Shown one piece after another: positions 1 through 64,000 of a DNA stretch of 64,000 bases. The notes beneath the pieces were generated by a model, which was given only the letters and a program-made list of their open reading frames with translations, was not told where the DNA came from and made no database searches. How positions within the stretch are numbered: position 1 is the stretch's first letter; every line of letters starts with the position of its first letter. The position numbers and the translations under genes are program-made. The stretch comes from Acidobacteriota bacterium (GTDB taxonomy: Bacteria; Acidobacteriota; Terriglobia; Bryobacterales; Bryobacteraceae): assembly GCA_947470805.1 (NCBI GenBank), contig CANIVU010000029.1, positions 1,583-65,582 of the forward strand. Reading direction: 5' to 3'.

Positions 1-153
1 GGACTCAACCATCCGCTGCACCTCCCGTCCCTTGGCCAATGCCGTCGCCACCGTCAGAGGTCCATCCGACTTGGCGGCAACAGGGGCCTCCTGCTTTTGG
101 CAGCCAACCAACACCACGAAAAGCGCAAACAAGAAAGCGCGAAATGATTGCAT
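1..153 (-). CDS. Lipoprotein N-terminus (gene runs off the window); possibly an efflux-pump periplasmic adaptor
   Basis: Reverse-strand ATG at 153-151 reads MQSFRAFLFALFVVLVGCQKQEAPVAAKSDGPLTVATALAKGREVQRMVES... It has a hydrophobic h-region followed by an LVGC lipobox and stays open to the window edge. It is absent from the ORF track because it is truncated. Confidence 0.45.
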   Translation of the reverse strand, partial: MQSFRAFLFALFVVLVGCQKQEAPVAAKSDGPLTVATALAKGREVQRMVES

Positions 154-323
154 TATGAGAATTCCGTAATTTCCGAACTATTGTAGGCGATCTGCGAACA
201 CAGCAGGTTACACTCGGCCGACGAGCGTAGAAATATAGAATATAACAGTGACCGCAACTTTCCAGGAAACCGCCGCTTGAACCTTTCCCTCATCCCGCTC
301 CAACGTCAGGACGGCCGCGCACA

Positions 324-2303
324 ATGAACCCTCGGGTCTGGGTCGGTGCCATCTTCGTCTTCCTCGTCAACCTCGTCATCAACTGGCGCATCGTTCTCCC
401 CGGCGTCTCTCCCTATCGCGGCTCCATCGAACGCGGCTACGCCTACATGGCCCGGCTCTTCGCCGACAATCCGGACTACCTCTCCTGGAATCCGCTGCAG
501 TACGGCGGCATTCCCATGCACTACGTCTATCTGCCGCTGCTGCCCTACTTCAATGCCCTGTTTCTCTGGGCCGATCCCTCCCTCGACGCCACCTACGTCC
601 ACCGCGCCGTCTGCGCCATCGCCCTCTTCCTCTCCCCCGCCGCCGCCTTCCTCCTCATTCGCGATTGGACCGGACGCGTCTGGCCCGCCTTCTACTCCGC
701 CCTCGCCGTCACGCTCTACTCCCCGCTCTACTACTTCATCGACCCCATCAATACCGACCGCGGCATCATGCCCGTCCCCTGGCGCATCCAGGTGCTCATC
801 AAGTACGGCGAAGGCCCGCACACCGTGGGCATGGTCTTCCTCTTCGCCGCCCTCTTACTGGTCCGCCGCGCCGCCACACGCCCGGGCTTCCCCGTCCTGC
901 TCGCCGCCGCGCTCGCCCTCGTCGCCACCGTGCTTACCAACTGGGTCGCCGGTCTCGCCCTCGCCTTCGGCGTGCTCATGCTGATGTTCGTCCACGTCGA
1001 TGACAAGGAATTCCAACAACGCCGCGTCATCCACGCCTGCCTGCTCGGCTACCTGCTCGCCGCCTTCTGGCTCACGCCGTCCTTCATTGCCCAAATAGCC
1101 TACAACTGGCCCCAGGACGCCTTCGGCTTCCAGTTCCAACGCATGGAGCGCCTCTCCATGCTCGGCTGGGCCGCCGGCCTGCTGCTGATTCGGTTCCTCT
1201 TCCGCAAACTCCCCGAACACCGCTACACGTGCTGGCTCATCCTCTGCGTCTTCGGCTACGGCCTGCCCGTCATTCTCTTCTACCGCTACGGCATCAACGC
1301 CTTTCCGGAAGCCCGCCGCTACGCTCTCGAATTCGAGTTCTGCCTCCTGCTGCTGATCATCGATTTCCTCCGCCTGCTCCTGAACAACCGCCGTTTCCCC
1401 GTCCGTGCCGTCACCGCGATCGGACTTCTCGTTCTGCTGCTCCAACAAACCCCCACCGTCTCCCGCTTCATCGCCCACCGCTATCAGAAGTGGCAACTCC
1501 TGGCCAAGGAGGATACGACGGAATTCCGCGTCGCCAACGAACTCAACACGCTCCACCCCACCGGCCGCGTCTTCGCCTCCGGCGGCACACGCTTCCGCCT
1601 CAACTCCTGGTTCCCCATCCCGCAAGTCGGCGGCGTCTTTGAAACCGGCCTGAAGTCCCGCATCCCGCTCATCATCGGCTACCAGGTCCGCACGGATTTG
1701 GGCCTCGCCAAAACGCGCGAAGCCGAAGAGTCCATCATGCTCCTCCGCGCCATGGCCGTCGAATACATCGTCGTCCACGGCCCCAACTCCGAAGAGTATT
1801 ACCGCGACTACAAAAACCCGCGCAAGTTCGAAGGCGTCCTCGAAAAGGTCTGGGAGGAGAAGGATGACGCCATCTACCGCATGGGCCCCGTCCGCTACGC
1901 CCACCTGGTGAAGACGAACGAAATCCCCACCATCACCATCCAATACGGCTATCAAAAACCCTGGTATCCCTACATCAACGCCATGCTGGACCCCGCCCGG
2001 CCATTGCTCAACTTCCAATGGGAAAACGCCCGCCACGCCCGCATTGATGGCGCCCTCCCCAAAGGCATGCACGTCGCCTTCGCCATCCCCTGGGACCCGA
2101 ACTTCCACGCCTATCAAAACGGCCAATCCGTCCCCCTCCGCGCCAATTCCACCGGCCTCATGGTCTCCGACCCTCTCCCCACCGATTCCGCCTCACTCGA
2201 CCTCCGCTTCGAGGCGTCCTGGGAAGAACGCGGCTTCGCCCTCATCAGCCTCCTCACCGCCCTCGGCTGCGTCGTCTTTCTCTTCCGTCAACGAAAGGCC
2301 TGA
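324..2303 (+). CDS. Large polytopic membrane protein, function unknown (GT-C-like architecture)
   Basis: 659-aa ORF with the C-ending codon style of plus-strand genes in this flank. It has many hydrophobic helices in the first ~380 aa, a ~270-aa soluble part, and a terminal TM (FALISLLTALGCVVFLF). No family motif recognised. Confidence 0.7.
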   Translation: MNPRVWVGAIFVFLVNLVINWRIVLPGVSPYRGSIERGYAYMARLFADNPDYLSWNPLQYGGIPMHYVYLPLLPYFNALFLWADPSLDATYVHRAVCAIALFLSPAAAFLLIRDWTGRVWPAFYSALAVTLYSPLYYFIDPINTDRGIMPVPWRIQVLIKYGEGPHTVGMVFLFAALLLVRRAATRPGFPVLLAAALALVATVLTNWVAGLALAFGVLMLMFVHVDDKEFQQRRVIHACLLGYLLAAFWLTPSFIAQIAYNWPQDAFGFQFQRMERLSMLGWAAGLLLIRFLFRKLPEHRYTCWLILCVFGYGLPVILFYRYGINAFPEARRYALEFEFCLLLLIIDFLRLLLNNRRFPVRAVTAIGLLVLLLQQTPTVSRFIAHRYQKWQLLAKEDTTEFRVANELNTLHPTGRVFASGGTRFRLNSWFPIPQVGGVFETGLKSRIPLIIGYQVRTDLGLAKTREAEESIMLLRAMAVEYIVVHGPNSEEYYRDYKNPRKFEGVLEKVWEEKDDAIYRMGPVRYAHLVKTNEIPTITIQYGYQKPWYPYINAMLDPARPLLNFQWENARHARIDGALPKGMHVAFAIPWDPNFHAYQNGQSVPLRANSTGLMVSDPLPTDSASLDLRFEASWEERGFALISLLTALGCVVFLFRQRKA

Positions 2304-2307
2304 CCCC

Positions 2308-3168
2308 ATGCGGACGTTCCTCATCCTCCTCCGCCGCGCCTTCATCAACTCCTTCCTCGATGGCTGCTGGGGCATCGCCAAAGGCGCCGCCTACTCCGGC
2401 CTGTTGAGCCTCTTCCCGGTCCTCTCCTCTCTTGCCGCCATCCTCGTCCAGGCCAATGCCGACCGTGTCTCGGAATACCTCGCCCGCTTCGTCTTCGAAG
2501 TCGTCCCGCCCGGCACCGCCGAAATCATCGGCCGCCAATTCCGCGAACGCGGCCAGCAACCGCTCTCGCTGATCGTCGTCGCCGCGCTCCTCTCCGCCTG
2601 GGCCGCGTCCTCGCTCATGGCCACGCTCATGGAGGGCTTTCGCGCCGCCTATCGTCTCCCCGGCGGCCGCGGCATCGTCCAGGACCGCATCGTCGCCTTT
2701 GTCCTCGTCTTCATCTCCGCCATGCCGGCCATCGCCGCCTCCGTTATGCTCGTCTTCGGCGACAAACTGGAACAACAACTCCTCCAAATGGCCGGCTGGA
2801 TTGACGTTGGCGGTAACGTCGCCGCCGGCGTCCTGTTCGCCAGCAAACTCATCCGCTGGTTCATCTCGCTCGGCGCCGTCGTCATCACCACCGGCCTGCT
2901 CTACTACGTCGCACCCAACCGCCCCCAACAGTGGAGCAACGTGTGGCCCGGGGCCTTCGTCGCCACCACCCTCTGGCTCGGCGTCACTGTCATCTTCGCC
3001 TGGTACGTCCGCAATCTGGCCAATTACAACGTCATGTACGGCAGTATCGGCGGCGTCATCGCCCTCATCGTCTGGATGTACCTGCTCGCCGCCATCGCCC
3101 TCTACGGCTGCGAATTCAATGCCGAACGCGAACGTATCCGCGCCCGCTTCGCACCCTCTACACTGTAA
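2308..3168 (+). CDS. YihY/BrkB family membrane protein
   Basis: ORF 2044..3168 trimmed to ATG 2308, which lies 4 nt after the upstream stop. [39 protein letters not shown]..., multiple TM helices, and a C-terminal LYGCEFNAE fit the YihY (former RNase BN) family pattern. Confidence 0.82.
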
Positions 3169-3170
3169 GA

Positions 3171-5150
3171 ATGCAATTTCAGATCGGTGTCTCCTACAGC
3201 CCTCGCGGCGATCAGGAAACCGCCATTGAAGGACTCCTCGAAGGCGTCGACAACGGCGCCCAGCACCAGGTCCTGCTCGGCGTCACCGGCTCCGGAAAAA
3301 CGTTCACCATGGCCAAGGTCATCGAAGCCTCCGGCCGCCCCTCCATCGTCTTAGCCCACAACAAAACCCTCGCCGCCCAGCTCTACCACGAGTTCAAAAC
3401 CTTCTTCCCCAATAACGCCGTCGAATACTTCGTCAGCTACTACGACTACTATCAGCCCGAAGCCTACATCCCCAACTCCGACGTCTACATCGAAAAAGAA
3501 TCCACCGTCAACGACGAACTCGACCGCCTTCGCCTCTCCGCCACCCGCTCCCTCTTCGAACGCCGCGATTGCGTCATCATCGCCAGCGTCAGTTGCATCT
3601 ACGGCATCGGCTCGCCGGAAGCCTACTACGGCATGCTCCTCATGCTCGAAAAGGGCATGCGCGTCTCCCGCAAGGAACTCCTCGGCCGCCTCGTCGAACT
3701 CCTCTACGAACGCAACGATCACGACTTCAAACGCGGCACATTCCGCGTCCGCGGCGACGTCGTCGAGGTCTTCCCCTCCTACGACGAATACGCCCTCCGC
3801 ATCGAACTCTGGGGCGACGAAGTCGAATCGCTCCATCACATCGACCCGCTCACCGGCGCCATCCGCCAATCCCACAACCGCCTGCCTCTCTATCCCAAAA
3901 CTCACTACGTCCTAAGTGAAGACATGAAGGAAAAGGCCATGGGAACTATCAAGGAGGAATTGGAGTGGTGGCGCACGGAGTTAGAGAAGAACGGTAAGTT
4001 AATAGAGGCCCAGCGCATTCACCAGCGCACCATGTTTGATCTGGAAATGATCAAGACAATCGGCTACTGCCACGGCATCGAAAATTACTCACGCCACTTC
4101 TCCGGCCGCCTCCCCGGTGAAGCCCCGCCAACCCTCCTCGATTACCTCCCGGCCGATCACCTCATCTTCATCGACGAAAGCCACCAGACCATGCCCCAAA
4201 TTCGCGGCATGTGGCACGGCGACCGCTCCCGCAAAGAGAACCTGGTCAACCACGGCTTCCGCCTCCCCAGCGCCCTCGACAACCGCCCGCTCACCTTCGA
4301 AGAGTTCCAAAACCGAGTCAATCAGGTCATCTACGTCTCCGCCACCCCCGGCCCCTACGAACTCGAAATCGCCCATGGCGTCACCGTCGAACAGATCATC
4401 CGCCCCACCGGCCTCATCGACCCGCCCGTCGAAGTCCGCCCCATCCGCGGCCAGGTCGACGACCTCCTCAACGAAATCCGCATCCGCGTCGAAAAGAACG
4501 AACGCGTACTCATTACAACGCTCACAAAACGCATGTCGGAGGACCTGGCCAGTTACTACTCCGAAGTCGGCGTAAAATGTCAGTATCTCCACTCCGAAGT
4601 AAGTACGCTCGATCGCATTAAATTACTCCGCGACCTGCGCAAAGGAGAGCTCGACGTACTAATCGGCGTCAACTTACTTCGCGAAGGTCTCGACCTCCCC
4701 GAAGTCTCCCTCGTCGCCATTCTCGACGCCGATAAAGAAGGCTTCCTCCGCTCCTTCGGATCCCTCATTCAGACCATCGGCCGCGCCGCCCGCAACCTCA
4801 ATGGACGCGCTATCCTATACGCGGATGTTCTCACGGACAGCATGAAACAAGCCATGGGAGAGACCGACCGCCGCCGCCGCATCCAGACCGATTACAACGT
4901 CGCCAATGGCATCACGCCGCAGTCGATCATCAAGCCCATCGACATGAGCCTCATCCGCATCGCGGAATCCGATTACGTCACTATCCCCCTCGAACCCGAA
5001 TCAAACGAATCCGAACTCGATCCCAAGGAAAAAATCCAGCTCATCGCCGATCTCGAACTCCGTATGCGCGAGGCCGCTCGCCAGTTCGAATTTGAAAAGG
5101 CCGCACAGTTCCGCGACCGGATAAAAGCCCTCAAATCCCCAGCGCCATGA
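3171..5150 (+). CDS. uvrB: Excinuclease ABC subunit B
   Basis: ORF trimmed to ATG 3171. Motifs: Walker [29 protein letters not shown], helicase C motifs, and a C-terminal UVR domain ([19 protein letters not shown]). Confidence 0.97.
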
Positions 5151-6694
5151 AAAGCCAACCTTGGCTTGGCCTCCTCGTCGCCGGGCCCATGAGTCCCGCT
5201 CTCTTCCGGCTCCCCAATCTCGCCGCCCATCTCGGCCCCGTCGTCTCTGCCTCCCTCCGCGTCGCCTCCCGCCTCGCCAATCGCCTCAAAGCCGGGACCG
5301 CCGTCCTCCCCGGTCAACTCGGTGAAGCCGACCTCATCCTCGTCACCGGCCCCGAAGCCGACTTCGACGATCTCCTCGCCCTCGCCCTGCACCCGGACAT
5401 CAACTGGGCCGGCCGCACCGTCCTCTTCCTCGACTTCCACCACGACTCTTCCGACCTCGCCCCCCTCCGTCAACGCGGCGCAAATGTCGGCACGCTCGAC
5501 TGCCTCGAAGCCTTCCCCGAACCCCGCTTCGTCGCCGATATCGACGCCCCCTCGCACCGTCTCCTCCAACGCTTCGCCGCCGCCACCAATTCCGGCATCT
5601 TCTTCATCACCCCTGGCCGCAAGCAGTTCTTCGCCGCCGGCTCCGCCTTCACAGGAACGCTCCTCACCCCTCTAGTCGCCGCCACCGTCGACTGCCTCAA
5701 AAAGTCCGGCCTCACCCAGGCCGAAGCCATCCAGATCACCGAACGCAATACGCAACAAACCCTCCGCTCTTTCGTAAAAGCCGGCCGCAAAGGCTGGACC
5801 GGCACCCTCCCCGATGGCGACCTGGAAGCCACCCGCCGCCACCTGCAAGCACTGCAAGCCGAAAACGAACTGCTCTCGGACTACTTCGCCTCCACCGCCC
5901 ACATGGCCCTACTCCTGTTCGGCGAAGACGCCGGCTGGCTGCACGGTTTGGATCCTGCCGCCGCCGCACCCATAATAGAAACGATGGACGATTCCCAAAC
6001 GCGGCGCCTCGTCGCTGCGGGCCGCCTGGCGGCCAATCTGGCGCACGATTGGAACAATCTGCTCACCCTCCTCGCCGCCCAAGCCGGCGAAATCGCCCAT
6101 GTCCTCCCGACGGATCACCCCGCCCGCGCCCTCGCCGACGACCTCGCCACCTCCATCGATCAGGCCTCCGACTCTCCCCGCCGCCTCCTCAATTGGCTCC
6201 GCGAAGAACCCGGCAGCCTCACCCCGGCCAATGTCAATGACGTCATCCGCGCCGCCCTCCCCCTCGTCCAACTCGCCCTCGGCCGCGGCGTCCTCTGCCA
6301 GGTCGAACTCGCCGATGATCTCCCCCAAATCCCCCTCGACGCGCCCCTCCTCCGCGGCGCCCTGCTCAACCTCGCCACCAACGCGGCCGCCGCCATGAAC
6401 AGCCGCGGCACCTTCACCATCCGCTCCGCCGCCACCACCAACTTCATCCACCTCACCATTGCCGACACCGGCTGTGGCATGGACGCGGAGACCCGTCAGC
6501 GCGTCTTCGAACCATTCTTCAGCACGCGCCAAGCCAACGGCGGCACCGGGCTCGGCCTGGAAACGGTGAAGTCCATGGCCGAAACCCATAACGCCACCGT
6601 CGATCTCGAAACCGCCCCGGGCCAAGGTGCCCGGTTCACCATCGGCTTCCCGCTCCAGGCCCTTACAATGGCGGCTTCGGCAGCTTCGCGCTAA
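5147..6694 (+). CDS. Sensor histidine kinase with a degenerate Rossmann/DUF2520-like N-terminal domain
   Basis: The start overlaps the uvrB stop (ATGA). Kinase motifs: H-box [11 protein letters not shown]-box [13 protein letters not shown]1 DTGCGMD, G2 GGTGLGLE. The N-terminal ~250 aa has no TM and contains [20 protein letters not shown], which resembles DUF2520. Confidence 0.85.
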
Positions 6695-8246
6695 CCCCAC
6701 CCTGCACCTTCACCGGCCGCCGGAACAGCCCCGCGTCCGTCGCCACGTAAAGATACGCGCCACCAAACGCCACGCCCTTCAATGGCCCAGCCGGCGAATG
6801 CAGAATCGCCGCCACACGCCCGTTCGCCTCGCAAACCTGCACGCCCAGCGCCGTCGCAAAATACACCTGACCGATCGTGTCCATCGCCGCCCCGCGCACC
6901 CCGCTCATCCATCCAGTCTCCGGCACTTCCAACCGGAAAAACGGCTCCCCGTTCCGCAGCCCGCCATCCGGCCCAATCTGGTACGACCACGCAAACCGCC
7001 CGCCCGCATCGGTGATCACCGCCATCCCATCGTCGGGCGAAATGGCAATGCCCGAAGGCGCCGCCATCTCCAGCGCCACGCCCGCCGTGCCCGCCAGCCC
7101 GGCCCGCGTCTTCACCGCGTCCACCGTGTACACCGCGCCCTTGCTCGTCACCGCCGTCGGCATCGCCGCGCTCGCGCCAATCGCCTCCGCCCCGCCCACC
7201 TTATACAACTTCCCGCCCTTGGCGTAGGTAACGGTCCCATCCCGGCCAGCCACACCATCAATCGCCCCTTCCTGCACCTTTTCCCAACCCGTGTCCGCCG
7301 CCACAATCGATGACACCTTTCCCCGCGGATCCCAACCCGGCCCATTCAACGCCGCCGGCTCCTTCACCGCCAACGGTGCCGGATGCCCCGCCCAAAGCCA
7401 CCGCAACGCGTCGGGCAGAATCGCCGCGCCGTGCTTCATGTTGTGCCCCTCATCGCCCAGTTCCAACTTCGCCTCATACCCGGCAAACCGCAGCGCGTCC
7501 AGCATCACCTGATTATTCACCGGCCAACTGCCCGCATAAAACGTCCCCTGCGGCTGGTTCGGCACAATGTGATCGTTCTTCCCTGCCTGCAAAAATACGC
7601 GAATCGGCTTCGCCTCACTCCGCCGGATCAGCGCCGCGAACCCATCCCCGCCCTTCATCGCCACAAACGTGCCAATGAAACTCAACACCCGCCGGAACTG
7701 GTCCGGCCGGTGCCACGCCGCCACCAGCGCCCCAACGGCCCCGGTACTCACGCCATACAGCCCCCGCTCATTCGGGTCCTTCGACAGGTTATGCGTCTTC
7801 GCCACCGCCGGAATCAGTTCCTCCACCAGGAACTTCGCATACCGGTCGCTCAACGAGTCGTACTCAAAAACCCGCTCATACCGGCTCTGCACGTTTGGCG
7901 AAACGGCCGGCAATATGCCCGGGTCCACAAAGATCCCGATCATCACCGGCAATTCTTTCTTGTGGATCAGATTGTCGAACACCACTGGCACCCGCACGCC
8001 ATTCCCCATCGCCCCGCTCCCATCCAGGAACACCATGAACGCCGTCGGCTTCGTCTTGTCGTACTGCGCCGGCACGTAGACCGCATAGTTATGCGGCGTC
8101 CCCGGAAAGTGCTTCCCCGGCGCAAGAACGTGTTTGGTCACCGTGCCCTTCGGCACACCCGTCTGCGGCTGCGAATCCGGCCCCAGCGTATACTCCACGG
8201 CCCCCAGGCCGGTCATCATCAAGGCAAACAATACCAGTCGAATCAT
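6663..8246 (-). CDS. Secreted esterase (esterase-D/enterochelin-esterase-like) fused to a beta-propeller-like C-terminal domain
   Basis: Signal peptide MIRLVLFALMMTGLGAVE. Esterase block PHNYAVYVPAQYDKTKPTAFMVFLDG with nucleophile elbow GVSTGAVGA. The C-terminal ~230 aa is repeat-rich and reminiscent of SMP-30/NHL. Confidence 0.72.
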   Translation of the reverse strand: MIRLVLFALMMTGLGAVEYTLGPDSQPQTGVPKGTVTKHVLAPGKHFPGTPHNYAVYVPAQYDKTKPTAFMVFLDGSGAMGNGVRVPVVFDNLIHKKELPVMIGIFVDPGILPAVSPNVQSRYERVFEYDSLSDRYAKFLVEELIPAVAKTHNLSKDPNERGLYGVSTGAVGALVAAWHRPDQFRRVLSFIGTFVAMKGGDGFAALIRRSEAKPIRVFLQAGKNDHIVPNQPQGTFYAGSWPVNNQVMLDALRFAGYEAKLELGDEGHNMKHGAAILPDALRWLWAGHPAPLAVKEPAALNGPGWDPRGKVSSIVAADTGWEKVQEGAIDGVAGRDGTVTYAKGGKLYKVGGAEAIGASAAMPTAVTSKGAVYTVDAVKTRAGLAGTAGVALEMAAPSGIAISPDDGMAVITDAGGRFAWSYQIGPDGGLRNGEPFFRLEVPETGWMSGVRGAAMDTIGQVYFATALGVQVCEANGRVAAILHSPAGPLKGVAFGGAYLYVATDAGLFRRPVKVQGGVSAKLPKPPL

Positions 8247-8311
8247 GCTCCCGGCAGTCTATCAAATCTCGCCAATGCCGCCCTTCACGCCCTCTGGCCT
8301 CAATACTACTA

Positions 8312-9385
8312 TTGCATGACAGCTGCGTTACACACCCCAAAGGTTCGCTTATCCCCCACGGCCTCAAAATCTCCGCTCTCCTGCTAACCGTCCCTTTGGC
8401 CTTCGCCCAAACCGAAGCCCCACACGTGCAAATCGGCAACCTGCTCGTCAAACCCTCCGCCTTCTTCGAATCCGCCGGCGTCTTCCGCTCCACCACCACC
8501 ACCGACGACATGAACACCCGCTTCGGCAGCCTCCCCACCGGCGAAGCCAACCCCCAAGCCCTCGGCACCGTACGCCATTCCCGTGTCCAGCTCAAAACGG
8601 TGTATACCGTAAACAAAACCTGGAAGCTCTCCGCCTACCTCGAATCCGACTTCATGAACCGAACCGGCAACCCCTACCGTTGGCGCCAGTATTGGGGCAA
8701 AGTCGAAATGGGAAAGTGGGAACTCCTCGCCGGCCGCGGCTGGAGCCTCCTCCGCCCCAACCGCATCGGCATCGATTCGGAAACCGAGCTCATGAACACC
8801 CGCGTCATCGACGCCGCCTACCACATCGGCCTCGTCGGCAACCGAGAACGCCACCTCCGCCTCGTTCGTCATGAAGGCTCCTGGCACTTCGCCCTCTCCT
8901 ACGAGCGCGGCCGGGATTTCGTCCCCAAGGTCGTCCGCGACCTGAAGCGAGTCCACCTCGAAGCCATGGCCATCAAAGGCGCCGGCCGCCACCTCGGCGC
9001 CAGCACCGCCGCCGTCGTCCACGTGACGCCTAAAGTTGACATCGTCACCCAGCTCTACCGCGCCCGCGCCGCCGGCCGCGATGTCTTAAATACCCTCCCC
9101 CAAACCGCCGGGACATTTTCCAACATCAACGGCGTCGAAATCCAACCCCGCCCCGGCCTCCGGATCTACGCCTACACCGGCCTCGTCAACGGCGCCCGCT
9201 CCGCCGGCAACAACCTCGTCCGCGAAGACTCCGTCGGCTTCTCGCACCAGTTCTACAACAACGCCAAATACGGCCGTACGCTCTTCTCCCTGCAGTTCTC
9301 CCACCTCTCCCGCCACACCTGGTCCAATGCCGATGGCCGCCAAACCCTCGGCATGGTCTCCATCCGCCACACCATCGGCGAATAG
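8312..9385 (+). CDS. Putative outer-membrane beta-barrel (porin-like) protein
   Basis: Signal-like KISALLLTVPLAFAQ. Alternating amphipathic strands rich in Y/G/N/R. Consistent C-ending codon bias. No specific family motif recognised. Confidence 0.5.
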   Translation: MHDSCVTHPKGSLIPHGLKISALLLTVPLAFAQTEAPHVQIGNLLVKPSAFFESAGVFRSTTTTDDMNTRFGSLPTGEANPQALGTVRHSRVQLKTVYTVNKTWKLSAYLESDFMNRTGNPYRWRQYWGKVEMGKWELLAGRGWSLLRPNRIGIDSETELMNTRVIDAAYHIGLVGNRERHLRLVRHEGSWHFALSYERGRDFVPKVVRDLKRVHLEAMAIKGAGRHLGASTAAVVHVTPKVDIVTQLYRARAAGRDVLNTLPQTAGTFSNINGVEIQPRPGLRIYAYTGLVNGARSAGNNLVREDSVGFSHQFYNNAKYGRTLFSLQFSHLSRHTWSNADGRQTLGMVSIRHTIGE

Positions 9386-9386
9386 C

Positions 9387-10748
9387 CTATTTCACCCGCC
9401 CCTTCGGTCCCGCATACGGCGCCCGGTCCCAGAAATCCGTCGTCCCCTTCGCCCGCGGATCGCCCGACGCCCGCATCCACGCCTCCACCTTCGCCGCCAA
9501 CTTCTTCTTCACCGAAGCATAAGCCGCCTCCCCTGCCAGGTTCCGCACCTGTCCCGGATCCTTCGCGCAGTCATACAGCTCCTCCGCCGGCCGCTTCCCA
9601 AAACACAGCCGCCACGGCTCGCTCTCCGGAGTGCCCATAATCAACCGTTTCGACGGCGTCTCGTCCACATCCCCAAACTCCCCAACCACCCAGTAATACT
9701 CCGGATCCCCCGCCGGCCAGCGCTCCGGCTCATAGTTCCGCAGATACAAGAACTCCCGCGTTCGCACGCCCCGCACCGGGTACGAAAGGTCGCCCTTTCG
9801 AACATTGGCATGCCGCTCCCGCTCCAGGAAAACATCCACCCGCGCCGGTGGCCGCAGCAGACTCTTCGCCGTCACCGCCGCCGGAATCGCCACGCCCGCC
9901 GCCTCCATGAAGGTCGGGCACAAATCCCCCAGCGTCACAAACCCATCGTGCCGCTTCCCCGCCCCCACGCGCCCCGGCCATCGCAGCGCCAGCGGCACCC
10001 GCACGCCCAGGTCGTAACAATTCGCCAGCCCGCGCGGCATCTGCCAGCCGTTGTCCCCCGTCATCGCGACCAGCGTTCGTTCCCTCTCCCCGGCCCGGTC
10101 CAATGCACCCAACAGCTCTCCACACTCCGCATCAAACTGCATCACCTCGGCATAGTAATTCCGAATATCCCCCCGCACCGTCGCATGATCGGGCAAATGC
10201 GCCGGCACGCCAATCGCGCCCAAATCAATCTGCTCCCGGAACTTCACTCCCCGGTCCCAAGGCACATGCGGGTCATGCGATCCAAACCAGAAACAGAACG
10301 GCCGGTCCTTCGGCCGCGCCGCCAAAAACGCTTCAAAGCTGGCAAAAGAGCGCCCCGCCGGATTTCCACCCTTCGGAGCCCCTGGAGCCCACCCCTTCCC
10401 CGCAAAGCCCACAAAGTATCCAGCCTTTTCCAACGTCGATACATAGGTCGGAATCTCGGAAGCCAACGGGCCATACAAACTAGCCGCCTCCCCCAAACGG
10501 TGCGTATCCTGCCCGGTAAGCAGCCACGACCGCGACGGCGAGCACGACGGGTTCGGCGCAAAGGCGTGAGTAAACAGCGTCCCTTCCCGTGCCAAGGTGT
10601 CGAACACCGGCGTCTTCACCACCCGGTCGCCATAGACGCCCGCATGCGGGAACGCCCAGTTATCCGCCAGTAACAAAACAACATTCGGCCGCGCATTCGC
10701 CGCCAGCATGGACGCCATAAACGTGCGCCGCGAAAAGAGGGTTCCCAT
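9387..10748 (-). CDS. Formylglycine-dependent sulfatase (arylsulfatase-like)
   Basis: ORF 9387..11027 trimmed to ATG 10748 (MGTLFSRRTFMASMLAANA, a Tat-like RR signal). Motifs: LLLADNW and the sulfatase signature NPSCSPSRSWLLTG. The upstream 93 codons are only the translation of an intergenic DNA repeat. Confidence 0.9.
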   Translation of the reverse strand: MGTLFSRRTFMASMLAANARPNVVLLLADNWAFPHAGVYGDRVVKTPVFDTLAREGTLFTHAFAPNPSCSPSRSWLLTGQDTHRLGEAASLYGPLASEIPTYVSTLEKAGYFVGFAGKGWAPGAPKGGNPAGRSFASFEAFLAARPKDRPFCFWFGSHDPHVPWDRGVKFREQIDLGAIGVPAHLPDHATVRGDIRNYYAEVMQFDAECGELLGALDRAGERERTLVAMTGDNGWQMPRGLANCYDLGVRVPLALRWPGRVGAGKRHDGFVTLGDLCPTFMEAAGVAIPAAVTAKSLLRPPARVDVFLERERHANVRKGDLSYPVRGVRTREFLYLRNYEPERWPAGDPEYYWVVGEFGDVDETPSKRLIMGTPESEPWRLCFGKRPAEELYDCAKDPGQVRNLAGEAAYASVKKKLAAKVEAWMRASGDPRAKGTTDFWDRAPYAGPKGRVK

Positions 10749-10765
10749 ACCAGCACCCATCCTAC

Positions 10766-10985
10766 CCCAGACTTCCCCTGGAGCCGTGCTACCGGAAATC
10801 CCCGCAATCACAGATTCCCCCGACCAACCCAAACCGCCCACCCCGAGCTCCCTTTGGAGCCGGGCTACCAGAAATCGCCGAAATTTCAGAATCCCGATCC
10901 CAACCCAGCCCAACTCGCCCCAGATTTCCCCTGGAGCCGTGCTACCGGAAAATTCCGCAAATACCGAATCTCCCGACCAAATCTT
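10766..10985. repeat. Three tandem ~76-77-bp repeat units (REP/MITE-like intergenic element)
   Basis: Core ggagccgtgctaccggaaat at 10780-10799. A degenerate core ggagccgggctaccagaaat at 10856-10875. A third core ggagccgtgctaccggaaaa at 10933-10952. Flanks are also similar (cccagacttcccctgg / cccagatttcccctgg; ...tcccccgaccaa / ...tctcccgaccaa). Confidence 0.75.
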
Positions 10986-11051
10986 CAGCCACCACCCATA
11001 ACAAAACCGACCCGCCAATTCCCACACCCGCCCCGGATTCCCCCTAAGACC

Positions 11052-13109
11052 CTACCCGCCCAACTCCCCCCGCGCCTTCCGCAACTCCTCCACCGCCTCC
11101 CCCTTCAACCCCTCCGCCGCCCGCTCCGCCTCCCGCACCATCTCCCGCGCCGCCCCCGCCCGCCCCAACTTCACCTCCACCTGCCCAGCCAGCAACAGGT
11201 TATGCACCAAACTCCCCCGCGCCCGAACGTCCTTAACATCCGCCGCGCAATGCGCCCGCAGCACCCCCAACGCCAATCCCAACTCCCGCTCAGCCACCGC
11301 AAACTTCCCCGCCCGCATCGCCAGCGCGCCCAAATAACTATGATCCGCCGCCACATTCAACTTCGCCGGCGTATCCTTCGGCGCCAACGCCGCCAGCTTC
11401 TCATCCGCCTCCAACGCCCGCGCCACCCCCGCCTCCGTACCCAACCGCCGCGACGCATTCGCCAGCAACCGCAACGGCTCCCGGTTCGCTGGATCTTTCG
11501 CCACCAACCCCGCGAATATCGAAATCGCCTCCTCCCGCGCCGCCGTCGATTCCGCCTTCCGCCCCAACCGCAAATACGCCTCCGCCCGCCCGAAATGCGC
11601 CATCCCCTTCCCCAACTGCGCCCGCCAGTGCGGCATCCACAACAGCCCCAACGCCCGTTCGCACAACCGCAGCGCCTCCTCCGGCCGCCCGCCCGCATTC
11701 TCCGTAGTCGCCAATCGCAACAACGCCTGCGCCAACTCCGCCTTCACCATCACCTCCAACGGCTGCCGCTTCGCCACCCCCTCCAACAAAACCACCGCCT
11801 TCGCAAAACTCGCATGCGCATCCCCCACCTGCCCCAAATTGGCCTCAAAATAGGAGCCCTGCACCTGCCCCAACTTCAAATACGATTGCGCCAACTCCCG
11901 CTGCAAATCGGCGTCATCCCCCGCCTCACTCGCCAACTGGTCCAAATACCGGATCGCCTTCCCCACCACCAGCGCCCGCGCCTCCGTCGACCCCTCCAAC
12001 GGCGCAATCGCGTCATGCAACTCAAACAACAACGAATTCGCCAACTGCCGGACTTCCTTAAACCGCCGCTCCGCCCGCCGCCCCTCCCGGATCGCCGTCC
12101 CCCCCGTAAACAACAGCGCGCCCCCCACAACCGCCGCCACCGCCACGCTCTTCCACCGCCGCCGCACAAACTTCCTCGCCCGATACACAACCCCGCCCGC
12201 CCGCGCCCGCACCGGTTCCCCCGCCAAATACCGCGCCAAATCCTCCCGCAAAAGCGCCGCCGTCGCGTACCGCTCCTCCACCGCCCCCGCCGTCGCCCGC
12301 GCCACAATCAACCCCAAATCCCCCGCCGCCCCGCCGTCCAATTTCCCCAATAATTTCCCCAGCGAATACACATCCGAAGCGGTCGTCAGCGGTCCTCCCG
12401 CCATCTGCTCCGGGCTCGCTACCTCCGGCGTCAGCGCCCGCCACCCCACCTGCGTCAACCCCGTCTCCGAATCCAACGCCTTGGCAATCCCAAAGTCCAA
12501 CAACTTCGGCCGCCCCTCCCGGTCCACCAACACATTCGCCGCCTTCAAATCCCGATGCAAAATCAGGTTCCGGTGCGCAAAATCCACCGCGTCGCAAACC
12601 GTCAAAAACAGCCCCAACCGCGCCCGCAAATCCAACGCCGAACAGTACTCATCCAACGCCTGCCCGTCCACGTACTCCATCACAAAATACGGCAGCCCGC
12701 TCTCCGTCACACCCCCATCCAGCAGCCGCACAATGTTTGGATGATTCAGCCGCGCCTGCAGCCGCCGCTCCTCCCGGAACCGCCCCAAAATCGCATCGGT
12801 GTCCATCCCCCGCTTGATCAGCTTAATCGCCACCGCCTGCTCAAAATCCCCGCCCGTCCGCTCGCCCAGATACACCGCGCCCATCCCGCCCCGCCCCAGT
12901 TCCCGCACAATCCGGTACGGCCCGATCGCCGCCGGCATCGCCCCCGGCAACGGCAAAAACGCAGGGTCCTCCGCCGCCAATAACGACCGCGCCTCCGCCC
13001 GAATCTCCGCGTCGACCTCCCCTGCCAATAGCGCCTCCCGCGCCGCCCCGTCCAACTCCAGCGCCGCCGCCACCAGCTCCTTCACCCGCTCCCACCGTTC
13101 CCCCGTCAC
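11052..13109 (-). CDS. Ser/Thr protein kinase with TM segment and C-terminal TPR-like repeats
   Basis: Motifs: HRDLKAANVLV, DFGIAKAL, and GGMGAVYLGER...AIKLIK. TM at VAVAAVVGGALLF, followed by a long helical-repeat tail. The longest ORF starts at 13154. I prefer GTG 13109, which forms a GTGA overlap with the stop of the upstream sigma-factor gene. Confidence 0.9.
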   Translation of the reverse strand: MTGERWERVKELVAAALELDGAAREALLAGEVDAEIRAEARSLLAAEDPAFLPLPGAMPAAIGPYRIVRELGRGGMGAVYLGERTGGDFEQAVAIKLIKRGMDTDAILGRFREERRLQARLNHPNIVRLLDGGVTESGLPYFVMEYVDGQALDEYCSALDLRARLGLFLTVCDAVDFAHRNLILHRDLKAANVLVDREGRPKLLDFGIAKALDSETGLTQVGWRALTPEVASPEQMAGGPLTTASDVYSLGKLLGKLDGGAAGDLGLIVARATAGAVEERYATAALLREDLARYLAGEPVRARAGGVVYRARKFVRRRWKSVAVAAVVGGALLFTGGTAIREGRRAERRFKEVRQLANSLLFELHDAIAPLEGSTEARALVVGKAIRYLDQLASEAGDDADLQRELAQSYLKLGQVQGSYFEANLGQVGDAHASFAKAVVLLEGVAKRQPLEVMVKAELAQALLRLATTENAGGRPEEALRLCERALGLLWMPHWRAQLGKGMAHFGRAEAYLRLGRKAESTAAREEAISIFAGLVAKDPANREPLRLLANASRRLGTEAGVARALEADEKLAALAPKDTPAKLNVAADHSYLGALAMRAGKFAVAERELGLALGVLRAHCAADVKDVRARGSLVHNLLLAGQVEVKLGRAGAAREMVREAERAAEGLKGEAVEELRKARGELGG

Positions 13110-13627
13110 CCGCCCCCCAGTTCCCGCTTCAGCCACAGGCGCGCCACCTGCCACTCCCGCTTCACCGTCGCCACGGAAAGCTCCATCGCCTCCGCCGTCT
13201 CCTCAATCGTCAACCCGCCAAAGCATCGCAACTCCACCACCTGCGCCTGACGCGGGTCCATTACCGCCAGCCGCTCTAAAGCCTCGTGTAAATCCGCAAA
13301 CGGCACCGCCGCCTGCGCCTCCAACCCGTCAATCGCCGTGTCCAGCGACAGCACCGCCGCTGGGCCGCCCCGCTTCTCCGCCCCCCGCGCCTCGGCATGG
13401 TGCAGCAGCACCCGCCGCATCAGCCGCGCCGCCACCCCCACAAACTGCGCCCGATTGGAAAAGTCCACCGCATACTGCTTCTGCAGCTCCAAAAACGCCT
13501 CGTGCACCAGCGCCGTCGGCTGCAAAGTATGGCCCTCCCGCTCCCGGCTCATGTACCGCGCCGCCACCATCCGCAGCTCGTCATAAACCAGGGGCAGCAT
13601 CGCCTCCAGCGATTTTTCCGCGCCCAT
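13106..13627 (-). CDS. ECF-type RNA polymerase sigma factor (TIGR02999-like, kinase-associated group)
   Basis: MLPLVYDELRMVAARYMSREREGHTLQPTALVHEAFLEL (region 2) and LTIEETAEAMELSVATVKREWQVARLWL (region 4 HTH). It lies immediately upstream of the kinase. Confidence 0.9.
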   Translation of the reverse strand: MGAEKSLEAMLPLVYDELRMVAARYMSREREGHTLQPTALVHEAFLELQKQYAVDFSNRAQFVGVAARLMRRVLLHHAEARGAEKRGGPAAVLSLDTAIDGLEAQAAVPFADLHEALERLAVMDPRQAQVVELRCFGGLTIEETAEAMELSVATVKREWQVARLWLKRELGGG

Positions 13628-13666
13628 GAGCCAATTACATCACTTTTCCGGCGTTCCCTTGTAGCA

Positions 13667-15136
13667 ATGCAAAAACTGTTCACAATCCTCGCCCTGGCCC
13701 TCGCCGCCTTCCCCCAAACTCCCACCGGCCTCGCCGTCCTCCAAGCCACCAGCAAACAGGTGCAGCTCTCCTGGACCGGCGGCCAGCCCGCATACGTCGT
13801 GGAACGCAAACCCCTCGGCGGCGTCTACTCCGCCCTCCCCTCCAATACCGATCCTGCCACCAGCACCTATACCGACAGCGCCATCGCCCCCTACGAAACC
13901 TACACCTACCGCGTCCGCACCCGCCTCTCCCCCACCACCCTCTCGGACCCTTCCGACGAATTCACCGTCGGCCCCCCGCCCACCGGCCTCTCCCTCGCCT
14001 CGCCCCTCAACCCCGCCATCACCGCCTACTCCCTCACCACCCCCGCCAACTTCGGCGCCCGCCTCCGCATCGCCCTCGATTCCAATGGCGACCCCGCCAT
14101 CGCCTACTACATCTACTCTCCCCAGGAGGACCCCGCCAAAAGCTTCGTCGAATTCGTCTCCTGGAACCGCGTCACCTACAAGTGGAACACCCCGCGCAAA
14201 GTAGCCATGACCGGCGACATGCTCGGCGCCCCCATCCTCGCCCGCGACGCCGCCTCCAACACCTGGGGCGTCGCCTACGGCAAGTACGGCGGTAACCCGC
14301 GCATCGCCCTCAGCCGCGACAACGGCGACACCTGGTCCGACAATGACTTCCTCGATTGCGCTGACTCGAGTTGCGGCGCCCCCGCCCTCGCCATGGGCGC
14401 CGGCAAGCTGCACTTGGCCGTTCTCCGCTCCCCCGAAGGCGTCCGCTACGTCACCGGCTCTATCAACGAGCCGGCCTCGGCCTGGCAATCCCAACTCGTA
14501 CCCAAGCCCATTGGCGGCTTCGAAGCCATCGGCCCCGTCGACCTCGCCGTCGACTCCGCCAACCAGCCCGCCGTCGCCTTCTGGTCGAATACCGACAGCT
14601 ACAACTTAATCCTCGGCGTCTGGCGACCCGGCCAGCAAACCCAAATCGCCATGGACACCGCCGGCTACCAGACGGACGCCCCGGAGGTGGACCTGAAATT
14701 CGCCGGTGCCAGTGCCCGCCTGCTCGCCGTCGCCCGCCGCACCGAGGAGTTCTACAACCGTTACGACCAGAATCTCTGGCTCCTCCGCGACCTGGGTGGT
14801 GCGTTCTCCGTACCCCAGAATCTGCCCACTGACGGAGAAGTCACCCTCGGCGTCCCGTCTCTCGCAGTGGGCTCCGCTGGCCAGATATCAGTCGCCGCCA
14901 CTGAAGTCGGCGGCAGCGGCATCGATGTCCGTTGTGGCAGCATGAAGCTCATCGACCAGCCCTCCGAATCCGGCCCCTGGCAGGCCTGCTCCCCCATCGC
15001 CCGCGACGGCCAGCCGTTCTACGACGTCAACTTCCCCCGTGTCATCTACGCCCCCAACGACGCCCGTTACATCATCTTCACCAACACCGGCGCCGACACC
15101 CAATACCCCGGCGTAGTCGTCTGGCGCGAACGCTAA
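13667..15136 (+). CDS. Secreted FN3 + BNR/Asp-box (sialidase-like beta-propeller) protein
   Basis: ORF trimmed to ATG 13667 (MQKLFTILALALAAFPQ signal). FN3-like segment LQATSKQVQLSWTGG...YTYRVRT. Asp-box SRDNGDTWS. Confidence 0.7.
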   Translation: MQKLFTILALALAAFPQTPTGLAVLQATSKQVQLSWTGGQPAYVVERKPLGGVYSALPSNTDPATSTYTDSAIAPYETYTYRVRTRLSPTTLSDPSDEFTVGPPPTGLSLASPLNPAITAYSLTTPANFGARLRIALDSNGDPAIAYYIYSPQEDPAKSFVEFVSWNRVTYKWNTPRKVAMTGDMLGAPILARDAASNTWGVAYGKYGGNPRIALSRDNGDTWSDNDFLDCADSSCGAPALAMGAGKLHLAVLRSPEGVRYVTGSINEPASAWQSQLVPKPIGGFEAIGPVDLAVDSANQPAVAFWSNTDSYNLILGVWRPGQQTQIAMDTAGYQTDAPEVDLKFAGASARLLAVARRTEEFYNRYDQNLWLLRDLGGAFSVPQNLPTDGEVTLGVPSLAVGSAGQISVAATEVGGSGIDVRCGSMKLIDQPSESGPWQACSPIARDGQPFYDVNFPRVIYAPNDARYIIFTNTGADTQYPGVVVWRER

Positions 15137-15141
15137 CCCCA

Positions 15142-15176
15142 GACAAATCCTGGGTGACTGTCACCCAGGATTTGTC
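15142..15176. terminator. Perfect 17-bp-arm palindrome between convergent genes (putative bidirectional terminator hairpin)
   Basis: The palindrome is gacaaatcctgggtgac t gtcacccaggatttgtc. It sits 6 nt after the stop at 15136 and 14 nt before the stop of the minus-strand gene at 15190. There is no strong U-tract. Confidence 0.55.
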
Positions 15177-15189
15177 CGATCCATTTCAT

Positions 15190-15699
15190 TCACCGCCCCA
15201 CCACCGCCACCGTCCCATCCCGCTCCACCCTCACAAAGAACGCAAACTTCCCCACATTCTTCGAATTCGTGAAATACACATGCGACCCCGAATACCGCCC
15301 CTCCCAAACCCCGTCTTTCTCCGTGACCGCCTCCAAACAAACGGTGCTCTCCAAGTGCCAGTAGGTCCGGATCACCCCGGCCTCAATCAATGGCCGCACG
15401 CTTTTCAACCCCACCAGTTTCCCCACCACCGCCCGCTCCCCGGCCCGCAGCTTCGTCACATCCACAACGGTCAAATCCGAAACCAACCCCGCATCGGCCA
15501 CTACCCGCTGCCCGTCCACCCATAACAACCCGCCAAGATTCCCCAACGGCCGCATCCGCGCCTGATCAATCGGCGCCGCCGCGAACGCCACCGGAAAATC
15601 ATCCGCCGGCAACCCCAGCTTCCGCATCTCGGTCAACGGCGAAGCGGAATGCAAAACCCCAAACGTCTCGATACACAGTGCCACCAGCAGTACCCCCAT
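15190..15699 (-). CDS. Hypothetical protein with N-terminal hydrophobic segment
   Basis: 169-aa ORF with the G-ending codon style expected for minus-strand genes in this flank. Its start abuts the stop of the upstream membrane-protein gene. No motif recognised. Confidence 0.5.
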   Translation of the reverse strand: MGVLLVALCIETFGVLHSASPLTEMRKLGLPADDFPVAFAAAPIDQARMRPLGNLGGLLWVDGQRVVADAGLVSDLTVVDVTKLRAGERAVVGKLVGLKSVRPLIEAGVIRTYWHLESTVCLEAVTEKDGVWEGRYSGSHVYFTNSKNVGKFAFFVRVERDGTVAVVGR

Positions 15700-16290
15700 C
15701 TAGAAAATCTCCGACGCCCGCAAGTTCCGCACAACCCCAACAACCCCCAGCCCCACCCCGCCCGCCCGCAACACCGGCCCCAGCCACCCGCCACCTGCCA
15801 ACTCCACCTGCTGCCACCAGGCAACCTCCCCCACCACGCCCGGCAGCAAAATACAGAAGAAAGTAGCCACCAACGCCATCACCACGCCCCCCTCCATCGA
15901 CTCTCCAAACCCCGCCTGCAACAACAAAAACGCCACCGCCAGCGCCACGCAGGTCGAAACATAGCTGAACACATCCGCCACCAGATACACCCGCGAATCC
16001 CCCTCCAACCCCCAACTCAACACCGGATACGCCAATTCAAACAGAAAGAACAACCCCCAGCCCCGCATCCGCTCCCGAAACGCCGCCCGGATCGGCGGCA
16101 GGAACGCCCAGGAGAAATAGATCAAGAACGCCCACGAAAGATACACCCCGTTCAGCCAGACACTCCCCAACCAGCCCCCCGCGTTCGGCAGCGACAACAA
16201 CAACAAATGCGCCACCATCGGCGCCACCGCGATGACGCCACACAGCAGGCAAAACACCACCCATTCCAATCTGCGGCCCCAGATGCTCAC
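15700..16290 (-). CDS. Hypothetical integral membrane protein (about 6 TM)
   Basis: 196 aa. Hydrophobic helices include VVFCLLCGVIAVAPMVAHLLLL and GLFFLFELAYPVLSW. Codon style fits the strand. Directly followed by 15190..15699. Confidence 0.6.
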   Translation of the reverse strand: MSIWGRRLEWVVFCLLCGVIAVAPMVAHLLLLSLPNAGGWLGSVWLNGVYLSWAFLIYFSWAFLPPIRAAFRERMRGWGLFFLFELAYPVLSWGLEGDSRVYLVADVFSYVSTCVALAVAFLLLQAGFGESMEGGVVMALVATFFCILLPGVVGEVAWWQQVELAGGGWLGPVLRAGGVGLGVVGVVRNLRASEIF

Positions 16291-16326
16291 TCCGGTATCT
16301 TATCGGCAAAACGTAGACGACATACG

Positions 16327-16949
16327 ATGGCGCATGCTCGGTGGCAACTCCTCCAGCGAAATCCGCCGCTACCCCGAGGTCTCCACCAACCACGGCATCT
16401 GCAGCACATCCTCGAACAGCGCCACGACGAAGAACGCGTCCGCAACCACGAGCCCTACATCGAAGGCTTCAGGAACGCCATCTGGGATCTGGGGCTCTAC
16501 GAATGGGGTCGTCCGCGAACCCAATTTCACCCTGTTCCTCAACACCACCATTCGCGAAGTGGAAAGGCGCGCTCCAAACGCAGTCCTCGGCGTCCACGCC
16601 TACCAACTCGGCACAGAAAAGAAGTACTTGATCTCCGCCCCGCTATTCGTTGATTCCAGAAGAGATGGCATCCCTTTAAGAAGTTGCTACACCCGCTACA
16701 GAACAAACATTCTCCTCGACCCGGGTCCGCCACATTGGCACCAGCACCGCCGCGAGCTCCAGGGCCCTCGAATTCCCAGTGGGCAATCCCTGGACACCGC
16801 CGCCAACACCCTTCGTGCAATTGTTCCTCATTTCGACAGATCATGTTGAATCGGTGACGCTTGGCTTCCCCGCCGCCGAAACTGTCTCCGATTTCCGCTC
16901 CACCACCGATCTCGCGCGCAACATGATCAAAGCAACAGACGAAGAATAA
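16327..16949 (+). pseudogene. Decayed fragment of a FAD-dependent oxidoreductase (PF12831-like)
   Basis: Family-typical blocks are split over two frames. LGGNSSSEIR and VREPNFTLFLNTTIREVE...AYQLGTEKKYLISAPLFVDSRRDG are in one frame. AIWDLGLYEW, which lies between them, is in another frame. The N-terminal GxGxxG Rossmann part is missing. Confidence 0.5.
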
Positions 16950-17140
16950 CGCACCATCCCGTTGAATTTAAAGGCGACACTGAACCGACTGCATTGGATT
17001 TACCTGGAAAATGCACAGGGAGCGGAATGGGTCCGCCCCCCAGCGGATCGGAACGGTATGACTGACGTTTGGCACCGACAGGAACCGTCATACCCGCCCG
17101 CCGCTACGAATTCCGCGCCCACCCCTAACCTTTTTCCACA

Positions 17141-17181
17141 GGGCCGTGCTACCGGAAATCACTGAGGTCGGATTTCCCCGG
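17141..17181. repeat. Dispersed copy of the 10.8-kb repeat core with hairpin
   Basis: gccgtgctaccggaaat (17143-17159) is identical to the core at 10783-10799 and 10936-10952. It is followed by a 7-bp inverted repeat, ggaaatc (17154-17160) / gatttcc (17171-17177). Confidence 0.7.
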
Positions 17182-17205
17182 CGGCTACGGATACACTAGA
17201 TAATC

Positions 17206-18276
17206 GTGTCCCGCCTACTCTCCCTCGACGCCTTCCGCGGCCTGACGATCGCGCTGATGATCCTCGTCAACACGCCCGGCGACGGCCGCACCACCTACGC
17301 TCCACTCCAACACGCCGAATGGCACGGCTGGACCCTCACCGATTGCGTCTTCCCCAGCTTCGTCTGGATCGTCGGCGTCGCCATCACCCTCTCCCTCGGC
17401 CGCAAGCTCGGCCAACCCCGCTCCCAACTCTACAAAGACATCTTCCGCCGCGCCGCCATCCTCTTCGGCCTCGGTCTGCTCATCTACGCCTTCCCCACCT
17501 TCCCGCTCGACACCTTCCGCATCCTCGGCGTCCTGCAGCGAATCGCCATATGCTATGCCATCGCGGCCTTCCTGTTTCTCAACACCTCCGTCCGCGGCCA
17601 GATCATCGCAACGCTCGGCTTGCTCGGCGGCTACTGGGCCATCATGAGCTTCATCCCCGCCCCCGGCTTCGCCGCCGGCGACCTCTCCGTGGAAGGCAAC
17701 ATCGCCCACTACATCGACAAAATCGTACTCGGCGCCCACAACTACGGCGAAACCAAAACCTGGGATCCCGAAGGCATCGTTAGCACCCTGCCCGCCATCG
17801 CCACCTGCCTGCTCGGCGTGCTGGCCGGACACATCCTCCAGTCCTCCAACGACGTCCAGAAACGCGCCCTGCGCCTGGTCGTCATCGGCATCATCCTGAT
17901 CGCCGCCGGCCTCGCTCTCAACACCGTCCTGCCCATCAACAAAAAGCTTTGGACCTCGTCCTTCACCCTCCTCATGGCCGGCCTCGATTGCAGCGTCTTC
18001 GCCTTCCTGCTCTGGCTCATCGATGGAATGAAAGTCGTGAAGCCATTCCAGCCCGCAATGGTCATGGGCATGAACGCCATCGCCCTCTATATGGCCAGCG
18101 AGTTCATCGAGATCATCCTGCACATGCTGCACTGGAAAACGGCCATTTATCAGGCCGTTTTCGTGCCGCTCGCCTCGCCCATGAACGCGAGCCTGCTCTA
18201 CGCGTTAACCTACGTAGCCCTGCACCTGGCCCTGGCCTACTGGCTATATGCCCGCAAACTTTTCCTTCGCGCTTGA
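17206..18276 (+). CDS. Membrane acyltransferase, heparan-alpha-glucosaminide N-acetyltransferase-like (DUF5009/DUF1624)
   Basis: GTG start. LLSLDAFRGLTIALMILVNTPG...HAEWHGWTLTDCVFPSFVWIVGVA, with about 10 TM helices. Confidence 0.8.
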   Translation: MSRLLSLDAFRGLTIALMILVNTPGDGRTTYAPLQHAEWHGWTLTDCVFPSFVWIVGVAITLSLGRKLGQPRSQLYKDIFRRAAILFGLGLLIYAFPTFPLDTFRILGVLQRIAICYAIAAFLFLNTSVRGQIIATLGLLGGYWAIMSFIPAPGFAAGDLSVEGNIAHYIDKIVLGAHNYGETKTWDPEGIVSTLPAIATCLLGVLAGHILQSSNDVQKRALRLVVIGIILIAAGLALNTVLPINKKLWTSSFTLLMAGLDCSVFAFLLWLIDGMKVVKPFQPAMVMGMNAIALYMASEFIEIILHMLHWKTAIYQAVFVPLASPMNASLLYALTYVALHLALAYWLYARKLFLRA

Positions 18277-18612
18277 GCCCAGGCCCAGCACATCGCGCAC
18301 CTCGCGACGCCGCACGACCTCCGCCGGACCGCCCGCCGTCCGCCCGGCCCACTCCACCAACTTCCGGTAGGAAACGGCATGGGACACCTCCCGGTTCTCG
18401 TGAATCAAAACCTGAATCACGTTGATCCCGGAGGCGATCTCCCCCACCCACCCGTGGCGTCGCAGTTCGGCCAGCCCGCGCGCCGCCGCCAGGTACACCG
18501 AATCGCCCTCCACCGTCACCGTGTGGTCGATCCCATTCATGTCTGTCACCGTAACCCGGCACTGTTTTTGCGCCATGCGAAGAGCATACCACTTTCGCCG
18601 TTTGTTCGCCAT
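18244..18612 (-). CDS. Small hypothetical protein
   Basis: 122-aa ORF with G-ending codons like the other minus-strand genes of the left flank. Its 3' end overlaps the convergent gene by 33 nt. No motif recognised. An alternative start exists at Met13 (18576). Confidence 0.45.
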   Translation of the reverse strand: MANKRRKWYALRMAQKQCRVTVTDMNGIDHTVTVEGDSVYLAAARGLAELRRHGWVGEIASGINVIQVLIHENREVSHAVSYRKLVEWAGRTAGGPAEVVRRREVRDVLGLGSSAKEKFAGI

Positions 18613-18633
18613 GAAAATAGGTACAATCGGGGT

Positions 18634-19545
18634 ATGTTTGCGCGATTTTTGGTACCTTTTGTATGCATTTCGACGCTCTTTTCACAAGGGTGGAAGGATC
18701 CATCGACGCATAAGACCCAGATGGTGCCCGTCGCCACCGGGGTCCAGTTGGAGGTCCTCGACTGGGGCGGCACCGGCCGGCCGCTGGTCCTTTTGGCCGG
18801 CTACCTCTCCGCGCACACCTATGACGACCTGGCTCCGAAGCTGACCGGGAGCTTCCATGTTTATGGGATTTCGCGCCGCGGCTACGGCGCCTCCACGCGG
18901 ACCGAAGAGGGCCATACGGCCGACTGGTCGGCCGCCGATGTCCTGAAGGTATTGGAAACGTTGAACTTGAACAACGTGATACTGGCCGGCCACTCCTGGG
19001 GCGGACAGGACGCCTCGACCATCGGCGCGCAGGGCTCGCCGCGGGTGACCGGACTGGTCTACATCAACTCCGCCGAAGACCCGACGCTGACCATGCCGGA
19101 CTACAAGATCCCGCCGGGCACCGTCCCTCCGACCGCCACCAAGCCGGTGCCGGTGGACCGCTCCTCCTTCGCCGCCTACATGGCTTGGCAGAAGAAAACA
19201 CAGGGGATGACGTTCCCGGAATCGGAATTGCGGCAGATCTACGAAGAGAAGCCGGACGGGAGCCTGGGCGCGGCGAAGTCGTCGCTGCAGATTCGCGACG
19301 CGATCTTCGCCGGCCGGAAGAAGCCGGAATACGCCAAGATCCAGGTGCCGGTGCTGGCGCTCTTCGCCAAAACCGACACGAAGAACCCGATCGATATCAT
19401 CATCCGCAAGCGGCACCGGGACGACTTTATTCAGGGCGTGCCGAAGGCGAAGGTGGTGGACATCGAAGGCGGGAACTTCTACCTGTTCGCGTCGCACCCG
19501 GACGAAGTGGCCAAAGAGATCATCGCCTTCGGCGCGGCCAAGTAA
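18634..19545 (+). CDS. Secreted alpha/beta hydrolase
   Basis: ORF trimmed to ATG 18634 (MFARFLVPFVCISTLFSQG signal). Motifs: LVLLAGY and nucleophile elbow GHSWGG. C-terminal region GGNFYLFASHPDEV. Confidence 0.85.
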   Translation: MFARFLVPFVCISTLFSQGWKDPSTHKTQMVPVATGVQLEVLDWGGTGRPLVLLAGYLSAHTYDDLAPKLTGSFHVYGISRRGYGASTRTEEGHTADWSAADVLKVLETLNLNNVILAGHSWGGQDASTIGAQGSPRVTGLVYINSAEDPTLTMPDYKIPPGTVPPTATKPVPVDRSSFAAYMAWQKKTQGMTFPESELRQIYEEKPDGSLGAAKSSLQIRDAIFAGRKKPEYAKIQVPVLALFAKTDTKNPIDIIIRKRHRDDFIQGVPKAKVVDIEGGNFYLFASHPDEVAKEIIAFGAAK

Positions 19546-19546
19546 G

Positions 19547-21604
19547 CTAGAGCGATTTCAGGTACTCGACCAGATCCCAGCGCTGGTCGTCGGTCATCTT
19601 CGTGCCGTACTCGTGACCGGCGTTCGAGTTGGTGAATTGAGAGGTATCGAAGAGGAAGCCGTCGTATTCGGATTCGCCGTGCTTGAGGCCCACCTTCTTC
19701 ACGTCGAGTTCGCGGGAGCCGACGCGGAACTTCTTCGGCCGGTCCGCGGCTGGCAGGAGCAGATCATATAGCGTCGGCACGGAGCCGTTGTGGAGGTAGG
19801 GCGCGGTGGCCCAGATGCCGTTGAGCGCCCGGCCCTTATAGGCCTGGAGCGATTGAAACGGAGCGGCGGTAGTGTCGGGGGTGTAATTACCCGCCTTGAC
19901 GCTGGGCTTGATGTCGTTGCCGGTGTATTCGTTGAACAGATCGACGGCCCATTCGGCGGCGCGGGTGAACCACCATTTATCGGGACTGGGGGTGGCGACG
20001 ACGTTTTCGGTGGCGGTGGTGAGGATGGCGGCGACGGGGGCCTTGGTGTTCAGCAGTACGGCGCCAACGCCGGCCTTCATGTACATGTTGCGCAGGATGC
20101 CGCTGAAGCCGTTGTACTGGACGCTGTTGTTGGCCATCGTCGGATCGGTCCCGGCGGCGGAGACCTTGTCCATGTGGGCAACGATGCGGCGACTGGAGCT
20201 GCTGCGATCGATGTTGGCGTGGCATGCAGCGCAGTGTTCGACGAAGAGCTTTTCGCCGCCGTCGCGCTTGGCGGGGTCGATGGCGGGCAGACCGGCGGCG
20301 GGGTCCTCCCAGCGGGGGGACTGGAGGCTCCAGAGACGGTCTTCCAACTGGCGCAGATTGTGGACGTTGACGGAGGACTGGAAACTGATGTGGGTGTCGC
20401 CGAAACCCTGGCCGCCGAGAACGGAGGAGACGGTCCAGCCTTTCTTCTGCTGCCAGTCGAGGGTGCCGAAGACGCCGATGACTTCGCCGGCGTTGCGACC
20501 GATGGGGCCGACGCCGCCGTTGGCGCCGATGCCGTTCCACTGCACGTAATCGTGTTGCGGAATGTCCCAAAGGAAGGGGTAGCTGACGGGGGCGTTGGGG
20601 GGATTGAAGACGCGGTCGCGGAGAGCGCGACGCTGCTCGATGGAGAGCAAGGCGACGAGGCGCTCCATGAGGTGGTCGCGATTTTCGCTGGTCAAGACTG
20701 GCTTCATTTTCTCCAGGAGCGCCTGGGACTGATCGAGAGGGAGGGCGCCGGTCAGAATCTCGCGGAGCGCTTCCGGATTGAGGACGTGTTCGAGAACGCG
20801 GTTGTAGATGCGGCCAAAGGCGTCGAGCCGCGCGTAGCCATAGGGCACGGGGGTCACGGAACCGTCGTCGTTGTGTTTGAAGCTGTCGTTGAAGAAGCTG
20901 TAGGCTTCCATGCGGAGGGTGTAGATGTCGAGGTCGAGGAGAATCTCGGCCTCGTCGTTGTAGTTACCGCTGTTCTTGACGGCGGCGACGAAGCGCTGGC
21001 GTTTGGCGGGGTCGGTCTTGGTGGCGGCGAGGGCGCGCCAGAGATCGTTCATGAAGCCGTCCATGTCGGCGGCGCCGGGGCCGCCATCGATGCGGATTCC
21101 GACGCCCTGGTAGTTAACCTGAGTGGTGTGGCAGGCGGCGCAGGTGAAGCCCATGTACTTCTTGCCACGATAGGTATCGGCGACCATGCCGAGCGGGAGG
21201 CCATCGGGGTTGCTCTTAGTGGGGCGCTGCGGGAGGTAACGGTAGCGGTTGACGTTTTCAGGGGCGCGGAAGGGCTGGTGCGCCTTTTCCTGTTCGACGT
21301 GGAGGAAGAAGTCGTAGGGGAGGAGGTTGGAGCCCTGGGTGGTGGAGTAGAACCAGAGGCTATCGGAGGCGGTCCAGCCTTGTTCGAGGTATTTCACCTG
21401 TTGGAACTTGTCGCCGAAGACGTCGGCGGAGACGGTGGCGGCGCCGCGGCCGGGGTCGCTGTCGGTGAACTTCTGGTAGAGGCTGCCGTACCAGGCGGTG
21501 GCGCGGACGAGGATGATCGCGACGAGTAGTGCGGCGGCGAGCCAGAGGGCGCGACGGCCGAGGGCGCCGATTTTGTGTATGAGATACACGAATGCCTTTT
21601 GCAT
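19547..21604 (-). CDS. Membrane-anchored di-haem cytochrome c, peroxidase/MauG-like
   Basis: N-terminal TM at LWLAAALLVAIILV. Two CxxCH motifs (FTCAACHTT, EHCAACHAN). CCP/MauG-like block GIWATAPYLHNGSVPTLYDLL. Confidence 0.78.
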   Translation of the reverse strand: MQKAFVYLIHKIGALGRRALWLAAALLVAIILVRATAWYGSLYQKFTDSDPGRGAATVSADVFGDKFQQVKYLEQGWTASDSLWFYSTTQGSNLLPYDFFLHVEQEKAHQPFRAPENVNRYRYLPQRPTKSNPDGLPLGMVADTYRGKKYMGFTCAACHTTQVNYQGVGIRIDGGPGAADMDGFMNDLWRALAATKTDPAKRQRFVAAVKNSGNYNDEAEILLDLDIYTLRMEAYSFFNDSFKHNDDGSVTPVPYGYARLDAFGRIYNRVLEHVLNPEALREILTGALPLDQSQALLEKMKPVLTSENRDHLMERLVALLSIEQRRALRDRVFNPPNAPVSYPFLWDIPQHDYVQWNGIGANGGVGPIGRNAGEVIGVFGTLDWQQKKGWTVSSVLGGQGFGDTHISFQSSVNVHNLRQLEDRLWSLQSPRWEDPAAGLPAIDPAKRDGGEKLFVEHCAACHANIDRSSSSRRIVAHMDKVSAAGTDPTMANNSVQYNGFSGILRNMYMKAGVGAVLLNTKAPVAAILTTATENVVATPSPDKWWFTRAAEWAVDLFNEYTGNDIKPSVKAGNYTPDTTAAPFQSLQAYKGRALNGIWATAPYLHNGSVPTLYDLLLPAADRPKKFRVGSRELDVKKVGLKHGESEYDGFLFDTSQFTNSNAGHEYGTKMTDDQRWDLVEYLKSL

Positions 21605-21773
21605 GGAGGCGGTCCTTGGATTGGAATAGGGCGGACTAGTAAGTCAAGACCGAGTAACTCGGGTGAATGCGCGCTCAATTACAACACAGGCGGGAAAGGG
21701 TGTCAACCCAAAACCATCCATTCGTTTTTGTTTCTTGTGTCACCAAATTCGCGAGGATATCGCTTGGGTGTTC

Positions 21774-23066
21774 ATGCGATTCTTTTTGCTCACTTTGATT
21801 CTGATAGCAGGCCTACGTCCAACGTGCCAGGCCGCGAAGACACGGATCTTTACGATGGAGGTGACGGTACGGGACGTCGCGGGAAACCCGATCCTGGGAG
21901 CCGGCGGAGTGCGGGTGGAGTTGAAGCAGTTTCCATCGGGAAAACAGGCTGCGTCTGGCGGCGCGGTGGAGTCAGGAGCGGCGCCGGGCGTGTACCGGGC
22001 TACGTTCCGGGAGGCGACAGGGATTTCGGCGGATTCTGCGGTACTGGAGAACCAGAGCTGGCAGGTGCGGGTCAGCGCGTCCGGCTACAAGGAGCGTTCG
22101 TTTGGACCACTGCGACTGAAGGAGCAGGACGGCCAAATTGTACCCGCCGAGGAAACGGCCAGGCTCGAAACGACACTGCTGCGGAACGGGCGGGAGTGGC
22201 AGGCTCAGTTTTCGTGTCCGCTGCCGGAGGCGCCATTGCCGGCGGCGTTTGTGCGACTGAACAACATCCTGGATGGCAAACAAGACAAATGCGCTCCGGT
22301 GCCGCAGGATGTCTACCTGCAGGTGCTTCGCGCCCCATTGCGAAGCCTGTTCAGAAAGAACCCGTCCATCAACGTTGGAACGTTATCGAAAAGCGGGTTT
22401 TACCAACTAGAGACCGAGAAGCACCCGGAGCAGGCGGCGCGGGCACGGGCGGCGATGCTGAACATCGCCCACGCGCTGAACACGGAAGCCGAAGCGGGCT
22501 GCATGGCACCCGCGCAGCCGGACTGGCTGGCGGAGATCCAACGTGTGCTGGTGATCAGCGAAGAGCGGATGATTGCACGGGTGAAGAAAGAGCTTTACCT
22601 GCGCGTACTGGAAATGGCGAATAACGCTCAGGTGTATACGTGCCAGTCGACGGTGACGGCGAGTGTGGCGCTGCACCTGTTTGACGATCCGGTGCTGTGG
22701 AAGACAACGGGTACCCGCGCGCGCGCCAGAGACACGCACAGCATCAAGACGCCATTATGCCAGGGGAATGTACAGATTACGGCGGCCAAGTTCGGCGATG
22801 GTGAGAACGCGGTCTATTTGGCCGATTTCGACATCGACGAAAATCTGGCGGCTGGGGCCCACTTGCTGGACGTGGTGCGTCACGCGGTGACAGGCCGGGG
22901 TACGGACGCCTACGAAGTGTACGAGATGCTGGTGGCACGGGGGCGGCACACCGAGGTAGAGATGGGTTACCGACTGGCGCAGCAAGGCAAGCCCGTAAAT
23001 CAGAGTTGCCCGGAAGCGAGGCGTCCGCTGATTACCGCGGATGGAACAGCAGCAGGTCCAAACTGA
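21774..23066 (+). CDS. Hypothetical secreted protein
   Basis: ORF trimmed to ATG 21774 (MRFFLLTLILIAGLRPTCQA signal). The N-terminal beta-sandwich-like segment TMEVTVRDVAGNPILGAGGVRVEL is carboxypeptidase-regulatory-like. The rest is unrecognised. Confidence 0.6.
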   Translation: MRFFLLTLILIAGLRPTCQAAKTRIFTMEVTVRDVAGNPILGAGGVRVELKQFPSGKQAASGGAVESGAAPGVYRATFREATGISADSAVLENQSWQVRVSASGYKERSFGPLRLKEQDGQIVPAEETARLETTLLRNGREWQAQFSCPLPEAPLPAAFVRLNNILDGKQDKCAPVPQDVYLQVLRAPLRSLFRKNPSINVGTLSKSGFYQLETEKHPEQAARARAAMLNIAHALNTEAEAGCMAPAQPDWLAEIQRVLVISEERMIARVKKELYLRVLEMANNAQVYTCQSTVTASVALHLFDDPVLWKTTGTRARARDTHSIKTPLCQGNVQITAAKFGDGENAVYLADFDIDENLAAGAHLLDVVRHAVTGRGTDAYEVYEMLVARGRHTEVEMGYRLAQQGKPVNQSCPEARRPLITADGTAAGPN

Positions 23067-23832
23067 ATGTCACCGGCTGGGCTTCCGGCGGACGTGGCTG
23101 CAGGGGCCGGTAGATGGCGAGCAGGACGTCGGCCACGCCGGCGGCGTCGAGGGCGGCGGTGGTGGTGACACGTTCGCGGGCAGCGAGGGTGAAGTCGCTG
23201 GCGAAGGTTTCGATGGTGCGGTCGATGCGGTCACGGCCGGCGCCGCGGAGTTCGATGAGATCTTCCGGGGCTGGGATGGCGACCAGGAGCCGGCCGCCGG
23301 AATGCAGCACGCGGCGGAACTCGGCCGGGTTCATGCGGGCGGTAATGGAGACGACGGCGGAGAAGGCGCCATCGGCATAGGGAATGGCGCGGTCGGCATT
23401 GGCAACGACCCAGGAGCAGGCGGGGTACTTCTTCGCCGCGGCGTCGATGGCGGGGATGGAGATATCGACGCCGTGGGCGGCAAAGCCGGTTTGGGAGGCG
23501 AGCGAACCGAGATAGAAGCCTTCGCCGCAGCCGGCGTCGAGGATGGATTCCTCGGCCTGGGGGGCGAGCATGGAGGCGATGCCGGCCAGAAGAGGCGCGG
23601 TGACGCCACGGGCGTGCAGGCGGCGGCGGGCGGCGACGGCATCGGCGGAGTCGCCGGGGTGTTTGGATTTCTTGTCCTGGGGCTGAAGGAGGTTAACGTA
23701 GCCGCTGCGGGCGACGTCGAACGAATGGCCGCTGCCGCAGACCCAGAGGCGGGCGTCGCGGAGGAGCGGTTTCTGGCAGTCGCGAACGGGGCAAAGGAGC
23801 ATGGGGGAAGTTCGCGGAAGCGCTCCTTTCAT
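23032..23832 (-). CDS. rlmA: 23S rRNA (guanine-N1)-methyltransferase RlmA-like
   Basis: Zn-finger-like CPVRDC...CGSGHSFDVARSGYVNLLQPQDKKSKHPGDS. SAM motif ILDAGCGEGFY. Met11 (23802) is an alternative start. Confidence 0.82.
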   Translation of the reverse strand: MKGALPRTSPMLLCPVRDCQKPLLRDARLWVCGSGHSFDVARSGYVNLLQPQDKKSKHPGDSADAVAARRRLHARGVTAPLLAGIASMLAPQAEESILDAGCGEGFYLGSLASQTGFAAHGVDISIPAIDAAAKKYPACSWVVANADRAIPYADGAFSAVVSITARMNPAEFRRVLHSGGRLLVAIPAPEDLIELRGAGRDRIDRTIETFASDFTLAARERVTTTAALDAAGVADVLLAIYRPLQPRPPEAQPVTFSLDLLLFHPR

Positions 23833-23858
23833 TATAATTCGGGGCTTATCATCAAAAC

Positions 23859-24311
23859 ATGAAGGTCGCCGAGATCATGAACCGCGCTCCGCTTTCGCTG
23901 CGCGACGACGAGACGTTTGGCAGCGCGTTCGAACGGCTGCGGGACGCGCAGGTGACGACGATCCCAGTGGTGGACGCTGACGGTGTCTACGAGGGCATTT
24001 TCGATCTGAAAGACATCTGGCGGCTGCTGTTGCCGCGGGCGGCGCATCTGAACCGGAATTCGATTGAAGATCTTTCGTTCGTATCGAGTTCGCTGGATAG
24101 AATGAAAGACGAGATCAGCGAGGCGGCTCCGTTGCCGATCCGACAGTTTCTGACCGCCGACGACCTGCCCGTGGTGTACGCCGATAGTCCGGTTCAACAG
24201 GCCATTCTCCTCATCGACAAGTACGGCGAGACGGTGGCGGTGGTGGACCGGCAGACGCGAAAACTGGTGGGCACCGTGTCGGCATGGCAGATCCTGGACG
24301 CGCTCCGGTAA
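23859..24311 (+). CDS. CBS domain pair protein
   Basis: 150 aa. MKVAEIMNRAPLSLRDDETFGSAFERLRDAQVTTIPVVD and a second CBS repeat, ...AILLIDKYGETVAVVD. Confidence 0.85.
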   Translation: MKVAEIMNRAPLSLRDDETFGSAFERLRDAQVTTIPVVDADGVYEGIFDLKDIWRLLLPRAAHLNRNSIEDLSFVSSSLDRMKDEISEAAPLPIRQFLTADDLPVVYADSPVQQAILLIDKYGETVAVVDRQTRKLVGTVSAWQILDALR

Positions 24312-24338
24312 CTACCCTTTTAGGAGACACACGCCCGC

Positions 24339-25664
24339 ATGCATGGAGAGACCGCCTATGGATGGAGCGCGGCGTGGTTGGCCACCGGTGTTTTTGTTGG
24401 CACTTATGCGCTGGTGATCAGCGACAAATTGAACCGGGCGGTGCTGGCGCTGCTGGGCGCGGCGCTGTTGATTCTATGTGGTGTGCTGAACCAGGAGGCG
24501 GCGATCCGAGGGATCGATTTCAACACCATCGGCCTGCTACTGGGGATGATGCTGATCGTTAACATCACGGCGAAGTCGGGCGTGTTTCAGTATGTGGCGA
24601 TCTGGTCGGCGAAGCGGGTGAACGCGCAGCCGTTGGGGGTGCTGTTCATGCTGTCGATGGTGACGGCGCTGCTGTCGGCATTGCTGGATAACGTGACGAC
24701 GGTATTGCTGGTGGTGCCGGTGACGCTGCTGATCACCGAGGAATTGAAAGTGAAGGCGTATCCGTATCTGATCGCCGAGGTGCTTTGCTCCAATATTGGC
24801 GGCACAGCGACGCTAATTGGCGACCCGCCGAACATCATGATCGGCTCGCTGGTGGGGATTCCATTTAACGACTTCATCTACCATCTGACGCCGGTGGTGA
24901 TTGTGGTTCTGCTGGTGTCGGCTGTGCCGTTCTATTTCCTTTGGCGGACGGAGCTGGTGGCAAGCGAGAAGGCGCGGCGGCGCGTGATGGAGTTCGAAGA
25001 GCGGGAGGCGATTCACGACTGGCGACTGCTGCGGCAGGCGCTGTTCGTGCTGGCGCTGGTGCTGACGGGCTTCTTCACTTCGCGGTTAACGCACCTGGAA
25101 CCGGCGACGGTTTCGATGGGCGGGGCGGCGTTGTTGTTACTGCTGGATAATTTCCGGAAGAGCGCCGAGGAGCAGGGGGCGAGCGTGCAGAAGGCGTTCG
25201 CGGAGGTGGAGTGGGTGACGCTGATGTTCTTCGCCGGGCTGTTCATTCTGGTGCACGGGCTGGAGGCGTCGGGCGTGATCCGGGCGATGGCGGAGAAGTT
25301 GCTGGCGGCGACGCAGGGGGACCGGACGGTGACGGTGTTGGCAGTGTTGTGGGGGTCGGCGTTTCTGTCGGCGTTCATCGACAATATTCCGTTTGTGGCG
25401 GCGATGATTCCGCTGATCAAAAGCATGGCGCCGGCGTTCGGCGGGGAGCAGGGACTTATGCCGTTGTGGTGGGCGTTATCGCTGGGCGCATGTTTGGGAG
25501 GGAATGGGACGTTGGTGGGAGCGTCAGCGAATCTGGTGGTTGCCGGGCTTGCCGAACGCGCCGGGCAGCCGATCAAGTTCGTCCCGTATTTGAAGTCGTG
25601 CTTCGGGCTGATGATTCTTTCGATCCTCGTTTGCCACGTTTATATCTATTGGCGCTACCTGTAG
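24339..25664 (+). CDS. ArsB/NhaD-superfamily anion permease (citrate-transporter-like)
   Basis: 441 aa with about 11 TM helices. Motifs: LLSALLDNVTTVLLVVP, NIGGTATLIGDPPNIMIG, FLSAFIDNIPFVAAMIPL. Confidence 0.85.
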   Translation: MHGETAYGWSAAWLATGVFVGTYALVISDKLNRAVLALLGAALLILCGVLNQEAAIRGIDFNTIGLLLGMMLIVNITAKSGVFQYVAIWSAKRVNAQPLGVLFMLSMVTALLSALLDNVTTVLLVVPVTLLITEELKVKAYPYLIAEVLCSNIGGTATLIGDPPNIMIGSLVGIPFNDFIYHLTPVVIVVLLVSAVPFYFLWRTELVASEKARRRVMEFEEREAIHDWRLLRQALFVLALVLTGFFTSRLTHLEPATVSMGGAALLLLLDNFRKSAEEQGASVQKAFAEVEWVTLMFFAGLFILVHGLEASGVIRAMAEKLLAATQGDRTVTVLAVLWGSAFLSAFIDNIPFVAAMIPLIKSMAPAFGGEQGLMPLWWALSLGACLGGNGTLVGASANLVVAGLAERAGQPIKFVPYLKSCFGLMILSILVCHVYIYWRYL

Positions 25665-25917
25665 GACGGGCGAAAAATATTTTCATGCCGTGATCAAATC
25701 CGGCCGTACCTGTCGCTGAGTGTCACAGAGAACGCAACATGACGATTATTGCCACGCTTCATTCCTTCTTCCAGCCCGCGACACGCACGGCAGAGACCCC
25801 GGCGCTGAAATGGCAGGCGCCGCCGCCGATGACCGATGACGCCCTGCACGGCGGGCGGGCGCGGACAGTACGCAAGGTGGCCTGTCCGGCGCCCACGTTC
25901 TTACCGGCGCGGGGAGT

Positions 25918-26781
25918 TCAATCGTAGAGCAGCTCGGCATAGCGGCCGTCGGCGTTGAGCTTTGACTTCAGATCGAGCCACGGCTCCTTACCGCCAGCCA
26001 TCTCCTCCATCGCCACTTCGAACTTCGTTTCGGCGGCGGTGAGCCCGGCGACGTAGACGAAGGTCTTGGAGTCCTGCAGCATCTCCCAGATTTCGGCGGA
26101 GTTTTCGAGCAGCACGCGGTCGAGCGCGGGCGGCGCGTCGTAGTGCGGGCGGGGACTGATGGCTTCGAAGGCGCGGAAGGAACTCTGATCGTAGTAGAGC
26201 GCCAGATCCTTGCGGAAATCGTTCATGTAGAGCAGTTCCATGCCGCTCTTGGCACCGAAGAAGAGCCGTACTTTTCCCTGCCAGGCGCCGTGGCGCTGAT
26301 AGATGTGCTTGACGAAGGCACGGAAGGGGGCGATGCCGGTGCCGGCACCGACCATAAGGAGATTGGCATCGTCGTTCTGCGGCACTTCGAACTGCACGCC
26401 GTAGGGGCCGGTGATTTGAATGGGATCGCCTGGATTGGCATCGCACAGGAAGTTGGAAGCGCGCCCCGGGTAGCGCTCGCCGCTGATGTCATCGATGGAG
26501 AAGCAGCGGCGAACGCAGATGGAGATGGTATCGCCGCGGCCATCGTCGCCGCCGCGGGGGCTGGCGATGGAGTACAGGCGCAGATGGTGCTCGTTGCCGA
26601 ACTCGTGGGGGCCGGGGGCGAGAACACCGATGCTCTGGCCCTCGACGTAATCGAACGGCGTGTCGGGCAACCGGAGCACCAAGTGGCGCACCTCCGCCTC
26701 CCAACCCAGGGGCGTAATCCGCTCGCTACTGACAAGCGTTGTCGTGTAGGAGTGATTCAGATCGTATTCATTCAGTCTCAT
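25918..26781 (-). CDS. Plant-type ferredoxin-NADP+ reductase
   Basis: YVEGQSIGVLAPG...LRLYSIASPRGGDD...ISICVRR...ITGPYG...LLMVGAGTGIAPFRAF matches the FNR FAD/NADP signature. The start overlaps the upstream stop (ATGA at 26778-26781). Confidence 0.87.
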   Translation of the reverse strand: MRLNEYDLNHSYTTTLVSSERITPLGWEAEVRHLVLRLPDTPFDYVEGQSIGVLAPGPHEFGNEHHLRLYSIASPRGGDDGRGDTISICVRRCFSIDDISGERYPGRASNFLCDANPGDPIQITGPYGVQFEVPQNDDANLLMVGAGTGIAPFRAFVKHIYQRHGAWQGKVRLFFGAKSGMELLYMNDFRKDLALYYDQSSFRAFEAISPRPHYDAPPALDRVLLENSAEIWEMLQDSKTFVYVAGLTAAETKFEVAMEEMAGGKEPWLDLKSKLNADGRYAELLYD

Positions 26782-26990
26782 CTTGCCTCTCCCAATTCCG
26801 CCTTATCCGTGTGGCAACTGCCTTTGTTGGCGCAACCACCGCCGCAGCCGTGGAGCATAAAGTCCAGAACGTCCTTGTCCGGGTTCCGGCACCCGGAGCG
26901 CCGGCGAACCACGTTCTGTAGAAAGACCCAGAAACAGAGGACGGCAAATAATCCGCCCACCGCACGCAGTAGATTCCAGAGTTCGCTCAT
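26778..26990 (-). CDS. 70-aa Cys-rich single-TM micro-protein
   Basis: MSELWNLLRAVGGLFAVLCFWVFLQNVVRRRSGCRNPDKDVLDFMLHGCGGGCANKGSCHTDKAELGEAR. In the track it is hidden as the tail of the spurious 238-aa ORF 26778..27494. ATGA overlaps at both ends, with rnfA and with FNR. Confidence 0.6.
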   Translation of the reverse strand: MSELWNLLRAVGGLFAVLCFWVFLQNVVRRRSGCRNPDKDVLDFMLHGCGGGCANKGSCHTDKAELGEAR

Positions 26991-27571
26991 CCGCCACCTC
27001 CCATACCGGCGAAGCCCATGAAGGCCATCGAAAGCACGCTGGCCAGCACTAGCGTGAGGGCGGTGCCGCGGGCGAGGCTGGAAATGTCGGAAAGTTCCGT
27101 GCGTTCCCGGACCAGCGCGAGCAGGCACATGGCCATGCAGTAACCGCCGCTGGCCGACAGCGCAAAGACGGTGCTTTGTACGAAGTTGTAGTTGCGTGCC
27201 GTTTGAAAGAGCGGCACGGCGAGCACGGCGCAATTGGTGGTGATCAGCGGCAGGTAGACGCCGAGTTCGCGGAACAGCGCCGGGCTGTTCTTCTTGATGA
27301 ACATCTCCGTCAACTGCACAGTGGCGGCGATGATGACGATGTAGACGATTAACCGCAGATATTCGACGTGGAGCATGACCAGCACGATGTTCATGCCGTA
27401 GGAAAGAATGCCGCTGACGGTGATGACGAACATGACCGAGACGCCCATGCGCCATGCAGTGGAGAACTTCGCCGACAGGCCCAGGAACGAACACATCCCG
27501 AGAAAAACGCAGAGAACGAAGTTATTGATGAGGAACGAGTCGACGAATATGTGACCTAGTGATTCATTCAT
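26987..27571 (-). CDS. rnfA: Rnf complex subunit A
   Basis: ORF trimmed to ATG 27571. MNESLGHIFVDSFLINNFVLCVFLGMCSFLG..., a six-TM RnfA/NqrE-type protein. Confidence 0.92.
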   Translation of the reverse strand: MNESLGHIFVDSFLINNFVLCVFLGMCSFLGLSAKFSTAWRMGVSVMFVITVSGILSYGMNIVLVMLHVEYLRLIVYIVIIAATVQLTEMFIKKNSPALFRELGVYLPLITTNCAVLAVPLFQTARNYNFVQSTVFALSASGGYCMAMCLLALVRERTELSDISSLARGTALTLVLASVLSMAFMGFAGMGGGG

Positions 27572-28224
27572 GAGCGCACCTCGGCGGGCTGGATTTCCGT
27601 GAGACCGGCTTGCAGTTGCCGTTGCTTCCGTTCCCGGAAGGTGGCGAAGACGAGCAGCCAGATGGCGAGCGAAATGAAGCCTCCGGGAGGGAGGAGGAAC
27701 AGCACCCACGGCTCAAAGTTGGGGCCAAACAGCGGGATGCTGAGGAACGTGCCGGCGCCCAGAACTTCGCGCACCGTACCCAGGCAGGTGAGGCCGAAGG
27801 CGAAGCCCAGGCCCATACCGGCGCCGTCCATCATGGAGGGGATAACGGGCTTCTTGGCGGCGAAGGCTTCGGCGCGTTCGAGTACCAGGCAGTTGGCGAC
27901 GATCAATGGGATGAACGGCCCGAGCGCCTTGTACACCGGGATGCTGATGGCTTTGACGAGATAATCCGTCACCGTGACGGCAGTGGCGATGATGGCGATA
28001 TAAGTCGCGATGCGCACCTGTTTGGGGACGTGTTTGCGGATGGCGGCGATGAGGCCGTTGGAGATCACCAGAACGAAGGCGGTGGCCAGGCCCATGGCGA
28101 TGGCGTTGCGCACGCTATTGGTGATGGCGAGCGTCGGGCACATGCCGAGGATCTGGACGAATGTCGGGTTCTGACGCCAGAGGCCGTTCAGAAAGGGGTT
28201 CGGAGGTGTGGTGGTGGTGCTCAT
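27568..28224 (-). CDS. rnfE: Rnf complex subunit E
   Basis: GLWRQNPTFVQILGMCPTLAITNSVRNAIAMG, an RnfE/NqrD-type protein. Confidence 0.92.
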   Translation of the reverse strand: MSTTTTPPNPFLNGLWRQNPTFVQILGMCPTLAITNSVRNAIAMGLATAFVLVISNGLIAAIRKHVPKQVRIATYIAIIATAVTVTDYLVKAISIPVYKALGPFIPLIVANCLVLERAEAFAAKKPVIPSMMDGAGMGLGFAFGLTCLGTVREVLGAGTFLSIPLFGPNFEPWVLFLLPPGGFISLAIWLLVFATFRERKQRQLQAGLTEIQPAEVRS

Positions 28225-28847
28225 CAGTTTCCTCGCTCAATGCGCTCTTTGTTGCGCTGAATGACGGGCTCCATTTCGCGGATGCTGTTGGCCAGCAGGC
28301 GGCCGACGGCGCGGGAGGAGATGGTGGCGCCGGAGATGGCGTCGATCTCCCAGGGGTTCTTTTTGGTGCCGTGCTTGACGGCGGTGATGGGGTGGCTGGC
28401 GTCGAGCGCCTTGAAGTTGGCCAGGAAGTCCGGATCGGTACCGATCTTGTTGCCGAGGCCGGGCGTTTCCCGCATTTCGACGACGGTGAAGCCGGTGACG
28501 GTTTTGGCCGAGGGCGAGTAGGCGTACATGGCCGAGATGATGTCAGCGTAGCCGCGTTCATTGGCTTCGAGCACGACGCCGAGCAGTTTGCCGCCTTTGT
28601 CGTAACCGGCAAAGAGGCGTTTGGCGGTAGTCTCGCCGCCGGTGTGAACGGCGAGTTCGCCGGAGGGCTCGATGACGTAGACCGTCTGGTGATCCATGCC
28701 GGGGAGCAGTTGGATGAGCGACTCACGGAGGATGGTTTCCTGATTGATCTGGATGCGGCCGTGGGTGACGATGTTGACGCCGACGATCAGCATGCCGCAG
28801 ATCAGGGAGAGCACACCGAGAAATCGAATCATGACGACGCTGTTCAT
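28224..28847 (-). CDS. rnfG: Rnf complex subunit G (FMN-binding)
   Basis: ORF trimmed to ATG 28847. N-terminal TM anchor. Flavinylation motif AISGATISSRAV. Confidence 0.88.
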   Translation of the reverse strand: MNSVVMIRFLGVLSLICGMLIVGVNIVTHGRIQINQETILRESLIQLLPGMDHQTVYVIEPSGELAVHTGGETTAKRLFAGYDKGGKLLGVVLEANERGYADIISAMYAYSPSAKTVTGFTVVEMRETPGLGNKIGTDPDFLANFKALDASHPITAVKHGTKKNPWEIDAISGATISSRAVGRLLANSIREMEPVIQRNKERIERGN

Positions 28848-29902
28848 ATGGCACCTTCCGGTTTGCGCGCGCCGTAGGGGCGGGGCGGCGTCAGGCGGTC
28901 GATCAGCGGGGACAGCGCGTTGCCGAGAAGGATGGCGCACATGACGCCTTCGGCGAGGCCGCCGAGGTTGCGGATGAGGATGGTCAACACGCCCATCAGC
29001 ACGCCGTAGATCCACATGCCGCGCGGGGTGACCGGGGAGGCCACCGGGTCCGTCGCCATGAAGGTGGCGCCGAGGAGCAGGCCGCCGGTGAAGAGCATGA
29101 AGAGCGGGTCGGGGTAGCGGGCAGGGTCAAGGAGATGGAACCCCGCCGCCGCTGCCACCGCCCCGCTCAGCATCGCTACGGGGATGCGCCAATCCATCAT
29201 GTGGCGGAAGACCAGGTAGGCGCCGCAGAGGAGAATCAGGAACCCCGGGATTTCGCCCGATGAGCCCGCGCGCTGGCCCCAGAACATGGGCCAGGGGTCG
29301 GTGTAGATGTGGTCGAATTTTTGGAGGACTAATGGAGTGGCGCCGGTGAAGCCGTCGACGCGGACCTGCGAGATCCAGTCGGCGATGGGCGGCGGTTTCA
29401 TCAGCGGCATGGTCCAGGTGGTGGGGACGAATTCGGCGAAGCGCGCTTTGGCTAGGGTCGGCGTGTAGGTGGTGATGGCCACCGGGAAAGCCGCTTGCAG
29501 AAAGGCGCGGCCGACGAGGGCCGGATTGAAGACATTAGACCCGAGACCGCCGAAGAGCAGTTTGCCGGGGGCGATGGCGACCAGGCTGCCGAGCAACGCC
29601 ATCCACAGCGGGAAGCCGGGAGGGAGAGTGAGCCCGAGCAACAGGCCGGTGATGGCGGCGCTGTAGTCGTTGACGGTGGAGGCATTGCCATTGGCGCGGC
29701 AGAGAATATGTTCGGCCAGCACGCAACCGGCGGTGGTTGTCGCGAGCAGCACCAGGGCGCTGAGGCCGAACTGCCAAACGGAGAACGCGGCCAGCGGCAG
29801 CATGGCGTAGACCACGTTCCGCATGATCATGTCCACGGAAAGCGGCCCGTGAAGATGCGGGGACGTGCGGACTTCGATGATGGTCGTGGTGACACCGCTC
29901 AT
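28844..29902 (-). CDS. rnfD: Rnf complex subunit D
   Basis: ORF trimmed to ATG 29902. SPHLHGPLSVDMIMRNVVYAMLP and FTGATPL (flavinylation-type motif). Polytopic. Confidence 0.92.
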   Translation of the reverse strand: MSGVTTTIIEVRTSPHLHGPLSVDMIMRNVVYAMLPLAAFSVWQFGLSALVLLATTTAGCVLAEHILCRANGNASTVNDYSAAITGLLLGLTLPPGFPLWMALLGSLVAIAPGKLLFGGLGSNVFNPALVGRAFLQAAFPVAITTYTPTLAKARFAEFVPTTWTMPLMKPPPIADWISQVRVDGFTGATPLVLQKFDHIYTDPWPMFWGQRAGSSGEIPGFLILLCGAYLVFRHMMDWRIPVAMLSGAVAAAAGFHLLDPARYPDPLFMLFTGGLLLGATFMATDPVASPVTPRGMWIYGVLMGVLTILIRNLGGLAEGVMCAILLGNALSPLIDRLTPPRPYGARKPEGAI

Positions 29903-31224
29903 GCGCGCGCCTTCCTTTCCCGGTTCATCTGCTTGGCGACTCGGAAATACTGCACCAGCGGGATGTGCGCCGGACAGACATAGCTGCAACAGGCGCATTC
30001 AAAACAGTCGTTCAAGTGGTAGATCTCTTCCATCTCTTCGTAGCGATCCTTGCGCGCCAGCAGGCCCAGGTGGGAGGGGTCCAGATGCAGCGGGCAGACA
30101 TCGACGCAGGCCGCGCAGTGGATGCAGGGGTAGATAGTTTCGGCCTTCTTCGCGGGCATCACCAGGACGCCGGTAACGCCTTTGGTGAGGGGGATGTCGA
30201 AGGAGCCGACGGCCGGGCCCATCATGGGGCCGCCGAGGATGATCGACGCCGCCTGGTCGGTGCAACCGGCTTGTTCCAGCACCCAGCGCAACGGCGTGCC
30301 GAGGGGGATGAGGTAGTTGCCGGGCTTGCTGACGGCGGGTCCGGTGACGGTGACGACGCGCTCAATGAGCCCGTGGCGGTGCGGCAGCAGTTCGCCGATC
30401 TGGGCGAGCGTGGCGACGTTGAAGACGGCGAGGCCGACATCGGCGGGCAGACCACCGGTGGGGATTTCGCGGCCGAGCAACACTTTGACCAGCATCTTCT
30501 CGGCGCCTTGCGGGTACTTGGCGGCGACGGCTTCGATGGTGATATCAGGCCGGTCCGCATTGGCTTTGCGGAGCGCGGCGATGGCGTCCGGCTTGTTGTC
30601 TTCGACGCCGATGACGGCGCGTTCGACACCGAGCGCCCGCATCACCACACGCGTGCCGTGTAGCACCTGTTTGGGGTACTCCACCATCACGCGATGATCA
30701 GTGGTGAGATACGGTTCGCACTCGCAACCATTGACGACGACGGTATCGATATGCCGTCCCTGCGGGGGCTTCAATTTGACGTGTGTCGGGAATGCCGCGC
30801 CGCCCAGACCCACGACGCCGGTCGCCTGCACGGCGGCGATGACTTCAGCCGGCGACATCTGTGTGATGTCCTGATCGGAGCCGTAGAGCACCTCCTGGCT
30901 GGCGCTGGGATACGGCTTGATGTAGATGGCCATGGTCAACTCGCCGCGGGCGCTGGGCGCCGGGGCGATGCGTTCCACGCGGCCGGTGGCGGGGGCGTGC
31001 ATGGGGACGCTCATGAAGCCATCGGCTTCAGCGATCGGTTCACCTCGCACCACTTCCTGACCCTCGCGAACGATGGCCTTGGCCGGTTTGCCGGCGTGTT
31101 GCAACAGCGGGACGACGAGCAATGGCGGGAACGGCAGACGCCGAATCGGCAGATGCGCGGTCTGCTCCTTGTTTTCCGGGACATGTACGCCCCGCCATAA
31201 CCGTTTTGTTCCGAAGAGGTTCAT
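29899..31224 (-). CDS. rnfC: Rnf complex subunit C
   Basis: VPLLQHAGKPAKAIVREGQEVVRGEPIA. NADH-site-like GLGGAAFPTHVKL. Two 4Fe-4S motifs, CIHCAACVDVCP and CFECACCSYVCP. Confidence 0.92.
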   Translation of the reverse strand: MNLFGTKRLWRGVHVPENKEQTAHLPIRRLPFPPLLVVPLLQHAGKPAKAIVREGQEVVRGEPIAEADGFMSVPMHAPATGRVERIAPAPSARGELTMAIYIKPYPSASQEVLYGSDQDITQMSPAEVIAAVQATGVVGLGGAAFPTHVKLKPPQGRHIDTVVVNGCECEPYLTTDHRVMVEYPKQVLHGTRVVMRALGVERAVIGVEDNKPDAIAALRKANADRPDITIEAVAAKYPQGAEKMLVKVLLGREIPTGGLPADVGLAVFNVATLAQIGELLPHRHGLIERVVTVTGPAVSKPGNYLIPLGTPLRWVLEQAGCTDQAASIILGGPMMGPAVGSFDIPLTKGVTGVLVMPAKKAETIYPCIHCAACVDVCPLHLDPSHLGLLARKDRYEEMEEIYHLNDCFECACCSYVCPAHIPLVQYFRVAKQMNRERKARA

Positions 31225-31243
31225 GCGAGTGACTCCTGCGGCA

Positions 31244-34200
31244 CTAGTTGTACTTCGCCGCGCGCTTCACGAGCTTCTCCAAATCCTTCTCCGACGGGTC
31301 CATGGGCTGCCCGGGGTGAATGACCTGCGCCGTGCACTTTTCGGCCGCTTTCACCAGATCGCGATACGGTCCGCCCTTCGCGTTCTTGATAATGGCCTGT
31401 TTGTTCTCGTTGTAGGCGAAGATGCGGTTGTTGATCCGCATGCACTCGTCGCAAGAGGTGCACATGGAGGATTCGATCCAAGGTGCGCTGGAGGCCGCGG
31501 CGGGGGCGGCGGGAGCCGGGGCGGGGGCGACCGATGTCGCTGTAGGGACCGGGGCGGCGACGGCCTTGACGGCCATCGGCGCCGGAGCCGCGCCGTCACC
31601 GAGCAGGCTGCCATTGGCAACCATCTCCAGCAACTGCGCCGCAATGGACTGCGCGAATTCGCTGCGCGCCTGTTCGGCGATCGCCGTTGTGTCGACGGCG
31701 GGCCGGACGCCTGCCAGCGACTTCAAGAGCCGCCAGAAGTGGCGTCGATCCTCGCAGGAGTGAACCAACGGTTCGGCGGGAATCACGCGGATCAGCTTGT
31801 TCTTCTTGTTCACCGCCCAGATGTAGGGGAACTTCCCTTCCCTGTCGTCGGCTTCGAACTCTAGATACTCGGCGAGCGGGACCATGTTGTCGTTCCAGGC
31901 GTCGCGCGGTACCGTGCGGAACTGTTTGCGGAAGCGGCCTTCGGTCATGGCGAAGTCGGCGAAGGTCATCGGGACCTCCATTTCGCCGGGCGCGCCGTTC
32001 TCGTCCTGATACTTCAGGGTATAGGTCGGCCAGTCGTCGTCGAGCGAGGGATTGCCGTCGAGGTTCAAGCACTCTTCCGGCAGGTTTCCCTTGTCGGGGT
32101 TGTAGCGGAGGATGGGGTAGGCCCGCGATTCGACGGCGAGCTTGCTCTGGAATTCCGCCAGATCGTCGGCGATTCCGTGCTCCGGCATGCAGGGGCTGTA
32201 GATGTTGAACAGCGCTGGCCGGCGAGCGTTCAGGCCTTCGACGAACGATTCGATCAGGTGCGACGTATTCGCCGTCGTGCCCTGGGCGATGAAGGTCGTT
32301 CGGTGCGCCATGCCGATGAGCGCGATCTCCTTTCGGATCTCTTCCTTGCCGTGGAACGCTTTGCCGTACTGAGCCATATCGGAAACCTGACCCGTAAAGC
32401 CGGACGTGCATGCCTGGCCGCCGGTGTTCGAATAGACCTGCGTATCGAGCACCAACACCTTGATCGGCTTACCGGACATCATCATGCGCGACAGGTTTTG
32501 GAAGCCGATATCGTACATCGCGCCATCGCCGCCGATGGAGACGACAGGCGGGCAGAGGTGGAACTCCTCGTCGGTGAACTGCTTCCAGTTGAAGTAGGTG
32601 AAGAACTCGCCGTGCTTCTCTTTGCGGTAACCGCCGTCGAGTTCCATCTCGGCCATCCGGATGGCGACGAAGCCTTCGGCCATGCGGGCCATGTGGCCTT
32701 CAAAGATACCCATCGCCATGGACGGCGAATCCTGGAAGAGGTGGTTCGTCCACGGGAACGGGTAGGGGTTGAAGGGGTAGGTCGACGCCCATACGGACGT
32801 GCAACCGGTGGAGTTGACGATGCCCATGCTGGCGCGGCCGCGGCGGCCGGCACCGTCGGTGTACTGCCAGCGCAGGTGCTTCAACTTGGCGATTAGCTGC
32901 GACACCCAGCGGAGCCATTCCGGATCGATGGTCTTGCCGGCGTGGCGGGCGTCGAGTTGTTCAGAGAAACTCGCCAGCGTGACATCGGCGTTGTGCAGAT
33001 GGTCGAGCGCGTTGGCCACACGGGCGTCGTCACTGAGATCGATCGTGGCCGCGAGCTTCAACCGCGTGTGCTGGTCGAGCCGGGCAATCAGATCGTCGAT
33101 CTTCTCAATCTGCCGGGCCACGCGCGGTTGCATCAGCGCTTCCGCGGTCGCAACAAAGAGGTGCACCACGGTCTTCTCACCACAGCCCAGGCAGGCGCCG
33201 TCGCCGCCCACCATGCCCATGTAGTTCTTCCTGTCGAGCAGCAGCGTATGCAGCGCGCCGATGCCCTCGTCGAGGCTATCGATGCGTATGAACTCGGGGG
33301 CCGTTGTCGGCAGGGACTGCCACAGATCCCAGTTACGCCGCAGCTTCTCCGTCGATTCCGGCGTCTGCGTCACCGGCTTCAGCGCGTTGTCGTTACAGAC
33401 CTTGACACACTCCATGCAGCCCTTACAGGCGAACGGATTGACGGTAATCGACAACAGACCGCCGGATCCCTGCTGCTTTTTCTCGCGCGCCGTCCAGAAG
33501 GGCTGCGGCGTGGCAAAGGCAAAGTCACCGACCGCGGCGCGCAGGTTGTGCAGTTCCTCGGTGAGTTCCTTCTTCTCGGTGTTTTCGAGCGGATAGGCCG
33601 CCAGCAAATCTTCCATCGCGGCGTCGAGCATCTTGCCGACGTCGGGCCTGCTCATGCCGTCGCCGAGCTTCGCGCGCAGCTTCTGGTCCAAGGTACGAAT
33701 GGCTCGGGGCAACTGCCTGGCTGGCTGGCCGTTGGCGATCACTTTCTTCATCGCCGTTTCCAACACGGCCAGCACAGAGTGCACGAGGCCGGGAATCGCG
33801 CTGTCGGGACAAATCGTGTAGCAGGCGCCGCACGCCGTGCAGTTCTCCGGCAGCCATTCGGGATGCTCGAACCGCACGCCGGTCATGTCGCGGAACAGAG
33901 CCGTGGTGGCGGGGATGAAGCTGAGGCCGATAAACGGGTCGGCCAGATTGTCGTTCCCGCGGCCGGTGGCGTAAAAGGTGCCGGTCTGCTCCCAGAAGCG
34001 GTGGATGTCGGTGGTCGCCGTCGCCGCGGCCACTTGCCGCTGCAGCACCATCGGCACATCCGGCGCCTTGCGAACGGCGAGCGGAGTGGCGTTGATTTTT
34101 TTGTCTTTAATCTCCTTCACCTCGTCGAATCCGCGGCGCACGACGCGCACGTTGTCTTCTACCACTCGCGCGCCCTTGGTGCCGAACTTGTGCTCGAGTT

Positions 34201-36184
34201 GCAAGCGGATGGCCTGGAACAGATTCTGATCGGTCAACTTCGCCTGGCCCATCAACGGCGAGGCCGCAAAGAAGGCGCCCTGGAAGGCGTTGCCCTGCAT
34301 GCGGAACTGCAGTTCGACGTCAGTGGCCTCTTCGCGGGCGATTTTAAAGGCGTCCAGGTAGTAGAGGTGAATCTCGTTGTCGATCAGAATCCGCTGGAAC
34401 TTCTCAGGAATCTGTTGCCAGACGTCGGCCGGATCGGTATGCGCGCTCTGCAAAATGAACACGCCGCCGCGCTTCAAACCAGCCAGAGGATTGGAGTGCA
34501 GGAACACGTTCGGATCGGGCGAGAGCACCACGTCCACGTAGAAGTAGTCGCAGTTGACGCGAATCGGCTCGGGCGCCGCGGCCAGGTAGTAGGTGGTCGG
34601 TTGCCCCTTCTTTTCGGAACCGTATTTCGGGTTGGCTTTGATGTGATAGCCCAACAGGTCAAACAGCGTCATCGCCAGGTTTTTGCCTGTCGTGATCGCG
34701 CCCCAGCCGCCCACCGAATGGAACCGCACAGTGATGCTGTTTTTCGGCATCAGGTTCGGATTCTCGCTGCCATGGACGGCCAGCGCCTTCAGCCCCGGAT
34801 AGGCGTCGGCCACCTGGATCTGATGGATCTCCTGTTTCGGTGTGAACGGCTTGTCGTGCACGAAGTCGATCGACAGGTAGAAAAACCTCCGTTTGCCGCC
34901 GTTCGGCAACATGTTTTCAATCGCGCCAATCAGCCCTTCCGGCTGTAAGTCGCGGCTGCCCAGGCCGAACGAACCGGAATACAGCGGCGGCATATCTTCG
35001 GCTTTTTTATAGCTCGCGTAGCCTTCGTGCACCACGCCGGAGCGGCCATTCTCCACGCAGCGGCCCAGCGCCGCGCGCACTTCACGGATCAGCGGCAAAT
35101 CTTCGGCCAGCGGTTGATCCACGCGTTCCAGTACGGTCACGCCCTTGCGGCCCTGCAGCAAGGCGCCCAGCACATCGCCGGGGAACGGGCGGAACATCGT
35201 AAGGTTCACGACGCCCACTTTCAGCTTCCGGGTCTCGCGCAGATAGTCGGCCACAACCTCGGCCGTCACCAGCATGCTGCCCATTCCAAGGATCAGGTAT
35301 TCAGCGTCTTCGGCGCGATAGGTGGACACGCGCTGATAGCGGCGCCCGGTCAGCGCGTAGAACTCCTCCATCGCCTGATCGGTGATCCCTGCAATATGGG
35401 CGAAGAAGTAGGGCCGTTGCGCGGCCACGCTCTGCATGTAGGCGTCCTGGTTTTGCACCGTCCCGATCATCACGGGATTGTCCACCGTCCACAGCTCCGG
35501 AATGCGGCGCCGTTGCGGCCCGTAGAGGAGCCGTTGCGCCGGGGTCGGCGTGTCGATGATGTCGTCCGGCCGGCCCAGGTATTCCTGAATCAACTCGCGC
35601 TCCGGTAGCAGCAGCGATTCGATCAAGTGCGTGGTAAGAAACCCGTCCTGCGCGCAGATGCCCGGCGTCAACGACAGTTCGGCGATCCGGTGCGAGATGA
35701 TGTTCAAATCGCACACTTCCTGCGCGCTCTTGCCAAAGAGTTGGAAGAACCCGGTGTCATCAATGCAGTGATAGTCGTCGTGGCCGGCGTGCACATTCAG
35801 CGTCGATTTCGTCATCGCGCGGCAGCCCATGTTCAGTACATAAGTGAGCCGCTTGCCGACGGCCGCGTACAGCGACTCGTGCATGTAGGCAATGCCCTGC
35901 CCCGACGAAAAATTGGTCGCGCGCAGCCCGGTCATCGAAAGCCCGGCCGTCACGGCGGCGGCGGCATGTTCGCCTTCCGGTTCAATGAAAATCAACGGGC
36001 GGCCGGAGATGTTGATGTGGCCTTTGGCCGACTCTTCAGCCCAGTATTCGCCCATCTGCGTGGAGGGAGTGATCGGGTATGCACCCGCGGCGTCGCTCGA
36101 CTCCCGTTCGCACATAACGACGGCGGTGTTCCCATCCATCGCCTGCCGCACGCCGGGGTAACGGAAGCTCTGTTTGCCATTCAT
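31244..36184 (-). CDS. Giant (1646 aa) pyruvate/2-oxoacid:ferredoxin oxidoreductase-like protein with C-terminal ferredoxin-like domain
   Basis: Core motifs: AYPITPSTQMGEYW; VRFHSVGGWGAITTGKNLA; CTACGACYTICP and CKGCMECVKVCN; GDGACLGCGEKT; STGCTSVWAS; GGDGAMYDIGFQNL...LDTQVYSNTGGQ. These are followed by an Ala/Pro linker and then CTSCDECMRINN...AAEKCTAQVIHPG. Confidence 0.9.
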   Translation of the reverse strand: MNGKQSFRYPGVRQAMDGNTAVVMCERESSDAAGAYPITPSTQMGEYWAEESAKGHINISGRPLIFIEPEGEHAAAAVTAGLSMTGLRATNFSSGQGIAYMHESLYAAVGKRLTYVLNMGCRAMTKSTLNVHAGHDDYHCIDDTGFFQLFGKSAQEVCDLNIISHRIAELSLTPGICAQDGFLTTHLIESLLLPERELIQEYLGRPDDIIDTPTPAQRLLYGPQRRRIPELWTVDNPVMIGTVQNQDAYMQSVAAQRPYFFAHIAGITDQAMEEFYALTGRRYQRVSTYRAEDAEYLILGMGSMLVTAEVVADYLRETRKLKVGVVNLTMFRPFPGDVLGALLQGRKGVTVLERVDQPLAEDLPLIREVRAALGRCVENGRSGVVHEGYASYKKAEDMPPLYSGSFGLGSRDLQPEGLIGAIENMLPNGGKRRFFYLSIDFVHDKPFTPKQEIHQIQVADAYPGLKALAVHGSENPNLMPKNSITVRFHSVGGWGAITTGKNLAMTLFDLLGYHIKANPKYGSEKKGQPTTYYLAAAPEPIRVNCDYFYVDVVLSPDPNVFLHSNPLAGLKRGGVFILQSAHTDPADVWQQIPEKFQRILIDNEIHLYYLDAFKIAREEATDVELQFRMQGNAFQGAFFAASPLMGQAKLTDQNLFQAIRLQLEHKFGTKGARVVEDNVRVVRRGFDEVKEIKDKKINATPLAVRKAPDVPMVLQRQVAAATATTDIHRFWEQTGTFYATGRGNDNLADPFIGLSFIPATTALFRDMTGVRFEHPEWLPENCTACGACYTICPDSAIPGLVHSVLAVLETAMKKVIANGQPARQLPRAIRTLDQKLRAKLGDGMSRPDVGKMLDAAMEDLLAAYPLENTEKKELTEELHNLRAAVGDFAFATPQPFWTAREKKQQGSGGLLSITVNPFACKGCMECVKVCNDNALKPVTQTPESTEKLRRNWDLWQSLPTTAPEFIRIDSLDEGIGALHTLLLDRKNYMGMVGGDGACLGCGEKTVVHLFVATAEALMQPRVARQIEKIDDLIARLDQHTRLKLAATIDLSDDARVANALDHLHNADVTLASFSEQLDARHAGKTIDPEWLRWVSQLIAKLKHLRWQYTDGAGRRGRASMGIVNSTGCTSVWASTYPFNPYPFPWTNHLFQDSPSMAMGIFEGHMARMAEGFVAIRMAEMELDGGYRKEKHGEFFTYFNWKQFTDEEFHLCPPVVSIGGDGAMYDIGFQNLSRMMMSGKPIKVLVLDTQVYSNTGGQACTSGFTGQVSDMAQYGKAFHGKEEIRKEIALIGMAHRTTFIAQGTTANTSHLIESFVEGLNARRPALFNIYSPCMPEHGIADDLAEFQSKLAVESRAYPILRYNPDKGNLPEECLNLDGNPSLDDDWPTYTLKYQDENGAPGEMEVPMTFADFAMTEGRFRKQFRTVPRDAWNDNMVPLAEYLEFEADDREGKFPYIWAVNKKNKLIRVIPAEPLVHSCEDRRHFWRLLKSLAGVRPAVDTTAIAEQARSEFAQSIAAQLLEMVANGSLLGDGAAPAPMAVKAVAAPVPTATSVAPAPAPAAPAAASSAPWIESSMCTSCDECMRINNRIFAYNENKQAIIKNAKGGPYRDLVKAAEKCTAQVIHPGQPMDPSEKDLEKLVKRAAKYN

Positions 36185-37101
36185 GAGTGCACTCCTTGAG
36201 TTGAACTATTTGCCCGCTGCAGAGGCAGGTCCGCCTCGGCCACAGGTAACGGCGATTGCCGTGTAATTCGCTTTGCGTCCAGGCCGCGCATGGGCGGCTT
36301 GTCCTTTTCCATCCACACGATTGCCCCGGTCGGGCAGCGCTGGATGGGCGTTGGTGTCGCCAGCGCGTTTCGCGCATAGTCGACCACCGCCAGATTGTTG
36401 ACAATTTGAATCAGCCCCGCAGGCGCATCCGCGGCGCAACGTCCGCACGCCGTGCAGGCAACTTCGCAATCCAACTCCGACTGCTGCCCGTCGGCTAGAT
36501 TCTTACAGGCTACCCACAGGCGGTGGCTCACCAGATGCAAAGAAAACAGTTGTTTCGGGCAGATGTCGACACAATCGCCACACGCGGTGCACATGGAAGG
36601 CATCACGACGGGCAGGCTGTGACGATCCATCGTGATCGCCTTGAAATCGCAGACCCGCTCGCAATCCCCCAGGCCCAGGCACCCCCAACTGCAACCCTTG
36701 CCACCACCGTTGACCAATGCTGCCGCACGGCAGGTCTGCAAACCCACGTATTGAGCCCGGTGGCGCGCCACATGGGGCCCGCCAGCACAGGCTAATCGCG
36801 CCACCCGGCGTTCTTCGGTCCCGGCGTCGATCTGCAATAACGCGGCGATCGCCTGCACCCCATCCGGCGTGCTAACCGTGCACTTGCCCGGCGCGATTTC
36901 GCCCTTTACCGCCTTCTCCGCGAACGCCCGGCAACCCGCGCAGCCGCAGGCGCCGCAGTTGGCCTTCGGCAGCATCCCCTCGACTTCATCGATTCGAGGA
37001 TCCTCATACACATACAACTTCCTGTCGGCATAAGCGAGCATCGCCGCCAGTGCGACCCCGATCCCGCCCATCACCCCGCCGGCAACCAGGAACTCATTCA
37101 T
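36181..37101 (-). CDS. rnfB: Rnf complex subunit B (polyferredoxin)
   Basis: N-terminal TM at VAGGVMGGIGVALAAMLAY. Motifs: CGACGCAGCRAFAEKA, then CSWGCLGLGDCERVC, CTACGDCVDICP and CTACGRCAADAP. The stop overlaps the PFOR start (ATGA 36181-36184). Confidence 0.88.
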   Translation of the reverse strand: MNEFLVAGGVMGGIGVALAAMLAYADRKLYVYEDPRIDEVEGMLPKANCGACGCAGCRAFAEKAVKGEIAPGKCTVSTPDGVQAIAALLQIDAGTEERRVARLACAGGPHVARHRAQYVGLQTCRAAALVNGGGKGCSWGCLGLGDCERVCDFKAITMDRHSLPVVMPSMCTACGDCVDICPKQLFSLHLVSHRLWVACKNLADGQQSELDCEVACTACGRCAADAPAGLIQIVNNLAVVDYARNALATPTPIQRCPTGAIVWMEKDKPPMRGLDAKRITRQSPLPVAEADLPLQRANSSTQGVHS

Positions 37102-37344
37102 ACTTTCACCCTCCTCGTCGCGCCATCCCGCCCGGAGACGGTGGGGGATATGCCCCGGTGGCCGGGGGCCCCATCGGCCCGCTCACCCGAAAGGGCGCCG
37201 GAAACGATAGAAAAAGTCCTGATTTCGGCCTTTTTTGTGGTTATCCATGTCCTCATAGTGGCTCTGTCCGCAGCTTTTCCTTCGCAAGATCAGGGCCAAA
37301 CCGGCGATTCCGTTTGGCATTCAACTTGCACCCCACCCCACCGT
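37102..37344. promoter_or_regulatory. Divergent control region between rnfB operon and apbE-kor operon
   Basis: 243-bp non-coding gap between two outward-facing start codons. It contains the only AT-rich stretch nearby (gatagaaaaagtcctgatttcggccttttttgtggttatcc). No specific operator recognised. Confidence 0.3.
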
Positions 37345-38370
37345 ATGGTCAACATCTGGCGACGTACCGCGCTCTCCCTCGCCATCGCCGGCGGCCTCTT
37401 CGGCCTCCGGTTTGTTCCCTGGGAAAAGCCGGTCTCCACCATCCGCCTCAGCCGCCCGCTCATGGGCACGCTATGGACCATTGAAGTGTTCGACGAGGCC
37501 CGCCCCGCCGCCGCCCGCGCGGCCATTGATCAGGCCTACGCCGAACTGAACCGCATCGATCGCTTGATGAGCGAGTGGAAGCCCGAGTCCCCTATCTCAC
37601 AGGTCAACGCCGCGGCCGGCCGCCATCCCGTCGAGGTCCCCGCCGAACTCCGGGAATTGATCGAACGCAGCATCCGCTACAGCCGCATCACCGAGGGCGC
37701 CTTTGACATTACATGGCGCGGCATGGGATCTATCTGGAAATTCGACGATACCTTCCGACCGCCCACCAAACAAGCCGTCGAAACAGCCCGCCGCAACGTG
37801 GACTACCGTGCCATTCAAATCCACGGCAACCGCGTTTTCCTTCCGAAATCCACGATGAGCATCGGCCTTGGCGGCATTGCCAAAGGCTACGCGGTGGACC
37901 GCGCCGCGGCCGTTCTCGCGCAAGCCGGCTTTACCAATACGATGATCGATGGCGGTGGCGACGTCCGCGTGTCCGGCGCCCGCAACGGCCAACCCTGGCG
38001 GCTGGGCATTCAACATCCCCGCCGCGAACACGGCCAACTGCTCGCCGCCGTCCAACCGCGCAATCAGTCGCTGGTTACCTCCGGCGATTATGAACGCTTC
38101 CGTATCGTCAACAACGTCCGGTACCACCACATTATCGACGTCCGCACCGGCTGGCCCGCCAACGCCGCCAGTTCCGTCAGCGTGCTCGCCCCCACCGCCG
38201 AACAGGGCGTCGTACTCGCCAAAGGCATCTTTATCCTGGGCCCGGAAAAGGGCCTCGCCCTCGCCCATACCGAAGGGGTGGAGGCGCTCCTCATCGATCC
38301 AGGCGGCCGCCTCTTCGCCACCTCCGGATTCCAGAAAGTTCTCGAATTCCCCCAACAGGAAGACAAATAG
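37345..38370 (+). CDS. apbE: FAD:protein FMN transferase (flavin transferase ApbE)
   Basis: ORF trimmed to ATG 37345. TM anchor followed by RPLMGTLWTIEV...AELNRIDRLMSEW.PESPISQVN and GGIAKGYAVD. Confidence 0.88.
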   Translation: MVNIWRRTALSLAIAGGLFGLRFVPWEKPVSTIRLSRPLMGTLWTIEVFDEARPAAARAAIDQAYAELNRIDRLMSEWKPESPISQVNAAAGRHPVEVPAELRELIERSIRYSRITEGAFDITWRGMGSIWKFDDTFRPPTKQAVETARRNVDYRAIQIHGNRVFLPKSTMSIGLGGIAKGYAVDRAAAVLAQAGFTNTMIDGGGDVRVSGARNGQPWRLGIQHPRREHGQLLAAVQPRNQSLVTSGDYERFRIVNNVRYHHIIDVRTGWPANAASSVSVLAPTAEQGVVLAKGIFILGPEKGLALAHTEGVEALLIDPGGRLFATSGFQKVLEFPQQEDK

Positions 38371-38372
38371 AC

Positions 38373-40271
38373 ATGTCCACATCCACCGTCGACGCCGATA
38401 TCGCCACACCCGCCAGCGCCGTCCAGATTGTCGATCAACACATCGTCGAGATCGTCAGTGATTCCGGCGAAGGCGCGCAAACCTGCGGCCAGATGTTTGC
38501 CGACCTTTGCGCGCGCAACGGCAACGGCATTTGGACCGTCGAGATCATCCCGGCCGAAATCGAACCCCCCAGCCGTTCCCGCGCCGGCGCCAGCGGCAAC
38601 CGCATCCGCCTTGGTTCCAAGCCAGTCACCAACGCCGGCGATTGCGCCGATATCGTCGTCGCGCTGAACGAACAGGTTCTCTACAGCCGGATCGACGCCG
38701 GAGCACTCCGCCCAGGCACCACCGTCTTCGTCGACAAAACATGGGCCGAAAGTCCCGACGAGGACATCCGCCGCCGCTACGCCGAAGCCATCACCGACTT
38801 CAACGCCCGGTCCTACTTTGTCGTCGAATCACCCATCGAAGCCGAGTGCCGCAAACACACCGACGACCCGAAAAAGGGCAAAAACATGTGGGTTCTCGGC
38901 TTGTTGTGCGCCATCTATGATCTGGACCGCTCCAGCGTCGGTGCCAATATCGCCAAGCGCTTCGCTAAGAAGGGCGAAGCCGTCATCAACAAAAACCTCG
39001 CTCTTTTCACCGACGGCTACGACTGGGCCCTCGCTCACGTCCGCCAGCGCTACCGGATCCCCGCGCAGAAACACACGCAGCCAATGGTTGTCATGAATGG
39101 CAATCAGGCAATCGGCCTCGGCATCATGGCGGCCGGCATCGAAGTCTGCTCCATGTATCCCATCACCCCGGCAACCTCCGCCTCCCACTTCCTGGCGCAA
39201 GCCCTCCAGGACGCCGGCGGCTTCGTCCACCAGGCCGAGGATGAGATCGCCGCCATCGGGTTCGCCATCGGCGCCTCCTACGCCGGCAAGACTGCGGTCA
39301 CGATCACCTCCGGCCCCGGCCTCGCACTCAAGACCGAGTTCCTCGGCTACGCCGGAATGGCCGAAGTCCCGTTGGTCATCGTCGTGGTTCAACGCGGCGG
39401 CCCCTCCACCGGGCTGCCCACCAAGATCGAACAGGGCGACCTGCTCGCCGCGCTCTACGCATCCCCCGGCGACAGCCCGAAGATCATCCTCGCCCCGGCC
39501 ACCATTGAAGAGTGTTTCCACTTCATGATCACCGCCCGCAAGCTCGCCGAAGACTTCCGCGGGCCAGTCATGGTGCTCTCCGATGCCAATCTCGCCACCG
39601 GCCAGCAGCCCTTCCCAAAACCCCAACTGCAAACCGATTGGCTCGCGGCTCCCATCGACCAGGCCGCCTGGGATCAAACGGTCCCGCCCTTCGCCTGGGA
39701 CGCGGAGACCGGTCTCTCCAAACGCCCCATTCCCGGCCAGCGCGGCGGCGAATACGTGTTGACAGGCCTCGCGCACGACGAGGAAAGCCACGTCGCCTAC
39801 GAATCGGCCATCAACCAAAAAACTATGGAAATGCGCAGCCGCAAACTCGCGGTGCTGCAAAGCGTGCTGCGGCCGCCCAAGGTCTACGGCGACCCCGAAG
39901 GCGACCTGCTTGTCATCGGCTGGGGCTCCACGCTTGGCTGTATTGAAGAGGCCGTCGACCAGTTGCGTGCCGAAGGCAAGCGCGTCTCCTCCATCCACCT
40001 GCGCTTCCTCTCGCCCATGGAACCGGGGCTCAAACAGATCTTCCAGAAGTTTCGCCGCGTCATGACCGTGGAGGTGAATTATAGCGACCCTGTCGGGGCA
40101 CCCTACATCACCCCCGAATCCCGGCGCTATTCGCAACTGGCGCAACTGCTGCGCTCCCAAACCCTCGTCGACATCGATTGCTGGGGGCAAGTCCCCGGCA
40201 GCCCCATCCCCCCGTCGAAGATCGCCGCCGAACTTCGCCGCCGCCTCGACGCGATCACCAAGGAGAACTAA
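38373..40271 (+). CDS. korA: 2-oxoacid (2-oxoglutarate):ferredoxin oxidoreductase alpha subunit (gamma-alpha fusion type)
   Basis: Gamma-like segment IVSDSGEGAQTCGQMF...IVVALNEQ, then alpha segment MNGNQAIGLGIMAAGIEVCSMYPITPATSASHFL. It starts 2 nt after the apbE stop. Confidence 0.9.
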   Translation: MSTSTVDADIATPASAVQIVDQHIVEIVSDSGEGAQTCGQMFADLCARNGNGIWTVEIIPAEIEPPSRSRAGASGNRIRLGSKPVTNAGDCADIVVALNEQVLYSRIDAGALRPGTTVFVDKTWAESPDEDIRRRYAEAITDFNARSYFVVESPIEAECRKHTDDPKKGKNMWVLGLLCAIYDLDRSSVGANIAKRFAKKGEAVINKNLALFTDGYDWALAHVRQRYRIPAQKHTQPMVVMNGNQAIGLGIMAAGIEVCSMYPITPATSASHFLAQALQDAGGFVHQAEDEIAAIGFAIGASYAGKTAVTITSGPGLALKTEFLGYAGMAEVPLVIVVVQRGGPSTGLPTKIEQGDLLAALYASPGDSPKIILAPATIEECFHFMITARKLAEDFRGPVMVLSDANLATGQQPFPKPQLQTDWLAAPIDQAAWDQTVPPFAWDAETGLSKRPIPGQRGGEYVLTGLAHDEESHVAYESAINQKTMEMRSRKLAVLQSVLRPPKVYGDPEGDLLVIGWGSTLGCIEEAVDQLRAEGKRVSSIHLRFLSPMEPGLKQIFQKFRRVMTVEVNYSDPVGAPYITPESRRYSQLAQLLRSQTLVDIDCWGQVPGSPIPPSKIAAELRRRLDAITKEN

Positions 40272-40273
40272 CC

Positions 40274-41227
40274 ATGCAAGGTCTACACAAAGAGTGGGAA
40301 GCCGAAGCCGCCCCCCGTACCTGCGCCATCGAAGACTACCAGGGCGCCGCGGCCCGCTGGTGCCCCGGCTGCGGGGATCATGCCGTTCTCAACGCCGTCC
40401 AGCGTTTGGCGCGTGATAAACAGCTCCCGCCGGAGAAGACCGTCTGCGTCTCCGGTATCGGCTGCTCCAGCCGCTTCCCCCACTACATGAGCACCTACGG
40501 GTTCCACGGTCTTCATGGCCGGGCGTTTCCCGTGGCCTGCGGCGTCCGCTCCCGCCGTCCGGATCTGCACATGTTCGTTGTTACCGGCGATGGCGACTGC
40601 TGCGCCATCGGCACAGCGCACTGGATCCACACCATTCGCTACAACATGGATCTCACCATCCTGCTGCTCGACAACAACATCTACGGTCTCACCAAGAACC
40701 AAACCTCACCCACCACGCGCACCGGTGAGAAATCCAACACCCACCCGCGCGGCAACGTCCTGCCACCGCTCAATCCGCTATCGGTTACTCTCGGCGTCAC
40801 CAACGCCTCCTTCGTCGCCCAAACAGTGGACTGGAACCCGCCGCATCTCTACAACACCATTCGCGCCGCCTACGAACACAAAGGCACCTCCTTCGTGCGC
40901 GTCCTGCAACGCTGCCCGCACTTCACCTCCCACATCTTCGCCGAAGCGCAGAGCGACATGAGCCAGTGCCTGCTGCTGCTCGATGACGCCGGCATTCCGC
41001 TCGACCCCGGCCTGCAGAGACTCTTCCCCAATCGCGCCGCGCACAATCCGTGCGATCTCGCCTCCGCGCGGGCCATCGCCAGCCGCGAGGATGTCTATCC
41101 CGTCGGCCTGCTCTACCGTGACGAAAACGCCGCCCGCTACGACCTCCAAACGTCGCAGGGACTCGGCAAATCGCAGGCCGAAAAAGTCGCCGCCACCGAA
41201 AAGTGGCTCAGCAAGTACGAACTGTAG
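40274..41227 (+). CDS. korB: 2-oxoacid:ferredoxin oxidoreductase beta (TPP-binding) subunit
   Basis: ORF trimmed to ATG 40274. Motifs: WCPGCGDHAVL, GIGCSSRF, and VVTGDGDCCAIG...LLLDNNIYGLTKNQ. Confidence 0.9.
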   Translation: MQGLHKEWEAEAAPRTCAIEDYQGAAARWCPGCGDHAVLNAVQRLARDKQLPPEKTVCVSGIGCSSRFPHYMSTYGFHGLHGRAFPVACGVRSRRPDLHMFVVTGDGDCCAIGTAHWIHTIRYNMDLTILLLDNNIYGLTKNQTSPTTRTGEKSNTHPRGNVLPPLNPLSVTLGVTNASFVAQTVDWNPPHLYNTIRAAYEHKGTSFVRVLQRCPHFTSHIFAEAQSDMSQCLLLLDDAGIPLDPGLQRLFPNRAAHNPCDLASARAIASREDVYPVGLLYRDENAARYDLQTSQGLGKSQAEKVAATEKWLSKYEL

Positions 41228-41235
41228 AGGATGCC

Positions 41236-42762
41236 ATGACAGCCACCATCCCCGAACAACTGCGCACCTTCCACATCACCGGCCACGGCATGGACGAATC
41301 CGTCCCGGCGCTCTCCGTCGAAGGGGTCACCAACGCCCACGCCTTGCCCAGCCTCGAAGCCACCTACCCCATTCGCCTCGCCTCCGGCCTGCTCGTCCCT
41401 TTCAACGCCGAAGCCGCGATCACCCTTCCCATCGCCGCCCTCCTCGAAACGCGAGCCCCACTTCACGCGGCCTTCATCGAGACGGTGCGCCGCACCGCGG
41501 AACGGCTGGAGGACCTGCTCGCTCTCGATACCAGCCACGCCGACGACGCTGTATCCCCGGCCACGCTCACCAACGCGCTTGGTGCCGGAGGCCAGTATCT
41601 CAACACCGCCGGCCTCACCGCCGCCCTGCGTCGCCGCACCACTTCCGTGCACCGCATGACACCGGAACGCCGCGACCGCTGCAGCCACGCGCTCCTCGCG
41701 CTCCTGCAAGCTCTCGCCGTCGTCCCGCCTCCCTTCGCACTCTTCCACACCAGCCCGGTGCCCAACCCGTTCAACGGCCAACTGCACCACTCCGCCGATC
41801 CCTGCTCGGCCGCCGTCGATCACGCCCGCAGCCAGTTGACCGCCATGCAGTCCACGCTTCGCGCCCTGCGTCTGGCGCGTCTGGAACTGGACGACGCCTA
41901 CGACCCCGCCCACCACGACGCCATCCTCGAACGCTTCCGCTGGGAAGCAGCCGACCCGGCCGAGGTCGCCGCCCAACCGCCCGTCATCGCCGTCCTTTCC
42001 GCCGACGAAGCCGCCGCCCTCCCGCTCCAATCGCTCTCGCGCGCGCTCCACTCCGGCTGCCCGATTCTCATCATCGTCACCAAGCCGGCCCTCACCGCCG
42101 CCGACATCAAATCCACCAGCCCCGATCTGGCGCAGATCGCCTTGGCGCATCGTGACGCCTACGTCCTGCAGGCATCTCTCGGGCACCCAGCACATCTACA
42201 GTCGGCTCTCGCCGCACTCACCCAATGCGTCCGCCCGGCGTTGGCGGTAATCGCCGTGCCCTCCGCCGGCGGGTGGCCCGAAGCCGTCCTGCTACCGCTC
42301 GCCAAGGCCTTCGCGCTGTTCTCCTACAATCCCGCCCGCGGCCCGGCCTGGCGCGATAGTCTCGACCTTTTCCCCATCGAACCCAACCCCTGGACCGCGG
42401 CCCACGCCGCCGCCTGCAACGCCTCTTTCCGCTACCACTTCCGAATGTTGCCCGCCGAAGCCGATGAACATGACCCCATCGAACTCGGCAAGTACCTCGA
42501 ACAGTTCCGGAACCAGCCTCCGCTGGCAGTCCCGTTTCTCGCCATTGCGGAGGATGCGAAGGTTGCGGTCTCTCGCGATCTCGCCGAGTTCTGCCACGAC
42601 CGCCTACAGGCATATCAACTTTTGGAGCAAGCGCTCCAGAAACCCCAGCCTCCCTCGGAACCCATGCCCGCTTCCAGGGAAGCCACCGAACTAGCCATGC
42701 GTCAGGGCGCCGAGATCGCCGTCGCTCGCGTGGTGGCACTACTAACCGGCACTCAATCATAA
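41236..42762 (+). CDS. Degenerate paralogue of the PFOR TPP-binding domain (probable pseudoenzyme), function unknown
   Basis: Collinear hand alignment to the C-terminal third of the 1646-aa PFOR (blocks given in the findings). The GDG...NTGGQ TPP/Mg motif is replaced by SAD...AADIK. The gene starts 8 nt after the korB stop. Confidence 0.7.
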   Translation: MTATIPEQLRTFHITGHGMDESVPALSVEGVTNAHALPSLEATYPIRLASGLLVPFNAEAAITLPIAALLETRAPLHAAFIETVRRTAERLEDLLALDTSHADDAVSPATLTNALGAGGQYLNTAGLTAALRRRTTSVHRMTPERRDRCSHALLALLQALAVVPPPFALFHTSPVPNPFNGQLHHSADPCSAAVDHARSQLTAMQSTLRALRLARLELDDAYDPAHHDAILERFRWEAADPAEVAAQPPVIAVLSADEAAALPLQSLSRALHSGCPILIIVTKPALTAADIKSTSPDLAQIALAHRDAYVLQASLGHPAHLQSALAALTQCVRPALAVIAVPSAGGWPEAVLLPLAKAFALFSYNPARGPAWRDSLDLFPIEPNPWTAAHAAACNASFRYHFRMLPAEADEHDPIELGKYLEQFRNQPPLAVPFLAIAEDAKVAVSRDLAEFCHDRLQAYQLLEQALQKPQPPSEPMPASREATELAMRQGAEIAVARVVALLTGTQS

Positions 42763-42782
42763 GGCACGGAAGGCGGAATACC

Positions 42783-43169
42783 ATGACTCAGAAGACGCAG
42801 TCCCTTTACGATCGTATCGGTGGCGAGGAAGCAGTCGCCGGCCTCGTCGACCACTTCTATGATCGTGTCCTCGACGACCCGGAACTCGAACCTTTCTTCC
42901 GCTACACGCCGATGGAGAAACTCCGCTCCATGCAGTTGGAGTTTTTCGCCGCCGCCCTCGATGGGCCGGTCAAATACACCGGCCAACCCATCGACTACAT
43001 CCATCAGGGTCGAGGTATCACCACCAAGCACTTGACCCGCTTCATGGGACACCTGCTCATGACCATCCGCGAATTCCACCCGAATGAGAAGGAAGTCGAC
43101 GAGATGATCCAGCGCATCAGCACCTATGCCGACGATGTACTCGACGGCGCCCCCGGCGACTCCGAATAG
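42783..43169 (+). CDS. glbN: Group I truncated haemoglobin
   Basis: 128 aa. SLYDRIGGEEAVAGLVDHFYDRVLDDPELEPFF...MQLEFFAAALDGPVKYTG, typical of trHbN. Confidence 0.85.
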   Translation: MTQKTQSLYDRIGGEEAVAGLVDHFYDRVLDDPELEPFFRYTPMEKLRSMQLEFFAAALDGPVKYTGQPIDYIHQGRGITTKHLTRFMGHLLMTIREFHPNEKEVDEMIQRISTYADDVLDGAPGDSE

Positions 43170-43190
43170 AAAACTGCGATAATCGCGTGC

Positions 43191-43751
43191 ATGCTCCGCC
43201 GCACGCTTCTCGCCTCGTTCGCCGCCGCCAGTGTCTTAGCGCAAAACGCGAAAAAGAAACCGCTCGACGTCCCCTACGTGCCCACGACGGAAGCGGCCGT
43301 GCGGGAGATGTTGAAGCTTGCCAAGGTACAGAAAAGTGATGTCGTCTATGACCTTGGCTGCGGTGATGGTCGCATCGTCATCACCGCGGCGAAAGAGTAC
43401 GGCACTCGCGGCGTGGGCTTCGACATCGACCCGCAGCGCATCAAAGAAGCTCGCGAGAACGCCAAAAAGGCCGGCGTCGAACACCTCGTCCGCTTCGAGG
43501 AAAAGGATCTCTTCCTGGCCGACTTCCGCGAAGCCACGGTCGTCACCATCTTCCTGCTCCCGCAAATCAATCTGCGGCTCCGCCCCAAGCTGTTGAAAGA
43601 CCTGAAACCCGGCTCCCGCGTCGTGTCCAATACCTTCGACATGGGCGATTGGAAGGCCGAAAAACAGGCCAGCCTCGCCGAGTCCGACGACGAGTACACC
43701 GGACTCAGCCAGAACTTCTTCCTCTGGGTCATTCCCCAATCCGGGAAGTAG
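43191..43751 (+). CDS. Exported class I SAM-dependent methyltransferase
   Basis: Signal MLRRTLLASFAAASVLAQ. SAM motif I VVYDLGCGDGRIV. GFDIDPQRIKEARENA. Confidence 0.8.
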   Translation: MLRRTLLASFAAASVLAQNAKKKPLDVPYVPTTEAAVREMLKLAKVQKSDVVYDLGCGDGRIVITAAKEYGTRGVGFDIDPQRIKEARENAKKAGVEHLVRFEEKDLFLADFREATVVTIFLLPQINLRLRPKLLKDLKPGSRVVSNTFDMGDWKAEKQASLAESDDEYTGLSQNFFLWVIPQSGK

Positions 43752-44879
43752 CTACCGCTTAAAGAAACTCGAAGCCGTATTCTTCCACTGGTCCACGGCC
43801 GACGCTTCCGGCGCGTCCGCCGCCGCCTGCTTCGCCCCGCACTTCGGACAGAACCGCGTCCCCGGCGGCAGCGGCGTCTCGCACTGGTGGCACGCCGAAG
43901 CCACCGCCACCGCCGTCACCGGCCGGCCACACTGCGGGCAGAACGACAGCTTCGAATTCACCAGCGTCCCGCAGGCGCACTTCAGCCGTTCCCCGCCCTC
44001 GTGCAGTCCCAGCACGTCGCGCTTGTAATCCCCGGCCAGCACGCGCCTGTATTCTTCCCCGCCCGCCCATTCGCGCAGCGTCTTCAGCCGCACCGGAATG
44101 AACGGATGTGTGTTCGTCGCGTTCTCCAGAATCGAAACCAACAGCACCAGCTTGTTCACATCCTTGTGAGCCTGTACCTGCGAAATCGCCGACTCCAGGT
44201 TCACCTCATCCTCGTACCCATCCACCGTCCCGGCCAGCTTCGATAGTGCCCGCAAACTCGGCTCCAGATCCTGCACGCAAAGCAGCGCCGCCCGGTCGCA
44301 GGTGAACTCCGCTCGCCGGTACCACTCCCAATACGCCAGCAAAAGCGGTATACGCAGCAGCCCCAAGCCCGGAATCGGCACCACCGACGCCAACAGATCC
44401 CAATAGCGAATCAGCAGGTCGCCCAACTGCCGGTACAGCCCGTGGGCGCACTTGATATGGCCGATCTCGTGGCCAATCACGAAGCACAACTCGTCCGGCG
44501 TCAGCGTCTCAATCAGTCCGCTGTGCAACACAATGCATGTCCGCCGCTGCCCCGCCGTGTAGGCGTTCAACACCGGGTTCGTCGTGATGTACAACTCCGG
44601 CACCGGGCACGACAAAATCTCCGCGCACCGCACCACCAGCGCATGCAGCGACGGAAAGCATTCGGCATTCGCCCGGATCATCTGCTCGTTATTTGTTAGA
44701 TAGGTGATCTGCTCGGTGAAGTTCTCCTGCAGCCACGTCAGCAACGGCCCCGCGCCCGGCACGGACTTCAACGCCGCCAGCGCCTCTTCGTCTCCCGGAT
44801 AGGTGAACGTCTGATGCGAAATCTCCGGAAACAGGTTCTGCGTCGGTGAATAGACCTTGGCGTCGGTGTGCTTGATCAT
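43752..44879 (-). CDS. M48-family Zn metallopeptidase with C-terminal double zinc ribbon
   Basis: HExxH at VIGHEIGHIKCAH. C-terminal CACGTLVNSKLSFCPQCG and CHQCETPLPPGTRFCPKCG. Confidence 0.85.
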   Translation of the reverse strand: MIKHTDAKVYSPTQNLFPEISHQTFTYPGDEEALAALKSVPGAGPLLTWLQENFTEQITYLTNNEQMIRANAECFPSLHALVVRCAEILSCPVPELYITTNPVLNAYTAGQRRTCIVLHSGLIETLTPDELCFVIGHEIGHIKCAHGLYRQLGDLLIRYWDLLASVVPIPGLGLLRIPLLLAYWEWYRRAEFTCDRAALLCVQDLEPSLRALSKLAGTVDGYEDEVNLESAISQVQAHKDVNKLVLLVSILENATNTHPFIPVRLKTLREWAGGEEYRRVLAGDYKRDVLGLHEGGERLKCACGTLVNSKLSFCPQCGRPVTAVAVASACHQCETPLPPGTRFCPKCGAKQAAADAPEASAVDQWKNTASSFFKR

Positions 44880-44900
44880 CCTTTCAGTTATAGCCCAACA

Positions 44901-45761
44901 CTACCCGTAGCGCTGTAGCAGATAGGAGACGTAGCCCGAGTGCTCGCCAGTGGCCGGCAGCGATGCAAATACCTCCTGGTAACGCCGCGCCACGAAGGGA
45001 ATCCCGTCCTGGGCGGCCAACGCGCTAAACCGCCGCACCTCTTCGCCATGCGCGGCCGCCTCGGAATCCCCCGGAACATCGAAGCACAAGTAGATCAGCA
45101 CAAAACGGCCGCCATACTGCCGCCGCAAACCCAGCAGATGTTGCATCAACTGCGCCGCGTGCAGATGCTTGTGCTGATCGTCCTCAGGCGAAATCGCGCC
45201 CGCCAGCGTCCGCAACGCCGGCCACCCATTCCACAACTACGTCTCCCGCAGATACGCCCCATGCAGTCCCGCCGCCGGCTTCCCCATATACAGTTCACAG
45301 AACTTGGACTCAATCGCCACCACCCCATCGCGCACACGCATCTGCACATCCAGATGCGGCGCCGTGTGGAACCGGGGGTTCACCACGTTCGTCACTTCAA
45401 AATCGATTCGCTCGATCGGCATCGGCGCCACCCCGCAGGCCGGCAGTAACGGTGCCAACGCCGCCTCCCGCTCCGCCCCGTACGCCATCGCCAGAAACCG
45501 TCGCCAGTACTGAAACACATTCACGCAGAGCGCCGCCGAAGAGTGCGTCGCGCACAACTTGCCACTTGCCAACTCCCCGCCCGCTCCGGCCAGAAACTGC
45601 GCTCGGGATTCGGCGTCCAAAGGCGCAAACAGGTTCTGCTCCAGCACTGGCAGATACCCGCTCGCCGTGCTCCCCGGTCTGCCCACTGGCGGCCCTGGCA
45701 CCAAGCCCCTCGCCTGCGCCCATCGCTCCTGTTGCTCCATAATCTGTCGCCGTAAACTCAT
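44901..45761 (-). pseudogene. PD-(D/E)XK nuclease-like gene (resembles the PGN_0703-type putative restriction endonuclease family) interrupted by one in-frame TAG
   Basis: ORFs 45237..45980 (true ATG 45761) and 44901..45236 are in the same frame and are separated only by TAG at 45239-45237. Motifs: CATHSSAALCVNVFQYW, HLDVQM...VVAIESKF (D...ExK), and AAQLMQHLLGL. Confidence 0.6.
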
Positions 45762-46516
45762 GTCGAATAGGTGAACTCCGGCCGGAACTGCACACTGTGC
45801 GCATCGGCCTGCTGAAGGTGGAGCGCCGCCACCCGGCGCAGATAGGGCCGAACCGCCGGGCACGCCACAAGCTCCGAAGCAATCCGCTGCGTCTCTCGCA
45901 GAATCTCTACCTTTACACCACTCTGCACCGGGAAATTCACGAATACCAGGTAGAGGTCCACCCGCGGATCGTCCGGCCACGGCAGGCGATTTCCGTATTG
46001 CTTGTACAACCGCTGGCGCTGGCTGGGCGTCACCAACTCCGCCGCCGCCGTAAGCAGTTGCGCCAACGCCGAAAACGCCGTCGAATCTCCCGCAATTTTC
46101 ACCTCAGCCAGAATCGGAACGTCACTCGACAGCAGCAGGTCAAACCGGACAAACTGCGTCCTGCTCTGACCATTCGAATAAAGGACCGACTGAAACGTCC
46201 GCGCCGGCACCACCTCCCGGTCCACATATCGGAACCCCAACGCGGGCGCCGCCGGAACGGACGCCTCGCCGGCCCGCTCCAACAAACACGCCAGATTCTC
46301 CGTCCGTGATAAATCCCCCGGTACCAGCGGCGGACGCTCGGCAGGATAAAACGGTTCGTCATTCACGTACGAACTGAACTGCGCCACACTCTCCGCAAAC
46401 GCATGCCCCACGGCCGCGCCACTCGCCCCGCGCGCCATCCGCAAATGCTCCGCCGCCGGCAACTTCTTCACCGCCGCAAACCGCCCTCGCAGCGTCGTGT
46501 ACGGAATCGTCAACAC
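45758..46516 (-). CDS. Hypothetical protein with PD-(D/E)XK-like motif
   Basis: 252 aa. RFDLLLSSDVPILAEVKIAGD gives D-x12-E-x-K spacing. The stop overlaps the downstream start (ATGA 45758-45761). The start abuts the M81 peptidase stop. Confidence 0.55.
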   Translation of the reverse strand: MLTIPYTTLRGRFAAVKKLPAAEHLRMARGASGAAVGHAFAESVAQFSSYVNDEPFYPAERPPLVPGDLSRTENLACLLERAGEASVPAAPALGFRYVDREVVPARTFQSVLYSNGQSRTQFVRFDLLLSSDVPILAEVKIAGDSTAFSALAQLLTAAAELVTPSQRQRLYKQYGNRLPWPDDPRVDLYLVFVNFPVQSGVKVEILRETQRIASELVACPAVRPYLRRVAALHLQQADAHSVQFRPEFTYST

Positions 46517-48079
46517 CTACTTCACCCCAAACAGCCCCGGTCGGATTCGCTTATATTCGAACCGCGCAGGATTCACACCCGTCACCCCGCCTGAATCCAC
46601 TTCAATGATCTTCGCCGCCACGGGCTCATACGCCGCCCGCGGCGCAATCGTTCCCTTCGCCACCAATATCTTCATCCGCTCGGGATAAATCCCCACACTG
46701 ATCAGCTGATTCAGACTGAACGGAATGATCCGTTTCGGCGTCAACAGCAACAAATTCGGCATATCCGGCGTAGAACCCTCCACCTCGATCACCACCGAAA
46801 TCCCCATGTCCCAATACCGTCCGCCTCCGTGCCGCACCGCCGTCTCCACAAACCGCCCATCGTGGATCCCCTTCACCCGCCCCTTCACGCGCACCGAATC
46901 GCCGTGCAGGTTATCCGTCTTCCCGCCCACCGGCATGTCGAACGTGCCACCCACGCCCGCCCGGATCGCCGCTTGCACCGCCGAAGGATCGGAGATCGTC
47001 ACCGACCACCCTTCCGCCTTCTGCTTCAACAGCTCCGCCAAAATAAACGTGCTATCGCCCGCCGAACCGCCGCCGATATTGTCGCCGGCGTCCATCAGCG
47101 CCACCGGCCACTGCCCGTTGGTCATCGCCATACGCACCGCCTCCGCCGCCGTCGGCGCCTTCAGCAATAGCTGCGATCGCATGCCCCACAACATGTCCCC
47201 CAACCGCTCCGCCTCCCGCTTCGCCAGTGCCGCGTCGTTGTTGGTCACCACCACCACGCTCGGCCCCATCGCCGGAATATCGGCGTATTGATACCCGCCT
47301 GCCACCGAGGCAACAATCACGCCCGGCTGCTTCTCCAGCTTCTTACTCGCATCCGTAATTGGCAGCATCGGCGGCGCGTAGGTGTTGTGGTAGAGGATGT
47401 TCAACAGCATCGGCGGCTTCACCAGCGCCTGGGTCGGCTTCACCTTGCCGGACACAATATCGGCCATGATCCGCGCCGCCGTCACCCCGGCATCGCGCGC
47501 GTCCAAATGCGGGCACTCCTTGTAGGCCAGCAGCACCGTCGTCAGCTTCACAATCTCCTCGGAGATATTGGCGTGAAAGTCGTGCACGACGACAATCGGG
47601 ATCGAATCGCCAAACACCTTTCGCACCCGCCGCACCACCTCGGCATCGGCGTGCGGATAACTCTCCGTCACCATCGTCCCGTGCAGAAACAGCAAAATCC
47701 CATCCAGCTTCGGCGCCGCGCGAAGCCCGTCGACCAGCTCCTTTGTCAGCGTTTCAAACGCCGAATCCAGCACCGTCCCCATCGTCTGCGGCCCGGCCAG
47801 CATCGTCGGGTACAAATCGAAACCATACTTCGAGGCCCCGTAAATAAAGCCCGCCGTCGTATTGTTCGCCTTTGCCGACTGGGTGATCAGATCCTTCCCG
47901 CGCAGAATCCCATCCACCCCGCCAATGCCCTGCTCGAACTCCGCCAGCCCGGTCTTCTTCGGATTGAATGTGTTTGTCTCATGAACAATCCCGCCCACCC
48001 CAATCAGCGGCCGCGTCTGTCCAAACACCAACGATCCAAGGAAAAGCGCAATGGCAATGCGGTTCATGAGCCGCATCAT
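46517..48079 (-). CDS. M81-family metallopeptidase (MlrC-like)
   Basis: Signal peptide, then IGVGGIVHETNTFNP. The length of 520 aa and overall pattern fit MlrC N- and C-terminal domains. Confidence 0.82.
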   Translation of the reverse strand: MMRLMNRIAIALFLGSLVFGQTRPLIGVGGIVHETNTFNPKKTGLAEFEQGIGGVDGILRGKDLITQSAKANNTTAGFIYGASKYGFDLYPTMLAGPQTMGTVLDSAFETLTKELVDGLRAAPKLDGILLFLHGTMVTESYPHADAEVVRRVRKVFGDSIPIVVVHDFHANISEEIVKLTTVLLAYKECPHLDARDAGVTAARIMADIVSGKVKPTQALVKPPMLLNILYHNTYAPPMLPITDASKKLEKQPGVIVASVAGGYQYADIPAMGPSVVVVTNNDAALAKREAERLGDMLWGMRSQLLLKAPTAAEAVRMAMTNGQWPVALMDAGDNIGGGSAGDSTFILAELLKQKAEGWSVTISDPSAVQAAIRAGVGGTFDMPVGGKTDNLHGDSVRVKGRVKGIHDGRFVETAVRHGGGRYWDMGISVVIEVEGSTPDMPNLLLLTPKRIIPFSLNQLISVGIYPERMKILVAKGTIAPRAAYEPVAAKIIEVDSGGVTGVNPARFEYKRIRPGLFGVK

Positions 48080-48089
48080 ATCAGCCCCG

Positions 48090-49223
48090 CTACTTCAGCC
48101 ACCGGTCGAACCACGCAAACGCGTCGCGCTGCATGTCGGCGTCGAACTTGTGCGGCCCCGGATAGAACCCGCACTTATACTTCTCCGGCGCCCCGGCTTT
48201 CTTGTAGATCTCACCCAGCATCCGGTCGGCCCGTTCCATCTCGGAAAGAGTAAACAGCCGGTCCTGGCTGTTGTTCAGAACCATCGCCGCGGCCGGCACG
48301 TTTAACCCCAGAATCTCCGGATAGTCCAGGTCCAACGGCAACCCCGGCACGTAGCACATCCACGTGTGCGTATAGCACTTATTCAGTAGATAGTCCCGCC
48401 ACGTGGTCATCATCCCCGCCGCGCAGGACACCTTAATCCGCGGGTCCAACCCCGACAACATCACCGCCCGCAATCCGCCGCCCGACAACCCGCAACACCC
48501 CACGCGCTCCGCATCCACGTCCGGCCGCGCGCACAGATAATCCAATGCCCGCTGGTCTTCGTAGCTGAACACGCCCGGCCACGTCAGCCCCGCGCTGAAC
48601 AGGCTCTTGGCCATGATGTGCTCATGCTGCGCCGCAAACTGGTTGTACTTCTCAATCTCTTCGTTGGACTCCGGGTCGCGCTCCGCCAGGTTCCCCTTCA
48701 CGCCATCCGCCAGGTCCGCCGCCCGCACGCGCCGGCTACCGAAGCCAAACGAATCGTGCACCAGCACCGCATACCCACGGCGCGCCAACTCATTCACCCA
48801 CGCCTTCCCGCTGTAGTAAAGCGCCTGATGCTTGACCATCAGCGGGTGCGGATCCTTGGTCGACATCGTGATCTTCCGCACGCCGAAATACTTGTTCCCG
48901 CCGTGATCGTGCAGGCCCACCACGCCCGGCAACTTCCCCTTCGCGCCCAGCGGCTTCAACAGCACCGCCTCCGTCGGCGGCCCATAGGACAACTGCCAAC
49001 TCAAATGTTCAATCGATAACCCGTCAAACTCCTGCGCATGCTGCACCGTCACCTGCGGCACACCCGCCGGCCCCGGCGGCAGCAATAGCTCGGTAAACCG
49101 AGCCCGAGCCCGCCGCTTCCACGCAGCCACGTCCTTGAACTCCGGCCGCCGGAACGACAGCCGCGGCGGGTCCGCCGCAATCCGCGACGCCCAGTCGCCG
49201 TAAGCTCCAATCATCGATGGCAT
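48090..49223 (-). CDS. Alpha/beta hydrolase (acetyl-xylan-esterase/dienelactone-hydrolase-like)
   Basis: ORF trimmed to ATG 49223 (MPSMIGAYGDW). GVVGLHDHGG, and nucleophile elbow GCCGLSGGG. Confidence 0.8.
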   Translation of the reverse strand: MPSMIGAYGDWASRIAADPPRLSFRRPEFKDVAAWKRRARARFTELLLPPGPAGVPQVTVQHAQEFDGLSIEHLSWQLSYGPPTEAVLLKPLGAKGKLPGVVGLHDHGGNKYFGVRKITMSTKDPHPLMVKHQALYYSGKAWVNELARRGYAVLVHDSFGFGSRRVRAADLADGVKGNLAERDPESNEEIEKYNQFAAQHEHIMAKSLFSAGLTWPGVFSYEDQRALDYLCARPDVDAERVGCCGLSGGGLRAVMLSGLDPRIKVSCAAGMMTTWRDYLLNKCYTHTWMCYVPGLPLDLDYPEILGLNVPAAAMVLNNSQDRLFTLSEMERADRMLGEIYKKAGAPEKYKCGFYPGPHKFDADMQRDAFAWFDRWLK

Positions 49224-49232
49224 GCCAACAAT

Positions 49233-49288
49233 CTTAATCCCCGGCGGGCGCCAGCGCAGGCTTAATCCCCGGCGGGCGCCAGCGCAGG
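49233..49288. repeat. Perfect 28-bp tandem duplication spanning the 3' end of the RND gene
   Basis: cttaatccccggcgggcgccagcgcagg occurs at 49233-49260 and again at 49261-49288. The second copy holds the last 8 codons plus the stop of the RND permease gene. Confidence 0.95.
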
Positions 49289-52200
49289 TTGCCCCGCCCC
49301 GGGCCGCGACGAAGGCCGCGCGCCGGCAAGCCGCGTCTGCACCTTCGCCAGATACAAATACACCACCGGCGTCAGATACAAAGTAATGAACTGGGAAAAC
49401 ACCAATCCACCGACCACGCACAACCCCAGCGGCCGCCGCGCTTCTCCGCCCGCGCCTTGTCCCAGCGCAATCGGCAACGCACCCAGCAAGGCGCACATCG
49501 TCGTCATCATGATCGGCCGGAACCGGATCAAACAGCCCTGATAAATCGCATCGTACGGCGATTGCCCCTGCACACGCTCCGCCTCCAGCGCGAAGTCGAT
49601 CTGCATAATCGCGTTCTTCTTCACAATCCCGATCAGCAAAATCAAACCTACGAAAGAGTAGATGTTCAGATCCAGGTTGAACAGATACAGCGTCAGCAGC
49701 GCCCCAAACCCGGCCGAGGGCAACCCCGACAGAATCGTCAACGGGTGAATAAAGCTCTCATACAGAATCCCCAGCACCAGATACACCACAAAAATGGCCA
49801 CAAACAGCAGCAGCATCAGGTTCTTCGATGACTGCTGAAACGCCTGCGCTGTGCCCTGGAACGTTCGGCTCACCGTCGCCGGCAACGTTCGGTCCGCCAG
49901 GTCTTCAATCTGCTTCACCGCATCGCCCAACGAAGCCCCGGGGCTCAAATTAAACGCCAGCGTCACCGCCGTCAACTGCCCGTAGTGATTAATCGCCTGC
50001 GGCCCGGCCTTCGGCTCCATCTTCGCTACGGCGTCAATCGGCACCAGATTCCCATCCGTCGAACGCACATACAAATTCGACACCTCGCTCGGATCGGACT
50101 GGAATCCACGCTCCACTTCCAACAGCACGCGGTACTGGTTGTCCGGCGCGTAGATCGTAGAAATCCACCGCGGCCCGTAGGCGTCAAACAGCGCGTTCTC
50201 AATCTGCTCCGGAGTAACATGCAGCGTCGCGGCCTTATCCCGGTCGATCTCCACATGTAGCTCCGGATTCTTGATCTGCAAATCCGTAGTTACATCGACG
50301 ACACCCGGAATCTTCGCCATCTCTTTTTCCATCTCCGGAATGCTCTTGTACAACGTCGCCGTATCGCCGCTCAGCAGCGTGTACTGGTACAGGCTTTTCG
50401 TCAGCGATCCACCAATGCGAATGCTGGGCGGGTTCTGCAAAAACGCCCGCAGATTCGGGTCGCTGTTCAGCTTCGGCCGCAGCCGCGCCATCACCGCGTC
50501 CACGCTCTCCTTACGCTCGTGAATCGGCTTCAAATGGAAGAACAGACGTCCAAAGTTCGGCCCGTTATTCGACACCGCGCCCGAAGTTCCACCCATGCCG
50601 CTGAAGAACGCCTCCACCGCCGGATCTTTCTTCGCGATCTCGGCCATCTTCTGCACGTTGGCCATCATCTGTGAGTGCGAAGTGCCCTGCGGCGCCTCAA
50701 TGATCGTCAGAATCTGCCCGGTATCTTCGCTCGGAATGAATCCTTTCGGCACTAACTGGAACAAGTAAACAGTCCCGCCCAGAATCGCGAAGGAAAACAG
50801 TAACATCGCAAACCGGTGCCGTAGCGTCCACAACAGGCTCCGGTCGTACACTCGCAGCATCCAGTCAAAAATGCCCTCGGTGAAGTTATACAGCTTCCCG
50901 TGTTCGCCATGATGCGCCTGCAGGAACCGGGCCGAGAGCATCGGCGTCAAAGTTACCGACACAAAGCCCGACACCAGAATCGCCACCACAATCGTCACAG
51001 AGAACTCCCGGAACAGCCGGCCCAGAATCCCGCCCATGAACAACAGCGGAATAAATACGGCCGCCAGCGAAATCGTCATCGAAACAATCGTGAAGCTCAC
51101 CTCACGTGCGCCCTCGTAGGCGGCCCGCATTGGCGGCACGCCGTCTTCCATGTGCCGCACGATATTCTCAAGCACCACAATGGCATCGTCCACAACGAAC
51201 CCGATTGCCAGAATCAGCGCCATCATCGACAGATTGTCCAGGCTGTAGTTGCACAGATACATTACCGAAAATGTGCCCAGCACCGCAATCGGCAGGGCCA
51301 GCGACGGAATCACCGTGGCCGAGAAATTCCGCAGGAACAGGAAGATCACCATGATCACCAGCCCCAGCGTCAGGAACATCGTGAACTGCACGTCTTCAAA
51401 CGATTCGCGAATCGTCGCCGCACGGTCGGTCAGGATCCCCAACTTCACCGTCGGCGGCAGCGCCGCATTGAACTGCGGGAACAGCGCCTTCACGCCGTCG
51501 GCCACCTCCACCGCATTCGTACCCGGCTGCCGCAACACCGCCAGCACCAACGCCCGCTGGCTCTCGGTCGGCGTGTTGAACCACGACGCGGCCTTGTCAT
51601 CTTCCACGCTGTCGATCACCGTAGCGATCTCATCCAGCCGTACCGGCGCCCCGCCGGAATAGGCCACAATCATCGGCTTGTACGACTCGGCGTCCACCAG
51701 TTGGCCCGTCGCGTGGATCGTCACCATCTGGTCTTTCCCATACAGCGTACCCGTCGGAATGTTCACGTTGTGCTTCCGGATCGCCGTCTCAACTTCGTCA
51801 ATCCCAATATGGCGCGACGCCAGCGCATCCGGGTTCACCTGAATCCGCACAGCGTACTTCTGCGCACCCATTACCTGCACCTGCGCCACGCCCGGCACCA
51901 TCGACATCCGCTGCGCCATCATCGTGTCGGCATACTCGTGCAGCTTATAGAGCGGCATAGATTTCGACGTGATGGTCATGTACAGCACCGGCTGGTCGGC
52001 CGGATTCACTTTCTTGAACGTCGGCGGATTCGGCATCCCCGGCGGCAACAACGGCGAGGCCTGCGTAATCGCCGCCTGCACGTCCTGTGCCGCCGCATCC
52101 AAATCACGGCTCAACGCAAACTGCAGCGTCACCGACGTCGAACCCAGCGCGCTCACCGAGTTCATCGAATCCAGACCTTCAATGGTCGAAAACTGCCTTT

Positions 52201-52429
52201 CCAACGGCGTTGCCACCGCCGATGCCATCGTCTCGGGATTTGCGCCCGGCACGCTCGCGCTCACCACCAGCGTAGGCAAGTCCACATTCGGCAAATCGCT
52301 CACTGGTAGAAACTTGTACGCTACCAAACCGAAAATCGTAATCGCCGTCATGATCAGCGTCGTCGCCACCGACCGCTGAATGAACAACCCCGTAAAACCG
52401 CCGCCCTTATATGAGGATCCTAAGTTCAC
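49262..52429 (-). CDS. RND efflux transporter permease (AcrB/MdtB-like)
   Basis: 1055 aa. FIQRSVATTLIMTAITIFG..., 12-TM two-lobe architecture, and LAIGFVVDDAIVVLENI. Confidence 0.95.
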   Translation of the reverse strand: MNLGSSYKGGGFTGLFIQRSVATTLIMTAITIFGLVAYKFLPVSDLPNVDLPTLVVSASVPGANPETMASAVATPLERQFSTIEGLDSMNSVSALGSTSVTLQFALSRDLDAAAQDVQAAITQASPLLPPGMPNPPTFKKVNPADQPVLYMTITSKSMPLYKLHEYADTMMAQRMSMVPGVAQVQVMGAQKYAVRIQVNPDALASRHIGIDEVETAIRKHNVNIPTGTLYGKDQMVTIHATGQLVDAESYKPMIVAYSGGAPVRLDEIATVIDSVEDDKAASWFNTPTESQRALVLAVLRQPGTNAVEVADGVKALFPQFNAALPPTVKLGILTDRAATIRESFEDVQFTMFLTLGLVIMVIFLFLRNFSATVIPSLALPIAVLGTFSVMYLCNYSLDNLSMMALILAIGFVVDDAIVVLENIVRHMEDGVPPMRAAYEGAREVSFTIVSMTISLAAVFIPLLFMGGILGRLFREFSVTIVVAILVSGFVSVTLTPMLSARFLQAHHGEHGKLYNFTEGIFDWMLRVYDRSLLWTLRHRFAMLLFSFAILGGTVYLFQLVPKGFIPSEDTGQILTIIEAPQGTSHSQMMANVQKMAEIAKKDPAVEAFFSGMGGTSGAVSNNGPNFGRLFFHLKPIHERKESVDAVMARLRPKLNSDPNLRAFLQNPPSIRIGGSLTKSLYQYTLLSGDTATLYKSIPEMEKEMAKIPGVVDVTTDLQIKNPELHVEIDRDKAATLHVTPEQIENALFDAYGPRWISTIYAPDNQYRVLLEVERGFQSDPSEVSNLYVRSTDGNLVPIDAVAKMEPKAGPQAINHYGQLTAVTLAFNLSPGASLGDAVKQIEDLADRTLPATVSRTFQGTAQAFQQSSKNLMLLLFVAIFVVYLVLGILYESFIHPLTILSGLPSAGFGALLTLYLFNLDLNIYSFVGLILLIGIVKKNAIMQIDFALEAERVQGQSPYDAIYQGCLIRFRPIMMTTMCALLGALPIALGQGAGGEARRPLGLCVVGGLVFSQFITLYLTPVVYLYLAKVQTRLAGARPSSRPGAGQPALAPAGD

Positions 52430-53613
52430 GATGCGGCCTTCACTTTCATCCCCGGCGCCAAACGCAACTGCCCTTCCACCACCACCTGCTCCCCGCTCTT
52501 CAACCCGGACTCGATCGCCACATCCCTGTCCGCCCTCGTGCCGATCTTCACCGGCCGCATTTCCACTGTCTGCTGCGGCGTCAACACATACACGTAGTTG
52601 CCGGTTTGGCTATTCTGCAACGCCGCCGCCGGGATTACCACCGCGCCCTCCTGCTGCTCCAGCAGCACCTTCACATGCACAAACTGCCCCGGCCACAACC
52701 GCGTCTCCGCATTCGGAAAGGTGGCCTTCAACTTAATCGTTCCCGTCGCCGCCTCCACCGAGTTATCCATAAACGTAATCGTCCCGCGCGAATCCGGCAA
52801 CGTGTCGCCAGGGATCGAGGCACTCACAGCCAAACCGCCCCGCTTCATCCGCTCCCGCAGAACAATCAGTTTTGCTTCCGGAACCGTGAACGCCACATAC
52901 GCCGGCTGCACCTGGTGAATCGTCACCATGTCGGAATCCCCGGCCTTCACCACGTTCCCCACCTTGATCCGCACATCGCCCGTCCGCCCCGTAATCTGCG
53001 CCTTCATGCTGCAATAGCTCAACTGCAACCGCGCATTGTCCAGCGCCGCAATGTCCGATTGAATCGTGGCCTTAATGCTGTCAATCGCCGCCGTCACCGC
53101 CCGCACATTCGTCCGTCGCGCCCGCGCTTCCACCGCCGCCTGGTCGGCCTGCTCCTGCGAAACAATGCCCTCTTTGGCCAGCTTCTCGTAGCGCGTCGCC
53201 TGCATTCCGTAGAACGCTTCCTGCGCCTGCGCGCTTGCCAACTGCGCCTCCGATTGCGCCTGCAACGCCCGGTCCCGCGCCAGCGTCGCCTCCCACTGCT
53301 TCACCGACTCCTGGTGCGTCCGCGGGTCGATCTCAAACAACGGATCCCCCTTCTTCACCGTATCGCCTTCTGTGAAATAGGCCTTGATCACCGTCCCGCC
53401 AATGATCGGCTTCACCTGCACCGAATTCATCGACTCCACTTTGCCGATGGTCTTAATCTCCACCGGCACGCTCCGCACCGTTGCCGTTGCGAACTTCACC
53501 GCTGTTGCCGGCGGCGCGGGGTTACCCGCCGCCGCGGCCGTCGGCTCCGTCTTCGTACAACCTGCCAGCGCCAGCACGCCCGCCGCCAACGCGGTGTTCT
53601 TCCAGAATCTCAT
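52426..53613 (-). CDS. RND efflux periplasmic adaptor (MFP) lipoprotein
   Basis: Lipobox LALAGC. Coiled-coil hairpin region. A 4-nt overlap with the permease gene. Confidence 0.9.
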   Translation of the reverse strand: MRFWKNTALAAGVLALAGCTKTEPTAAAAGNPAPPATAVKFATATVRSVPVEIKTIGKVESMNSVQVKPIIGGTVIKAYFTEGDTVKKGDPLFEIDPRTHQESVKQWEATLARDRALQAQSEAQLASAQAQEAFYGMQATRYEKLAKEGIVSQEQADQAAVEARARRTNVRAVTAAIDSIKATIQSDIAALDNARLQLSYCSMKAQITGRTGDVRIKVGNVVKAGDSDMVTIHQVQPAYVAFTVPEAKLIVLRERMKRGGLAVSASIPGDTLPDSRGTITFMDNSVEAATGTIKLKATFPNAETRLWPGQFVHVKVLLEQQEGAVVIPAAALQNSQTGNYVYVLTPQQTVEMRPVKIGTRADRDVAIESGLKSGEQVVVEGQLRLAPGMKVKAAS

Positions 53614-54227
53614 TTGCTTCCGATGCCTTTCCAGACAAACTCATACAATGTCGCAATAGGAACTTCCGGCGCCTCCCCGGCCCCGTGAAGAATATTTTGC
53701 GCCAACGCGGCGCGGATCAGGTCGTAGATCATTCGTGCGGTGCGCGGCACGTCGAACGGTCGTAATTGCCCCTGCGCAATCCCGTCAGCCAGGACGGATT
53801 CCAGCAACTTGGCCTGCTGCTCATACAGATCCTGAAATTCGGGCTGGCTGTTGGCCGTCCCCGCAATCAGGTGCGAAAACTCAGTGTAATAGATTCGGAA
53901 GAACTCCCGGTTGCGCGAAAAATATTGGAACCGTCCGGCGATAAAGGAGTGCAACTTTCCCTCACACGAATCGGCCGCCTCCATCTCCGCCACAACCTCG
54001 GCGTGCAGAGCTAAAACGCCTTCCCGTAGCGATGCCAGAAACAGTTCCCGCTTCGATTCGAAGTACAGGTAAACCGTCCCTTTTGCCACTCCCGCCGCCA
54101 GCGCGATCGCATCGATCGTCGCCCCCGAAAAGCCCCGCTGCGCAAACACTGTCCGCGCCGCGTCCAGAATCTCCGCCGTTCGGAATTCCAGCAATACATC
54201 TTTCTTGGTCTTCCCGGCTATTGCCAT
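53610..54227 (-). CDS. TetR/AcrR family transcriptional regulator
   Basis: ORF trimmed to ATG 54227. HTH at ILDAARTVFAQRGFSGATIDAIALAAGVAKGTVYLYF. A 4-nt overlap with the MFP start. Confidence 0.9.
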   Translation of the reverse strand: MAIAGKTKKDVLLEFRTAEILDAARTVFAQRGFSGATIDAIALAAGVAKGTVYLYFESKRELFLASLREGVLALHAEVVAEMEAADSCEGKLHSFIAGRFQYFSRNREFFRIYYTEFSHLIAGTANSQPEFQDLYEQQAKLLESVLADGIAQGQLRPFDVPRTARMIYDLIRAALAQNILHGAGEAPEVPIATLYEFVWKGIGSK

Positions 54228-54269
54228 TGACCAAGAATACAGTCCACTGACCGGCCAGTCAACTCGCAA

Positions 54270-54860
54270 ATGTCACATACTAGCCCTGTGCCGCAGACCG
54301 ACACCAATGTCACCCAACTCCTCAGCCGCTGGAGCGCCGGCGACCCCGCCGCCCTGCAAGCACTCATCCCCCTCGTCTACGCCGAACTTCGCCGCCTCGC
54401 CGCCGGCAACCTCGCCCGCGAACGCGCTGGCCACACCCTCCAACCCACCGCCCTCGTCCACGAAGCCTACCTCCGCCTCGTCCAGCAGCATTCCGTCGAT
54501 TTCGACAGCCGCCTGAAATTCTATGCCGCCGCCGCCCAGATGATGCGCCGTGTCCTCTGCGACCGTGCCCGTCACCGCAACGCCAAGAAGCGCGGGGACG
54601 GCGCCACCCATCTCACCATCGATCTCGAAATTCCAGACCATCCTCAACCGGAAACCGTCGACCTCGAACGCCTCGACGCCGCCCTCTCCCAGCTCGAACA
54701 ACTCGATCCCCGCAAGGTCCGCATCGTCGAACTCCGCTACTTCGCCGGCCTCTCCATTGCCGACGCCGCCGTCACTCTCGCGCTCTCCCTGGCCACCATC
54801 AAACGCGAATGGTCCGTCGCCCGCGCCTGGCTCGCCAGCCGCCTCCGCGCCGAATCGTGA
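54270..54860 (+). CDS. ECF-type sigma factor (TIGR02999-like)
   Basis: VTQLLSRWSAGDPAALQALIPLVYAELRRLAAGNLARERAGHTLQPTALVHEAYLRL. Region 4 at LSIADAAVTLALSLATIKREWSVARAWL. Confidence 0.9.
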   Translation: MSHTSPVPQTDTNVTQLLSRWSAGDPAALQALIPLVYAELRRLAAGNLARERAGHTLQPTALVHEAYLRLVQQHSVDFDSRLKFYAAAAQMMRRVLCDRARHRNAKKRGDGATHLTIDLEIPDHPQPETVDLERLDAALSQLEQLDPRKVRIVELRYFAGLSIADAAVTLALSLATIKREWSVARAWLASRLRAES

Positions 54861-54892
54861 GCCACTTCTGAACTTCTTTCGCGATAAGAGAT

Positions 54893-55945
54893 ATGAGAAA
54901 TCTAATCCTGATCGCCATCGCCGCCGCCACCCTCCAAGCCGCTCCCACTTTCCAAGGCCAGATCACCTCCAACGTCACCAATTTCGGCGGATCGGTGGCC
55001 ACCGACGGCTCCACTCTCGCCGTCGGTTCTTTCTCCAGCGTCGATTTCTATCGGTGGGATGGAAAGACATGGATCTTCAATTCCCGCGTAGCCGTCCCCG
55101 CCTTCACCGTTGGGTTGGCCGTGTACAAAACCTCAGCCGTCGGCAAGCACGCCAATGGCGCCTACGCCTTCGAGTTCAACGGCACTACCTGGTCCCTCAC
55201 ACAATCGCTCGCCCTCGCCGACGGCTTCGGCACCTACGGCGGCACAATTATCTCGCTCCTTAACAACACCGCCGTCATCGGCGCGCCCAATATCTCTAAT
55301 GGCCGCGGCCAGGCTTACGTCCTAGCCCGCGCCACCCCGGGCACGCCCTGGAGCCTCGTTCAAACCCTCTTCGCCCAGACGTCCAACCCTGACAACTACG
55401 GCATCTCCGTGGCGTTAGGCGCCGTTGGAACAACACGGTATCTCCTCGTCGGCGCCAGCATGTTCAATAATGCCAGTGGCGTCGTATACGCCTACCTGCA
55501 GAACGGCTCGACGTTCACGATCGCCGGCGTCATCCCCAGCCCCGCCTCGGGGACGGCCCGTTTTGGTCAAACCATCGCCGCCGCGGGAACCAACACGCTG
55601 GTTGGCGCCCCGGCCAATCTCGGCTTCTCCGGCTCGGCCCACCTCTACTCGATTGCCTTCCCGAGCGGGCAACTGGCCGCGACAGCCACTTCCTACCTCA
55701 CCTCGCCCGGATTGACGTTATACGGGACCGGACTCGCCCTCACCAGCACCTACGCCCTCATCGCCAGTCGCGACACGCTCGACTGGCATCCAGTCATCAG
55801 CGGCTCGCTCGGAATCGCCACCCATCTCCAAGTCCCGGCTCATAGCTCCGGCTGGGGCGTAGCGCTCGCCTCCGCCTCCGGCCAGACCTTCGTCGCCGAC
55901 TACGGAGCCTTCAACAATGCCGGCGCAGTAAGTTGGTACAGATAA
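54893..55945 (+). CDS. Secreted beta-propeller protein with FG-GAP-like repeats
   Basis: Signal MRNLILIAIAAATLQA. About 6 repeats of the pattern G.SVA..G.TL.VGAP...G.AYV. The Ca-binding DxDxDG motif is not seen. Confidence 0.55.
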   Translation: MRNLILIAIAAATLQAAPTFQGQITSNVTNFGGSVATDGSTLAVGSFSSVDFYRWDGKTWIFNSRVAVPAFTVGLAVYKTSAVGKHANGAYAFEFNGTTWSLTQSLALADGFGTYGGTIISLLNNTAVIGAPNISNGRGQAYVLARATPGTPWSLVQTLFAQTSNPDNYGISVALGAVGTTRYLLVGASMFNNASGVVYAYLQNGSTFTIAGVIPSPASGTARFGQTIAAAGTNTLVGAPANLGFSGSAHLYSIAFPSGQLAATATSYLTSPGLTLYGTGLALTSTYALIASRDTLDWHPVISGSLGIATHLQVPAHSSGWGVALASASGQTFVADYGAFNNAGAVSWYR

Positions 55946-56004
55946 TCACCACTAACTCGTTGCATCAGCTATCCTGACATTCAACTGTCAGTCGGAGGGA
56001 TTCG

Positions 56005-58356
56005 TTGGCCGCAAACGAAGGAACGAACAACACCTGGAACCAGGTAGAAGATTTGTTTGCCGAAGCGGTCACAATGCCGGTGGCCGCCAGAGGCCCCTGG
56101 TTGAACGAGCAGTGCGCCCAGGATAGCGACACCCACTCCCAGGTACTCGCCCTCCTTGCCGCCCACGAACAACAGGGAGACTTCCTCCAGGCCCCCATGC
56201 TCGACTTCCGCGGCCAGTCCTTCGGCGCCTACAAAGCCACCGACGAGATCGGCCGCGGCGGTATGAGCGTCGTCTACAAGGGCGAACGCTCCGATGGCGA
56301 CTTCCAAAAACACGTCGCCATCAAAGTCGTCCTGGTCCAGTCCCACGCCTCTATCCAATTCGGCGAAACCCAAATCCTCGCCGCCCTCGAACACCACAAC
56401 ATCGCCCGCCTCATGGACGCCGGCTCCACGCCGCTCGGCTTCCGCTACCTGCTCATGGAGTACGTCGAAGGCCAGCCCTGCACCGCCTTCGCCTCCGCCC
56501 TCAACGAAAAACAGAAGCTCCGCCTCTTCCTCCAAATGTGCGCCGGCGTCCAATACGCCCATCGCTCCCTCGTCGTCCATCGCGATCTCAAACCCGACAA
56601 CATCCTCGTCACCCCCGACGGCACCGTCAAACTCCTCGACTTCGGCATCGCCAAACTCCTCACCCCCGACGCCACGGACGCCCAAACGAAAGGCGTGCAA
56701 GCTTACACGCCCGATTACGCCAGCCCCGAACAGATCCTGGGCCAACCCGTCACCACCGCCACCGATATCTACTCCCTCGGCGTCCTGCTCTGCGAACTCC
56801 TCTCCTCCCGCCGCCCCCGCTCCCTCACCGGCCTAACTAACGAAGAAATCGTCACCCGCGCCAAGACCGAAGAAATCACCCAACTCCCCCTCTCCGGCGA
56901 CCTCGCCATCATCGCCCGCAAAGCTCTCCGCCGCGATCCTGCCGAACGCTATGAATCCGCCGGCGCCCTCGCCCGCGACGTCGAACGCTACCTCGACGGC
57001 ATGCCCATCGAAGCCCGCGAACCCTCATGGTCCTACCGCGCCTCAAAGTTCATCTCCCGCAATAAAATTGCCGTCTTTGCCGCCACCCTCGCCGTCGCCG
57101 GCCTGGCCATCGCCACCGGCGTCGCCATCTGGCAGGCCCGCCTTGCCGCTACCCGCTTTGAACAGGTCCGCACCCTCGCCCGCTCGGTCATGTTCGATCT
57201 CCACGACGCCGTCAAGCCCCTCCCCGGTTCCCTGCCCGCCCGCAAGATCATTGTCGATCGCTCCCTCGTATACCTCGAAGCCCTCGCCAACGACACCAAT
57301 GCCGCGGACGATGTTCAACTCGACGTCGCCCGCGGCTTCCTCCGCCTCTCCGACATCCAGGGCAAGGACTACGGCGGCGCCAGCCTCGGCCAATCCGGCG
57401 AGGCAGTGACCATGGCCGCCCGTGCCGTCGAAGTCGCCAACCGCGTCGCCACCCGTAGCCCCAAAAACATCGCCGCACGCCAACTCCTGGTCGATGCCCT
57501 CGACTACAACACCACCGCCCACAACATCCGCGGCGAAACCGACAAAGCCCTCGCCCTCGCCCAAACCAACCTGCAGATCGCCACCAACCTCCCCCCCGCC
57601 CTCGAAAACAAAGACCGCCTCGCCACCACCTACAAGCAACTCGCCGCCGTCTACGAGGAAAAGCGCGACTTCCCCAACGCCATCCCCAAATACCTTCAGG
57701 CCCTCCAACTCCGCCAGGAACTCTACAACACCACCCCCGACGACCTGCCCCGCCTCCAGCGCCTCGCCGAAGCCAATCAGTGGCTCGGCAGCTCCTACGG
57801 CCGCCAGAAAGACTACCCCAACGCCGGCATCTACGCCAAAGAAGCCCTCCGCCTCGATGAACTCCGTTACCAGAAGGATCCCCGCGGCGCCCGGCCCAAC
57901 ATCGCCAGCGACGCCGTTCTCTACTCCCTCTCCGAACGCCGCGCCGGCCGTATCGACCAATCCGTCGCCCTCCTTCGCCGCGCTCTGGCAGTGCGCCAGG
58001 AAATCGCCGCCGAAGACCCATCCAGCGTCATCGCCACCTTGCGCGTTGCCTCCAGCAAGGAACGCCTCGCCGACGCGCTTCGCGAAGCCAAACAGTACCC
58101 CGAAGCCATCCACCTCGGCGAAGAATCCCTCAAATTAACCCGTCAAATCCATGAAAAGGACCTCAACAACGTCGCCGTCAACCGCGAGATGGTCTACGCC
58201 CACCTCGACCTCGCCCTCGCCTACACCGCCGTAAACAACAAGCCCCGCGCCTGCGCCATCGTCGCCGATCTCGTCCGCTTCGACCAACCCTCCGTCAAAG
58301 GCATCCACCCCGCTACCGATAAGGAAATCGCCAAAGCCCGCGCTCTCTGTAAGTAG
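56005..58356 (+). CDS. Ser/Thr protein kinase with TM and TPR-like tail
   Basis: TTG start. Motifs: GRGGMSVVYKG, VVHRDLKPDNILV, DFGIAKLL. TM at IAVFAATLAVAGLAIATGVAI, followed by a long helical-repeat region. Confidence 0.9.
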   Translation: MAANEGTNNTWNQVEDLFAEAVTMPVAARGPWLNEQCAQDSDTHSQVLALLAAHEQQGDFLQAPMLDFRGQSFGAYKATDEIGRGGMSVVYKGERSDGDFQKHVAIKVVLVQSHASIQFGETQILAALEHHNIARLMDAGSTPLGFRYLLMEYVEGQPCTAFASALNEKQKLRLFLQMCAGVQYAHRSLVVHRDLKPDNILVTPDGTVKLLDFGIAKLLTPDATDAQTKGVQAYTPDYASPEQILGQPVTTATDIYSLGVLLCELLSSRRPRSLTGLTNEEIVTRAKTEEITQLPLSGDLAIIARKALRRDPAERYESAGALARDVERYLDGMPIEAREPSWSYRASKFISRNKIAVFAATLAVAGLAIATGVAIWQARLAATRFEQVRTLARSVMFDLHDAVKPLPGSLPARKIIVDRSLVYLEALANDTNAADDVQLDVARGFLRLSDIQGKDYGGASLGQSGEAVTMAARAVEVANRVATRSPKNIAARQLLVDALDYNTTAHNIRGETDKALALAQTNLQIATNLPPALENKDRLATTYKQLAAVYEEKRDFPNAIPKYLQALQLRQELYNTTPDDLPRLQRLAEANQWLGSSYGRQKDYPNAGIYAKEALRLDELRYQKDPRGARPNIASDAVLYSLSERRAGRIDQSVALLRRALAVRQEIAAEDPSSVIATLRVASSKERLADALREAKQYPEAIHLGEESLKLTRQIHEKDLNNVAVNREMVYAHLDLALAYTAVNNKPRACAIVADLVRFDQPSVKGIHPATDKEIAKARALCK

Positions 58357-58362
58357 TCCGGC

Positions 58363-58872
58363 CTACCTCCCCGCCAGCCGCCCAAACAGCCACGCCCGCG
58401 AAAACTCCCAATCCCGCTTCGCCGTCGACAACGATATCTCCAGCGCCTCGGCGATCTCCGGAAACTCCAGCCCCCCGAAAAACCGCATCTCCACCACTCG
58501 CGCCTTCCGCTCATCCTTCAACGCGAGCTCGTCCAGCGCCCGGTCAATTTCGATCACCTGCTCCACCTGCACCGACACGCCCGCCCCCGCCATCTCCACC
58601 CCCGGCGTCCACTCCAACCGCTCCCACTCCCCATCCCGCTTCTGCGCCATCCGCGCCCGCACCGCGTCGATCAAAACCATCCGCATCGTCCGCGACGCCA
58701 GCGCCAGAAAGTGCGTCCGGCTCTTCCACCCGTGCCCAGCCAACCGCAACCACGCCTCGTGCACCAACTGGGTCGCCTGCAAACTCGGCTGCTTCCCGCC
58801 CCGGCTCAGATGGATCACCGCAATCTTATGTAACTCGCCGTACACCGCGGCAACGTCGGCTTCCTGGCTCAC
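58363..58872 (-). CDS. ECF-type sigma factor (TIGR02999-like)
   Basis: SLQATQLVHEAWLRL. Region 4 at LEFPEIAEALEISLSTAKRDWEFSRAWL. Convergent with the kinase, with 6 nt between the stops. Confidence 0.9.
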   Translation of the reverse strand: MSQEADVAAVYGELHKIAVIHLSRGGKQPSLQATQLVHEAWLRLAGHGWKSRTHFLALASRTMRMVLIDAVRARMAQKRDGEWERLEWTPGVEMAGAGVSVQVEQVIEIDRALDELALKDERKARVVEMRFFGGLEFPEIAEALEISLSTAKRDWEFSRAWLFGRLAGR

Positions 58873-58977
58873 ACCTCATCTTACCAATGCCATATCCCCC
58901 ACCGCCCGAATAGCATAAGGCTTCTTCTTTCAGCATTTTGACTAGGAAGAACCGCCGCCGCACCGATATAGATTATT

Positions 58978-59331
58978 GTGAGACAACGACCCAAGACTCT
59001 CCTGCTCTGTGCTGATATCGTCCAAGTGGAATGGTCCGACGACCGCGGAGTTCCCCGTCGTTCCCCCGCCATTCTCGAAGAGATCCAACCCTCCGGCGCC
59101 CTCCTCCTGCTCGATACCGACCACCCGCCCCACAAGGCCAACGCCGTCAAACTCTCCCCCTGCGGCTACCGCGGCAAAGCCCGCCGCTCCACCGAATCTC
59201 CCTCCGGCTTCCACATCGAAATCGCCTTCGACAAAGGGGTGCGCTGGCATCCCGCCGACTACCAGCCCACCCACTCGTTCAATCCCAATTCCCGCCCTAC
59301 TCCTCCTTCCGCAACCGGTCCACACCACTGA
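58978..59331 (+). CDS. Small hypothetical protein, possibly PilZ-like
   Basis: GTG start. C-ending codon style fits plus-strand genes. The pattern ...RSPAILEEIQPSGALLLLD...GFHIEIAF is loosely PilZ-like. It overlaps the convergent LamG gene by 35 nt. Confidence 0.4.
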   Translation: MRQRPKTLLLCADIVQVEWSDDRGVPRRSPAILEEIQPSGALLLLDTDHPPHKANAVKLSPCGYRGKARRSTESPSGFHIEIAFDKGVRWHPADYQPTHSFNPNSRPTPPSATGPHH

Positions 59332-60442
59332 TCCCGCGCAACCCGCCGGGCGTCTGCAAGAGACCCTTTACATACAGCAGGTGGTCGTCGGCCGTCTTGG
59401 CATCGTGCGTGTAGAACTGGCAGAAAAGGTCCGGATACCCGTCCGCGTTCGCCGGCTTGCCATCCTGACACGAGTACTTCTTCTCATTCGACACCCGGCA
59501 GCTCTTCACCGGACTCCCGCCCAGCGTCAAACTGAACAAGTCCACCTGCGCCACCGGCACCATCGCCGACCCGTAAATCACCACCGGCACCACGCCCTCC
59601 CGCTCAAACCCATCGTCATCTCCCTCCAAACAACGCCCCGGCTGAATATCGATCTCCACACCCAGGCACTGCCCCAACGGCAACGTCCAGAACTTCTGGA
59701 TCTCCGCCTCCGTCAACGCGCGGCTGAATAACTCCACCTCGTCCAACTGGCCCACCAGCGGCAAAGTGCCATCAAAATTCGTGCAAACACTGGCCCCAAT
59801 CTGCAACGGCGCCGCATTCGATAACCGCAACACATTCGCCGTCGTCTGTGTGTCCCGCAAGATCCCGTCCACATACAACTTCGCCGTCGTCCCCGCCCGC
59901 GTCAGCGCCACGTGATGATATGCCCCGTCATTCACCGGCACCTGGGAATACAACAACGCATACCCCGCCCCCCCCGGGTCCGACGTATTGTCCAACTCCA
60001 CCACCACCTGCCCCAGCCGCGTCACCGCCGACGGATTCGCCGAACCCACCATCCGGAAACTCCAGAAGTCCGAAAACGCACACACCGCCCGCTTCTCCAC
60101 CAGCGCCGTCCCCGTCCCCGCCGAAGCCGTCGTCTTCATCCAGAAACTAACCGTAAAATCGGCCACTCCGAAGTTCCCCGCCGTGGTCCCAAAGTCCACG
60201 CTCCCAGCCCCGTTAAACGTAAATCCGGAACCGACACGCCCCGGCCCAAACGTCACAGCCCCGTGCGCCGTCCCCTGCGCCGACCCCACCAAATCATTGG
60301 CGTTCCCATCTCCGGGCCACCAATTCGTCATCCCCGCCGGCGGCGTCATACACGGCGCCTCCCCGGCAAACATCCGCCCCGCCAGCAGGGCCACTACGCA
60401 TAACTTCGTAATTCCTGTATAAGTCATCAAACGCTCCTGCAC
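59297..60442 (-). CDS. Secreted LamG (concanavalin-A-like lectin) domain protein
   Basis: Signal peptide, then NWWPGDGNANDLVGSAQGTAHGAVTFGPGRVGSGFTFNG...FTVSFWMKT and LDEVELFSRALTEAEI. Confidence 0.75.
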   Translation of the reverse strand: MQERLMTYTGITKLCVVALLAGRMFAGEAPCMTPPAGMTNWWPGDGNANDLVGSAQGTAHGAVTFGPGRVGSGFTFNGAGSVDFGTTAGNFGVADFTVSFWMKTTASAGTGTALVEKRAVCAFSDFWSFRMVGSANPSAVTRLGQVVVELDNTSDPGGAGYALLYSQVPVNDGAYHHVALTRAGTTAKLYVDGILRDTQTTANVLRLSNAAPLQIGASVCTNFDGTLPLVGQLDEVELFSRALTEAEIQKFWTLPLGQCLGVEIDIQPGRCLEGDDDGFEREGVVPVVIYGSAMVPVAQVDLFSLTLGGSPVKSCRVSNEKKYSCQDGKPANADGYPDLFCQFYTHDAKTADDHLLYVKGLLQTPGGLRGISGVDRLRKEE

Positions 60443-60535
60443 CCAATACGAAAAAGCATCCAGACATTTTTCATCCCTAAAACAAACTCTCCACGCCCCA
60501 CGCCCCGCATGCGTCTAACCACCTAGGGCCAACTT

Positions 60536-61219
60536 ATGAAACTCACGCTCCTCCTCTCCCTCCTCCTCCCCCTCTCCGCCCAAACCCTCACCCTCCCCCC
60601 GCACCTCATCCGCCTGTTCCAGTTCCCCTCCCCCGAACCGCCCCCGCTCGCCGCCGCCCCGTCCGCAGGCATCTTCCTCTTCGCCATGTCCGCCATCACA
60701 GGCCAATCGGAATCCTGGACCCTCGAAACCCACAACTCCTTCCAATCCCTCGAAGACTTCGACGCCGCCCAACCCCGCTCTCCCAAACCCGACGCTCGCA
60801 CCCTCCTCGCCCTCCACCGCCAAAACTGGTCCTACCGCCCCGACGAAGCCATCCTCGCCCTCCGCAAAGCCCGCTACTTCCAGGTCTCCTACTACCGCAC
60901 CGGCCTCGGTTCGGAATCCGAATTCGCCGAACTCCTCAATGCCCGCCGCGCCAGCCTCGACAATCTCAACATCGATCGCCCCTTTCTCGTCTACCAGGTC
61001 ATCGCCGGCGCCCCCTCCGGCACCTACATCGTCTTCTCCCCACTGCCCTCCCTCAAAACCTTCGACGAAGTCCCCCGCCGCGTCAACAACCCACGCCCCG
61101 CCGCCCGTCCCGGCGCCGACGTCACCCACGAGAACATCCTCTTCCGCCTCGACCCCGCCCGCTCCCACGTCTCCCCCGAATTCGCCGAGTCCGATCCCGC
61201 GTTTTGGCGCGCCAAATAA
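60536..61219 (+). CDS. Hypothetical secreted protein
   Basis: Signal MKLTLLLSLLLPLSAQ. 227 aa. Codon style is consistent. No motif recognised. Confidence 0.55.
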   Translation: MKLTLLLSLLLPLSAQTLTLPPHLIRLFQFPSPEPPPLAAAPSAGIFLFAMSAITGQSESWTLETHNSFQSLEDFDAAQPRSPKPDARTLLALHRQNWSYRPDEAILALRKARYFQVSYYRTGLGSESEFAELLNARRASLDNLNIDRPFLVYQVIAGAPSGTYIVFSPLPSLKTFDEVPRRVNNPRPAARPGADVTHENILFRLDPARSHVSPEFAESDPAFWRAK

Positions 61220-61238
61220 GCACGCAACCCGATATCAT

Positions 61239-62684
61239 ATGTGGGCAATGGCCCCCATCCGCCTGCTCGCCCTCGCCCTAGCCGCCCTCCCCTGCCTCGC
61301 CCAATACTCGATCCAACGGGCAACTTCCCCCATCACCATCGACGCCAAACTCGATGAACCCGCCTGGCGCAACGCCCCCTCCATGGGCGACCTGACGTTC
61401 AACTGGTACGAATCCGGCGAAAAAGAACAGACCATCGCCAAAATCCTCTACGACGACGAAAATCTCTACGTCTCCTGGTACGCCAAAGACAAAAACATCT
61501 CCGCCTACGAAAAACGTCGCCACGGCCCAGTCTCCAAAGACGATTGCGTCGAAATCTTCATCTCGCCCAACCCCGCCAAACCCGCCAACTACTACACCTG
61601 GGAAATCAACGCCATCGGCACCGTCCTCAATCGCAACAAATCGGACTGGTACACCGGCGGCCCCACCTGGGAGCCCGAAGGCGTCGAATTCAAGGCCACC
61701 TTCCAGGGCGCGGAGAAGAAGGACGAATCCCCCGACGACGATCACTGGATCGTCGAGCTGAAAATCCCCCTCCGCAACTTCGCCCGCGACGCCGCCCACA
61801 CCCCGCCCCTCGATGGCGATGAATGGCGCCTGAACATCAGCCGAATCGGCGGCAAAACCAACCCCCAACTCTCCACCTGGTCGCCCATCCCCCCGCCCTC
61901 AAAAACCTTCCACACCCCCACCGCCTTCGGCAAAGTCGTCTTCTCCAATCCCCCCACCCAGCAACCCCGCGCCCGCGGCCCCCGCCGCGTCCGCTTCAAT
62001 CCCGCCGAAGCCAAAGCCGGCGCCGAACTCTACAACCGCTCCTGCACCATGTGCCACGGTCTCAACGGCGCCGCCGGCGACCGCGCCCCCGCCCTCGGCG
62101 CCCAACGCCGCTACCTCCGCGGAACATCGGAAGAACTCTACGACGCCATCAAAAACGGAATTAAAGGTACCGGCATGCCCGGCTCCGCCCTCCCCGAAGC
62201 CGACGTTCGCAAGATGATCGCCTACATCCACTCCCTCCGCGCCACCGCCGTCGATGTCGACACGCCCGGCAACCCAGCCCGCGGCGCCGAACTCTTCCAA
62301 ACCTCCGCCAATTGCGCAAAATGCCACATGGTCGCCGGCCGCGGCGGCGTCCTCGGCCCCGATCTCTCCAACATCGGCGCCGAACGCAGCCTCGCCGCCC
62401 TCCGGGAAGCCGTCACCGTCGCCAAGCCCCTCCCGCCCCGCGGCTACCAGCCCGTCAAAGTCGTTACCACCAAGGGCCAAACCATCATTGGCCTGCTAAA
62501 GAACCAACACAACTCCAGCTACCAAATCTTAGGCACCGACGAAAAGCTGCACTTACTGCTAACCTCCGAAATCAAATCCATCGACTTCCAAAAGAAATCC
62601 CTCATGCCCATCCCCGCCCTGCCCGCCGCCGATCTCGACGACATCATCGCCTACCTCAGCCGCCAGGCCCGGAGCCGGAGATAA
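61239..62684 (+). CDS. Secreted CBM9-like domain protein fused to two c-type cytochrome domains
   Basis: ORF trimmed to ATG 61239 (signal LLALALAALPCLAQ). ITIDAKLDEPAWRNAP...DDCVEIFISP...WEINAIG. Haem motifs CTMCHGLNG and CAKCHMVAG. Confidence 0.8.
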   Translation: MWAMAPIRLLALALAALPCLAQYSIQRATSPITIDAKLDEPAWRNAPSMGDLTFNWYESGEKEQTIAKILYDDENLYVSWYAKDKNISAYEKRRHGPVSKDDCVEIFISPNPAKPANYYTWEINAIGTVLNRNKSDWYTGGPTWEPEGVEFKATFQGAEKKDESPDDDHWIVELKIPLRNFARDAAHTPPLDGDEWRLNISRIGGKTNPQLSTWSPIPPPSKTFHTPTAFGKVVFSNPPTQQPRARGPRRVRFNPAEAKAGAELYNRSCTMCHGLNGAAGDRAPALGAQRRYLRGTSEELYDAIKNGIKGTGMPGSALPEADVRKMIAYIHSLRATAVDVDTPGNPARGAELFQTSANCAKCHMVAGRGGVLGPDLSNIGAERSLAALREAVTVAKPLPPRGYQPVKVVTTKGQTIIGLLKNQHNSSYQILGTDEKLHLLLTSEIKSIDFQKKSLMPIPALPAADLDDIIAYLSRQARSRR

Positions 62685-62687
62685 CCC

Positions 62688-64000
62688 ATGCGCCTCTTCT
62701 TACTCACTTCCTCCCTCGCCTTCGCCCAGGTCACTTACCCGGACTTACTCAAGCCCAACCCCGCCAACTGGCTCCACTACAACGGCCAGTATCATTCCCA
62801 ACGCCATTCGCCCCTGCAACAAGTAACAACCGCCAACGTCAAGAAACTCGTCCCCCAGTGGATGTACCACGTCGAATCGGCCCGCCGCCTCGAGTCAGTC
62901 CCCCTGGTCGTCGATGGCGTCATGTACTTCACCAATCCCAATGAGGTCTACGCTCTCGACGCCCGAACGGGGCGCGAAATCTGGCGTTACGAGCGCCAAC
63001 CGGCGCTCCAAAAAGGGCCCAACCGCGGCGTCGCCGTCTACGGCAACAAGGTGTACATCGGCACGCCCGACGCCCATCTCGTCGCCCTCGACGCCCGCAA
63101 CGGTTCCATGCTCTGGGAAACCAAAATCGCCGAAGCCAGCGAAGGCTACTGGTCCCCCGCCGCCCCCATGGTCATCAAGGACAAAGTCATCATGGGCATC
63201 GCCCCCAGTGACCACGGCCTGAACGGCTTCCTCGACGCCTACGACGCCAACACCGGCGAACGCCTCTGGCGCTGGCACGCCATCCCCAAACCCGGCGAAC
63301 CCGGCAACGAAACCTGGGCCGGCGACTCCTGGAAAACCGGCGGCGGCGGCACCTGGCTCACTGGCTCCTACGACCCCGAATTGAACCTCCTCTACTGGGG
63401 CACCGGCAACCCCGCCCCCGACTTCGACGGCGACGTGCGCAAAGGCGATAACCTCTACACCGAATGCATCGTCGCCCTCGATGCCGACACCGGCAAAATG
63501 AAGTGGTACTTCCAAACCACCCCCTGGGACGTCCACGATTGGGACGCCGTCGAAATCCCCATCCTCGTCGACACGCCCTACAAAGGAAAACCCCGCAAAC
63601 TCCTCGTCCAGGGCAATCGCAACGGCTACTACTACGTGCTGGACCGTGTCACCGGCGAATTCCTCCACGGCACCCCGTTCCTCAAGGAAATCAACTGGGC
63701 CAGCGGCCTCACGGACAAAGGGCGCCCCATCCGCGTCGAAGGCGTTATCCCCAGCCTCAAAGGCACCAAAACCTGCCCGGCCACCTCCGGTGCGACGAAC
63801 TGGATGTCCCCCGCCTACAACCCTTCCACCAACTGGTTCTATCTGGTGGCGCAGGAAGGCTGCGGTATCAACACCAAAAGCCGCGACACCTTCCGCCCCG
63901 GCGGCAATTCGTTCATGGGCACCGGCTACATCGAAAGCCCGGAAGAGCCATGGCAAATGTACATCCGCGCCCTCGACGTAACTACCGGCAAATTGATGTG
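62688..64000 (+). CDS. PQQ-dependent dehydrogenase (quinoprotein alcohol/sugar dehydrogenase family), 3' end outside window
   Basis: ATG 62688, which lies 3 nt after the upstream stop. Open to the window end and not in the ORF track. Motifs: NWLHYNGQYHSQRHSPL, PLVVDGVMYFTNPNEVYALDARTGREIW, YDPELNLLYWGTGNPAPD, DVHDWD. Confidence 0.88.
   Translation, partial: MRLFLLTSSLAFAQVTYPDLLKPNPANWLHYNGQYHSQRHSPLQQVTTANVKKLVPQWMYHVESARRLESVPLVVDGVMYFTNPNEVYALDARTGREIWRYERQPALQKGPNRGVAVYGNKVYIGTPDAHLVALDARNGSMLWETKIAEASEGYWSPAAPMVIKDKVIMGIAPSDHGLNGFLDAYDANTGERLWRWHAIPKPGEPGNETWAGDSWKTGGGGTWLTGSYDPELNLLYWGTGNPAPDFDGDVRKGDNLYTECIVALDADTGKMKWYFQTTPWDVHDWDAVEIPILVDTPYKGKPRKLLVQGNRNGYYYVLDRVTGEFLHGTPFLKEINWASGLTDKGRPIRVEGVIPSLKGTKTCPATSGATNWMSPAYNPSTNWFYLVAQEGCGINTKSRDTFRPGGNSFMGTGYIESPEEPWQMYIRALDVTTGKLM

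Follow-up and report, generated by a model that had tools for sequence, protein, structure and literature searches.

The locus described here raises the question of how a stretch of DNA can carry a G/C strand asymmetry opposite to that of the DNA on both of its sides, while its genes keep the order and orientation that they have in related genomes. The window, by which is meant the whole stretch of 64,000 nucleotides that was analysed, belongs to the chromosome of a member of the Bryobacteraceae (Acidobacteriota) in which the replication-associated strand bias is unusually strong. When calculated in 2-kb windows, the raw GC skew of the two flanks ranges from -0.15 to -0.47, and values of +0.07 to +0.22 are found between about 19 and 32 kb. 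The genes were placed by combining the GC-frame signal, Pfam matches and the gene calls of identical public contigs, and the G/C skew at third codon positions (GC3 skew), read on the plus strand, was taken as the per-gene measure. This GC3 skew is negative in 33 of the 33 flank genes (-0.29 to -0.81) and positive in 11 of the 11 genes of 19547-31224 (+0.20 to +0.57), irrespective of gene strand (Fisher test of the sign contrast, p = 1.3e-10). The plus-strand genes of the block are shifted in the positive direction as well, as found for CBS (+0.20), CitMHS (+0.47) and the gene of unknown function at 21774-23066 (+0.30), and intermediate values are seen for an alpha/beta hydrolase (0.00), a PFOR-like gene (+0.08) and rnfB (-0.14). 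The reversal that an earlier note had read from hand counts of G and C is therefore real, as both the windowed and the per-gene skew change sign, and its description of the codon endings, according to which the middle genes break the rule of the flanks, agrees with the GC3 skew computed against gene orientation.

The positions of the skew changes were located by maximum-likelihood segmentation of the third-position G/C skew, which divides the locus by four steps. The left flank (1..18008) is C-rich on the plus strand, with a GC3 skew of -0.65, and includes the genes for BrkB, UvrB, DUF2520/HATPase, an esterase, a sulfatase, a Ser/Thr kinase and an ECF sigma factor. The first step, at 18009 (support 17997-18039), from -0.65 to -0.10, falls within an intact conserved gene for an HGSNAT-like acyltransferase (17206-18276, plus strand), most of which belongs to the left flank and of which the last approximately 90 codons lie in the left shoulder (18009..19604, skew about -0.10). 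The shoulder also holds a 122-residue ORF (18244-18612, minus strand) and the alpha/beta hydrolase gene (18634-19545, plus strand). No family, structure or fold match was obtained for this ORF, and nothing among the matches sought ties it to replication or recombination.

The second step, at 19604 (support 19562-19634), from -0.10 to +0.42, opens the core block (19605..30634), which is G-rich on the plus strand with a GC3 skew of +0.42 and has genes on both strands. These are the genes for a di-haem cytochrome c peroxidase (19547-21604, minus strand), a protein without assigned function (21774-23066, plus strand), an RlmA-type methyltransferase (23032-23832, minus strand), CBS (23859-24311, plus strand), a CitMHS transporter (24339-25664, plus strand) and an FNR-like reductase (25918-26781, minus strand), followed by rnfA, rnfE, rnfG and rnfD (26987-29902, minus strand). 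The third step, at 30634 (support 30589-30646), from +0.42 to +0.06, again falls within an intact conserved gene, rnfC (minus strand), whose 3' half is in the core block and whose 5' half is in the right shoulder (30635..36964, minus strand, skew about +0.06). The latter contains the gene of a PFOR-like 2-oxoacid:acceptor oxidoreductase of 1646 residues (31244-36184, minus strand) and most of rnfB (36181-37101, minus strand). With the fourth step, at 36964 (support 36958-37350), the skew falls from +0.06 to -0.46, the value of the right flank (36965..54130), which is C-rich on the plus strand and comprises apbE (37345-38370, plus strand), korA/korB-like oxidoreductase genes and genes for a globin, a methyltransferase, an M48 peptidase and RND efflux proteins.

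The left transition (1.6 kb) is sharper than the right one (6 kb). The anomaly as a whole is bracketed well by the interval 18613-37344 that was proposed earlier, and the rnf/PFOR part is compositionally intermediate, as had been noticed. The 21-nt gap between the divergent start codons at 18612 and 18634 is also present as described, but the left switch, which had been placed in this gap, is instead a two-step change spread over 18.0-19.6 kb. The G+C and GC3 contents of the block equal those of the flanks; its composition is that acquired by DNA replicated in the direction opposite to that of its present neighbours.

The profile is not an artefact of assembly. The cytochrome c gene occurs in identical form on at least 15 contigs from several metagenomes, six of which were compared with the window and are 99.9-100% identical to it over 4-22 kb, and a sister species (approximately 90% nucleotide identity) has the same skew profile, with a block skew of +0.31 to +0.35 compared with +0.42 in the window. 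In a metagenome scan with RnfC for further close strains, the best of the matches listed is 77% identical.

The order of the genes across both boundaries is preserved in more distant relatives. On the left side, the relatives L007, L010, L015 and L184 have their genes arranged as in the window, HGSNAT-like(+)/[hydrolase(+)]/cytochrome c(-)/RlmA(-)/CBS, CitMHS(+)/FNR-like(-)/rnfAEGDC(-), and in them this entire stretch is uniformly negative in skew, with the sign of the window's left flank, and the far-left flank is collinear with L007 and L015. On the right side, the order rnfC/PFOR/rnfB(-), followed by the divergent apbE/korA/korB(+), is shared with L018, L020, L183, L027 and L022, such that rnfB and its functional partner apbE are divergently paired as in these relatives. 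An inverted arrangement of the block is absent from all relatives with readable boundaries.

The explanation that fits best, with a probability of about 0.45, is that the skew block results from one or more homologous allelic replacements from oppositely replicated relatives, not long before the split between the window's species and its sister. The whole window would now be replicated in one direction, the minus strand being the G-rich leading strand, and the segment of 18.0-37.0 kb, above all its core of 19.6-30.6 kb, would have been overwritten by homologous recombination rather than turned in place. The incoming alleles may derive from a related lineage, or from several, with the syntenic locus replicated in the opposite direction or spanning a skew switch. 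The crossovers would have occurred inside conserved genes and so have left the genes in their order and orientation; the foreign replication history would be betrayed by the third-position G/C bias alone, which would have relaxed only slightly since the exchange. The shoulders with near-zero skew could reflect an exchange that is older and has relaxed further, a skew gradient already present in the donor or a patchwork near the crossovers. Recombination as the source of the main block, its timing and the present replication direction are what we infer; homologous replacement inside the block is directly demonstrable at one tract.

This tract covers rnfA, rnfE and rnfG (26600..28847, minus strand), inside the core block, where the identity to the sister species drops to 70-80%, compared with about 90% in the surrounding DNA; the edge at 28.8 kb, which is the rnfG/rnfD junction, is sharp. 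At third positions, most genes are about 73-83% identical between the window and the sister species, and rnfA, rnfE and rnfG only 53-62%. In this tract the alleles of the sister species are closer than those of the window to L020 and L007, and it is therefore the window's lineage that imported the tract after the species split. For another tract of raised divergence, at 23.8-25.9 kb (CBS-CitMHS), the case is less clear owing to paralogy. For rnfB, the third-position identity between the window and the sister species is 62.6%, and the skew of this gene differs between the two species. In addition, two strains of the sister species that are approximately 3% apart elsewhere share patches that are 99.5-100% identical. 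Residues 1-268 of the HGSNAT-like protein place the window's clade nearest to L007 and residues 269-356 do not, a weak hint that this gene may be a mosaic. Possible types of donor are found at similar distance, as the skew is positive across the rnf side in L020, L182, L183, L026 and L024 and shifts from +0.4 to -0.4 within the locus in L018.

The locus resembles known imports by homologous recombination in that the tract ends lie inside conserved genes and collinearity is kept, and in that the rnfA-E-G tract combines a sharply raised divergence from the sister species with a different nearest relative. Such tracts are usually detected via SNP density. Unlike in those cases, the main signal here is a reversed strand bias, which needs an oppositely replicated donor locus, and the main block has, at the available sampling, neither excess divergence nor a discordant nearest relative.

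With regard to the relaxation of the skew, this timing is feasible. The third-position transversion divergence between the window and the sister species is about 10%, and the skew should therefore have relaxed by only about 12-13% per lineage. A start near +0.55 just before the split would yield the present values of +0.42 in the window and +0.31 to +0.35 in the sister species; a skew of -0.65, as in the left flank, could not remain in a relic that had been relaxing for as long. The recent substitutions between two sister strains, polarised by the window, point in the same direction. In the block they are described better by the strand pressure of the flank than by the mirror image of that pressure (log-likelihood difference of 4.2), and the purine-to-pyrimidine/pyrimidine-to-purine ratio per site is 1.36 in the block and 1.38 in the flank, compared with a mirror expectation of 0.72. 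This test is weak, with z values versus the mirror of 1.99 for all block sites and 1.15 when the tract with the foreign outgroup is left out, and parsimony biases it towards the signal that is expected. The equilibrium skew implied by the same strains is about -0.04 to -0.13 for the block, where +0.37 is observed, and -0.27 for the flank, where -0.51 is observed; since the flank estimate is far off the observed value, the bias due to parsimony and polymorphism is large and the comparison of equilibrium skews is to be read as suggestive. Distant outgroups were also tried for polarising the substitutions between the window and the sister species and were discarded, as the result just tracks each outgroup's own skew.

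Several observations count against a recombinational origin of the main block. No donor lineage for it was identified among the relatives compared. The nearest outgroup is L020 for block and right-flank genes alike (92% identity for RnfC, 87% for PFOR and 88% for KorA + KorB), and the main block is therefore without phylogenetic discordance. At third positions, the two species are not more diverged in the block than elsewhere, although faster evolution might be expected of a segment far from equilibrium. One import alone should leave two sharp edges, and four nested steps are found. Finally, the skew drops in the same direction near rnfB/apbE in L018, L020/L183 and L024, which could mean a long-lived replication feature rather than an exchange event. 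The literature searches made for this case turned up nothing relevant.

Such a long-lived feature is the starting point of a different explanation, which is unlikely, in which the block is native and lies to the left of a terminus-type switch in the rnfC-rnfB region that is shared by part of the family, the anomalous part being the left flank, either imported or of wrong polarity. The right-hand change is indeed from plus to minus and gradual over about 6 kb, resembling a zone in which replication forks meet, and like-signed changes are seen nearby in three lineages: in L018 the skew is +0.4 at CBS/CitMHS, +0.51 in the next gene, about -0.1 from rnfD to rnfB and -0.43 at korA; in L020/L183 it falls from values of +0.3 to +0.67 to about 0 at apbE/korA; and in L024 it drops after PFOR. 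A plus-to-minus change therefore recurs here in lineages that are too diverged for a passive relic. However, this recurrent offset is partly intrinsic, being due to a coding-strand C excess of the PFOR-like gene of about 0.1-0.15, and other relatives have no switch here. In both species the left flank carries the strongest skew of the window (-0.65) over 18 kb or more; as a relaxing segment it would have needed a start near -0.8, and its junction with the block is ancestral. The substitution spectrum of the block weakly favours a flank-like pressure. Unlike at a known terminus, a change of origin polarity lies just 11-19 kb to the left. No dif-like site is present in the window at up to 7 mismatches to the general consensus, which may not be that of the Acidobacteria, and no xerCD, ftsK, replication or other origin or terminus genes are found among the about 50 window genes scanned.

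It is also quite unlikely that the block was inverted on the stem lineage until its skew had reversed and was then flipped back before the species split. Such a double inversion accounts for the opposite skew and the restored collinearity without a donor, it is in line with block and flank genes that show no phylogenetic discordance, and the stem branch would have been long enough for equilibration (the third-position transversion divergence to L020 is 20-30%). It requires, however, two events sharing their end points, at boundaries without inverted repeats or recombinase genes, and none of the relatives with readable boundaries shows the inverted state. The steps at 18.01 and 30.63 kb, both within intact genes, and the nested four-step profile are not expected from it either.

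Very unlikely is a true local reversal of replication, in which, in most cell cycles, forks would diverge from a so far unrecognised site of initiation or restart near 18-19.6 kb and meet the main fork in a collision zone at rnfC-PFOR-rnfB, common in a shifted form to L018, L020 and L024, the block and the flanks both being at compositional equilibrium. The order of the sign changes, minus to plus and then plus to minus, matches an origin followed by a terminus, and the left change is the sharper one (1.6 kb, versus 6 kb on the right); the pattern is stable in two species that are 10% apart in nucleotides, and the block is without excess synonymous divergence. Against this stand the relatives in which the same genes show uniform skew, the polarised substitutions, which lean the opposite way, and the small intergenic space at the switch, just 21-57 nt. 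The five near-matches to DnaA boxes in the 64 kb correspond to chance expectation, with no cluster at 18-20 kb, and there is no AT-rich unwinding region at the left switch, the lowest G+C being 0.50 over 200 nt; replication genes are, as stated above, missing from the scanned set. We know of no mechanism by which an ectopic start would fire seconds ahead of the arriving main fork.

The textbook cause of a local skew reversal is inversion, and the earlier note accordingly proposed that the segment was inverted in place or inserted in reverse orientation. The part of this proposal that holds is that the block has the composition of oppositely replicated DNA, with a strong sign change, opposite to both like-signed neighbours, on genes of either strand. 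The rearrangement itself is highly improbable. Collinearity extends across both boundaries with eight or more relatives, and the divergent rnfB-apbE pair is preserved; as the ends are not swapped with respect to the relatives, an inverted or reverse-inserted block is contradicted by synteny. Two of the skew steps are inside intact conserved genes, a position not expected after breakage and rejoining. The inverted matches found in the boundary search are short (up to 38 nt, with approximately 70-87% complementarity) and at chance level, and none convincingly pairs both boundaries. Mobile-element features are lacking as well: integrase, transposase and conjugation Pfam domains are absent from 17-40 kb and from the rest of the window (approximately 50 genes scanned), and the window has no tRNA or Rfam family. 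A horizontally acquired genomic island would, like this block, be marked by a compositional discontinuity of DNA with a different history, but the block consists of core syntenic genes (the rnf operon, rlmA and others), which L007, L015, L018, L020 and L184 carry at the corresponding position, its G+C and GC3 match those of the flanks and neither an integrase nor a tRNA target is seen; insertion of an island or mobile element was rejected for this reason. A plasmid or phage origin was likewise rejected, as the similarities to plasmids are limited to single genes and phages gave no match.

A cause other than replication, namely codon-usage selection or a transcription-linked bias in a highly expressed rnf/PFOR operon, is hardly credible: in GC-rich taxa of other phyla, the coding strand of the PFOR-like gene exceeds its surroundings in C by approximately 0.1-0.15, which pushes the plus-strand value upward here, but the effect size of approximately 0.9-1.1 is far above this intrinsic offset, the skew of these genes is negative in L007, L184 and L022, and the plus-strand and minus-strand genes of the block are shifted alike with respect to the DNA strand, a strand independence that contradicts such a cause.

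Local skew reversals are routinely taken for inversions, islands or misassemblies. The strong reversal described here, with fully conserved gene order, shows that this shortcut can be wrong. If the preferred reading, homologous replacement from oppositely replicated relatives, is true, strand bias would be a marker for imports between relatives with differently arranged chromosomes, usable even where the divergence signal is weak. Owing to their extreme skew, these Bryobacteraceae are well suited for timing such exchanges via the relaxation of the bias. In practical terms the skew block is an evolutionary footprint rather than a new molecular machine; if it were truly replicated backwards, it would point to an unknown feature of bacterial chromosome replication. 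A further change of skew occurs within the right flank, near 54.1 kb, beyond which the value falls from -0.46 to -0.65.

The block of reversed plus-strand G/C skew described in the earlier note is confirmed by the windowed skew, by the per-gene values and by segmentation. In 2-kb windows of this DNA (62% G+C) the raw skew is between -0.15 and -0.47 in the flanks and reaches +0.22 in the middle. With genes placed by codon-position G+C, by Pfam and NCBIfam and by the gene calls of identical public contigs, the plus-strand skew at third codon positions (GC3 skew) is negative in 33 of 33 flank genes (-0.29 to -0.81) and positive in all 11 genes at 19.5-31.2 kb (+0.20 to +0.57), and these signs are independent of gene orientation (Fisher p = 1.3e-10). 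Segmentation of the GC3 skew yields a nested profile, with values of -0.65 up to a step at 18009 (support 17997-18039), -0.10 up to 19604 (19562-19634), +0.42 up to 30634 (30589-30646), +0.06 up to 36964 (36958-37350), -0.46 up to ~54.1 kb and -0.65 beyond. The steps at 18009 and 30634 are intragenic, being within the HGSNAT-like gene and rnfC, respectively. An assembly artefact is ruled out, since 15 or more contigs, drawn from several metagenomes, bear an identical cytochrome c gene, the six that were examined match the window at 99.9-100% identity across 4-22 kb, and a sister species (strains S1, S2, and S3; ~88-92% nucleotide identity) has the same skew profile. The step near 54130 is close to the boundary between tetR and an ECF sigma factor gene, and the 37-54 kb stretch is thus less biased than either window end. 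The bias of these ends is extreme (-0.65 over 326-17991 and 54135-62678, down to -0.81 in single genes, in both orientations), and comparable values are found in the related loci L007, L011, and L015.

The left flank carries brkB, uvrB, a kinase-like gene and genes for an esterase, a sulfatase, a Ser/Thr kinase and an ECF sigma factor, and ends with the HGSNAT-like acyltransferase gene (17206-18276, plus strand). At the left boundary there is a 122-aa ORF (18244-18612, minus), followed by genes for an alpha/beta hydrolase (18634-19545, plus) and a di-haem cytochrome c peroxidase (19547-21604, minus), a gene without assigned function (21774-23066, plus), rlmA (23032-23832, minus), a CBS gene (23859-24311, plus) and a CitMHS transporter gene (24339-25664, plus). 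The co-oriented minus-strand cluster at 25918-37101 comprises an FNR-like reductase, a ~70-aa ORF, rnfA, rnfE, rnfG, rnfD, rnfC, a 1646-aa PFOR-like 2-oxoacid:acceptor oxidoreductase and rnfB; apbE, korA/korB-like genes, a globin gene and others lie beyond rnfB and are divergent from it. Three of the proteins in the window have homologues whose annotation is Bryobacteraceae or Bryobacterales (Acidobacteriota). The HGSNAT-like and PFOR-like proteins and cytochrome c served as entry points to relatives, whose neighbourhoods were then read. At the left boundary, the order and orientation of the window are retained, with small gains and losses only, in L007 (81% amino acid identity), L010 (78%), L015 (74%), and L184 (cytochrome c 76%, hydrolase orthologue 77%), and all four have a single skew sign across this junction; for L007 and L015, collinearity extends into the far-left flank. 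At the right boundary, the divergence of rnfC-PFOR-rnfB from apbE and/or korA is seen in L018, L020, L183, L027, and L022. The opposite bias, together with this intact order, leaves three routes: homologous replacement, an even number of inversions, or a direction of replication that truly differs locally.

The best explanation, to which we assign a probability of about 0.45, is homologous replacement, in one or several events, not long before the window species and its sister diverged, by which the block alleles would have come from one or more genomes replicating the locus the other way; the proposal in the earlier note that the block has a different replication history is reasonable. Homologous exchange leaves ends inside conserved genes, as breakage and rejoining does not, and the skew steps within the HGSNAT-like gene and rnfC are of this kind. 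Recombination is also seen directly inside the block. The rnfA, rnfE, and rnfG genes (26600-28847) are 70-80% identical to the sister, compared with ~90% around them, and are as distant from the sister as from other genera (RnfG, 66% amino acid identity), with a sharp edge at the rnfG/rnfD junction, beyond which rnfD and rnfC are 93-98% identical. The alleles of the sister are nearer to L020 and L007 than those of the window are, so the tract came into the window after the species split, imported cleanly by homologous recombination from a distant donor. Divergence is similar for the CBS/CitMHS region (23850-25900), whose duplication in the sister makes orthology uncertain. For rnfB (36181-37101), identity to the sister (L016, L179) is 62.6% at third positions and 96.7% at codon positions 1+2. 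The gene has a skew of -0.14 in the window, compared with -0.33 in the sister, where the right-hand skew step also lies ~0.7 kb more to the left; a further small exchange is the probable cause. The sister strains have near-identical patches in common, and the 88 codons at the 3' end of the HGSNAT-like gene hint weakly at mosaicism.

Transversion divergence at third positions amounts to ~10% for the window and its sister, and to 20-30% for the window and L020. From a two-class purine/pyrimidine model we infer that the skew would have relaxed by ~12-13% in each lineage after the two species separated, and by ~30% after the divergence from L020. Starting near +0.55 immediately before the two species separated, a block would be near +0.4 today, matching the observation, whereas a relic from the deeper ancestor is expected near +0.2 or lower. 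Nor can the left flank, at -0.65 in both species, be a relaxing relic of that age. Against homologous replacement, the donor search is negative, with block and right-flank genes closest, at comparable identities, to one and the same outgroup, synonymous divergence in the block is not elevated, and the profile has four steps instead of two.

In some members of the family, the locus may lie at a skew switch of the terminus type. Among lineages at similar distance, the rnf side is positive in L020, L182, L183, L026, and L024 and negative in L007, L184, and L022. Related Bryobacterales genomes also show skew changes within the conserved locus: L018 switches from +0.4 to -0.43 between CitMHS and korA, L020/L183 fall from values of +0.3 to +0.67 down to ~0 at apbE, and L024 drops after PFOR. 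These changes have the same sign as that at the right boundary of the block, and the like-signed drops lie between rnfG and korA. The PFOR-like gene has an intrinsic coding-strand C excess of ~0.1-0.15, also in GC-rich taxa of other phyla, which is part of these drops; the large ones need another cause. Such a switch would provide donors with exactly the graded right-side pattern of the block. That it makes the block native and the left flank anomalous is less likely, and improbable overall, despite the like-signed drops.

Inversion followed by re-inversion, likewise compatible with the intact order, is improbable. A true local reversal of replication is very unlikely. For S1 and S2 (97.1% identical), and for S3 in the parts that it covers, differences between the strains were polarised using the window as the outgroup; distant outgroups were rejected, as their output only mirrors outgroup composition. 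The plus-strand spectrum of the block is fitted better by the flank spectrum than by its complement (log-likelihood difference 4.2), and the per-site ratio of purine-to-pyrimidine to pyrimidine-to-purine changes is 1.36 in the block and 1.38 in the flank (mirror expectation 0.72). For the block, these changes imply an equilibrium skew of about -0.04 to -0.13, compared with +0.37 observed. With z against the mirror of 1.99, or 1.15 excluding the foreign-outgroup tract, and a parsimony bias in the same direction as the signal, this weakly suggests that the block is a relic under flank-like pressure. Nor does the window show a cluster of DnaA boxes, an AT-rich region or a dif-like site (general consensus, which may not be that of the host) that would support an origin or terminus. 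The in-place inversion or reverse insertion proposed in the earlier note is contradicted by the synteny and is less likely still: it would exchange the ends of the block, which are unchanged with respect to the relatives, so that the predicted synteny breakpoints are absent at both boundaries, and the ends inside conserved genes are unlike breakage and rejoining. No inverted repeats are found at the junctions, no tRNA, Rfam family, integrase or transposase is detected in the window, and the left 7.8 kb of the block (18200-26000) has no plasmid or phage resemblance beyond single genes. Codon usage or transcription is hardly conceivable as the cause; block genes are positive and flank genes negative on either strand. 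Part of the probability falls on none of the explanations considered here.

Local skew anomalies mark DNA of different history, and the block is a variant of the same kind of signal; its significance is chiefly methodological and evolutionary. The 122-aa ORF is a member of a widely distributed protein family (~100 aa; 523 representatives) in which Cys18, Asp24, His30, His78, and Trp88 are conserved. Its AlphaFold model is confident (pLDDT 86), but searches against PDB folds, Pfam, NCBIfam and PHROG give no match, and its third-position identity to the sister is 94.6%, compared with 75-83% for its neighbours. The long PFOR-like protein is found at 61-66% identity in Gammaproteobacteria, Bacteroidota, Myxococcota, Hydrogenedentota and others (L029-L098). 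In the rnfB-apbE intergenic region (37102-37344), the near-palindromic GGTGGGGGATATGCCCCG upstream of rnfB is conserved between the window, its sister and L183, variant forms of it occur in L018 and L022, and a ~60-nt element, CCATGTCCTCATAGTGGCTCTGTCCGCA ... GGGCCAAAC, upstream of apbE/korA is common to the window and L018; neither matches an Rfam family. The interval between cytochrome c and rlmA (window 21605-23031; L011 14579-17851; L012 5886-5991) is an indel hotspot. The window has a single gene without assigned function there, S1 has none, and S2 has two, of which one shares 50% identity with the window gene. The accessory genes of this interval are all positive in skew, like the block.

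Follow-up and report, generated by a model that had tools for sequence, protein, structure and literature searches.

An Rnf gene cluster with a 4.9-kb oxidoreductase gene immediately before rnfC and a ferredoxin-NAD(P)+ reductase (FNR) gene as its last cistron raises the question of what such an arrangement could do. In the window, the whole 64-kb stretch of DNA that was analysed, which comes from a soil Acidobacterium, nine minus-strand open reading frames encode RnfB, a 1646-aa protein resembling pyruvate:ferredoxin oxidoreductase (PFOR), RnfC, RnfD, RnfG, RnfE, RnfA, a membrane protein of 70 aa that is rich in Cys, and an FNR of the plant type. Our analysis suggests, with a probability of roughly one in two, that the whole locus is one operon and forms a dedicated reversible module linking pyruvate/acetyl-CoA, a tethered ferredoxin, Rnf, NAD(P)H and an ion gradient.

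Gene organization of the locus

The nine genes lie on the minus strand with the boundaries given in the initial annotation, and independent gene calls on public assemblies with identical sequence gave the same boundaries. The junctions also proved to be as it had described them: ATGA overlaps at 36181-36184, 29899-29902, 28844-28847, 27568-27571, 26987-26990 and 26778-26781, a TGATG at 28222-28226 where rnfE has one base in common with the rnfG stop, and a sole spacer of 19 nt from the stop of the PFOR-like gene (31244) to the start of rnfC (31224). All nine reading frames start with ATG, and each has a GGAG/GAGG-like Shine-Dalgarno motif that falls within the 3' end of the gene before it. Terminator-like sites were not enriched in the operon. 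We read the locus as a single operon because its cistrons overlap or abut, have their own Shine-Dalgarno motifs, show no such enrichment and adjoin an apbE gene. Four-base overlaps are ordinary in operons; judging from the sequence comparison, what goes beyond chance is the conservation of gene order across phyla, not the overlaps.

A search of each cistron with profile HMMs, which the initial annotation had proposed as a check, upheld every gene identity. All six Rnf subunit genes (B, C, D, G, E and A) were found by Pfam and NCBIfam. The rnfB gene (36181-37101) encodes a 306-aa poly-[4Fe-4S] ferredoxin-entry subunit (PF04060, 1.8e-11, plus Fer4) whose N-terminus forms a membrane helix (residues 4-22 are hydrophobic). 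The curated TIGRFAM cut-offs were reached by RnfB (TIGR01944, 69.0 against 68.7), RnfC (29899-31224, 441 aa; TIGR01945, 494.7 against 246), RnfD (28844-29902, 352 aa; TIGR01946, 290.7 against 207) and RnfE (27568-28224, 218 aa; TIGR01948, 229.7 against 213.4), and were narrowly missed by RnfG (28224-28847, 207 aa; TIGR01947, 93.5 against 102; FMN_bind, 3.8e-15) and RnfA (26987-27571, 194 aa; TIGR01943, 218.4 against 229.3; PF02508, 2.7e-49, 168 bits). RnfC, the NADH/FMN-binding subunit, contains Complex1_51K (1.3e-53), RnfC_N, SLBB and Fer4 domains. What Rnf requires for covalent FMN is present, namely the flavinylation motifs TGAT in RnfD (residues 186-189) and SGAT in RnfG (residues 172-175) and an ApbE (4.5e-81) next door, which would flavinylate both subunits.

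In its six subunits, their domains, the flavinylation motifs and ApbE, the system is like the canonical Rnf of Acetobacterium woodii, Clostridium tetanomorphum and Azotobacter vinelandii (Rnf1), and its rnfCDGEA order is that of clostridial and Bacteroides-type clusters. It differs from canonical Rnf in the large oxidoreductase gene directly before rnfC, and in the conserved small Cys-rich membrane protein and the FNR that follow rnfA.

The long PFOR-like protein

The gene at 31244-36184 encodes a long-form, single-chain 2-oxoacid:ferredoxin oxidoreductase with POR_N (8e-43), POR (2e-29), PFOR_II, TPP_enzyme_C and Fer4 matches. Its best solved relatives are the PFORs of M. thermoacetica (6cin, 1e-90) and D. 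africanus (1b0p), with which it has in common the domain order, the TPP-binding GDG...N motif and the Cys sets for three [4Fe-4S] clusters. The GDG (residues 1219-1221) and the cysteines at 782/785/788/792, 920/923/926/930 and 998/1001/1128/1259 are invariant in the long PFOR family. Thr39 and Arg122 align with conserved Thr and Arg positions of the M. thermoacetica enzyme; we take these to be substrate-binding positions, comparable to T31 and R114 of D. africanus PFOR.

Compared with these homodimeric enzymes, the long PFOR has about 450 residues more. Two insertions account for part of them, and the rest form a C-terminal extension, an Ala/Pro linker and a fused domain resembling ferredoxin I. 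The first insertion, of about 118 aa (residues 798-915; 33440-33793, minus strand), lies within the internal ferredoxin domain, between its two cluster motifs, and is skipped in the phmmer alignment to 6cin, which breaks off at residue 798 and continues from 891; the insertion is present in all 78 family members, and conservation is lower there. The second (residues 1005-1120; 32825-33172, minus strand) lies inside the TPP-binding domain and was seen in the 6cin and family alignments. Owing to the insertions, the match to TIGR02176, the pyruvate:ferredoxin oxidoreductase equivalog, is split into three stretches. It scored 427.6 bits against a cut-off of 911.35, and we therefore file the protein as a distinct long-form subfamily and not as an equivalog, with pyruvate as an indirectly supported substrate. 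NCBI names its relatives only '2-oxoacid:acceptor oxidoreductase family protein'.

The low score, the generic names and the large family-specific insertions could mean that the enzyme feeds Rnf in the same way from another 2-oxoacid, such as 2-oxoglutarate or a branched-chain or aromatic one. We consider this improbable: the best solved relatives are genuine PFORs, a PEP synthase gene adjoins the FNR-less relatives of this locus, and a KorAB-type enzyme encoded next door would cover 2-oxoglutarate.

The tethered ferredoxin

The C-terminal end of the long PFOR holds a single-cluster ferredoxin domain (residues 1569-1646; 31247-31480, minus strand; Fer4_13, 3.9e-4) behind an Ala/Pro-rich flexible linker (residues 1525-1568; 31481-31612, minus strand; GSLLGDGAAPAPMAVKAVAAPVPTATSVAPAPAPAAPAAASSAP). 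The four cysteines of the domain (1575, 1578, 1581 and 1617) are invariant in the long PFOR family. Its last ~80 residues match D. africanus ferredoxin I over the whole domain (1DAX, E 7e-4), and the predicted fold (pLDDT 84-93) matches 1fxr_A best (TM 0.83, rmsd 1.0 Å). The linker is the most variable and most gap-prone region of the family alignment, with an AlphaFold pLDDT below 50. The tethered ferredoxin that had been postulated is thus real, as judged from the match to ferredoxin I in both sequence and predicted fold behind a low-confidence linker. In D. africanus, ferredoxin I is a separate protein, whereas in the long PFOR it is fused.

A fused ferredoxin does not by itself establish a dedicated electron channel, as it might serve only within the PFOR dimer and make no contact with RnfB or FNR. 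PFOR and Rnf use soluble ferredoxin in known systems, and sequence demonstrates no protein-protein contacts, so the genes might be merely co-regulated neighbours drawing on a shared soluble pool, with the C-terminal ferredoxin as an extra internal cluster. This has little probability in our judgement, since a long, variable and disordered linker makes little sense for a ferredoxin that only relays electrons internally, the long PFOR subtype is linked almost obligately with rnf across phyla, and the gene calls covering ~20 kb around the operon include no separate small ferredoxin gene.

The FNR and the small Cys-rich protein

The last cistron (25918-26781, minus strand) encodes a 287-aa ferredoxin-NAD(P)+ reductase with an NAD_binding_1 domain. 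The assignment to the plant/cyanobacterial type was confirmed by the PetH model (1.2e-55), by matches to FNRs in the PDB (9e-45) and by the RxYS and GTGxAPF motifs, present as RLYS (residues 68-71) and GTGIAPF (147-153). The C-terminal aromatic residue of plant-type FNRs is also there, Tyr (Phe in three) being last or second to last in all 56 cluster FNRs. The score against the curated PetH equivalog, 189 bits with a cut-off of 600, falls short; the model extends over the N-terminal linker domain of the cyanobacterial proteins, which this FNR lacks. At the 2'-phosphate site, whose residues give plant FNRs their NADP+ specificity, the Ser is kept, the Arg is one residue off within a conserved SPRP (209-212) and other residues stand in place of Arg-x-Tyr; where plant FNRs have a catalytic-site Cys, this one has Ala. 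These shifted or absent positions count against the NADP+ specificity that the initial annotation had given the FNR; in our proposal its nicotinamide partner is probably NADP(H). BoxA, the reductase of benzoyl-CoA epoxidase, is likewise a bacterial FNR module of the plant type with [4Fe-4S] ferredoxin domains as partners, and its C-terminal domain is a close match (3.3e-51, 175 bits). In BoxA the ferredoxin is fused N-terminally to the reductase, whereas here it is fused to the PFOR.

Between rnfA and the FNR gene lies the gene for the 70-aa protein (26778-26990, minus strand), with one hydrophobic helix (residues 10-28) and five Cys. Of about 60 loci scanned, all except two have such a reading frame directly after rnfA and ahead of the following gene, the intact loci without FNR included. 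W21, C49 and C53 are invariant in this nameless family and Q25 nearly so; almost all of its 765 relatives are called 'hypothetical', and the 70-aa protein itself matched no Pfam or NCBIfam model. The family gave no consistent match to NqrM or Fer2 models, and NqrM (PF04400) was absent from the matches of 34 of 34 members at E <=1, a range in which the HMMER filters drop most matches above ~0.1. The two proteins are alike in architecture only (one helix plus clustered Cys). The 70-aa protein may be an Rnf-associated accessory or assembly factor.

In NQR, the product of the sixth gene, nqrF, combines a membrane helix with an Fe-S and an FNR-like domain, and nqrF is followed by apbE and nqrM. The order rnfCDGEA-small gene-FNR with apbE nearby parallels nqrABCDE-nqrF, and the FNR, possibly anchored by the small protein, could accordingly be an additional NAD(P)H-input subunit of the pump in an RNF/NQR hybrid. 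A 2025 review states that NQR arose from RNF by gaining an FNR-family gene, probably in Bacteroidota (PMC12174285), and Bacteroidota carry the variant order PFOR-rnfCDGEA-small gene-FNR-rnfB. The Na+-NQR operon nqrABCDEF-apbE-nqrM of Vibrio cholerae (PMC12174285) has homologous core genes in the same order, and both systems also have ApbE, a gene of the FNR superfamily and a small protein with a single helix and many Cys. Here, in contrast, the FNR is PetH/BoxA-like, the small protein is not NqrM, and RnfB and a cofactor-bearing RnfC are kept. We regard the hybrid as very improbable. The FNR is much closer to PetH and BoxA than to NqrF (51.9 bits, cut-off 295), and no membrane helix was found in it; RnfC retains its FMN and Fe-S modules, RnfD scores as RnfD and not as NqrB, and the small protein is retained where FNR is missing. 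Identity with Na+-NQR itself, which has an NqrF with 2Fe-2S and FAD/NADH domains, an NqrA devoid of cofactors and no RnfB, was rejected on the NqrF score, the Complex1_51K and Fer4 domains of RnfC and the presence of RnfB.

The divergent apbE-korAB neighbourhood

A divergent apbE-korAB operon, which did not appear in the initial annotation, lies in the same neighbourhood. It is separated from rnfB by 243 nt (37102-37344) that presumably hold the promoters and contain an imperfect 18-nt inverted repeat at 37284-37329; no sigma-70 consensus and no Rfam family match were found in this region. On the plus strand follow apbE, encoding FAD:protein FMN transferase (37345-38370; PF02424, 4.5e-81), and korA (38373-40271) and korB (40274-41227), encoding a two-subunit 2-oxoacid:ferredoxin oxidoreductase (TIGR03710, 531 against a cut-off of 483; TIGR02177, 232). 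Downstream of korB, a 508-aa protein (41236-42762, plus strand) is a degenerate paralogue of residues 1114-1488 of the long PFOR (BLASTP E 7e-21, 23% identity) that has lost the TPP motif and cluster Cys and matched no Pfam or NCBIfam model. It is kept beside korAB in several phyla. The apbE gene also adjoins the cluster in other Acidobacteria loci, and korAB is linked to it in Acidobacteria, Myxococcota, Algoriphagus and one MAG labelled Candidatus Multivoradales.

Conservation of the layout across phyla

Synteny was surveyed in 80 genome loci from about eight phyla (Acidobacteriota, Gammaproteobacteria, Bacteroidota, Myxococcota, Hydrogenedentota, Planctomycetota, Calditrichota and others), counting testable loci in each case. 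The rnfC gene directly followed the long PFOR gene in 66 of 68 loci; rnfCDGEA was present in 59/60, FNR in 51/59 and an adjacent rnfB in 57/58. Further examples came from Endoriftia, Flagellimonas and a Verrucomicrobia-labelled contig. The layout had been regarded as unusual. This did not hold for genomes, where it is the normal context of the long PFOR family, and it stood for the literature: we found no paper that describes or characterizes the PFOR-rnf-FNR cluster, and one genome paper terms two extra genes of an rnf cluster "unclear". The layout is widespread in genomes yet has no description that we found, while its parts are themselves known systems. The functional coupling of PFOR, Rnf and FNR that had been suggested is strongly supported by this conservation.

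In intact loci without FNR, which belong to sulfur oxidizers and their relatives, genes for PEP synthase (ppsA) and/or its regulator PpsR (ppsR) come immediately after the small gene: four genome loci have ppsA-ppsR, a fifth has only ppsR, and Endoriftia has ppsA. The loci with ppsA are exactly those without FNR. The ppsA-ppsR pair links the long PFOR to pyruvate, and a PEP synthase in the place of FNR indicates pyruvate synthesis in these relatives.

Many carriers of the layout are labelled as taxa that are known to be aerobic or microaerobic, unlike canonical Rnf hosts. PFOR and Rnf are usually oxygen-sensitive or associated with anaerobes, and the description of many carriers as aerobes counts against the module.

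Proposed function and direction

In the proposed module, the long PFOR would oxidize pyruvate (with CoA) at its TPP site, and the electrons would run through its three internal [4Fe-4S] clusters to the C-terminal ferredoxin. This ferredoxin, on a ~45-residue Ala/Pro swinging arm resembling the lipoyl arms of pyruvate dehydrogenase, would hand them to the poly-ferredoxin RnfB of a complete Rnf complex, where NAD+ would be reduced at RnfC and Na+ or H+ exported. FNR may be a second, soluble outlet (or inlet) between the same ferredoxin and a nicotinamide cofactor, probably NADP(H). The route from PFOR through ferredoxin and Rnf to NADH, with unlinked genes, is established in anaerobes such as Prevotella (PMC10542786).

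The initial annotation had likened the locus to pyruvate:NADP+ oxidoreductase. PNO of Euglena and Cryptosporidium and the 2-oxoglutarate:NADP+ oxidoreductase of Azoarcus evansii (KorAB plus a flavoprotein) likewise combine a 2-oxoacid:ferredoxin oxidoreductase module with an NAD(P)H flavoenzyme, for net transfer to a nicotinamide cofactor. Here, a separate plant-type FNR replaces the fused cytochrome-P450-reductase-like domain of PNO, and, unlike in either enzyme, a tethered ferredoxin makes the connection and the operon also encodes an ion pump. PNO proper was rejected as an identity: PFOR and flavoenzyme are encoded by separate genes and the latter lacks an FMN/flavodoxin domain, which leaves a functional likeness only.

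For the FNR-containing Bryobacteraceae heterotroph, the oxidative, energy-conserving direction is more likely. The two grounds for it are the anticorrelation of FNR and ppsA and presumed heterotrophy; Rnf and PFOR are both reversible. In the FNR-less sulfur oxidizers with ppsA downstream, the module probably works in reverse, as a pyruvate synthase powered by the gradient. The same could apply here: Rnf (with NADH and the ion gradient) and FNR (with NADPH) would reduce the tethered ferredoxin, the long PFOR would carboxylate acetyl-CoA to pyruvate and KorAB would make 2-oxoglutarate, for anaplerotic or mixotrophic CO2 assimilation. Consistent with this are the adjoining korAB, the ppsA-ppsR genes after the cluster in Thiodiazotropha, Endoriftia and related sulfur oxidizers, and the Rnf-driven ferredoxin reduction proposed for PFOR and KFOR in the Ignavibacterium genome paper (PMC3362086). 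We think it unlikely in this organism, as ppsA is confined to loci without FNR, FNR would drain reduced ferredoxin, and no carbon-fixation genes were found within the 64-kb window. In root-type FNRs and BoxA, electrons do pass from NADPH to ferredoxin, which counts for the reverse mode, and Bryobacteraceae are heterotrophs, which counts against it.

Within the dedicated module, we tentatively suggest a more specific arrangement, in which the long PFOR docks on Rnf through its swinging-arm ferredoxin and acts as an 'ion-pumping pyruvate dehydrogenase / gradient-driven pyruvate synthase' that is independent of any soluble ferredoxin pool, with FNR integrated as a branch to NADPH. If so, this enzyme would be at work in soil Acidobacteria, marine Flavobacteriia, Woeseiaceae and chemosynthetic symbionts (Endoriftia, Thiodiazotropha), carriers that are usually modelled with plain pyruvate dehydrogenase. 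Oxidation of pyruvate via ferredoxin and Rnf saves energy that ordinary pyruvate dehydrogenase wastes, and the reverse reaction brings CO2 into pyruvate with NADH and membrane potential alone. The analysis also defines three nameless families, represented by the ferredoxin-fused long PFOR, the small Cys-rich protein associated with Rnf and the degenerate PFOR-domain protein beside korAB. A hard-wired set of enzyme, carrier, pump and NADPH outlet, distributed over many phyla and environments, would change how the metabolism of abundant bacteria in soil, sediment and symbiosis is modelled, and would offer a natural, self-contained system in which to study or engineer low-potential electron transfer.

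Results

The nine minus-strand reading frames at 25918-37101 (rnfB, a PFOR-like gene, rnfCDGEA, a small gene and a gene for a plant-type ferredoxin-NAD(P)+ reductase, FNR) were read from the sequence at exactly the positions of the initial annotation, and its junctions hold as well. Neighboring genes overlap by 4 nt (ATGA) or by 1 nt (TGATG, 28222-28226), and the only non-overlapping junction is that between the PFOR-like gene and rnfC, which has a 19-nt spacer. All nine frames start with ATG, and each start is preceded by a GGAG/GAGG-type ribosome-binding motif located within the gene before it. The gene boundaries were identical in independent calls on 16 public metagenome/MAG contigs encoding the same 1646-aa protein, and the nearest labeled genomes among the matches listed were Bryobacteraceae/'Candidatus Sulfopaludibacter' MAGs (96-97% identity), which assigns the window to an uncultured Acidobacterium. 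Consensus scans, which are uninformative for an Acidobacterium, gave 1 promoter-like site against 2.2 expected and 14 terminator-like sites against 9.1 ± 2.8 expected, nearly all of them within coding sequence. No riboswitch or other RNA matched Rfam across the whole window.

The sequence of the 1646-aa protein (31244-36184, minus strand) identifies it as a single-chain 2-oxoacid:ferredoxin oxidoreductase. Among solved structures, the PFOR of M. thermoacetica (1e-90) and that of D. africanus matched best, and none was nearer to it than ordinary PFORs. The GDG motif for TPP and the three [4Fe-4S] cysteine sets are invariant in 13 relatives. The protein scores 428 against 911, below the curated cut-off of the pyruvate:ferredoxin oxidoreductase equivalog. 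This long PFOR exceeds the two solved enzymes by about 450 residues. Insertions interrupt its internal ferredoxin domain (residues 798-915) and its TPP domain (1005-1120), and its C-terminus is lengthened by an extension, an Ala/Pro linker of 44 residues and a final domain of ~80 residues. The final domain aligned end to end with ferredoxin I of D. africanus (E 7e-4). In an AlphaFold model of residues 1366-1646, the linker was disordered (pLDDT <50) and the final domain confident (pLDDT 84-93), with the same ferredoxin I as its best structural match (TM 0.83, rmsd 1.0 Å), followed by other single-cluster ferredoxins. The extension (1366-1528) was modeled with moderate to low confidence, and a fold search with it found no match. 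Both insertions occur in every one of 78 family members, whose sequences vary most in the linker and are conserved in the ferredoxin domain. Many proteins of ~750-880 aa also carry the extension and ferredoxin module at their C-terminal end (36-44% identity; E<=1e-30 for 578 clusters at 50% identity in total), which suggests a split or shorter architecture of this enzyme family.

Pfam and NCBIfam models confirmed the identities proposed for all six Rnf subunits (A, B, C, D, E and G). RnfB, RnfC, RnfD and RnfE passed the curated cut-offs, and RnfG and RnfA fell short by a few bits. The motifs for covalent FMN attachment are present in RnfG (SGAT) and RnfD (TGAT), and the gene for the flavin transferase ApbE (37345-38370, plus strand) is the first of a divergent operon.

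The product of the last cistron (25918-26781, minus strand) most resembles the FNRs of cyanobacteria and plants (PetH model 1e-55; PDB 9e-45) and the FNR module of BoxA. Across 56 cluster FNRs, the motifs for FAD and the nucleotide are conserved, as is a C-terminal Tyr. Residues that contact the NADP+ 2'-phosphate in plant FNR have shifted or been exchanged, with a conserved SPRP there, and Ala takes the place of the active-site Cys, so that NADP specificity is no more than plausible for this reductase.

The small 70-aa protein (26778-26990, minus strand) has one hydrophobic helix and clustered cysteines, and follows rnfA in all but two of ~60 loci scanned. Its family shows an invariant Trp, two invariant Cys and a nearly invariant Gln, and nearly all of its 765 database relatives are annotated as 'hypothetical'. 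The 70-aa protein matched no Pfam or NCBIfam model, NqrM included. We scanned 34 family members against both collections at E up to 1: none matched NqrM, so that the resemblance is an architectural analogy only, and a FeoB-associated protein was rejected in the absence of a consistent match (FeoB_associated in 2/34 at 0.06; Fer2 in 1/34). An intermediate between RNF and NQR was also rejected, since the HMM scores speak against it and the small protein persists where FNR is missing; a hybrid of the two is not supported by those scores.

The distribution of the cluster was surveyed in one genome per GTDB species with two peptide motifs that are characteristic of long PFORs. This yielded at least 600 stretches and at least 538 confirmed relatives, of which the best 80, each with a full-length identity of at least 61%, were examined, and features were counted only where the contig allows the test. 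The layout had been taken to be rare, which is wrong: among these best 80, rnfC comes directly after the long PFOR at 66 of 68 loci. In the same set, rnfCDGEA is present at 59/60 loci and FNR follows at 51/59; rnfB is directly upstream at 42 of 58, and at 15 of 58, in Bacteroidota and relatives, it comes after FNR. The carriers include Acidobacteriota, Myxococcota, Hydrogenedentota, Planctomycetota and Calditrichota, as well as Gammaproteobacteria (Woeseiaceae, Haliea, Sedimenticola, Thiothrix, Thiodiazotropha) and Bacteroidota (Algoriphagus, Cecembia, Aquiflexum, Saprospiraceae, Flavobacteriaceae).

Further examples and small rearrangements were found in Endoriftia, Flagellimonas and a Verrucomicrobia-labeled contig. 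On a 666-kb JGI contig (locus L086), rnfB-PFOR-rnfCDG-FNR has a convergent apbE, and rnfE-rnfA lies 5 kb upstream on the opposite strand. In a Verrucomicrobia-labeled locus (L085), rnfD is the last gene of the cluster, and a four-subunit 2-oxoacid oxidoreductase is encoded ahead of it. The complete genome NZ_CP173170.1 (locus L060) is labeled Methylotuvimicrobium sp. KM1, a name that belongs to a gammaproteobacterial methanotroph. It carries the Bacteroidota-type order PFOR-rnfCDGEA-small gene-FNR-rnfB, and its small protein is, by eye, much nearer to those of Cecembia and Aquiflexum than to the gammaproteobacterial versions; these two features point to either horizontal transfer or a mislabeled record.

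The divergent operon begins 243 nt upstream of rnfB and encodes ApbE, a two-subunit KorAB-type 2-oxoacid:ferredoxin oxidoreductase (38373-41227), a 508-aa protein (41236-42762), a truncated globin and a methyltransferase, all on the plus strand. The 508-aa protein, which follows korB and matches no family model, is a degenerate paralogue of long-PFOR residues 1114-1488 (E 7e-21), that is, of the TPP-binding domain and the C-terminal extension, and has lost the GDG motif and the cluster cysteines. Linkage of korAB and this degenerate protein to the cluster was seen in Acidobacteria, in Myxococcota, where they are on the same strand directly upstream of rnfB, and in one MAG labeled Candidatus Multivoradales. 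In Algoriphagus, korAB is downstream of the cluster and the degenerate protein is absent within the region examined. In a transcriptome study of Endoriftia, korA and korB, there korAB(3), stand next to a gene for a 'PFOR-like ferredoxin' and are regulated together with it, with no role assigned (PMC11636981 supplement), and this trio is probably korAB with the degenerate-domain protein, as in the window. The bacterial globin (128 aa) and SAM methyltransferase closing the operon (42783-43751, plus strand) also occur in the nearest relatives, L005 and L015; the globin could relate to the handling of oxygen near oxygen-sensitive enzymes.

The downstream end of the rnf operon abuts a convergent transporter gene. 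The remaining genes of the window are generic (UvrB, a histidine kinase, an RND efflux pump, a Ser/Thr kinase, c-type cytochromes), and this gene content gave no clue to lifestyle. Two of the c-type cytochromes are large, a RoxA-like protein of 685 aa (19547-21604, minus strand) and a 581-aa fusion to a CBM9 carbohydrate-binding domain (60939-62684, plus strand). Compositional strand bias is very strong across the whole window, where GC skew reaches -0.42 and flips sign near 19 kb and near 35 kb; in both the rnf and the apbE-korAB operon, the coding strand is rich in C.

Regulator sites of the FNR/CRP type (TTGAT-N4-ATCAA, at least 9/10 matches) were found 5' of rnfB in seven gammaproteobacterial loci (L020, L021, L031, L051, L057, L058 and L079), four of them at -129 to -141. 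Their rate upstream of rnfB is 0.32 per kb, ~5 times the 0.064 per kb in the remaining locus sequence, which hints at low-oxygen control in those loci. No such box was found upstream of rnfB in the window. An imperfect 18-nt inverted repeat (GCAAGATCAGGGCCAAAC / GTTTGGCATTCAACTTGC) at 37284-37329, between rnfB and apbE and just upstream of the latter, is a possible operator.

Discussion

The route from PFOR through ferredoxin and Rnf to NADH is a textbook one in anaerobes, where the genes are unlinked and the ferredoxin is soluble. The present cluster differs in that the gene for the enzyme lies within the rnf operon, a flexible linker joins the ferredoxin to the enzyme, a plant-type FNR cistron is present and many of the carriers come from taxa known to be aerobic or facultative. 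Wiring of 2-oxoacid oxidoreductases to NADP+ has precedents in Euglena PNO and in the KorAB-flavoprotein system of Azoarcus. In the NQR operon the genes are arranged in a similar way and include apbE, an FNR-family gene and a gene for a small Cys-rich protein (PMC12174285); the same 2025 review of RNF and NQR does not mention the cluster. One genome paper termed two extra genes of an rnf cluster "unclear", and these may be the small protein and FNR. No description of the cluster was found in the open-access full text searched, and a prior one in a subscription journal is possible; as far as we found, it is uncharacterized.

The functional sketch in the initial annotation is reasonable and in part supported: domain content, cofactor motifs, the tether and the conserved linkage stand, and rarity does not. 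Electrons from pyruvate and CoA would pass from TPP through the three [4Fe-4S] clusters of the long PFOR to the tethered ferredoxin, which would carry them on a swinging arm to RnfB, and from there through Rnf to NAD+ at RnfC with export of ions. FNR would provide a side route to NAD(P)H, assembly would depend on ApbE and perhaps on the small protein, and every step would be reversible. In this scheme we infer the substrate, direction, docking partners, nucleotide and ion specificity and oxygen tolerance. The cluster is real, strongly conserved and common in genomes; its parts are ordinary and its wiring is unusual.

Eight loci lack FNR, one being interrupted, one degenerate and six others. 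In four of the six, the small gene is directly followed by ppsA-ppsR, which encode PEP synthase and the regulator of that enzyme; a Sedimenticola locus has ppsR alone at that place, and a Hydrogenedentota locus has neither; in Endoriftia, ppsA directly follows the small gene. The loci with ppsA/ppsR in place of FNR are L014, L045, L058 and L067 (after the small gene), L030, and L087 (10377-12764), and the taxa are Thiodiazotropha, Thiohalomonadaceae, Endoriftia and one Sedimenticola MAG. At loci that contain FNR, the small gene is never directly followed by a close homologue; one of these loci (L036) has a weak, 24%-identical PEP-synthase-like match further downstream. Because ppsA/ppsR replace FNR in these clusters, a tie of the long PFOR to pyruvate is reasonably supported. 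The split between FNR and ppsA/ppsR suggests two modes of use: in autotrophic sulfur oxidizers, the cluster may synthesize pyruvate that feeds gluconeogenesis, and elsewhere, including the window, it may oxidize pyruvate with two outlets for ferredoxin, Rnf and FNR.

What the first reader, a model, noticed from the sequence alone, without database searches (positions are those of the whole stretch)
31244..36184. 1646-aa PFOR with a ~100-residue insertion in the TPP domain, an Ala/Pro tether and an extra C-terminal single-cluster ferredoxin-like domain
Seen: the usual PFOR domain order is recognisable, using the motifs listed in the feature entry. The protein is however about 400-450 residues longer than the ~1170-1230-aa homodimeric PFORs I remember. 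The extra length comes from three parts.
- (i) About 120 residues lie between CLGCGEKT and STGCTSVW (QPRVARQIEKIDDLIARLDQH...KLKHLRWQYTDGAGRRG). Canonical enzymes have roughly 20 there.
- (ii) A ~40-residue Ala/Pro linker, AAPAPMAVKAVAAPVPTATSVAPAPAPAAPAAASSAP (nt ~31481-31600).
- (iii) A final 78 residues (nt 31247-31480) with C-x2-C-x2-C...C spacing (CTSCDECMRINNRIF...AAEKCTAQVIHPG). This spacing is typical of small [3Fe/4Fe-4S] ferredoxins.

Inference: the enzyme carries its own acceptor ferredoxin on a flexible tether. That ferredoxin could shuttle electrons to RnfB or FNR, which are encoded in the same operon.
Basis: partly seen in the sequence, partly recalled or inferred. Interest (0 to 1): 0.65.

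Follow-up and report, generated by a model that had tools for sequence, protein, structure and literature searches.

The report
Rnf-operon PFOR with tethered ferredoxin
This is a real, widely conserved but uncharacterised giant pyruvate:ferredoxin-oxidoreductase-type enzyme that carries its own small iron-sulfur ferredoxin on a floppy tether and is always encoded inside the operon of the Rnf ion pump, which suggests a hard-wired link between 2-oxoacid metabolism and membrane energy conservation in mostly aerobic bacteria.

Summary
The 1646-aa ORF (31244-36184, minus strand) is real and not a chimera. More than 120 protein clusters and 56 full-length genes from at least 8 phyla share its length and architecture.

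It keeps every PFOR catalytic motif and all 12 Cys of the three canonical [4Fe-4S] clusters. It adds five parts:
- a 102-residue helical insertion in the TPP domain;
- a roughly 160-residue structured C-terminal extension;
- a disordered Ala/Pro linker of 20-131 residues;
- a 78-residue mono-cluster ferredoxin with four invariant Cys, closest in sequence and fold to D. africanus ferredoxin I.

The gene overlaps the rnfB stop codon, and rnfC follows within 300 bp in 70 of 71 assessable genomes. A plant-type FNR follows rnfCDGEA in 59 of 60. No free ferredoxin gene lies in the operon.

A sister family between rnfB and rnfC has lost TPP binding, the proximal cluster and the tail, yet keeps both insertions. 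In the four such loci read, the tail sits on an accessory protein next to korAB.

Best reading: a built-in swinging-arm ferredoxin couples an active OFOR to Rnf and FNR. The direction (oxidative or pyruvate-synthesising) is unresolved. I found no literature on this architecture. It is a new variant of a known kind.

The parts
31244..36184 (-). Long-form PFOR-type 2-oxoacid:ferredoxin oxidoreductase, 1646 aa plus stop codon.
   Evidence: ORF and translation. Pfam and NCBIfam domains. PDB PFOR hits at E 1e-90 and 4e-81. More than 120 full-length homologues.
35063..36094 (-). Domains I-II (POR_N and PFOR_II, residues 31-374). They include YPITPS, the TPP-activating Glu and the substrate Arg122.
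   Evidence: The motifs are present in the window protein.
34124..34711 (-). Domain III (POR, the CoA-binding gamma-type domain, residues 492-687).
33380..33859 (-). Domain V, the ferredoxin-like domain. Two CxxCxxCxxxC motifs at 782-792 and 920-930 provide the medial and distal [4Fe-4S] clusters.
   Evidence: All 8 Cys are conserved in 120-121 of 121 homologues and in 57/57 genome genes.
33530..33775 (-). Domain V insertion, residues 804-885. It is a predicted four-helix unit between the two cluster motifs and adds 82 residues relative to YdbK.
   Evidence: AlphaFold helices at 804-817, 825-840, 849-862 and 869-885, pLDDT about 90. Spacing is 127 vs 45 residues. No Pfam match. Mean identity across phyla is only 36%.
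32090..33217 (-). Domain VI, the TPP (PP) domain, residues 990-1365. It holds the proximal-cluster Cys 998, 1001, 1128 and 1332, the GGDG motif (1218-1221) and YSNTGGQ.
32831..33181 (-). Domain VI insertion, residues 1002-1118. It contains a 44-residue helix and three further helices and adds 102 residues relative to YdbK.
   Evidence: Spacing is 126 vs 24 residues, and length is fixed at 126-128 in all homologues. Helices have pLDDT 76-94. Mean identity across phyla is 61%. No Pfam family reaches its cut-off; best match E 0.03.
31610..32089 (-). Structured C-terminal extension (CTD), residues 1366-1525: beta strands followed by two long helices.
   Evidence: pLDDT 81-91. No Pfam match. Found as a module with linker and Fd in other proteins.
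31481..31609 (-). Ala/Pro-rich disordered tether, residues 1526-1568.
   Evidence: pLDDT 28-34 with no secondary structure. Length is 20-56 aa in 121 homologues and 25-131 aa in genome genes. Composition is A 34% and P 17%.
31247..31480 (-). C-terminal mono-cluster [4Fe-4S] ferredoxin domain, residues 1569-1646. Cluster ligands are Cys1575, 1578, 1581 and 1617. It ends in a conserved HPGxPxDPxEKDxxKLxKRAAKYN segment.
   Evidence: Fer4_13 28.5 bits alone, matched by 15/15 members. 1fxr E 5.5e-8. Foldseek to 1fxr gives TMt 0.76 and 0.85. Cys are invariant.
36181..37101 (-). rnfB (306 aa, poly-ferredoxin type). Its TGA stop overlaps the PFOR ATG (ATGA).
29899..31224 (-). rnfC. It starts 19 nt after the PFOR stop, preceded by an AGGAG ribosome-binding site.
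   Evidence: TIGR01945 494.7 bits. Junction sequence.
26987..29998 (-). rnfD, rnfG, rnfE and rnfA.
   Evidence: Pfam NQR2_RnfD_RnfE, FMN_bind and Rnf-Nqr twice.
26778..26990 (-). Small ORF of 70 aa with one TM helix and a Cys-rich tail, between rnfA and the FNR gene.
   Evidence: Translation. tblastn finds it at the same position in 33 loci. No Pfam or NCBIfam hit.
25918..26781 (-). Plant-type ferredoxin-NADP+ reductase-like gene, 287 aa, the last gene of the operon.
   Evidence: NAD_binding_1. PetH and BoxA type, E 1e-55. Present downstream of rnfA in 59/60 loci.
37141..41227 (+). Divergent apbE (flavin transferase), korA and korB (a two-subunit 2-oxoacid:acceptor oxidoreductase).
   Evidence: The same arrangement occurs in Bryobacterales loci.
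41203..42762 (+). A 519-aa accessory protein following korAB. It is a degenerate paralogue of PFOR residues 1114-1488 and an orthologue of the Fd-tailed 'X' proteins of other phyla. Here it has no tail.
   Evidence: BLASTP E 8e-21 to the PFOR. E 2e-40 to the 871-aa Fd-tailed protein of L083. No Pfam or NCBIfam hit.

Best explanation
The gene encodes a catalytically intact, single-chain 2-oxoacid:ferredoxin oxidoreductase, most likely acting on pyruvate. The canonical wire of TPP plus three [4Fe-4S] clusters is extended by a fourth [4Fe-4S] cluster. That cluster sits in a small ferredoxin domain at the end of a disordered Ala/Pro tether about 40 residues long.

The tethered ferredoxin acts as the enzyme's private one-electron carrier. 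It is proposed to swing between the distal cluster of the PFOR body and the ferredoxin-accepting subunit RnfB of the co-transcribed Rnf complex, and/or the co-transcribed FNR. This would resemble the lipoyl arms of 2-oxoacid dehydrogenases.

Pyruvate oxidation would then be coupled to NAD+ reduction with ion translocation, or to NADPH formation, without a freely diffusing low-potential ferredoxin. The two helical insertions and the C-terminal extension are proposed to form the docking and shielding platform that holds the enzyme at Rnf.

- Shown: the anatomy, the conservation, the ferredoxin identity of the tail, the disorder of the linker and the synteny.
- Inferred: the swinging, the RnfB/FNR partnership, the physical association with Rnf, the substrate and the direction of electron flow.
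For: 1. Intact catalytic machinery. YPITPS, the TPP-activating Glu, Arg122, GGDG and YSNTGGQ are present, and 12/12 cluster Cys are invariant or nearly so.

2. The tail is a ferredoxin.
- Fer4_13 scores above its cut-off when the tail is scanned alone, and 15/15 members match.
- The tail profile hits D. africanus Fd I at E 5.5e-8 across all four Cys.
- The predicted fold matches 1fxr, 1fxd, 1iqz, P. furiosus Fd and T. maritima Fd.
- The four Cys are invariant in 121 + 57 sequences.

3. The tether is predicted disordered, variable in length (20-131 aa) and low in identity (30%). Its flanking domains are conserved at 63-72%.

4. Operon structure. ATGA overlap with rnfB and a 19-nt gap to rnfC. 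rnfC lies within 300 bp in 70/71 loci. rnfCDGEA is complete in 58/60 and FNR present in 59/60. rnfB is adjacent in 45/65 loci or follows FNR in 17/65. These loci span at least 8 phyla.

5. The operon encodes one ferredoxin-coupled oxidoreductase and two ferredoxin-coupled partner systems (Rnf and FNR), but no free ferredoxin gene.

6. Either/or pattern. In Planctomycetota and Gammaproteobacteria the long PFOR-like protein between rnfB and rnfC has lost TPP binding and the proximal cluster and has no tail (0/120), while the korAB-associated X protein carries CTD, linker and Fd. In an Elusimicrobiota locus the X protein also carries the tail next to a PFOR-like gene upstream of rnfC, but that PFOR-like protein was not checked for these motifs. 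In the window the active PFOR has the tail and X lacks it.

7. The dead sister family keeps the domain V clusters and both insertions at the same lengths. This argues that the long-form body has an Rnf-linked role beyond catalysis.
Against: There is no experimental evidence and no multimer model.

The tail domain is near neutral (median pI 7.8), unlike the acidic free ferredoxins that normally serve PFOR. Its docking rules may therefore differ.

NCBIfam's PFOR equivalog model scores only 427.6 bits against a cut-off of 911, so the substrate is not established.

The direction of electron flow is open. Related 'PFOR' copies in Kentron symbionts were interpreted as pyruvate synthases (PMC6593406).
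Confidence: 0.6

Rival explanations
1. The architecture is the same but the physiology is reversed. Rnf, driven by the ion gradient and NADH, and/or FNR using NADPH, reduces the tethered ferredoxin. The enzyme then works as a pyruvate synthase, carboxylating acetyl-CoA for anaplerosis or for assimilating acetate or PHA in aerobes.
For: OFOR reactions are reversible, and Rnf runs in reverse in aerobes such as Azotobacter (PMC12174285). I. album and Kentron genome papers assign PFOR plus Rnf to acetyl-CoA carboxylation (PMC3362086; PMC6593406). korAB lies in the same locus. An Acidobacteria comparative study lists por/nifJ and korAB as possible carboxylases (PMC5900883).
Against: Nothing in the sequence fixes the direction. 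From general knowledge, the hosts are heterotrophs that would also possess pyruvate dehydrogenase. An oxidative PFOR-Rnf route would give an extra coupling site. The FNR fits either direction.
Confidence: 0.4
2. The ferredoxin-like domain does not swing. It is permanently docked on the body or on the partner protomer as a fixed fourth cluster. In that position it lengthens the wire or shields the distal clusters from O2, in the manner of D. africanus domain VII. The Ala/Pro segment would be only a surface loop.
For: [quoted passage not shown] The tail has high pLDDT (86-91) when modelled with the body. The hosts are mostly aerobes (general knowledge).
Against: A fixed domain would not need a tether of 20-131 residues with variable length, low complexity and predicted disorder. 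The same CTD-linker-Fd module works on three different host proteins. One representative carries two tandem Fd domains (P0190).
Confidence: 0.2
3. The tail is a redox- or O2-sensing or regulatory Fe-S domain, or a [3Fe-4S] form, and not an electron carrier.
For: Small Fe-S domains can act as sensors. The pI is atypical for a carrier ferredoxin.
Against: The full CxxCxxC...C ligand set is invariant with no Asp or Ala at the second position, and the closest relatives are bona fide carrier ferredoxins. The operon lacks any other ferredoxin. The either/or distribution tracks the active OFOR.
Confidence: 0.05
4. The ORF is an assembly or frameshift artefact that joins a PFOR gene to a ferredoxin gene.
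For: None found.
Against: There are 120 independent clusters of 1608-1675 aa from NCBI, JGI, ENA and Logan. There are 56 full-length genes in genomes, including the isolates Marivirga sericea DSM 4125 and Aestuariibacter salexigens DSM 15300. Base composition is uniform across the gene.
Confidence: 0.01

Closest known systems
Homodimeric single-chain PFOR (D. africanus 1B0P, M. thermoacetica 6CIN, E. coli YdbK; NCBIfam TIGR02176)
   Same: Same domain order I-II-III-IV-V-VI, the same TPP motifs, three [4Fe-4S] clusters and substrate Thr/Arg/Asn.
   Different: About 470 residues longer. It has helical insertions in domains V (+82) and VI (+102), an elaborated C-terminal extension, a tether and a fourth cluster domain. 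It scores 427.6 bits against the 911-bit equivalog cut-off. A 2025 survey states that reported OFORs have 1-3 clusters and one, two or four polypeptides (PMC12337175).
D. africanus ferredoxin I and other mono-cluster Fer4_13/Fer4_15 ferredoxins (1FXR, 1FXD, 1IQZ, P. furiosus and T. maritima Fd)
   Same: The CxxCxxC...C ligand pattern, and the fold (TMt 0.76-0.85, rmsd 1.6-1.7 A). These are small ferredoxins of the type that serve as free carriers for such enzymes.
   Different: Covalently tethered and near-neutral in pI. Thr replaces the usual Pro after the fourth Cys. It carries a conserved 22-residue C-terminal helix (HPG...KRAAKYN) that is absent from the free proteins.
Pyruvate:NADP+ oxidoreductase (PNO) of Euglena and Cryptosporidium, a PFOR fused to a C-terminal electron-acceptor module (from general knowledge)
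   Same: The principle is the same: a PFOR body with its electron acceptor fused at the C-terminus.
   Different: PNO carries a CPR-type FMN/FAD/NADPH flavoprotein. Here the fused acceptor is a tethered [4Fe-4S] ferredoxin, and the NADP+ reductase (FNR) is a separate gene.
Swinging-arm lipoyl domains on Ala/Pro-rich linkers in E2 of 2-oxoacid dehydrogenase complexes (from general knowledge)
   Same: A small carrier domain on an Ala/Pro-rich flexible linker that serves several active sites of a 2-oxoacid-oxidising system.
   Different: The chemistry is unrelated (lipoamide versus an Fe-S cluster) and there is no homology. The resemblance is an analogy only.
Rnf (RnfABCDGE) ferredoxin:NAD+ oxidoreductase operons
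   Same: All six rnf genes are present in the canonical C-D-G-E-A order, with apbE nearby.
   Different: A 5-kb OFOR gene lies between rnfB and rnfC, and an FNR gene follows rnfA. The 2025 RNF/NQR review, searched for pyruvate, gene-cluster and related terms, gave no passage describing this arrangement (PMC12174285).

Membership tests
OFOR superfamily, single-chain PFOR architecture | Domains I, II, III, V and VI in canonical order. | tested here: met
   Pfam POR_N, PFOR_II, POR, Fer4 motifs and TPP_enzyme_C occur in order. PDB PFORs match at E 1e-90 and 4e-81.
OFOR superfamily, single-chain PFOR architecture | TPP-binding GDG...N motif, the TPP-activating Glu and the substrate Thr/Arg. | tested here: met
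   GGDG 1218-1221, YSNTGGQ, YPITPS, Glu in EGEHAAA and Arg122 are present. They are invariant or nearly invariant in the 80-sequence alignment.
OFOR superfamily, single-chain PFOR architecture | Twelve Cys ligating the proximal, medial and distal [4Fe-4S] clusters. | tested here: met
   Cys 782/785/788/792, 920/923/926/930 and 998/1001/1128/1332 are conserved in 120-121 of 121 and in 57/57 sequences.
NCBIfam TIGR02176 pyruvate:ferredoxin (flavodoxin) oxidoreductase equivalog (NifJ/YdbK type) | Whole-protein score above the curated cut-off of 911.35 bits. | tested here: not met
   The score is 427.6 bits in three pieces. The protein is therefore not filed as a NifJ equivalog. NCBI names its homologues only '2-oxoacid:acceptor oxidoreductase family protein'.
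PFOR (functional definition) | Pyruvate- and CoA-dependent ferredoxin reduction. | not testable with these tools
   This needs an enzyme assay. The small residues at the substrate pocket (L/V at the D. africanus 121/123 positions, from memory) are only suggestive.
Mono-cluster [4Fe-4S] ferredoxin (Pfam Fer4_13) | Score above the gathering threshold, and a CxxCxxC...C ligand set. | tested here: met
   28.5 bits against 24.5 when scanned alone. In the full-length scan the score is 21.5, below the cut-off. 15/15 family members match, best E 2.6e-10. Cys are invariant.
Mono-cluster [4Fe-4S] ferredoxin (Pfam Fer4_13) | Ferredoxin fold. | tested here: met
   Foldseek finds 1fxr with probability 1.00, TMt 0.76 (tail alone) and 0.85 (in context), followed by nine further mono-cluster ferredoxins. 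The Foldseek E-value is modest (9e-3) because the domain is short.
Mono-cluster [4Fe-4S] ferredoxin (Pfam Fer4_13) | Actual binding of a redox-active cluster. | not testable with these tools
   This needs EPR and iron analysis.
PNO-type PFOR fusions | A C-terminal CPR-like flavodoxin and FAD/NADPH module. | tested here: not met
   No flavodoxin, FAD_binding or NAD_binding hit anywhere in the 1646 aa.
D. africanus-type PFOR with domain VII | A homologous C-terminal domain VII carrying the protective disulfide. | tested here: inconclusive
   The HMMER alignment to 1b0p ends at query residue 1366. The extension 1366-1525 has no Pfam match. Residue-level structural superposition was not possible.
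Rnf operon | rnfA, B, C, D, E and G all present and contiguous. | tested here: met
   The genes are contiguous except for the inserted PFOR gene.

The most novel reading that the evidence does not exclude
The long PFOR-like protein is a bona fide peripheral subunit of a distinct class of Rnf complex. Its two helical insertions and C-terminal extension dock it on RnfB/RnfC, and a swinging-arm ferredoxin feeds electrons from an active OFOR straight into Rnf. That OFOR is either the PFOR body itself or a neighbouring KorAB-X enzyme.

The result would be an ion-translocating 2-oxoacid:NAD+ oxidoreductase supercomplex. Aerobes would gain an extra energy-coupling site, or a PMF-driven carboxylase, without ever releasing free low-potential ferredoxin into an oxic cytoplasm.
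Probability: 0.35. Interest if true: 0.85.

Novelty: new variant of a known kind. Interest (0 to 1): 0.68.

Why it matters
Rnf complexes and OFORs are usually treated as separate enzymes that communicate through a diffusible ferredoxin, and mainly in anaerobes.

Here an OFOR with a covalently tethered ferredoxin is written into the rnf operon in hundreds of species of mostly aerobic phyla: Acidobacteriota, Bacteroidota, Proteobacteria, Verrucomicrobia, Calditrichota and others. A catalytically dead sister family occupies the same operon position.

If the coupling is real, three things follow:
- It identifies the physiological electron donor or acceptor of these Rnf complexes.
- It explains how low-potential electrons could be handled in the presence of O2.
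- It offers a natural design, a carrier on a tether, for engineered pyruvate/CO2 interconversion and NAD(P)H regeneration.

Two cultured hosts, Marivirga sericea DSM 4125 and Aestuariibacter salexigens DSM 15300, make it directly testable.

Tried and rejected
- Chimera or frameshift: rejected.

- Known curated family: NCBIfam has no model that the protein passes. Pfam has nothing for the two insertions, the C-terminal extension, the 519-aa accessory protein or the 70-aa ORF.

- Literature: eight full-text searches and six papers read found no description of a PFOR with a tethered ferredoxin or of a PFOR gene inside rnf operons. The searches covered PFOR, Rnf, ferredoxin domain, fusion, tether, Acidobacteria, Bryobacter, Kentron and nifJ/rnfB/rnfC. 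[quoted passage not shown] The library is incomplete, so absence is not proof.

- Structure: the tail-alone model was only moderately confident (pLDDT 76.8, and only one of five models was good). The in-context model was better.

- Tail on the window's korAB accessory protein: I checked whether it had a tail in a downstream ORF. The next ORF (42783-43169) is a truncated-haemoglobin-like protein, not a ferredoxin.

- The fold search of the 887-residue model returned only PFOR, OFOR and ThDP enzymes plus 1fxr. It gave no separate match for the insertions.
Full report
**Observation**

The minus-strand ORF 31244-36184 encodes 1646 aa. Base composition is uniform across it.

Pfam finds the PFOR domain order:
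- POR_N 31-259
- PFOR_II 294-374
- POR 492-687
- 4Fe-4S motifs around 782-792 and 920-930
- TPP_enzyme_C 1213-1327
- Fer4_13 at 1571-1623, weak in the full-length scan

The solved PFORs of M. thermoacetica and D. africanus match at E 1e-90 and 4e-81. They align only in pieces, with the query unaligned around 800-890 and 1005-1120.

NCBIfam's PFOR equivalog TIGR02176 scores 427.6 bits against a cut-off of 911. The protein is therefore a divergent member of the superfamily and not a NifJ/YdbK orthologue.

**Where the extra length sits**

I aligned the protein with E. coli YdbK (1174 aa, fetched) and measured motif spacing. The results are:
- +13 residues at the N-terminus.
- Three insertions of 11-24 residues in domains I-III.
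- 127 residues instead of 45 between the two cluster motifs of domain V (+82).
- 126 residues instead of 24 between Cys1001 and Cys1128 of domain VI (+102).
- An elaborated C-terminal extension at 1366-1525.
- The Ala/Pro linker at 1526-1568.
- The 78-residue tail at 1569-1646.

They explain less than half of the excess.

**Predicted structure**

AlphaFold2 on residues 760-1646 with an 80-sequence alignment gave mean pLDDT 75. It predicts:
- The domain V insertion is four helices (804-885, pLDDT about 90).
- The domain VI insertion is a 44-residue helix plus three more helices (1002-1109, pLDDT 76-94).
- The C-terminal extension is a structured beta-plus-helix unit (pLDDT 81-91).
- The linker is disordered (pLDDT 28-34, no secondary structure).
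- The tail is a compact domain (pLDDT 86-91).

None of the new segments reaches a Pfam family's cut-off.

**The tail is a ferredoxin**

- Scanned alone, it passes Fer4_13 (28.5 bits against 24.5). All 15 diverse family members match, with best E 2.6e-10.
- A profile of the tail finds D. africanus ferredoxin I (1FXR) at E 5.5e-8, aligned across all four Cys.
- The predicted fold matches 1FXR best (TMt 0.76 alone, 0.85 in context, rmsd 1.6-1.7 A). The next matches are other mono-cluster ferredoxins.
- Cys1575, 1578, 1581 and 1617 are invariant in 121/121 database homologues and in 57/57 full-length genes from genomes.
- All three Cys of the CxxCxxC motif are present, so a [4Fe-4S] cluster is expected and not a [3Fe-4S] cluster. 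This is an inference.
- The domain is near neutral (median pI 7.8). It ends in a conserved helix, HPGxPxDPxEKDxxKLxKRAAKYN.

**The enzyme looks active**

YPITPS, the TPP-activating Glu, the substrate Arg, GGDG, YSNTGGQ and all 12 canonical cluster Cys are present and conserved.

**Not an artefact, and widespread**

The first database search returned 120 clusters at 69-96% identity, all 1608-1675 aa long. They are named only 'pyruvate-ferredoxin/flavodoxin oxidoreductase' (JGI) or '2-oxoacid:acceptor oxidoreductase family protein' (NCBI).

A scan of one genome per GTDB species with the tail profile found 422 stretches that encode a relative of the tail. The best 80 come from:
- Acidobacteriota, mainly Bryobacterales, to which the window evidently belongs (tail 96% identical to L001)
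- Bacteroidota
- Hydrogenedentota
- Verrucomicrobia
- Calditrichota
- Spirochaetota
- Myxococcota
- Alpha- and Gammaproteobacteria

They include the isolates Marivirga sericea DSM 4125 and Aestuariibacter salexigens DSM 15300.

Across these phyla the core domains stay 75-84% identical on average. The domain VI insertion is 61% identical and fixed at 126 residues. The domain V insertion is 36% identical and the linker 30%, with lengths of 25-131 residues.

**Context**

On the minus strand the operon reads rnfB, PFOR, rnfC, rnfD, rnfG, rnfE, rnfA, a 70-aa Cys-rich membrane ORF, and a plant-type FNR.
- The rnfB stop overlaps the PFOR start (ATGA), with an AAGGAG site upstream.
- rnfC starts 19 nt after the PFOR stop.
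- apbE, korA, korB and a 519-aa ORF are transcribed divergently.
- No free ferredoxin gene lies in the operon.

In the fetched genome loci:
- rnfC follows the long PFOR within 300 bp in 70/71 assessable cases.
- rnfCDGEA is complete in 58/60.
- The FNR is present in 59/60.
- rnfB is immediately upstream in 45/65, or follows the FNR in 17/65 (the Bacteroidota order).

**A portable module and a dead sister family**

Searching 1.84 billion representatives with residues 1354-1646 gave 666 hits at E <= 1e-30. In the listed hits that cover the tail, the module sits at the C-terminus of its host. The hosts are about 600 aa, about 730-890 aa or about 1350-1690 aa long.

The shorter hosts have no Pfam domain except Fer4_13. 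They are named 'ferredoxin' or 'hypothetical'.

- In a Leptospiraceae genome, a 609-aa protein of this kind follows korB.
- In Planctomycetota and two Gammaproteobacteria, the order is korA, korB, X (Fd-tailed, 839-871 aa), rnfB, PFOR-like (about 1526-1563 aa), rnfCDGEA.
- In Elusimicrobiota the same parts occur in a different order.

The PFOR-like protein in these loci is a sister family. In 120 clusters:
- It has lost the TPP motifs.
- It has lost the proximal cluster: Cys998 is Glu in 120/120 and Cys1332 is Ser in 117/120.
- It has no tail (0/120).
- It keeps the domain V cluster motifs in at least 107/120.
- It keeps both insertions at the same lengths.

The window's 519-aa ORF after korB is the orthologue of X (E 2e-40) but has no tail. 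It is a degenerate paralogue of PFOR residues 1114-1488.

In the five loci examined, the tail sat on the long PFOR where that protein is catalytically intact (the window). It sat on the KorAB-associated X protein in the four others. In the three of those whose PFOR-like protein was checked (L083, L086, L087), that protein belongs to the family that has lost TPP binding. The long-form body keeps its place between rnfB and rnfC even when catalytically dead.

**Mechanism**

The best-supported reading has three steps:
1. 2-oxoacid oxidation at TPP sends electrons along the three canonical clusters.
2. The tethered ferredoxin picks them up at the distal cluster.
3. It delivers them to RnfB, giving NAD+ reduction with ion export, or to FNR, giving NADPH.

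The system may also run in reverse for acetyl-CoA carboxylation.

A linker of about 40 residues could span well over 100 A (inference). Ala/Pro-rich linkers of this kind carry the lipoyl domains of 2-oxoacid dehydrogenases (general knowledge). The insertions and the extension are candidates for an Rnf-docking or O2-shielding platform.

The anatomy, conservation and synteny are shown. The swinging, the partners, the substrate and the direction are inferred.

**Comparison with what is known**

A 2025 survey describes reported OFORs as having 1-3 clusters and one, two or four polypeptides. It treats D. africanus domain VII as the only special C-terminal extension (PMC12337175). A term search of the 2025 RNF/NQR review turned up no mention of a PFOR gene in rnf operons (PMC12174285).

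Genome papers mention PFOR and Rnf side by side without noting this architecture.

The closest fusion precedent is eukaryotic PNO, a PFOR fused to a CPR-type flavoprotein (general knowledge). No such flavoprotein module is present here.

I therefore class the finding as a new variant of a known kind. It is uncharacterised and widespread, and cultured hosts are available for testing.

Noticed in passing
window 41203-42762 (+): A 519-aa ORF after korAB with no Pfam or NCBIfam hit. It is a degenerate paralogue of long-PFOR residues 1114-1488 in which GDG and YSNTGGQ are lost. It is the tail-less orthologue of the Fd-tailed 'X' proteins of 600-870 aa that follow korAB in other phyla.
   Followed up: partly
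L083 11626-16266; L086 9001-13581; L087 9001-13692; proteins P0289-P0408: A sister family of PFOR-like proteins of about 1500-1580 aa lies between rnfB and rnfC. It has lost the TPP motifs and all proximal-cluster Cys and has no Fd tail. It keeps the domain V clusters and both insertions. Sources name it '4Fe-4S binding protein' or 'hypothetical'. Hosts include Planctomycetota, Thiomargarita, Ca. Thiodiazotropha and Ca. Kentrum.
   Followed up: partly
L032 7426-10237 (Leptospiraceae): korB is followed by a 609-aa protein whose last 315 residues match long-PFOR residues 1354-1646 (36% identity), including the linker and the Fd. This shows that the C-terminal extension, tether and Fd form a portable module.
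   Followed up: partly
It is much less conserved (36% mean identity) than the domain VI insertion (61%).
   Followed up: yes
window 26778-26990 (-): A 70-aa ORF with one TM helix and a Cys-rich tail (C-x14-CGGGC-x5-C) between rnfA and the FNR gene. It overlaps both neighbours and is conserved at this position in 33 loci. It may be an NqrM-like maturation factor (from memory), but no family hit was found.
   Followed up: partly
protein P0190 (1432 aa): This representative carries two Fer4_13/Fer4_15 domains in tandem at its C-terminus, that is, two tethered ferredoxins.
   Followed up: no
L087 18468-22692: In a marine gammaproteobacterial contig, a second rnfB-like gene lies directly downstream of the first rnf operon. 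It is followed by a second PFOR-like gene that does have POR and weak TPP_enzyme_C hits.
   Followed up: no
window 42783-43169 (+): A 128-aa ORF resembling a truncated (group I) haemoglobin, judged from memory of the YDRIGG...F motif. It lies just after the korAB-X genes. Hemerythrin genes sit at comparable positions in L083, L084 and L085.
   Followed up: no
window 19547-21604 (-): A 685-aa ORF with two CAACH haem-c motifs, apparently a di-haem cytochrome c-type protein. It is probably unrelated to the finding.
   Followed up: no
long PFOR across L001-L080: Core domains are 70-84% identical between Acidobacteriota, Bacteroidota and Proteobacteria. This is unusually high for such distant phyla and suggests horizontal spread of the whole rnf-PFOR-FNR operon.
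   Followed up: no
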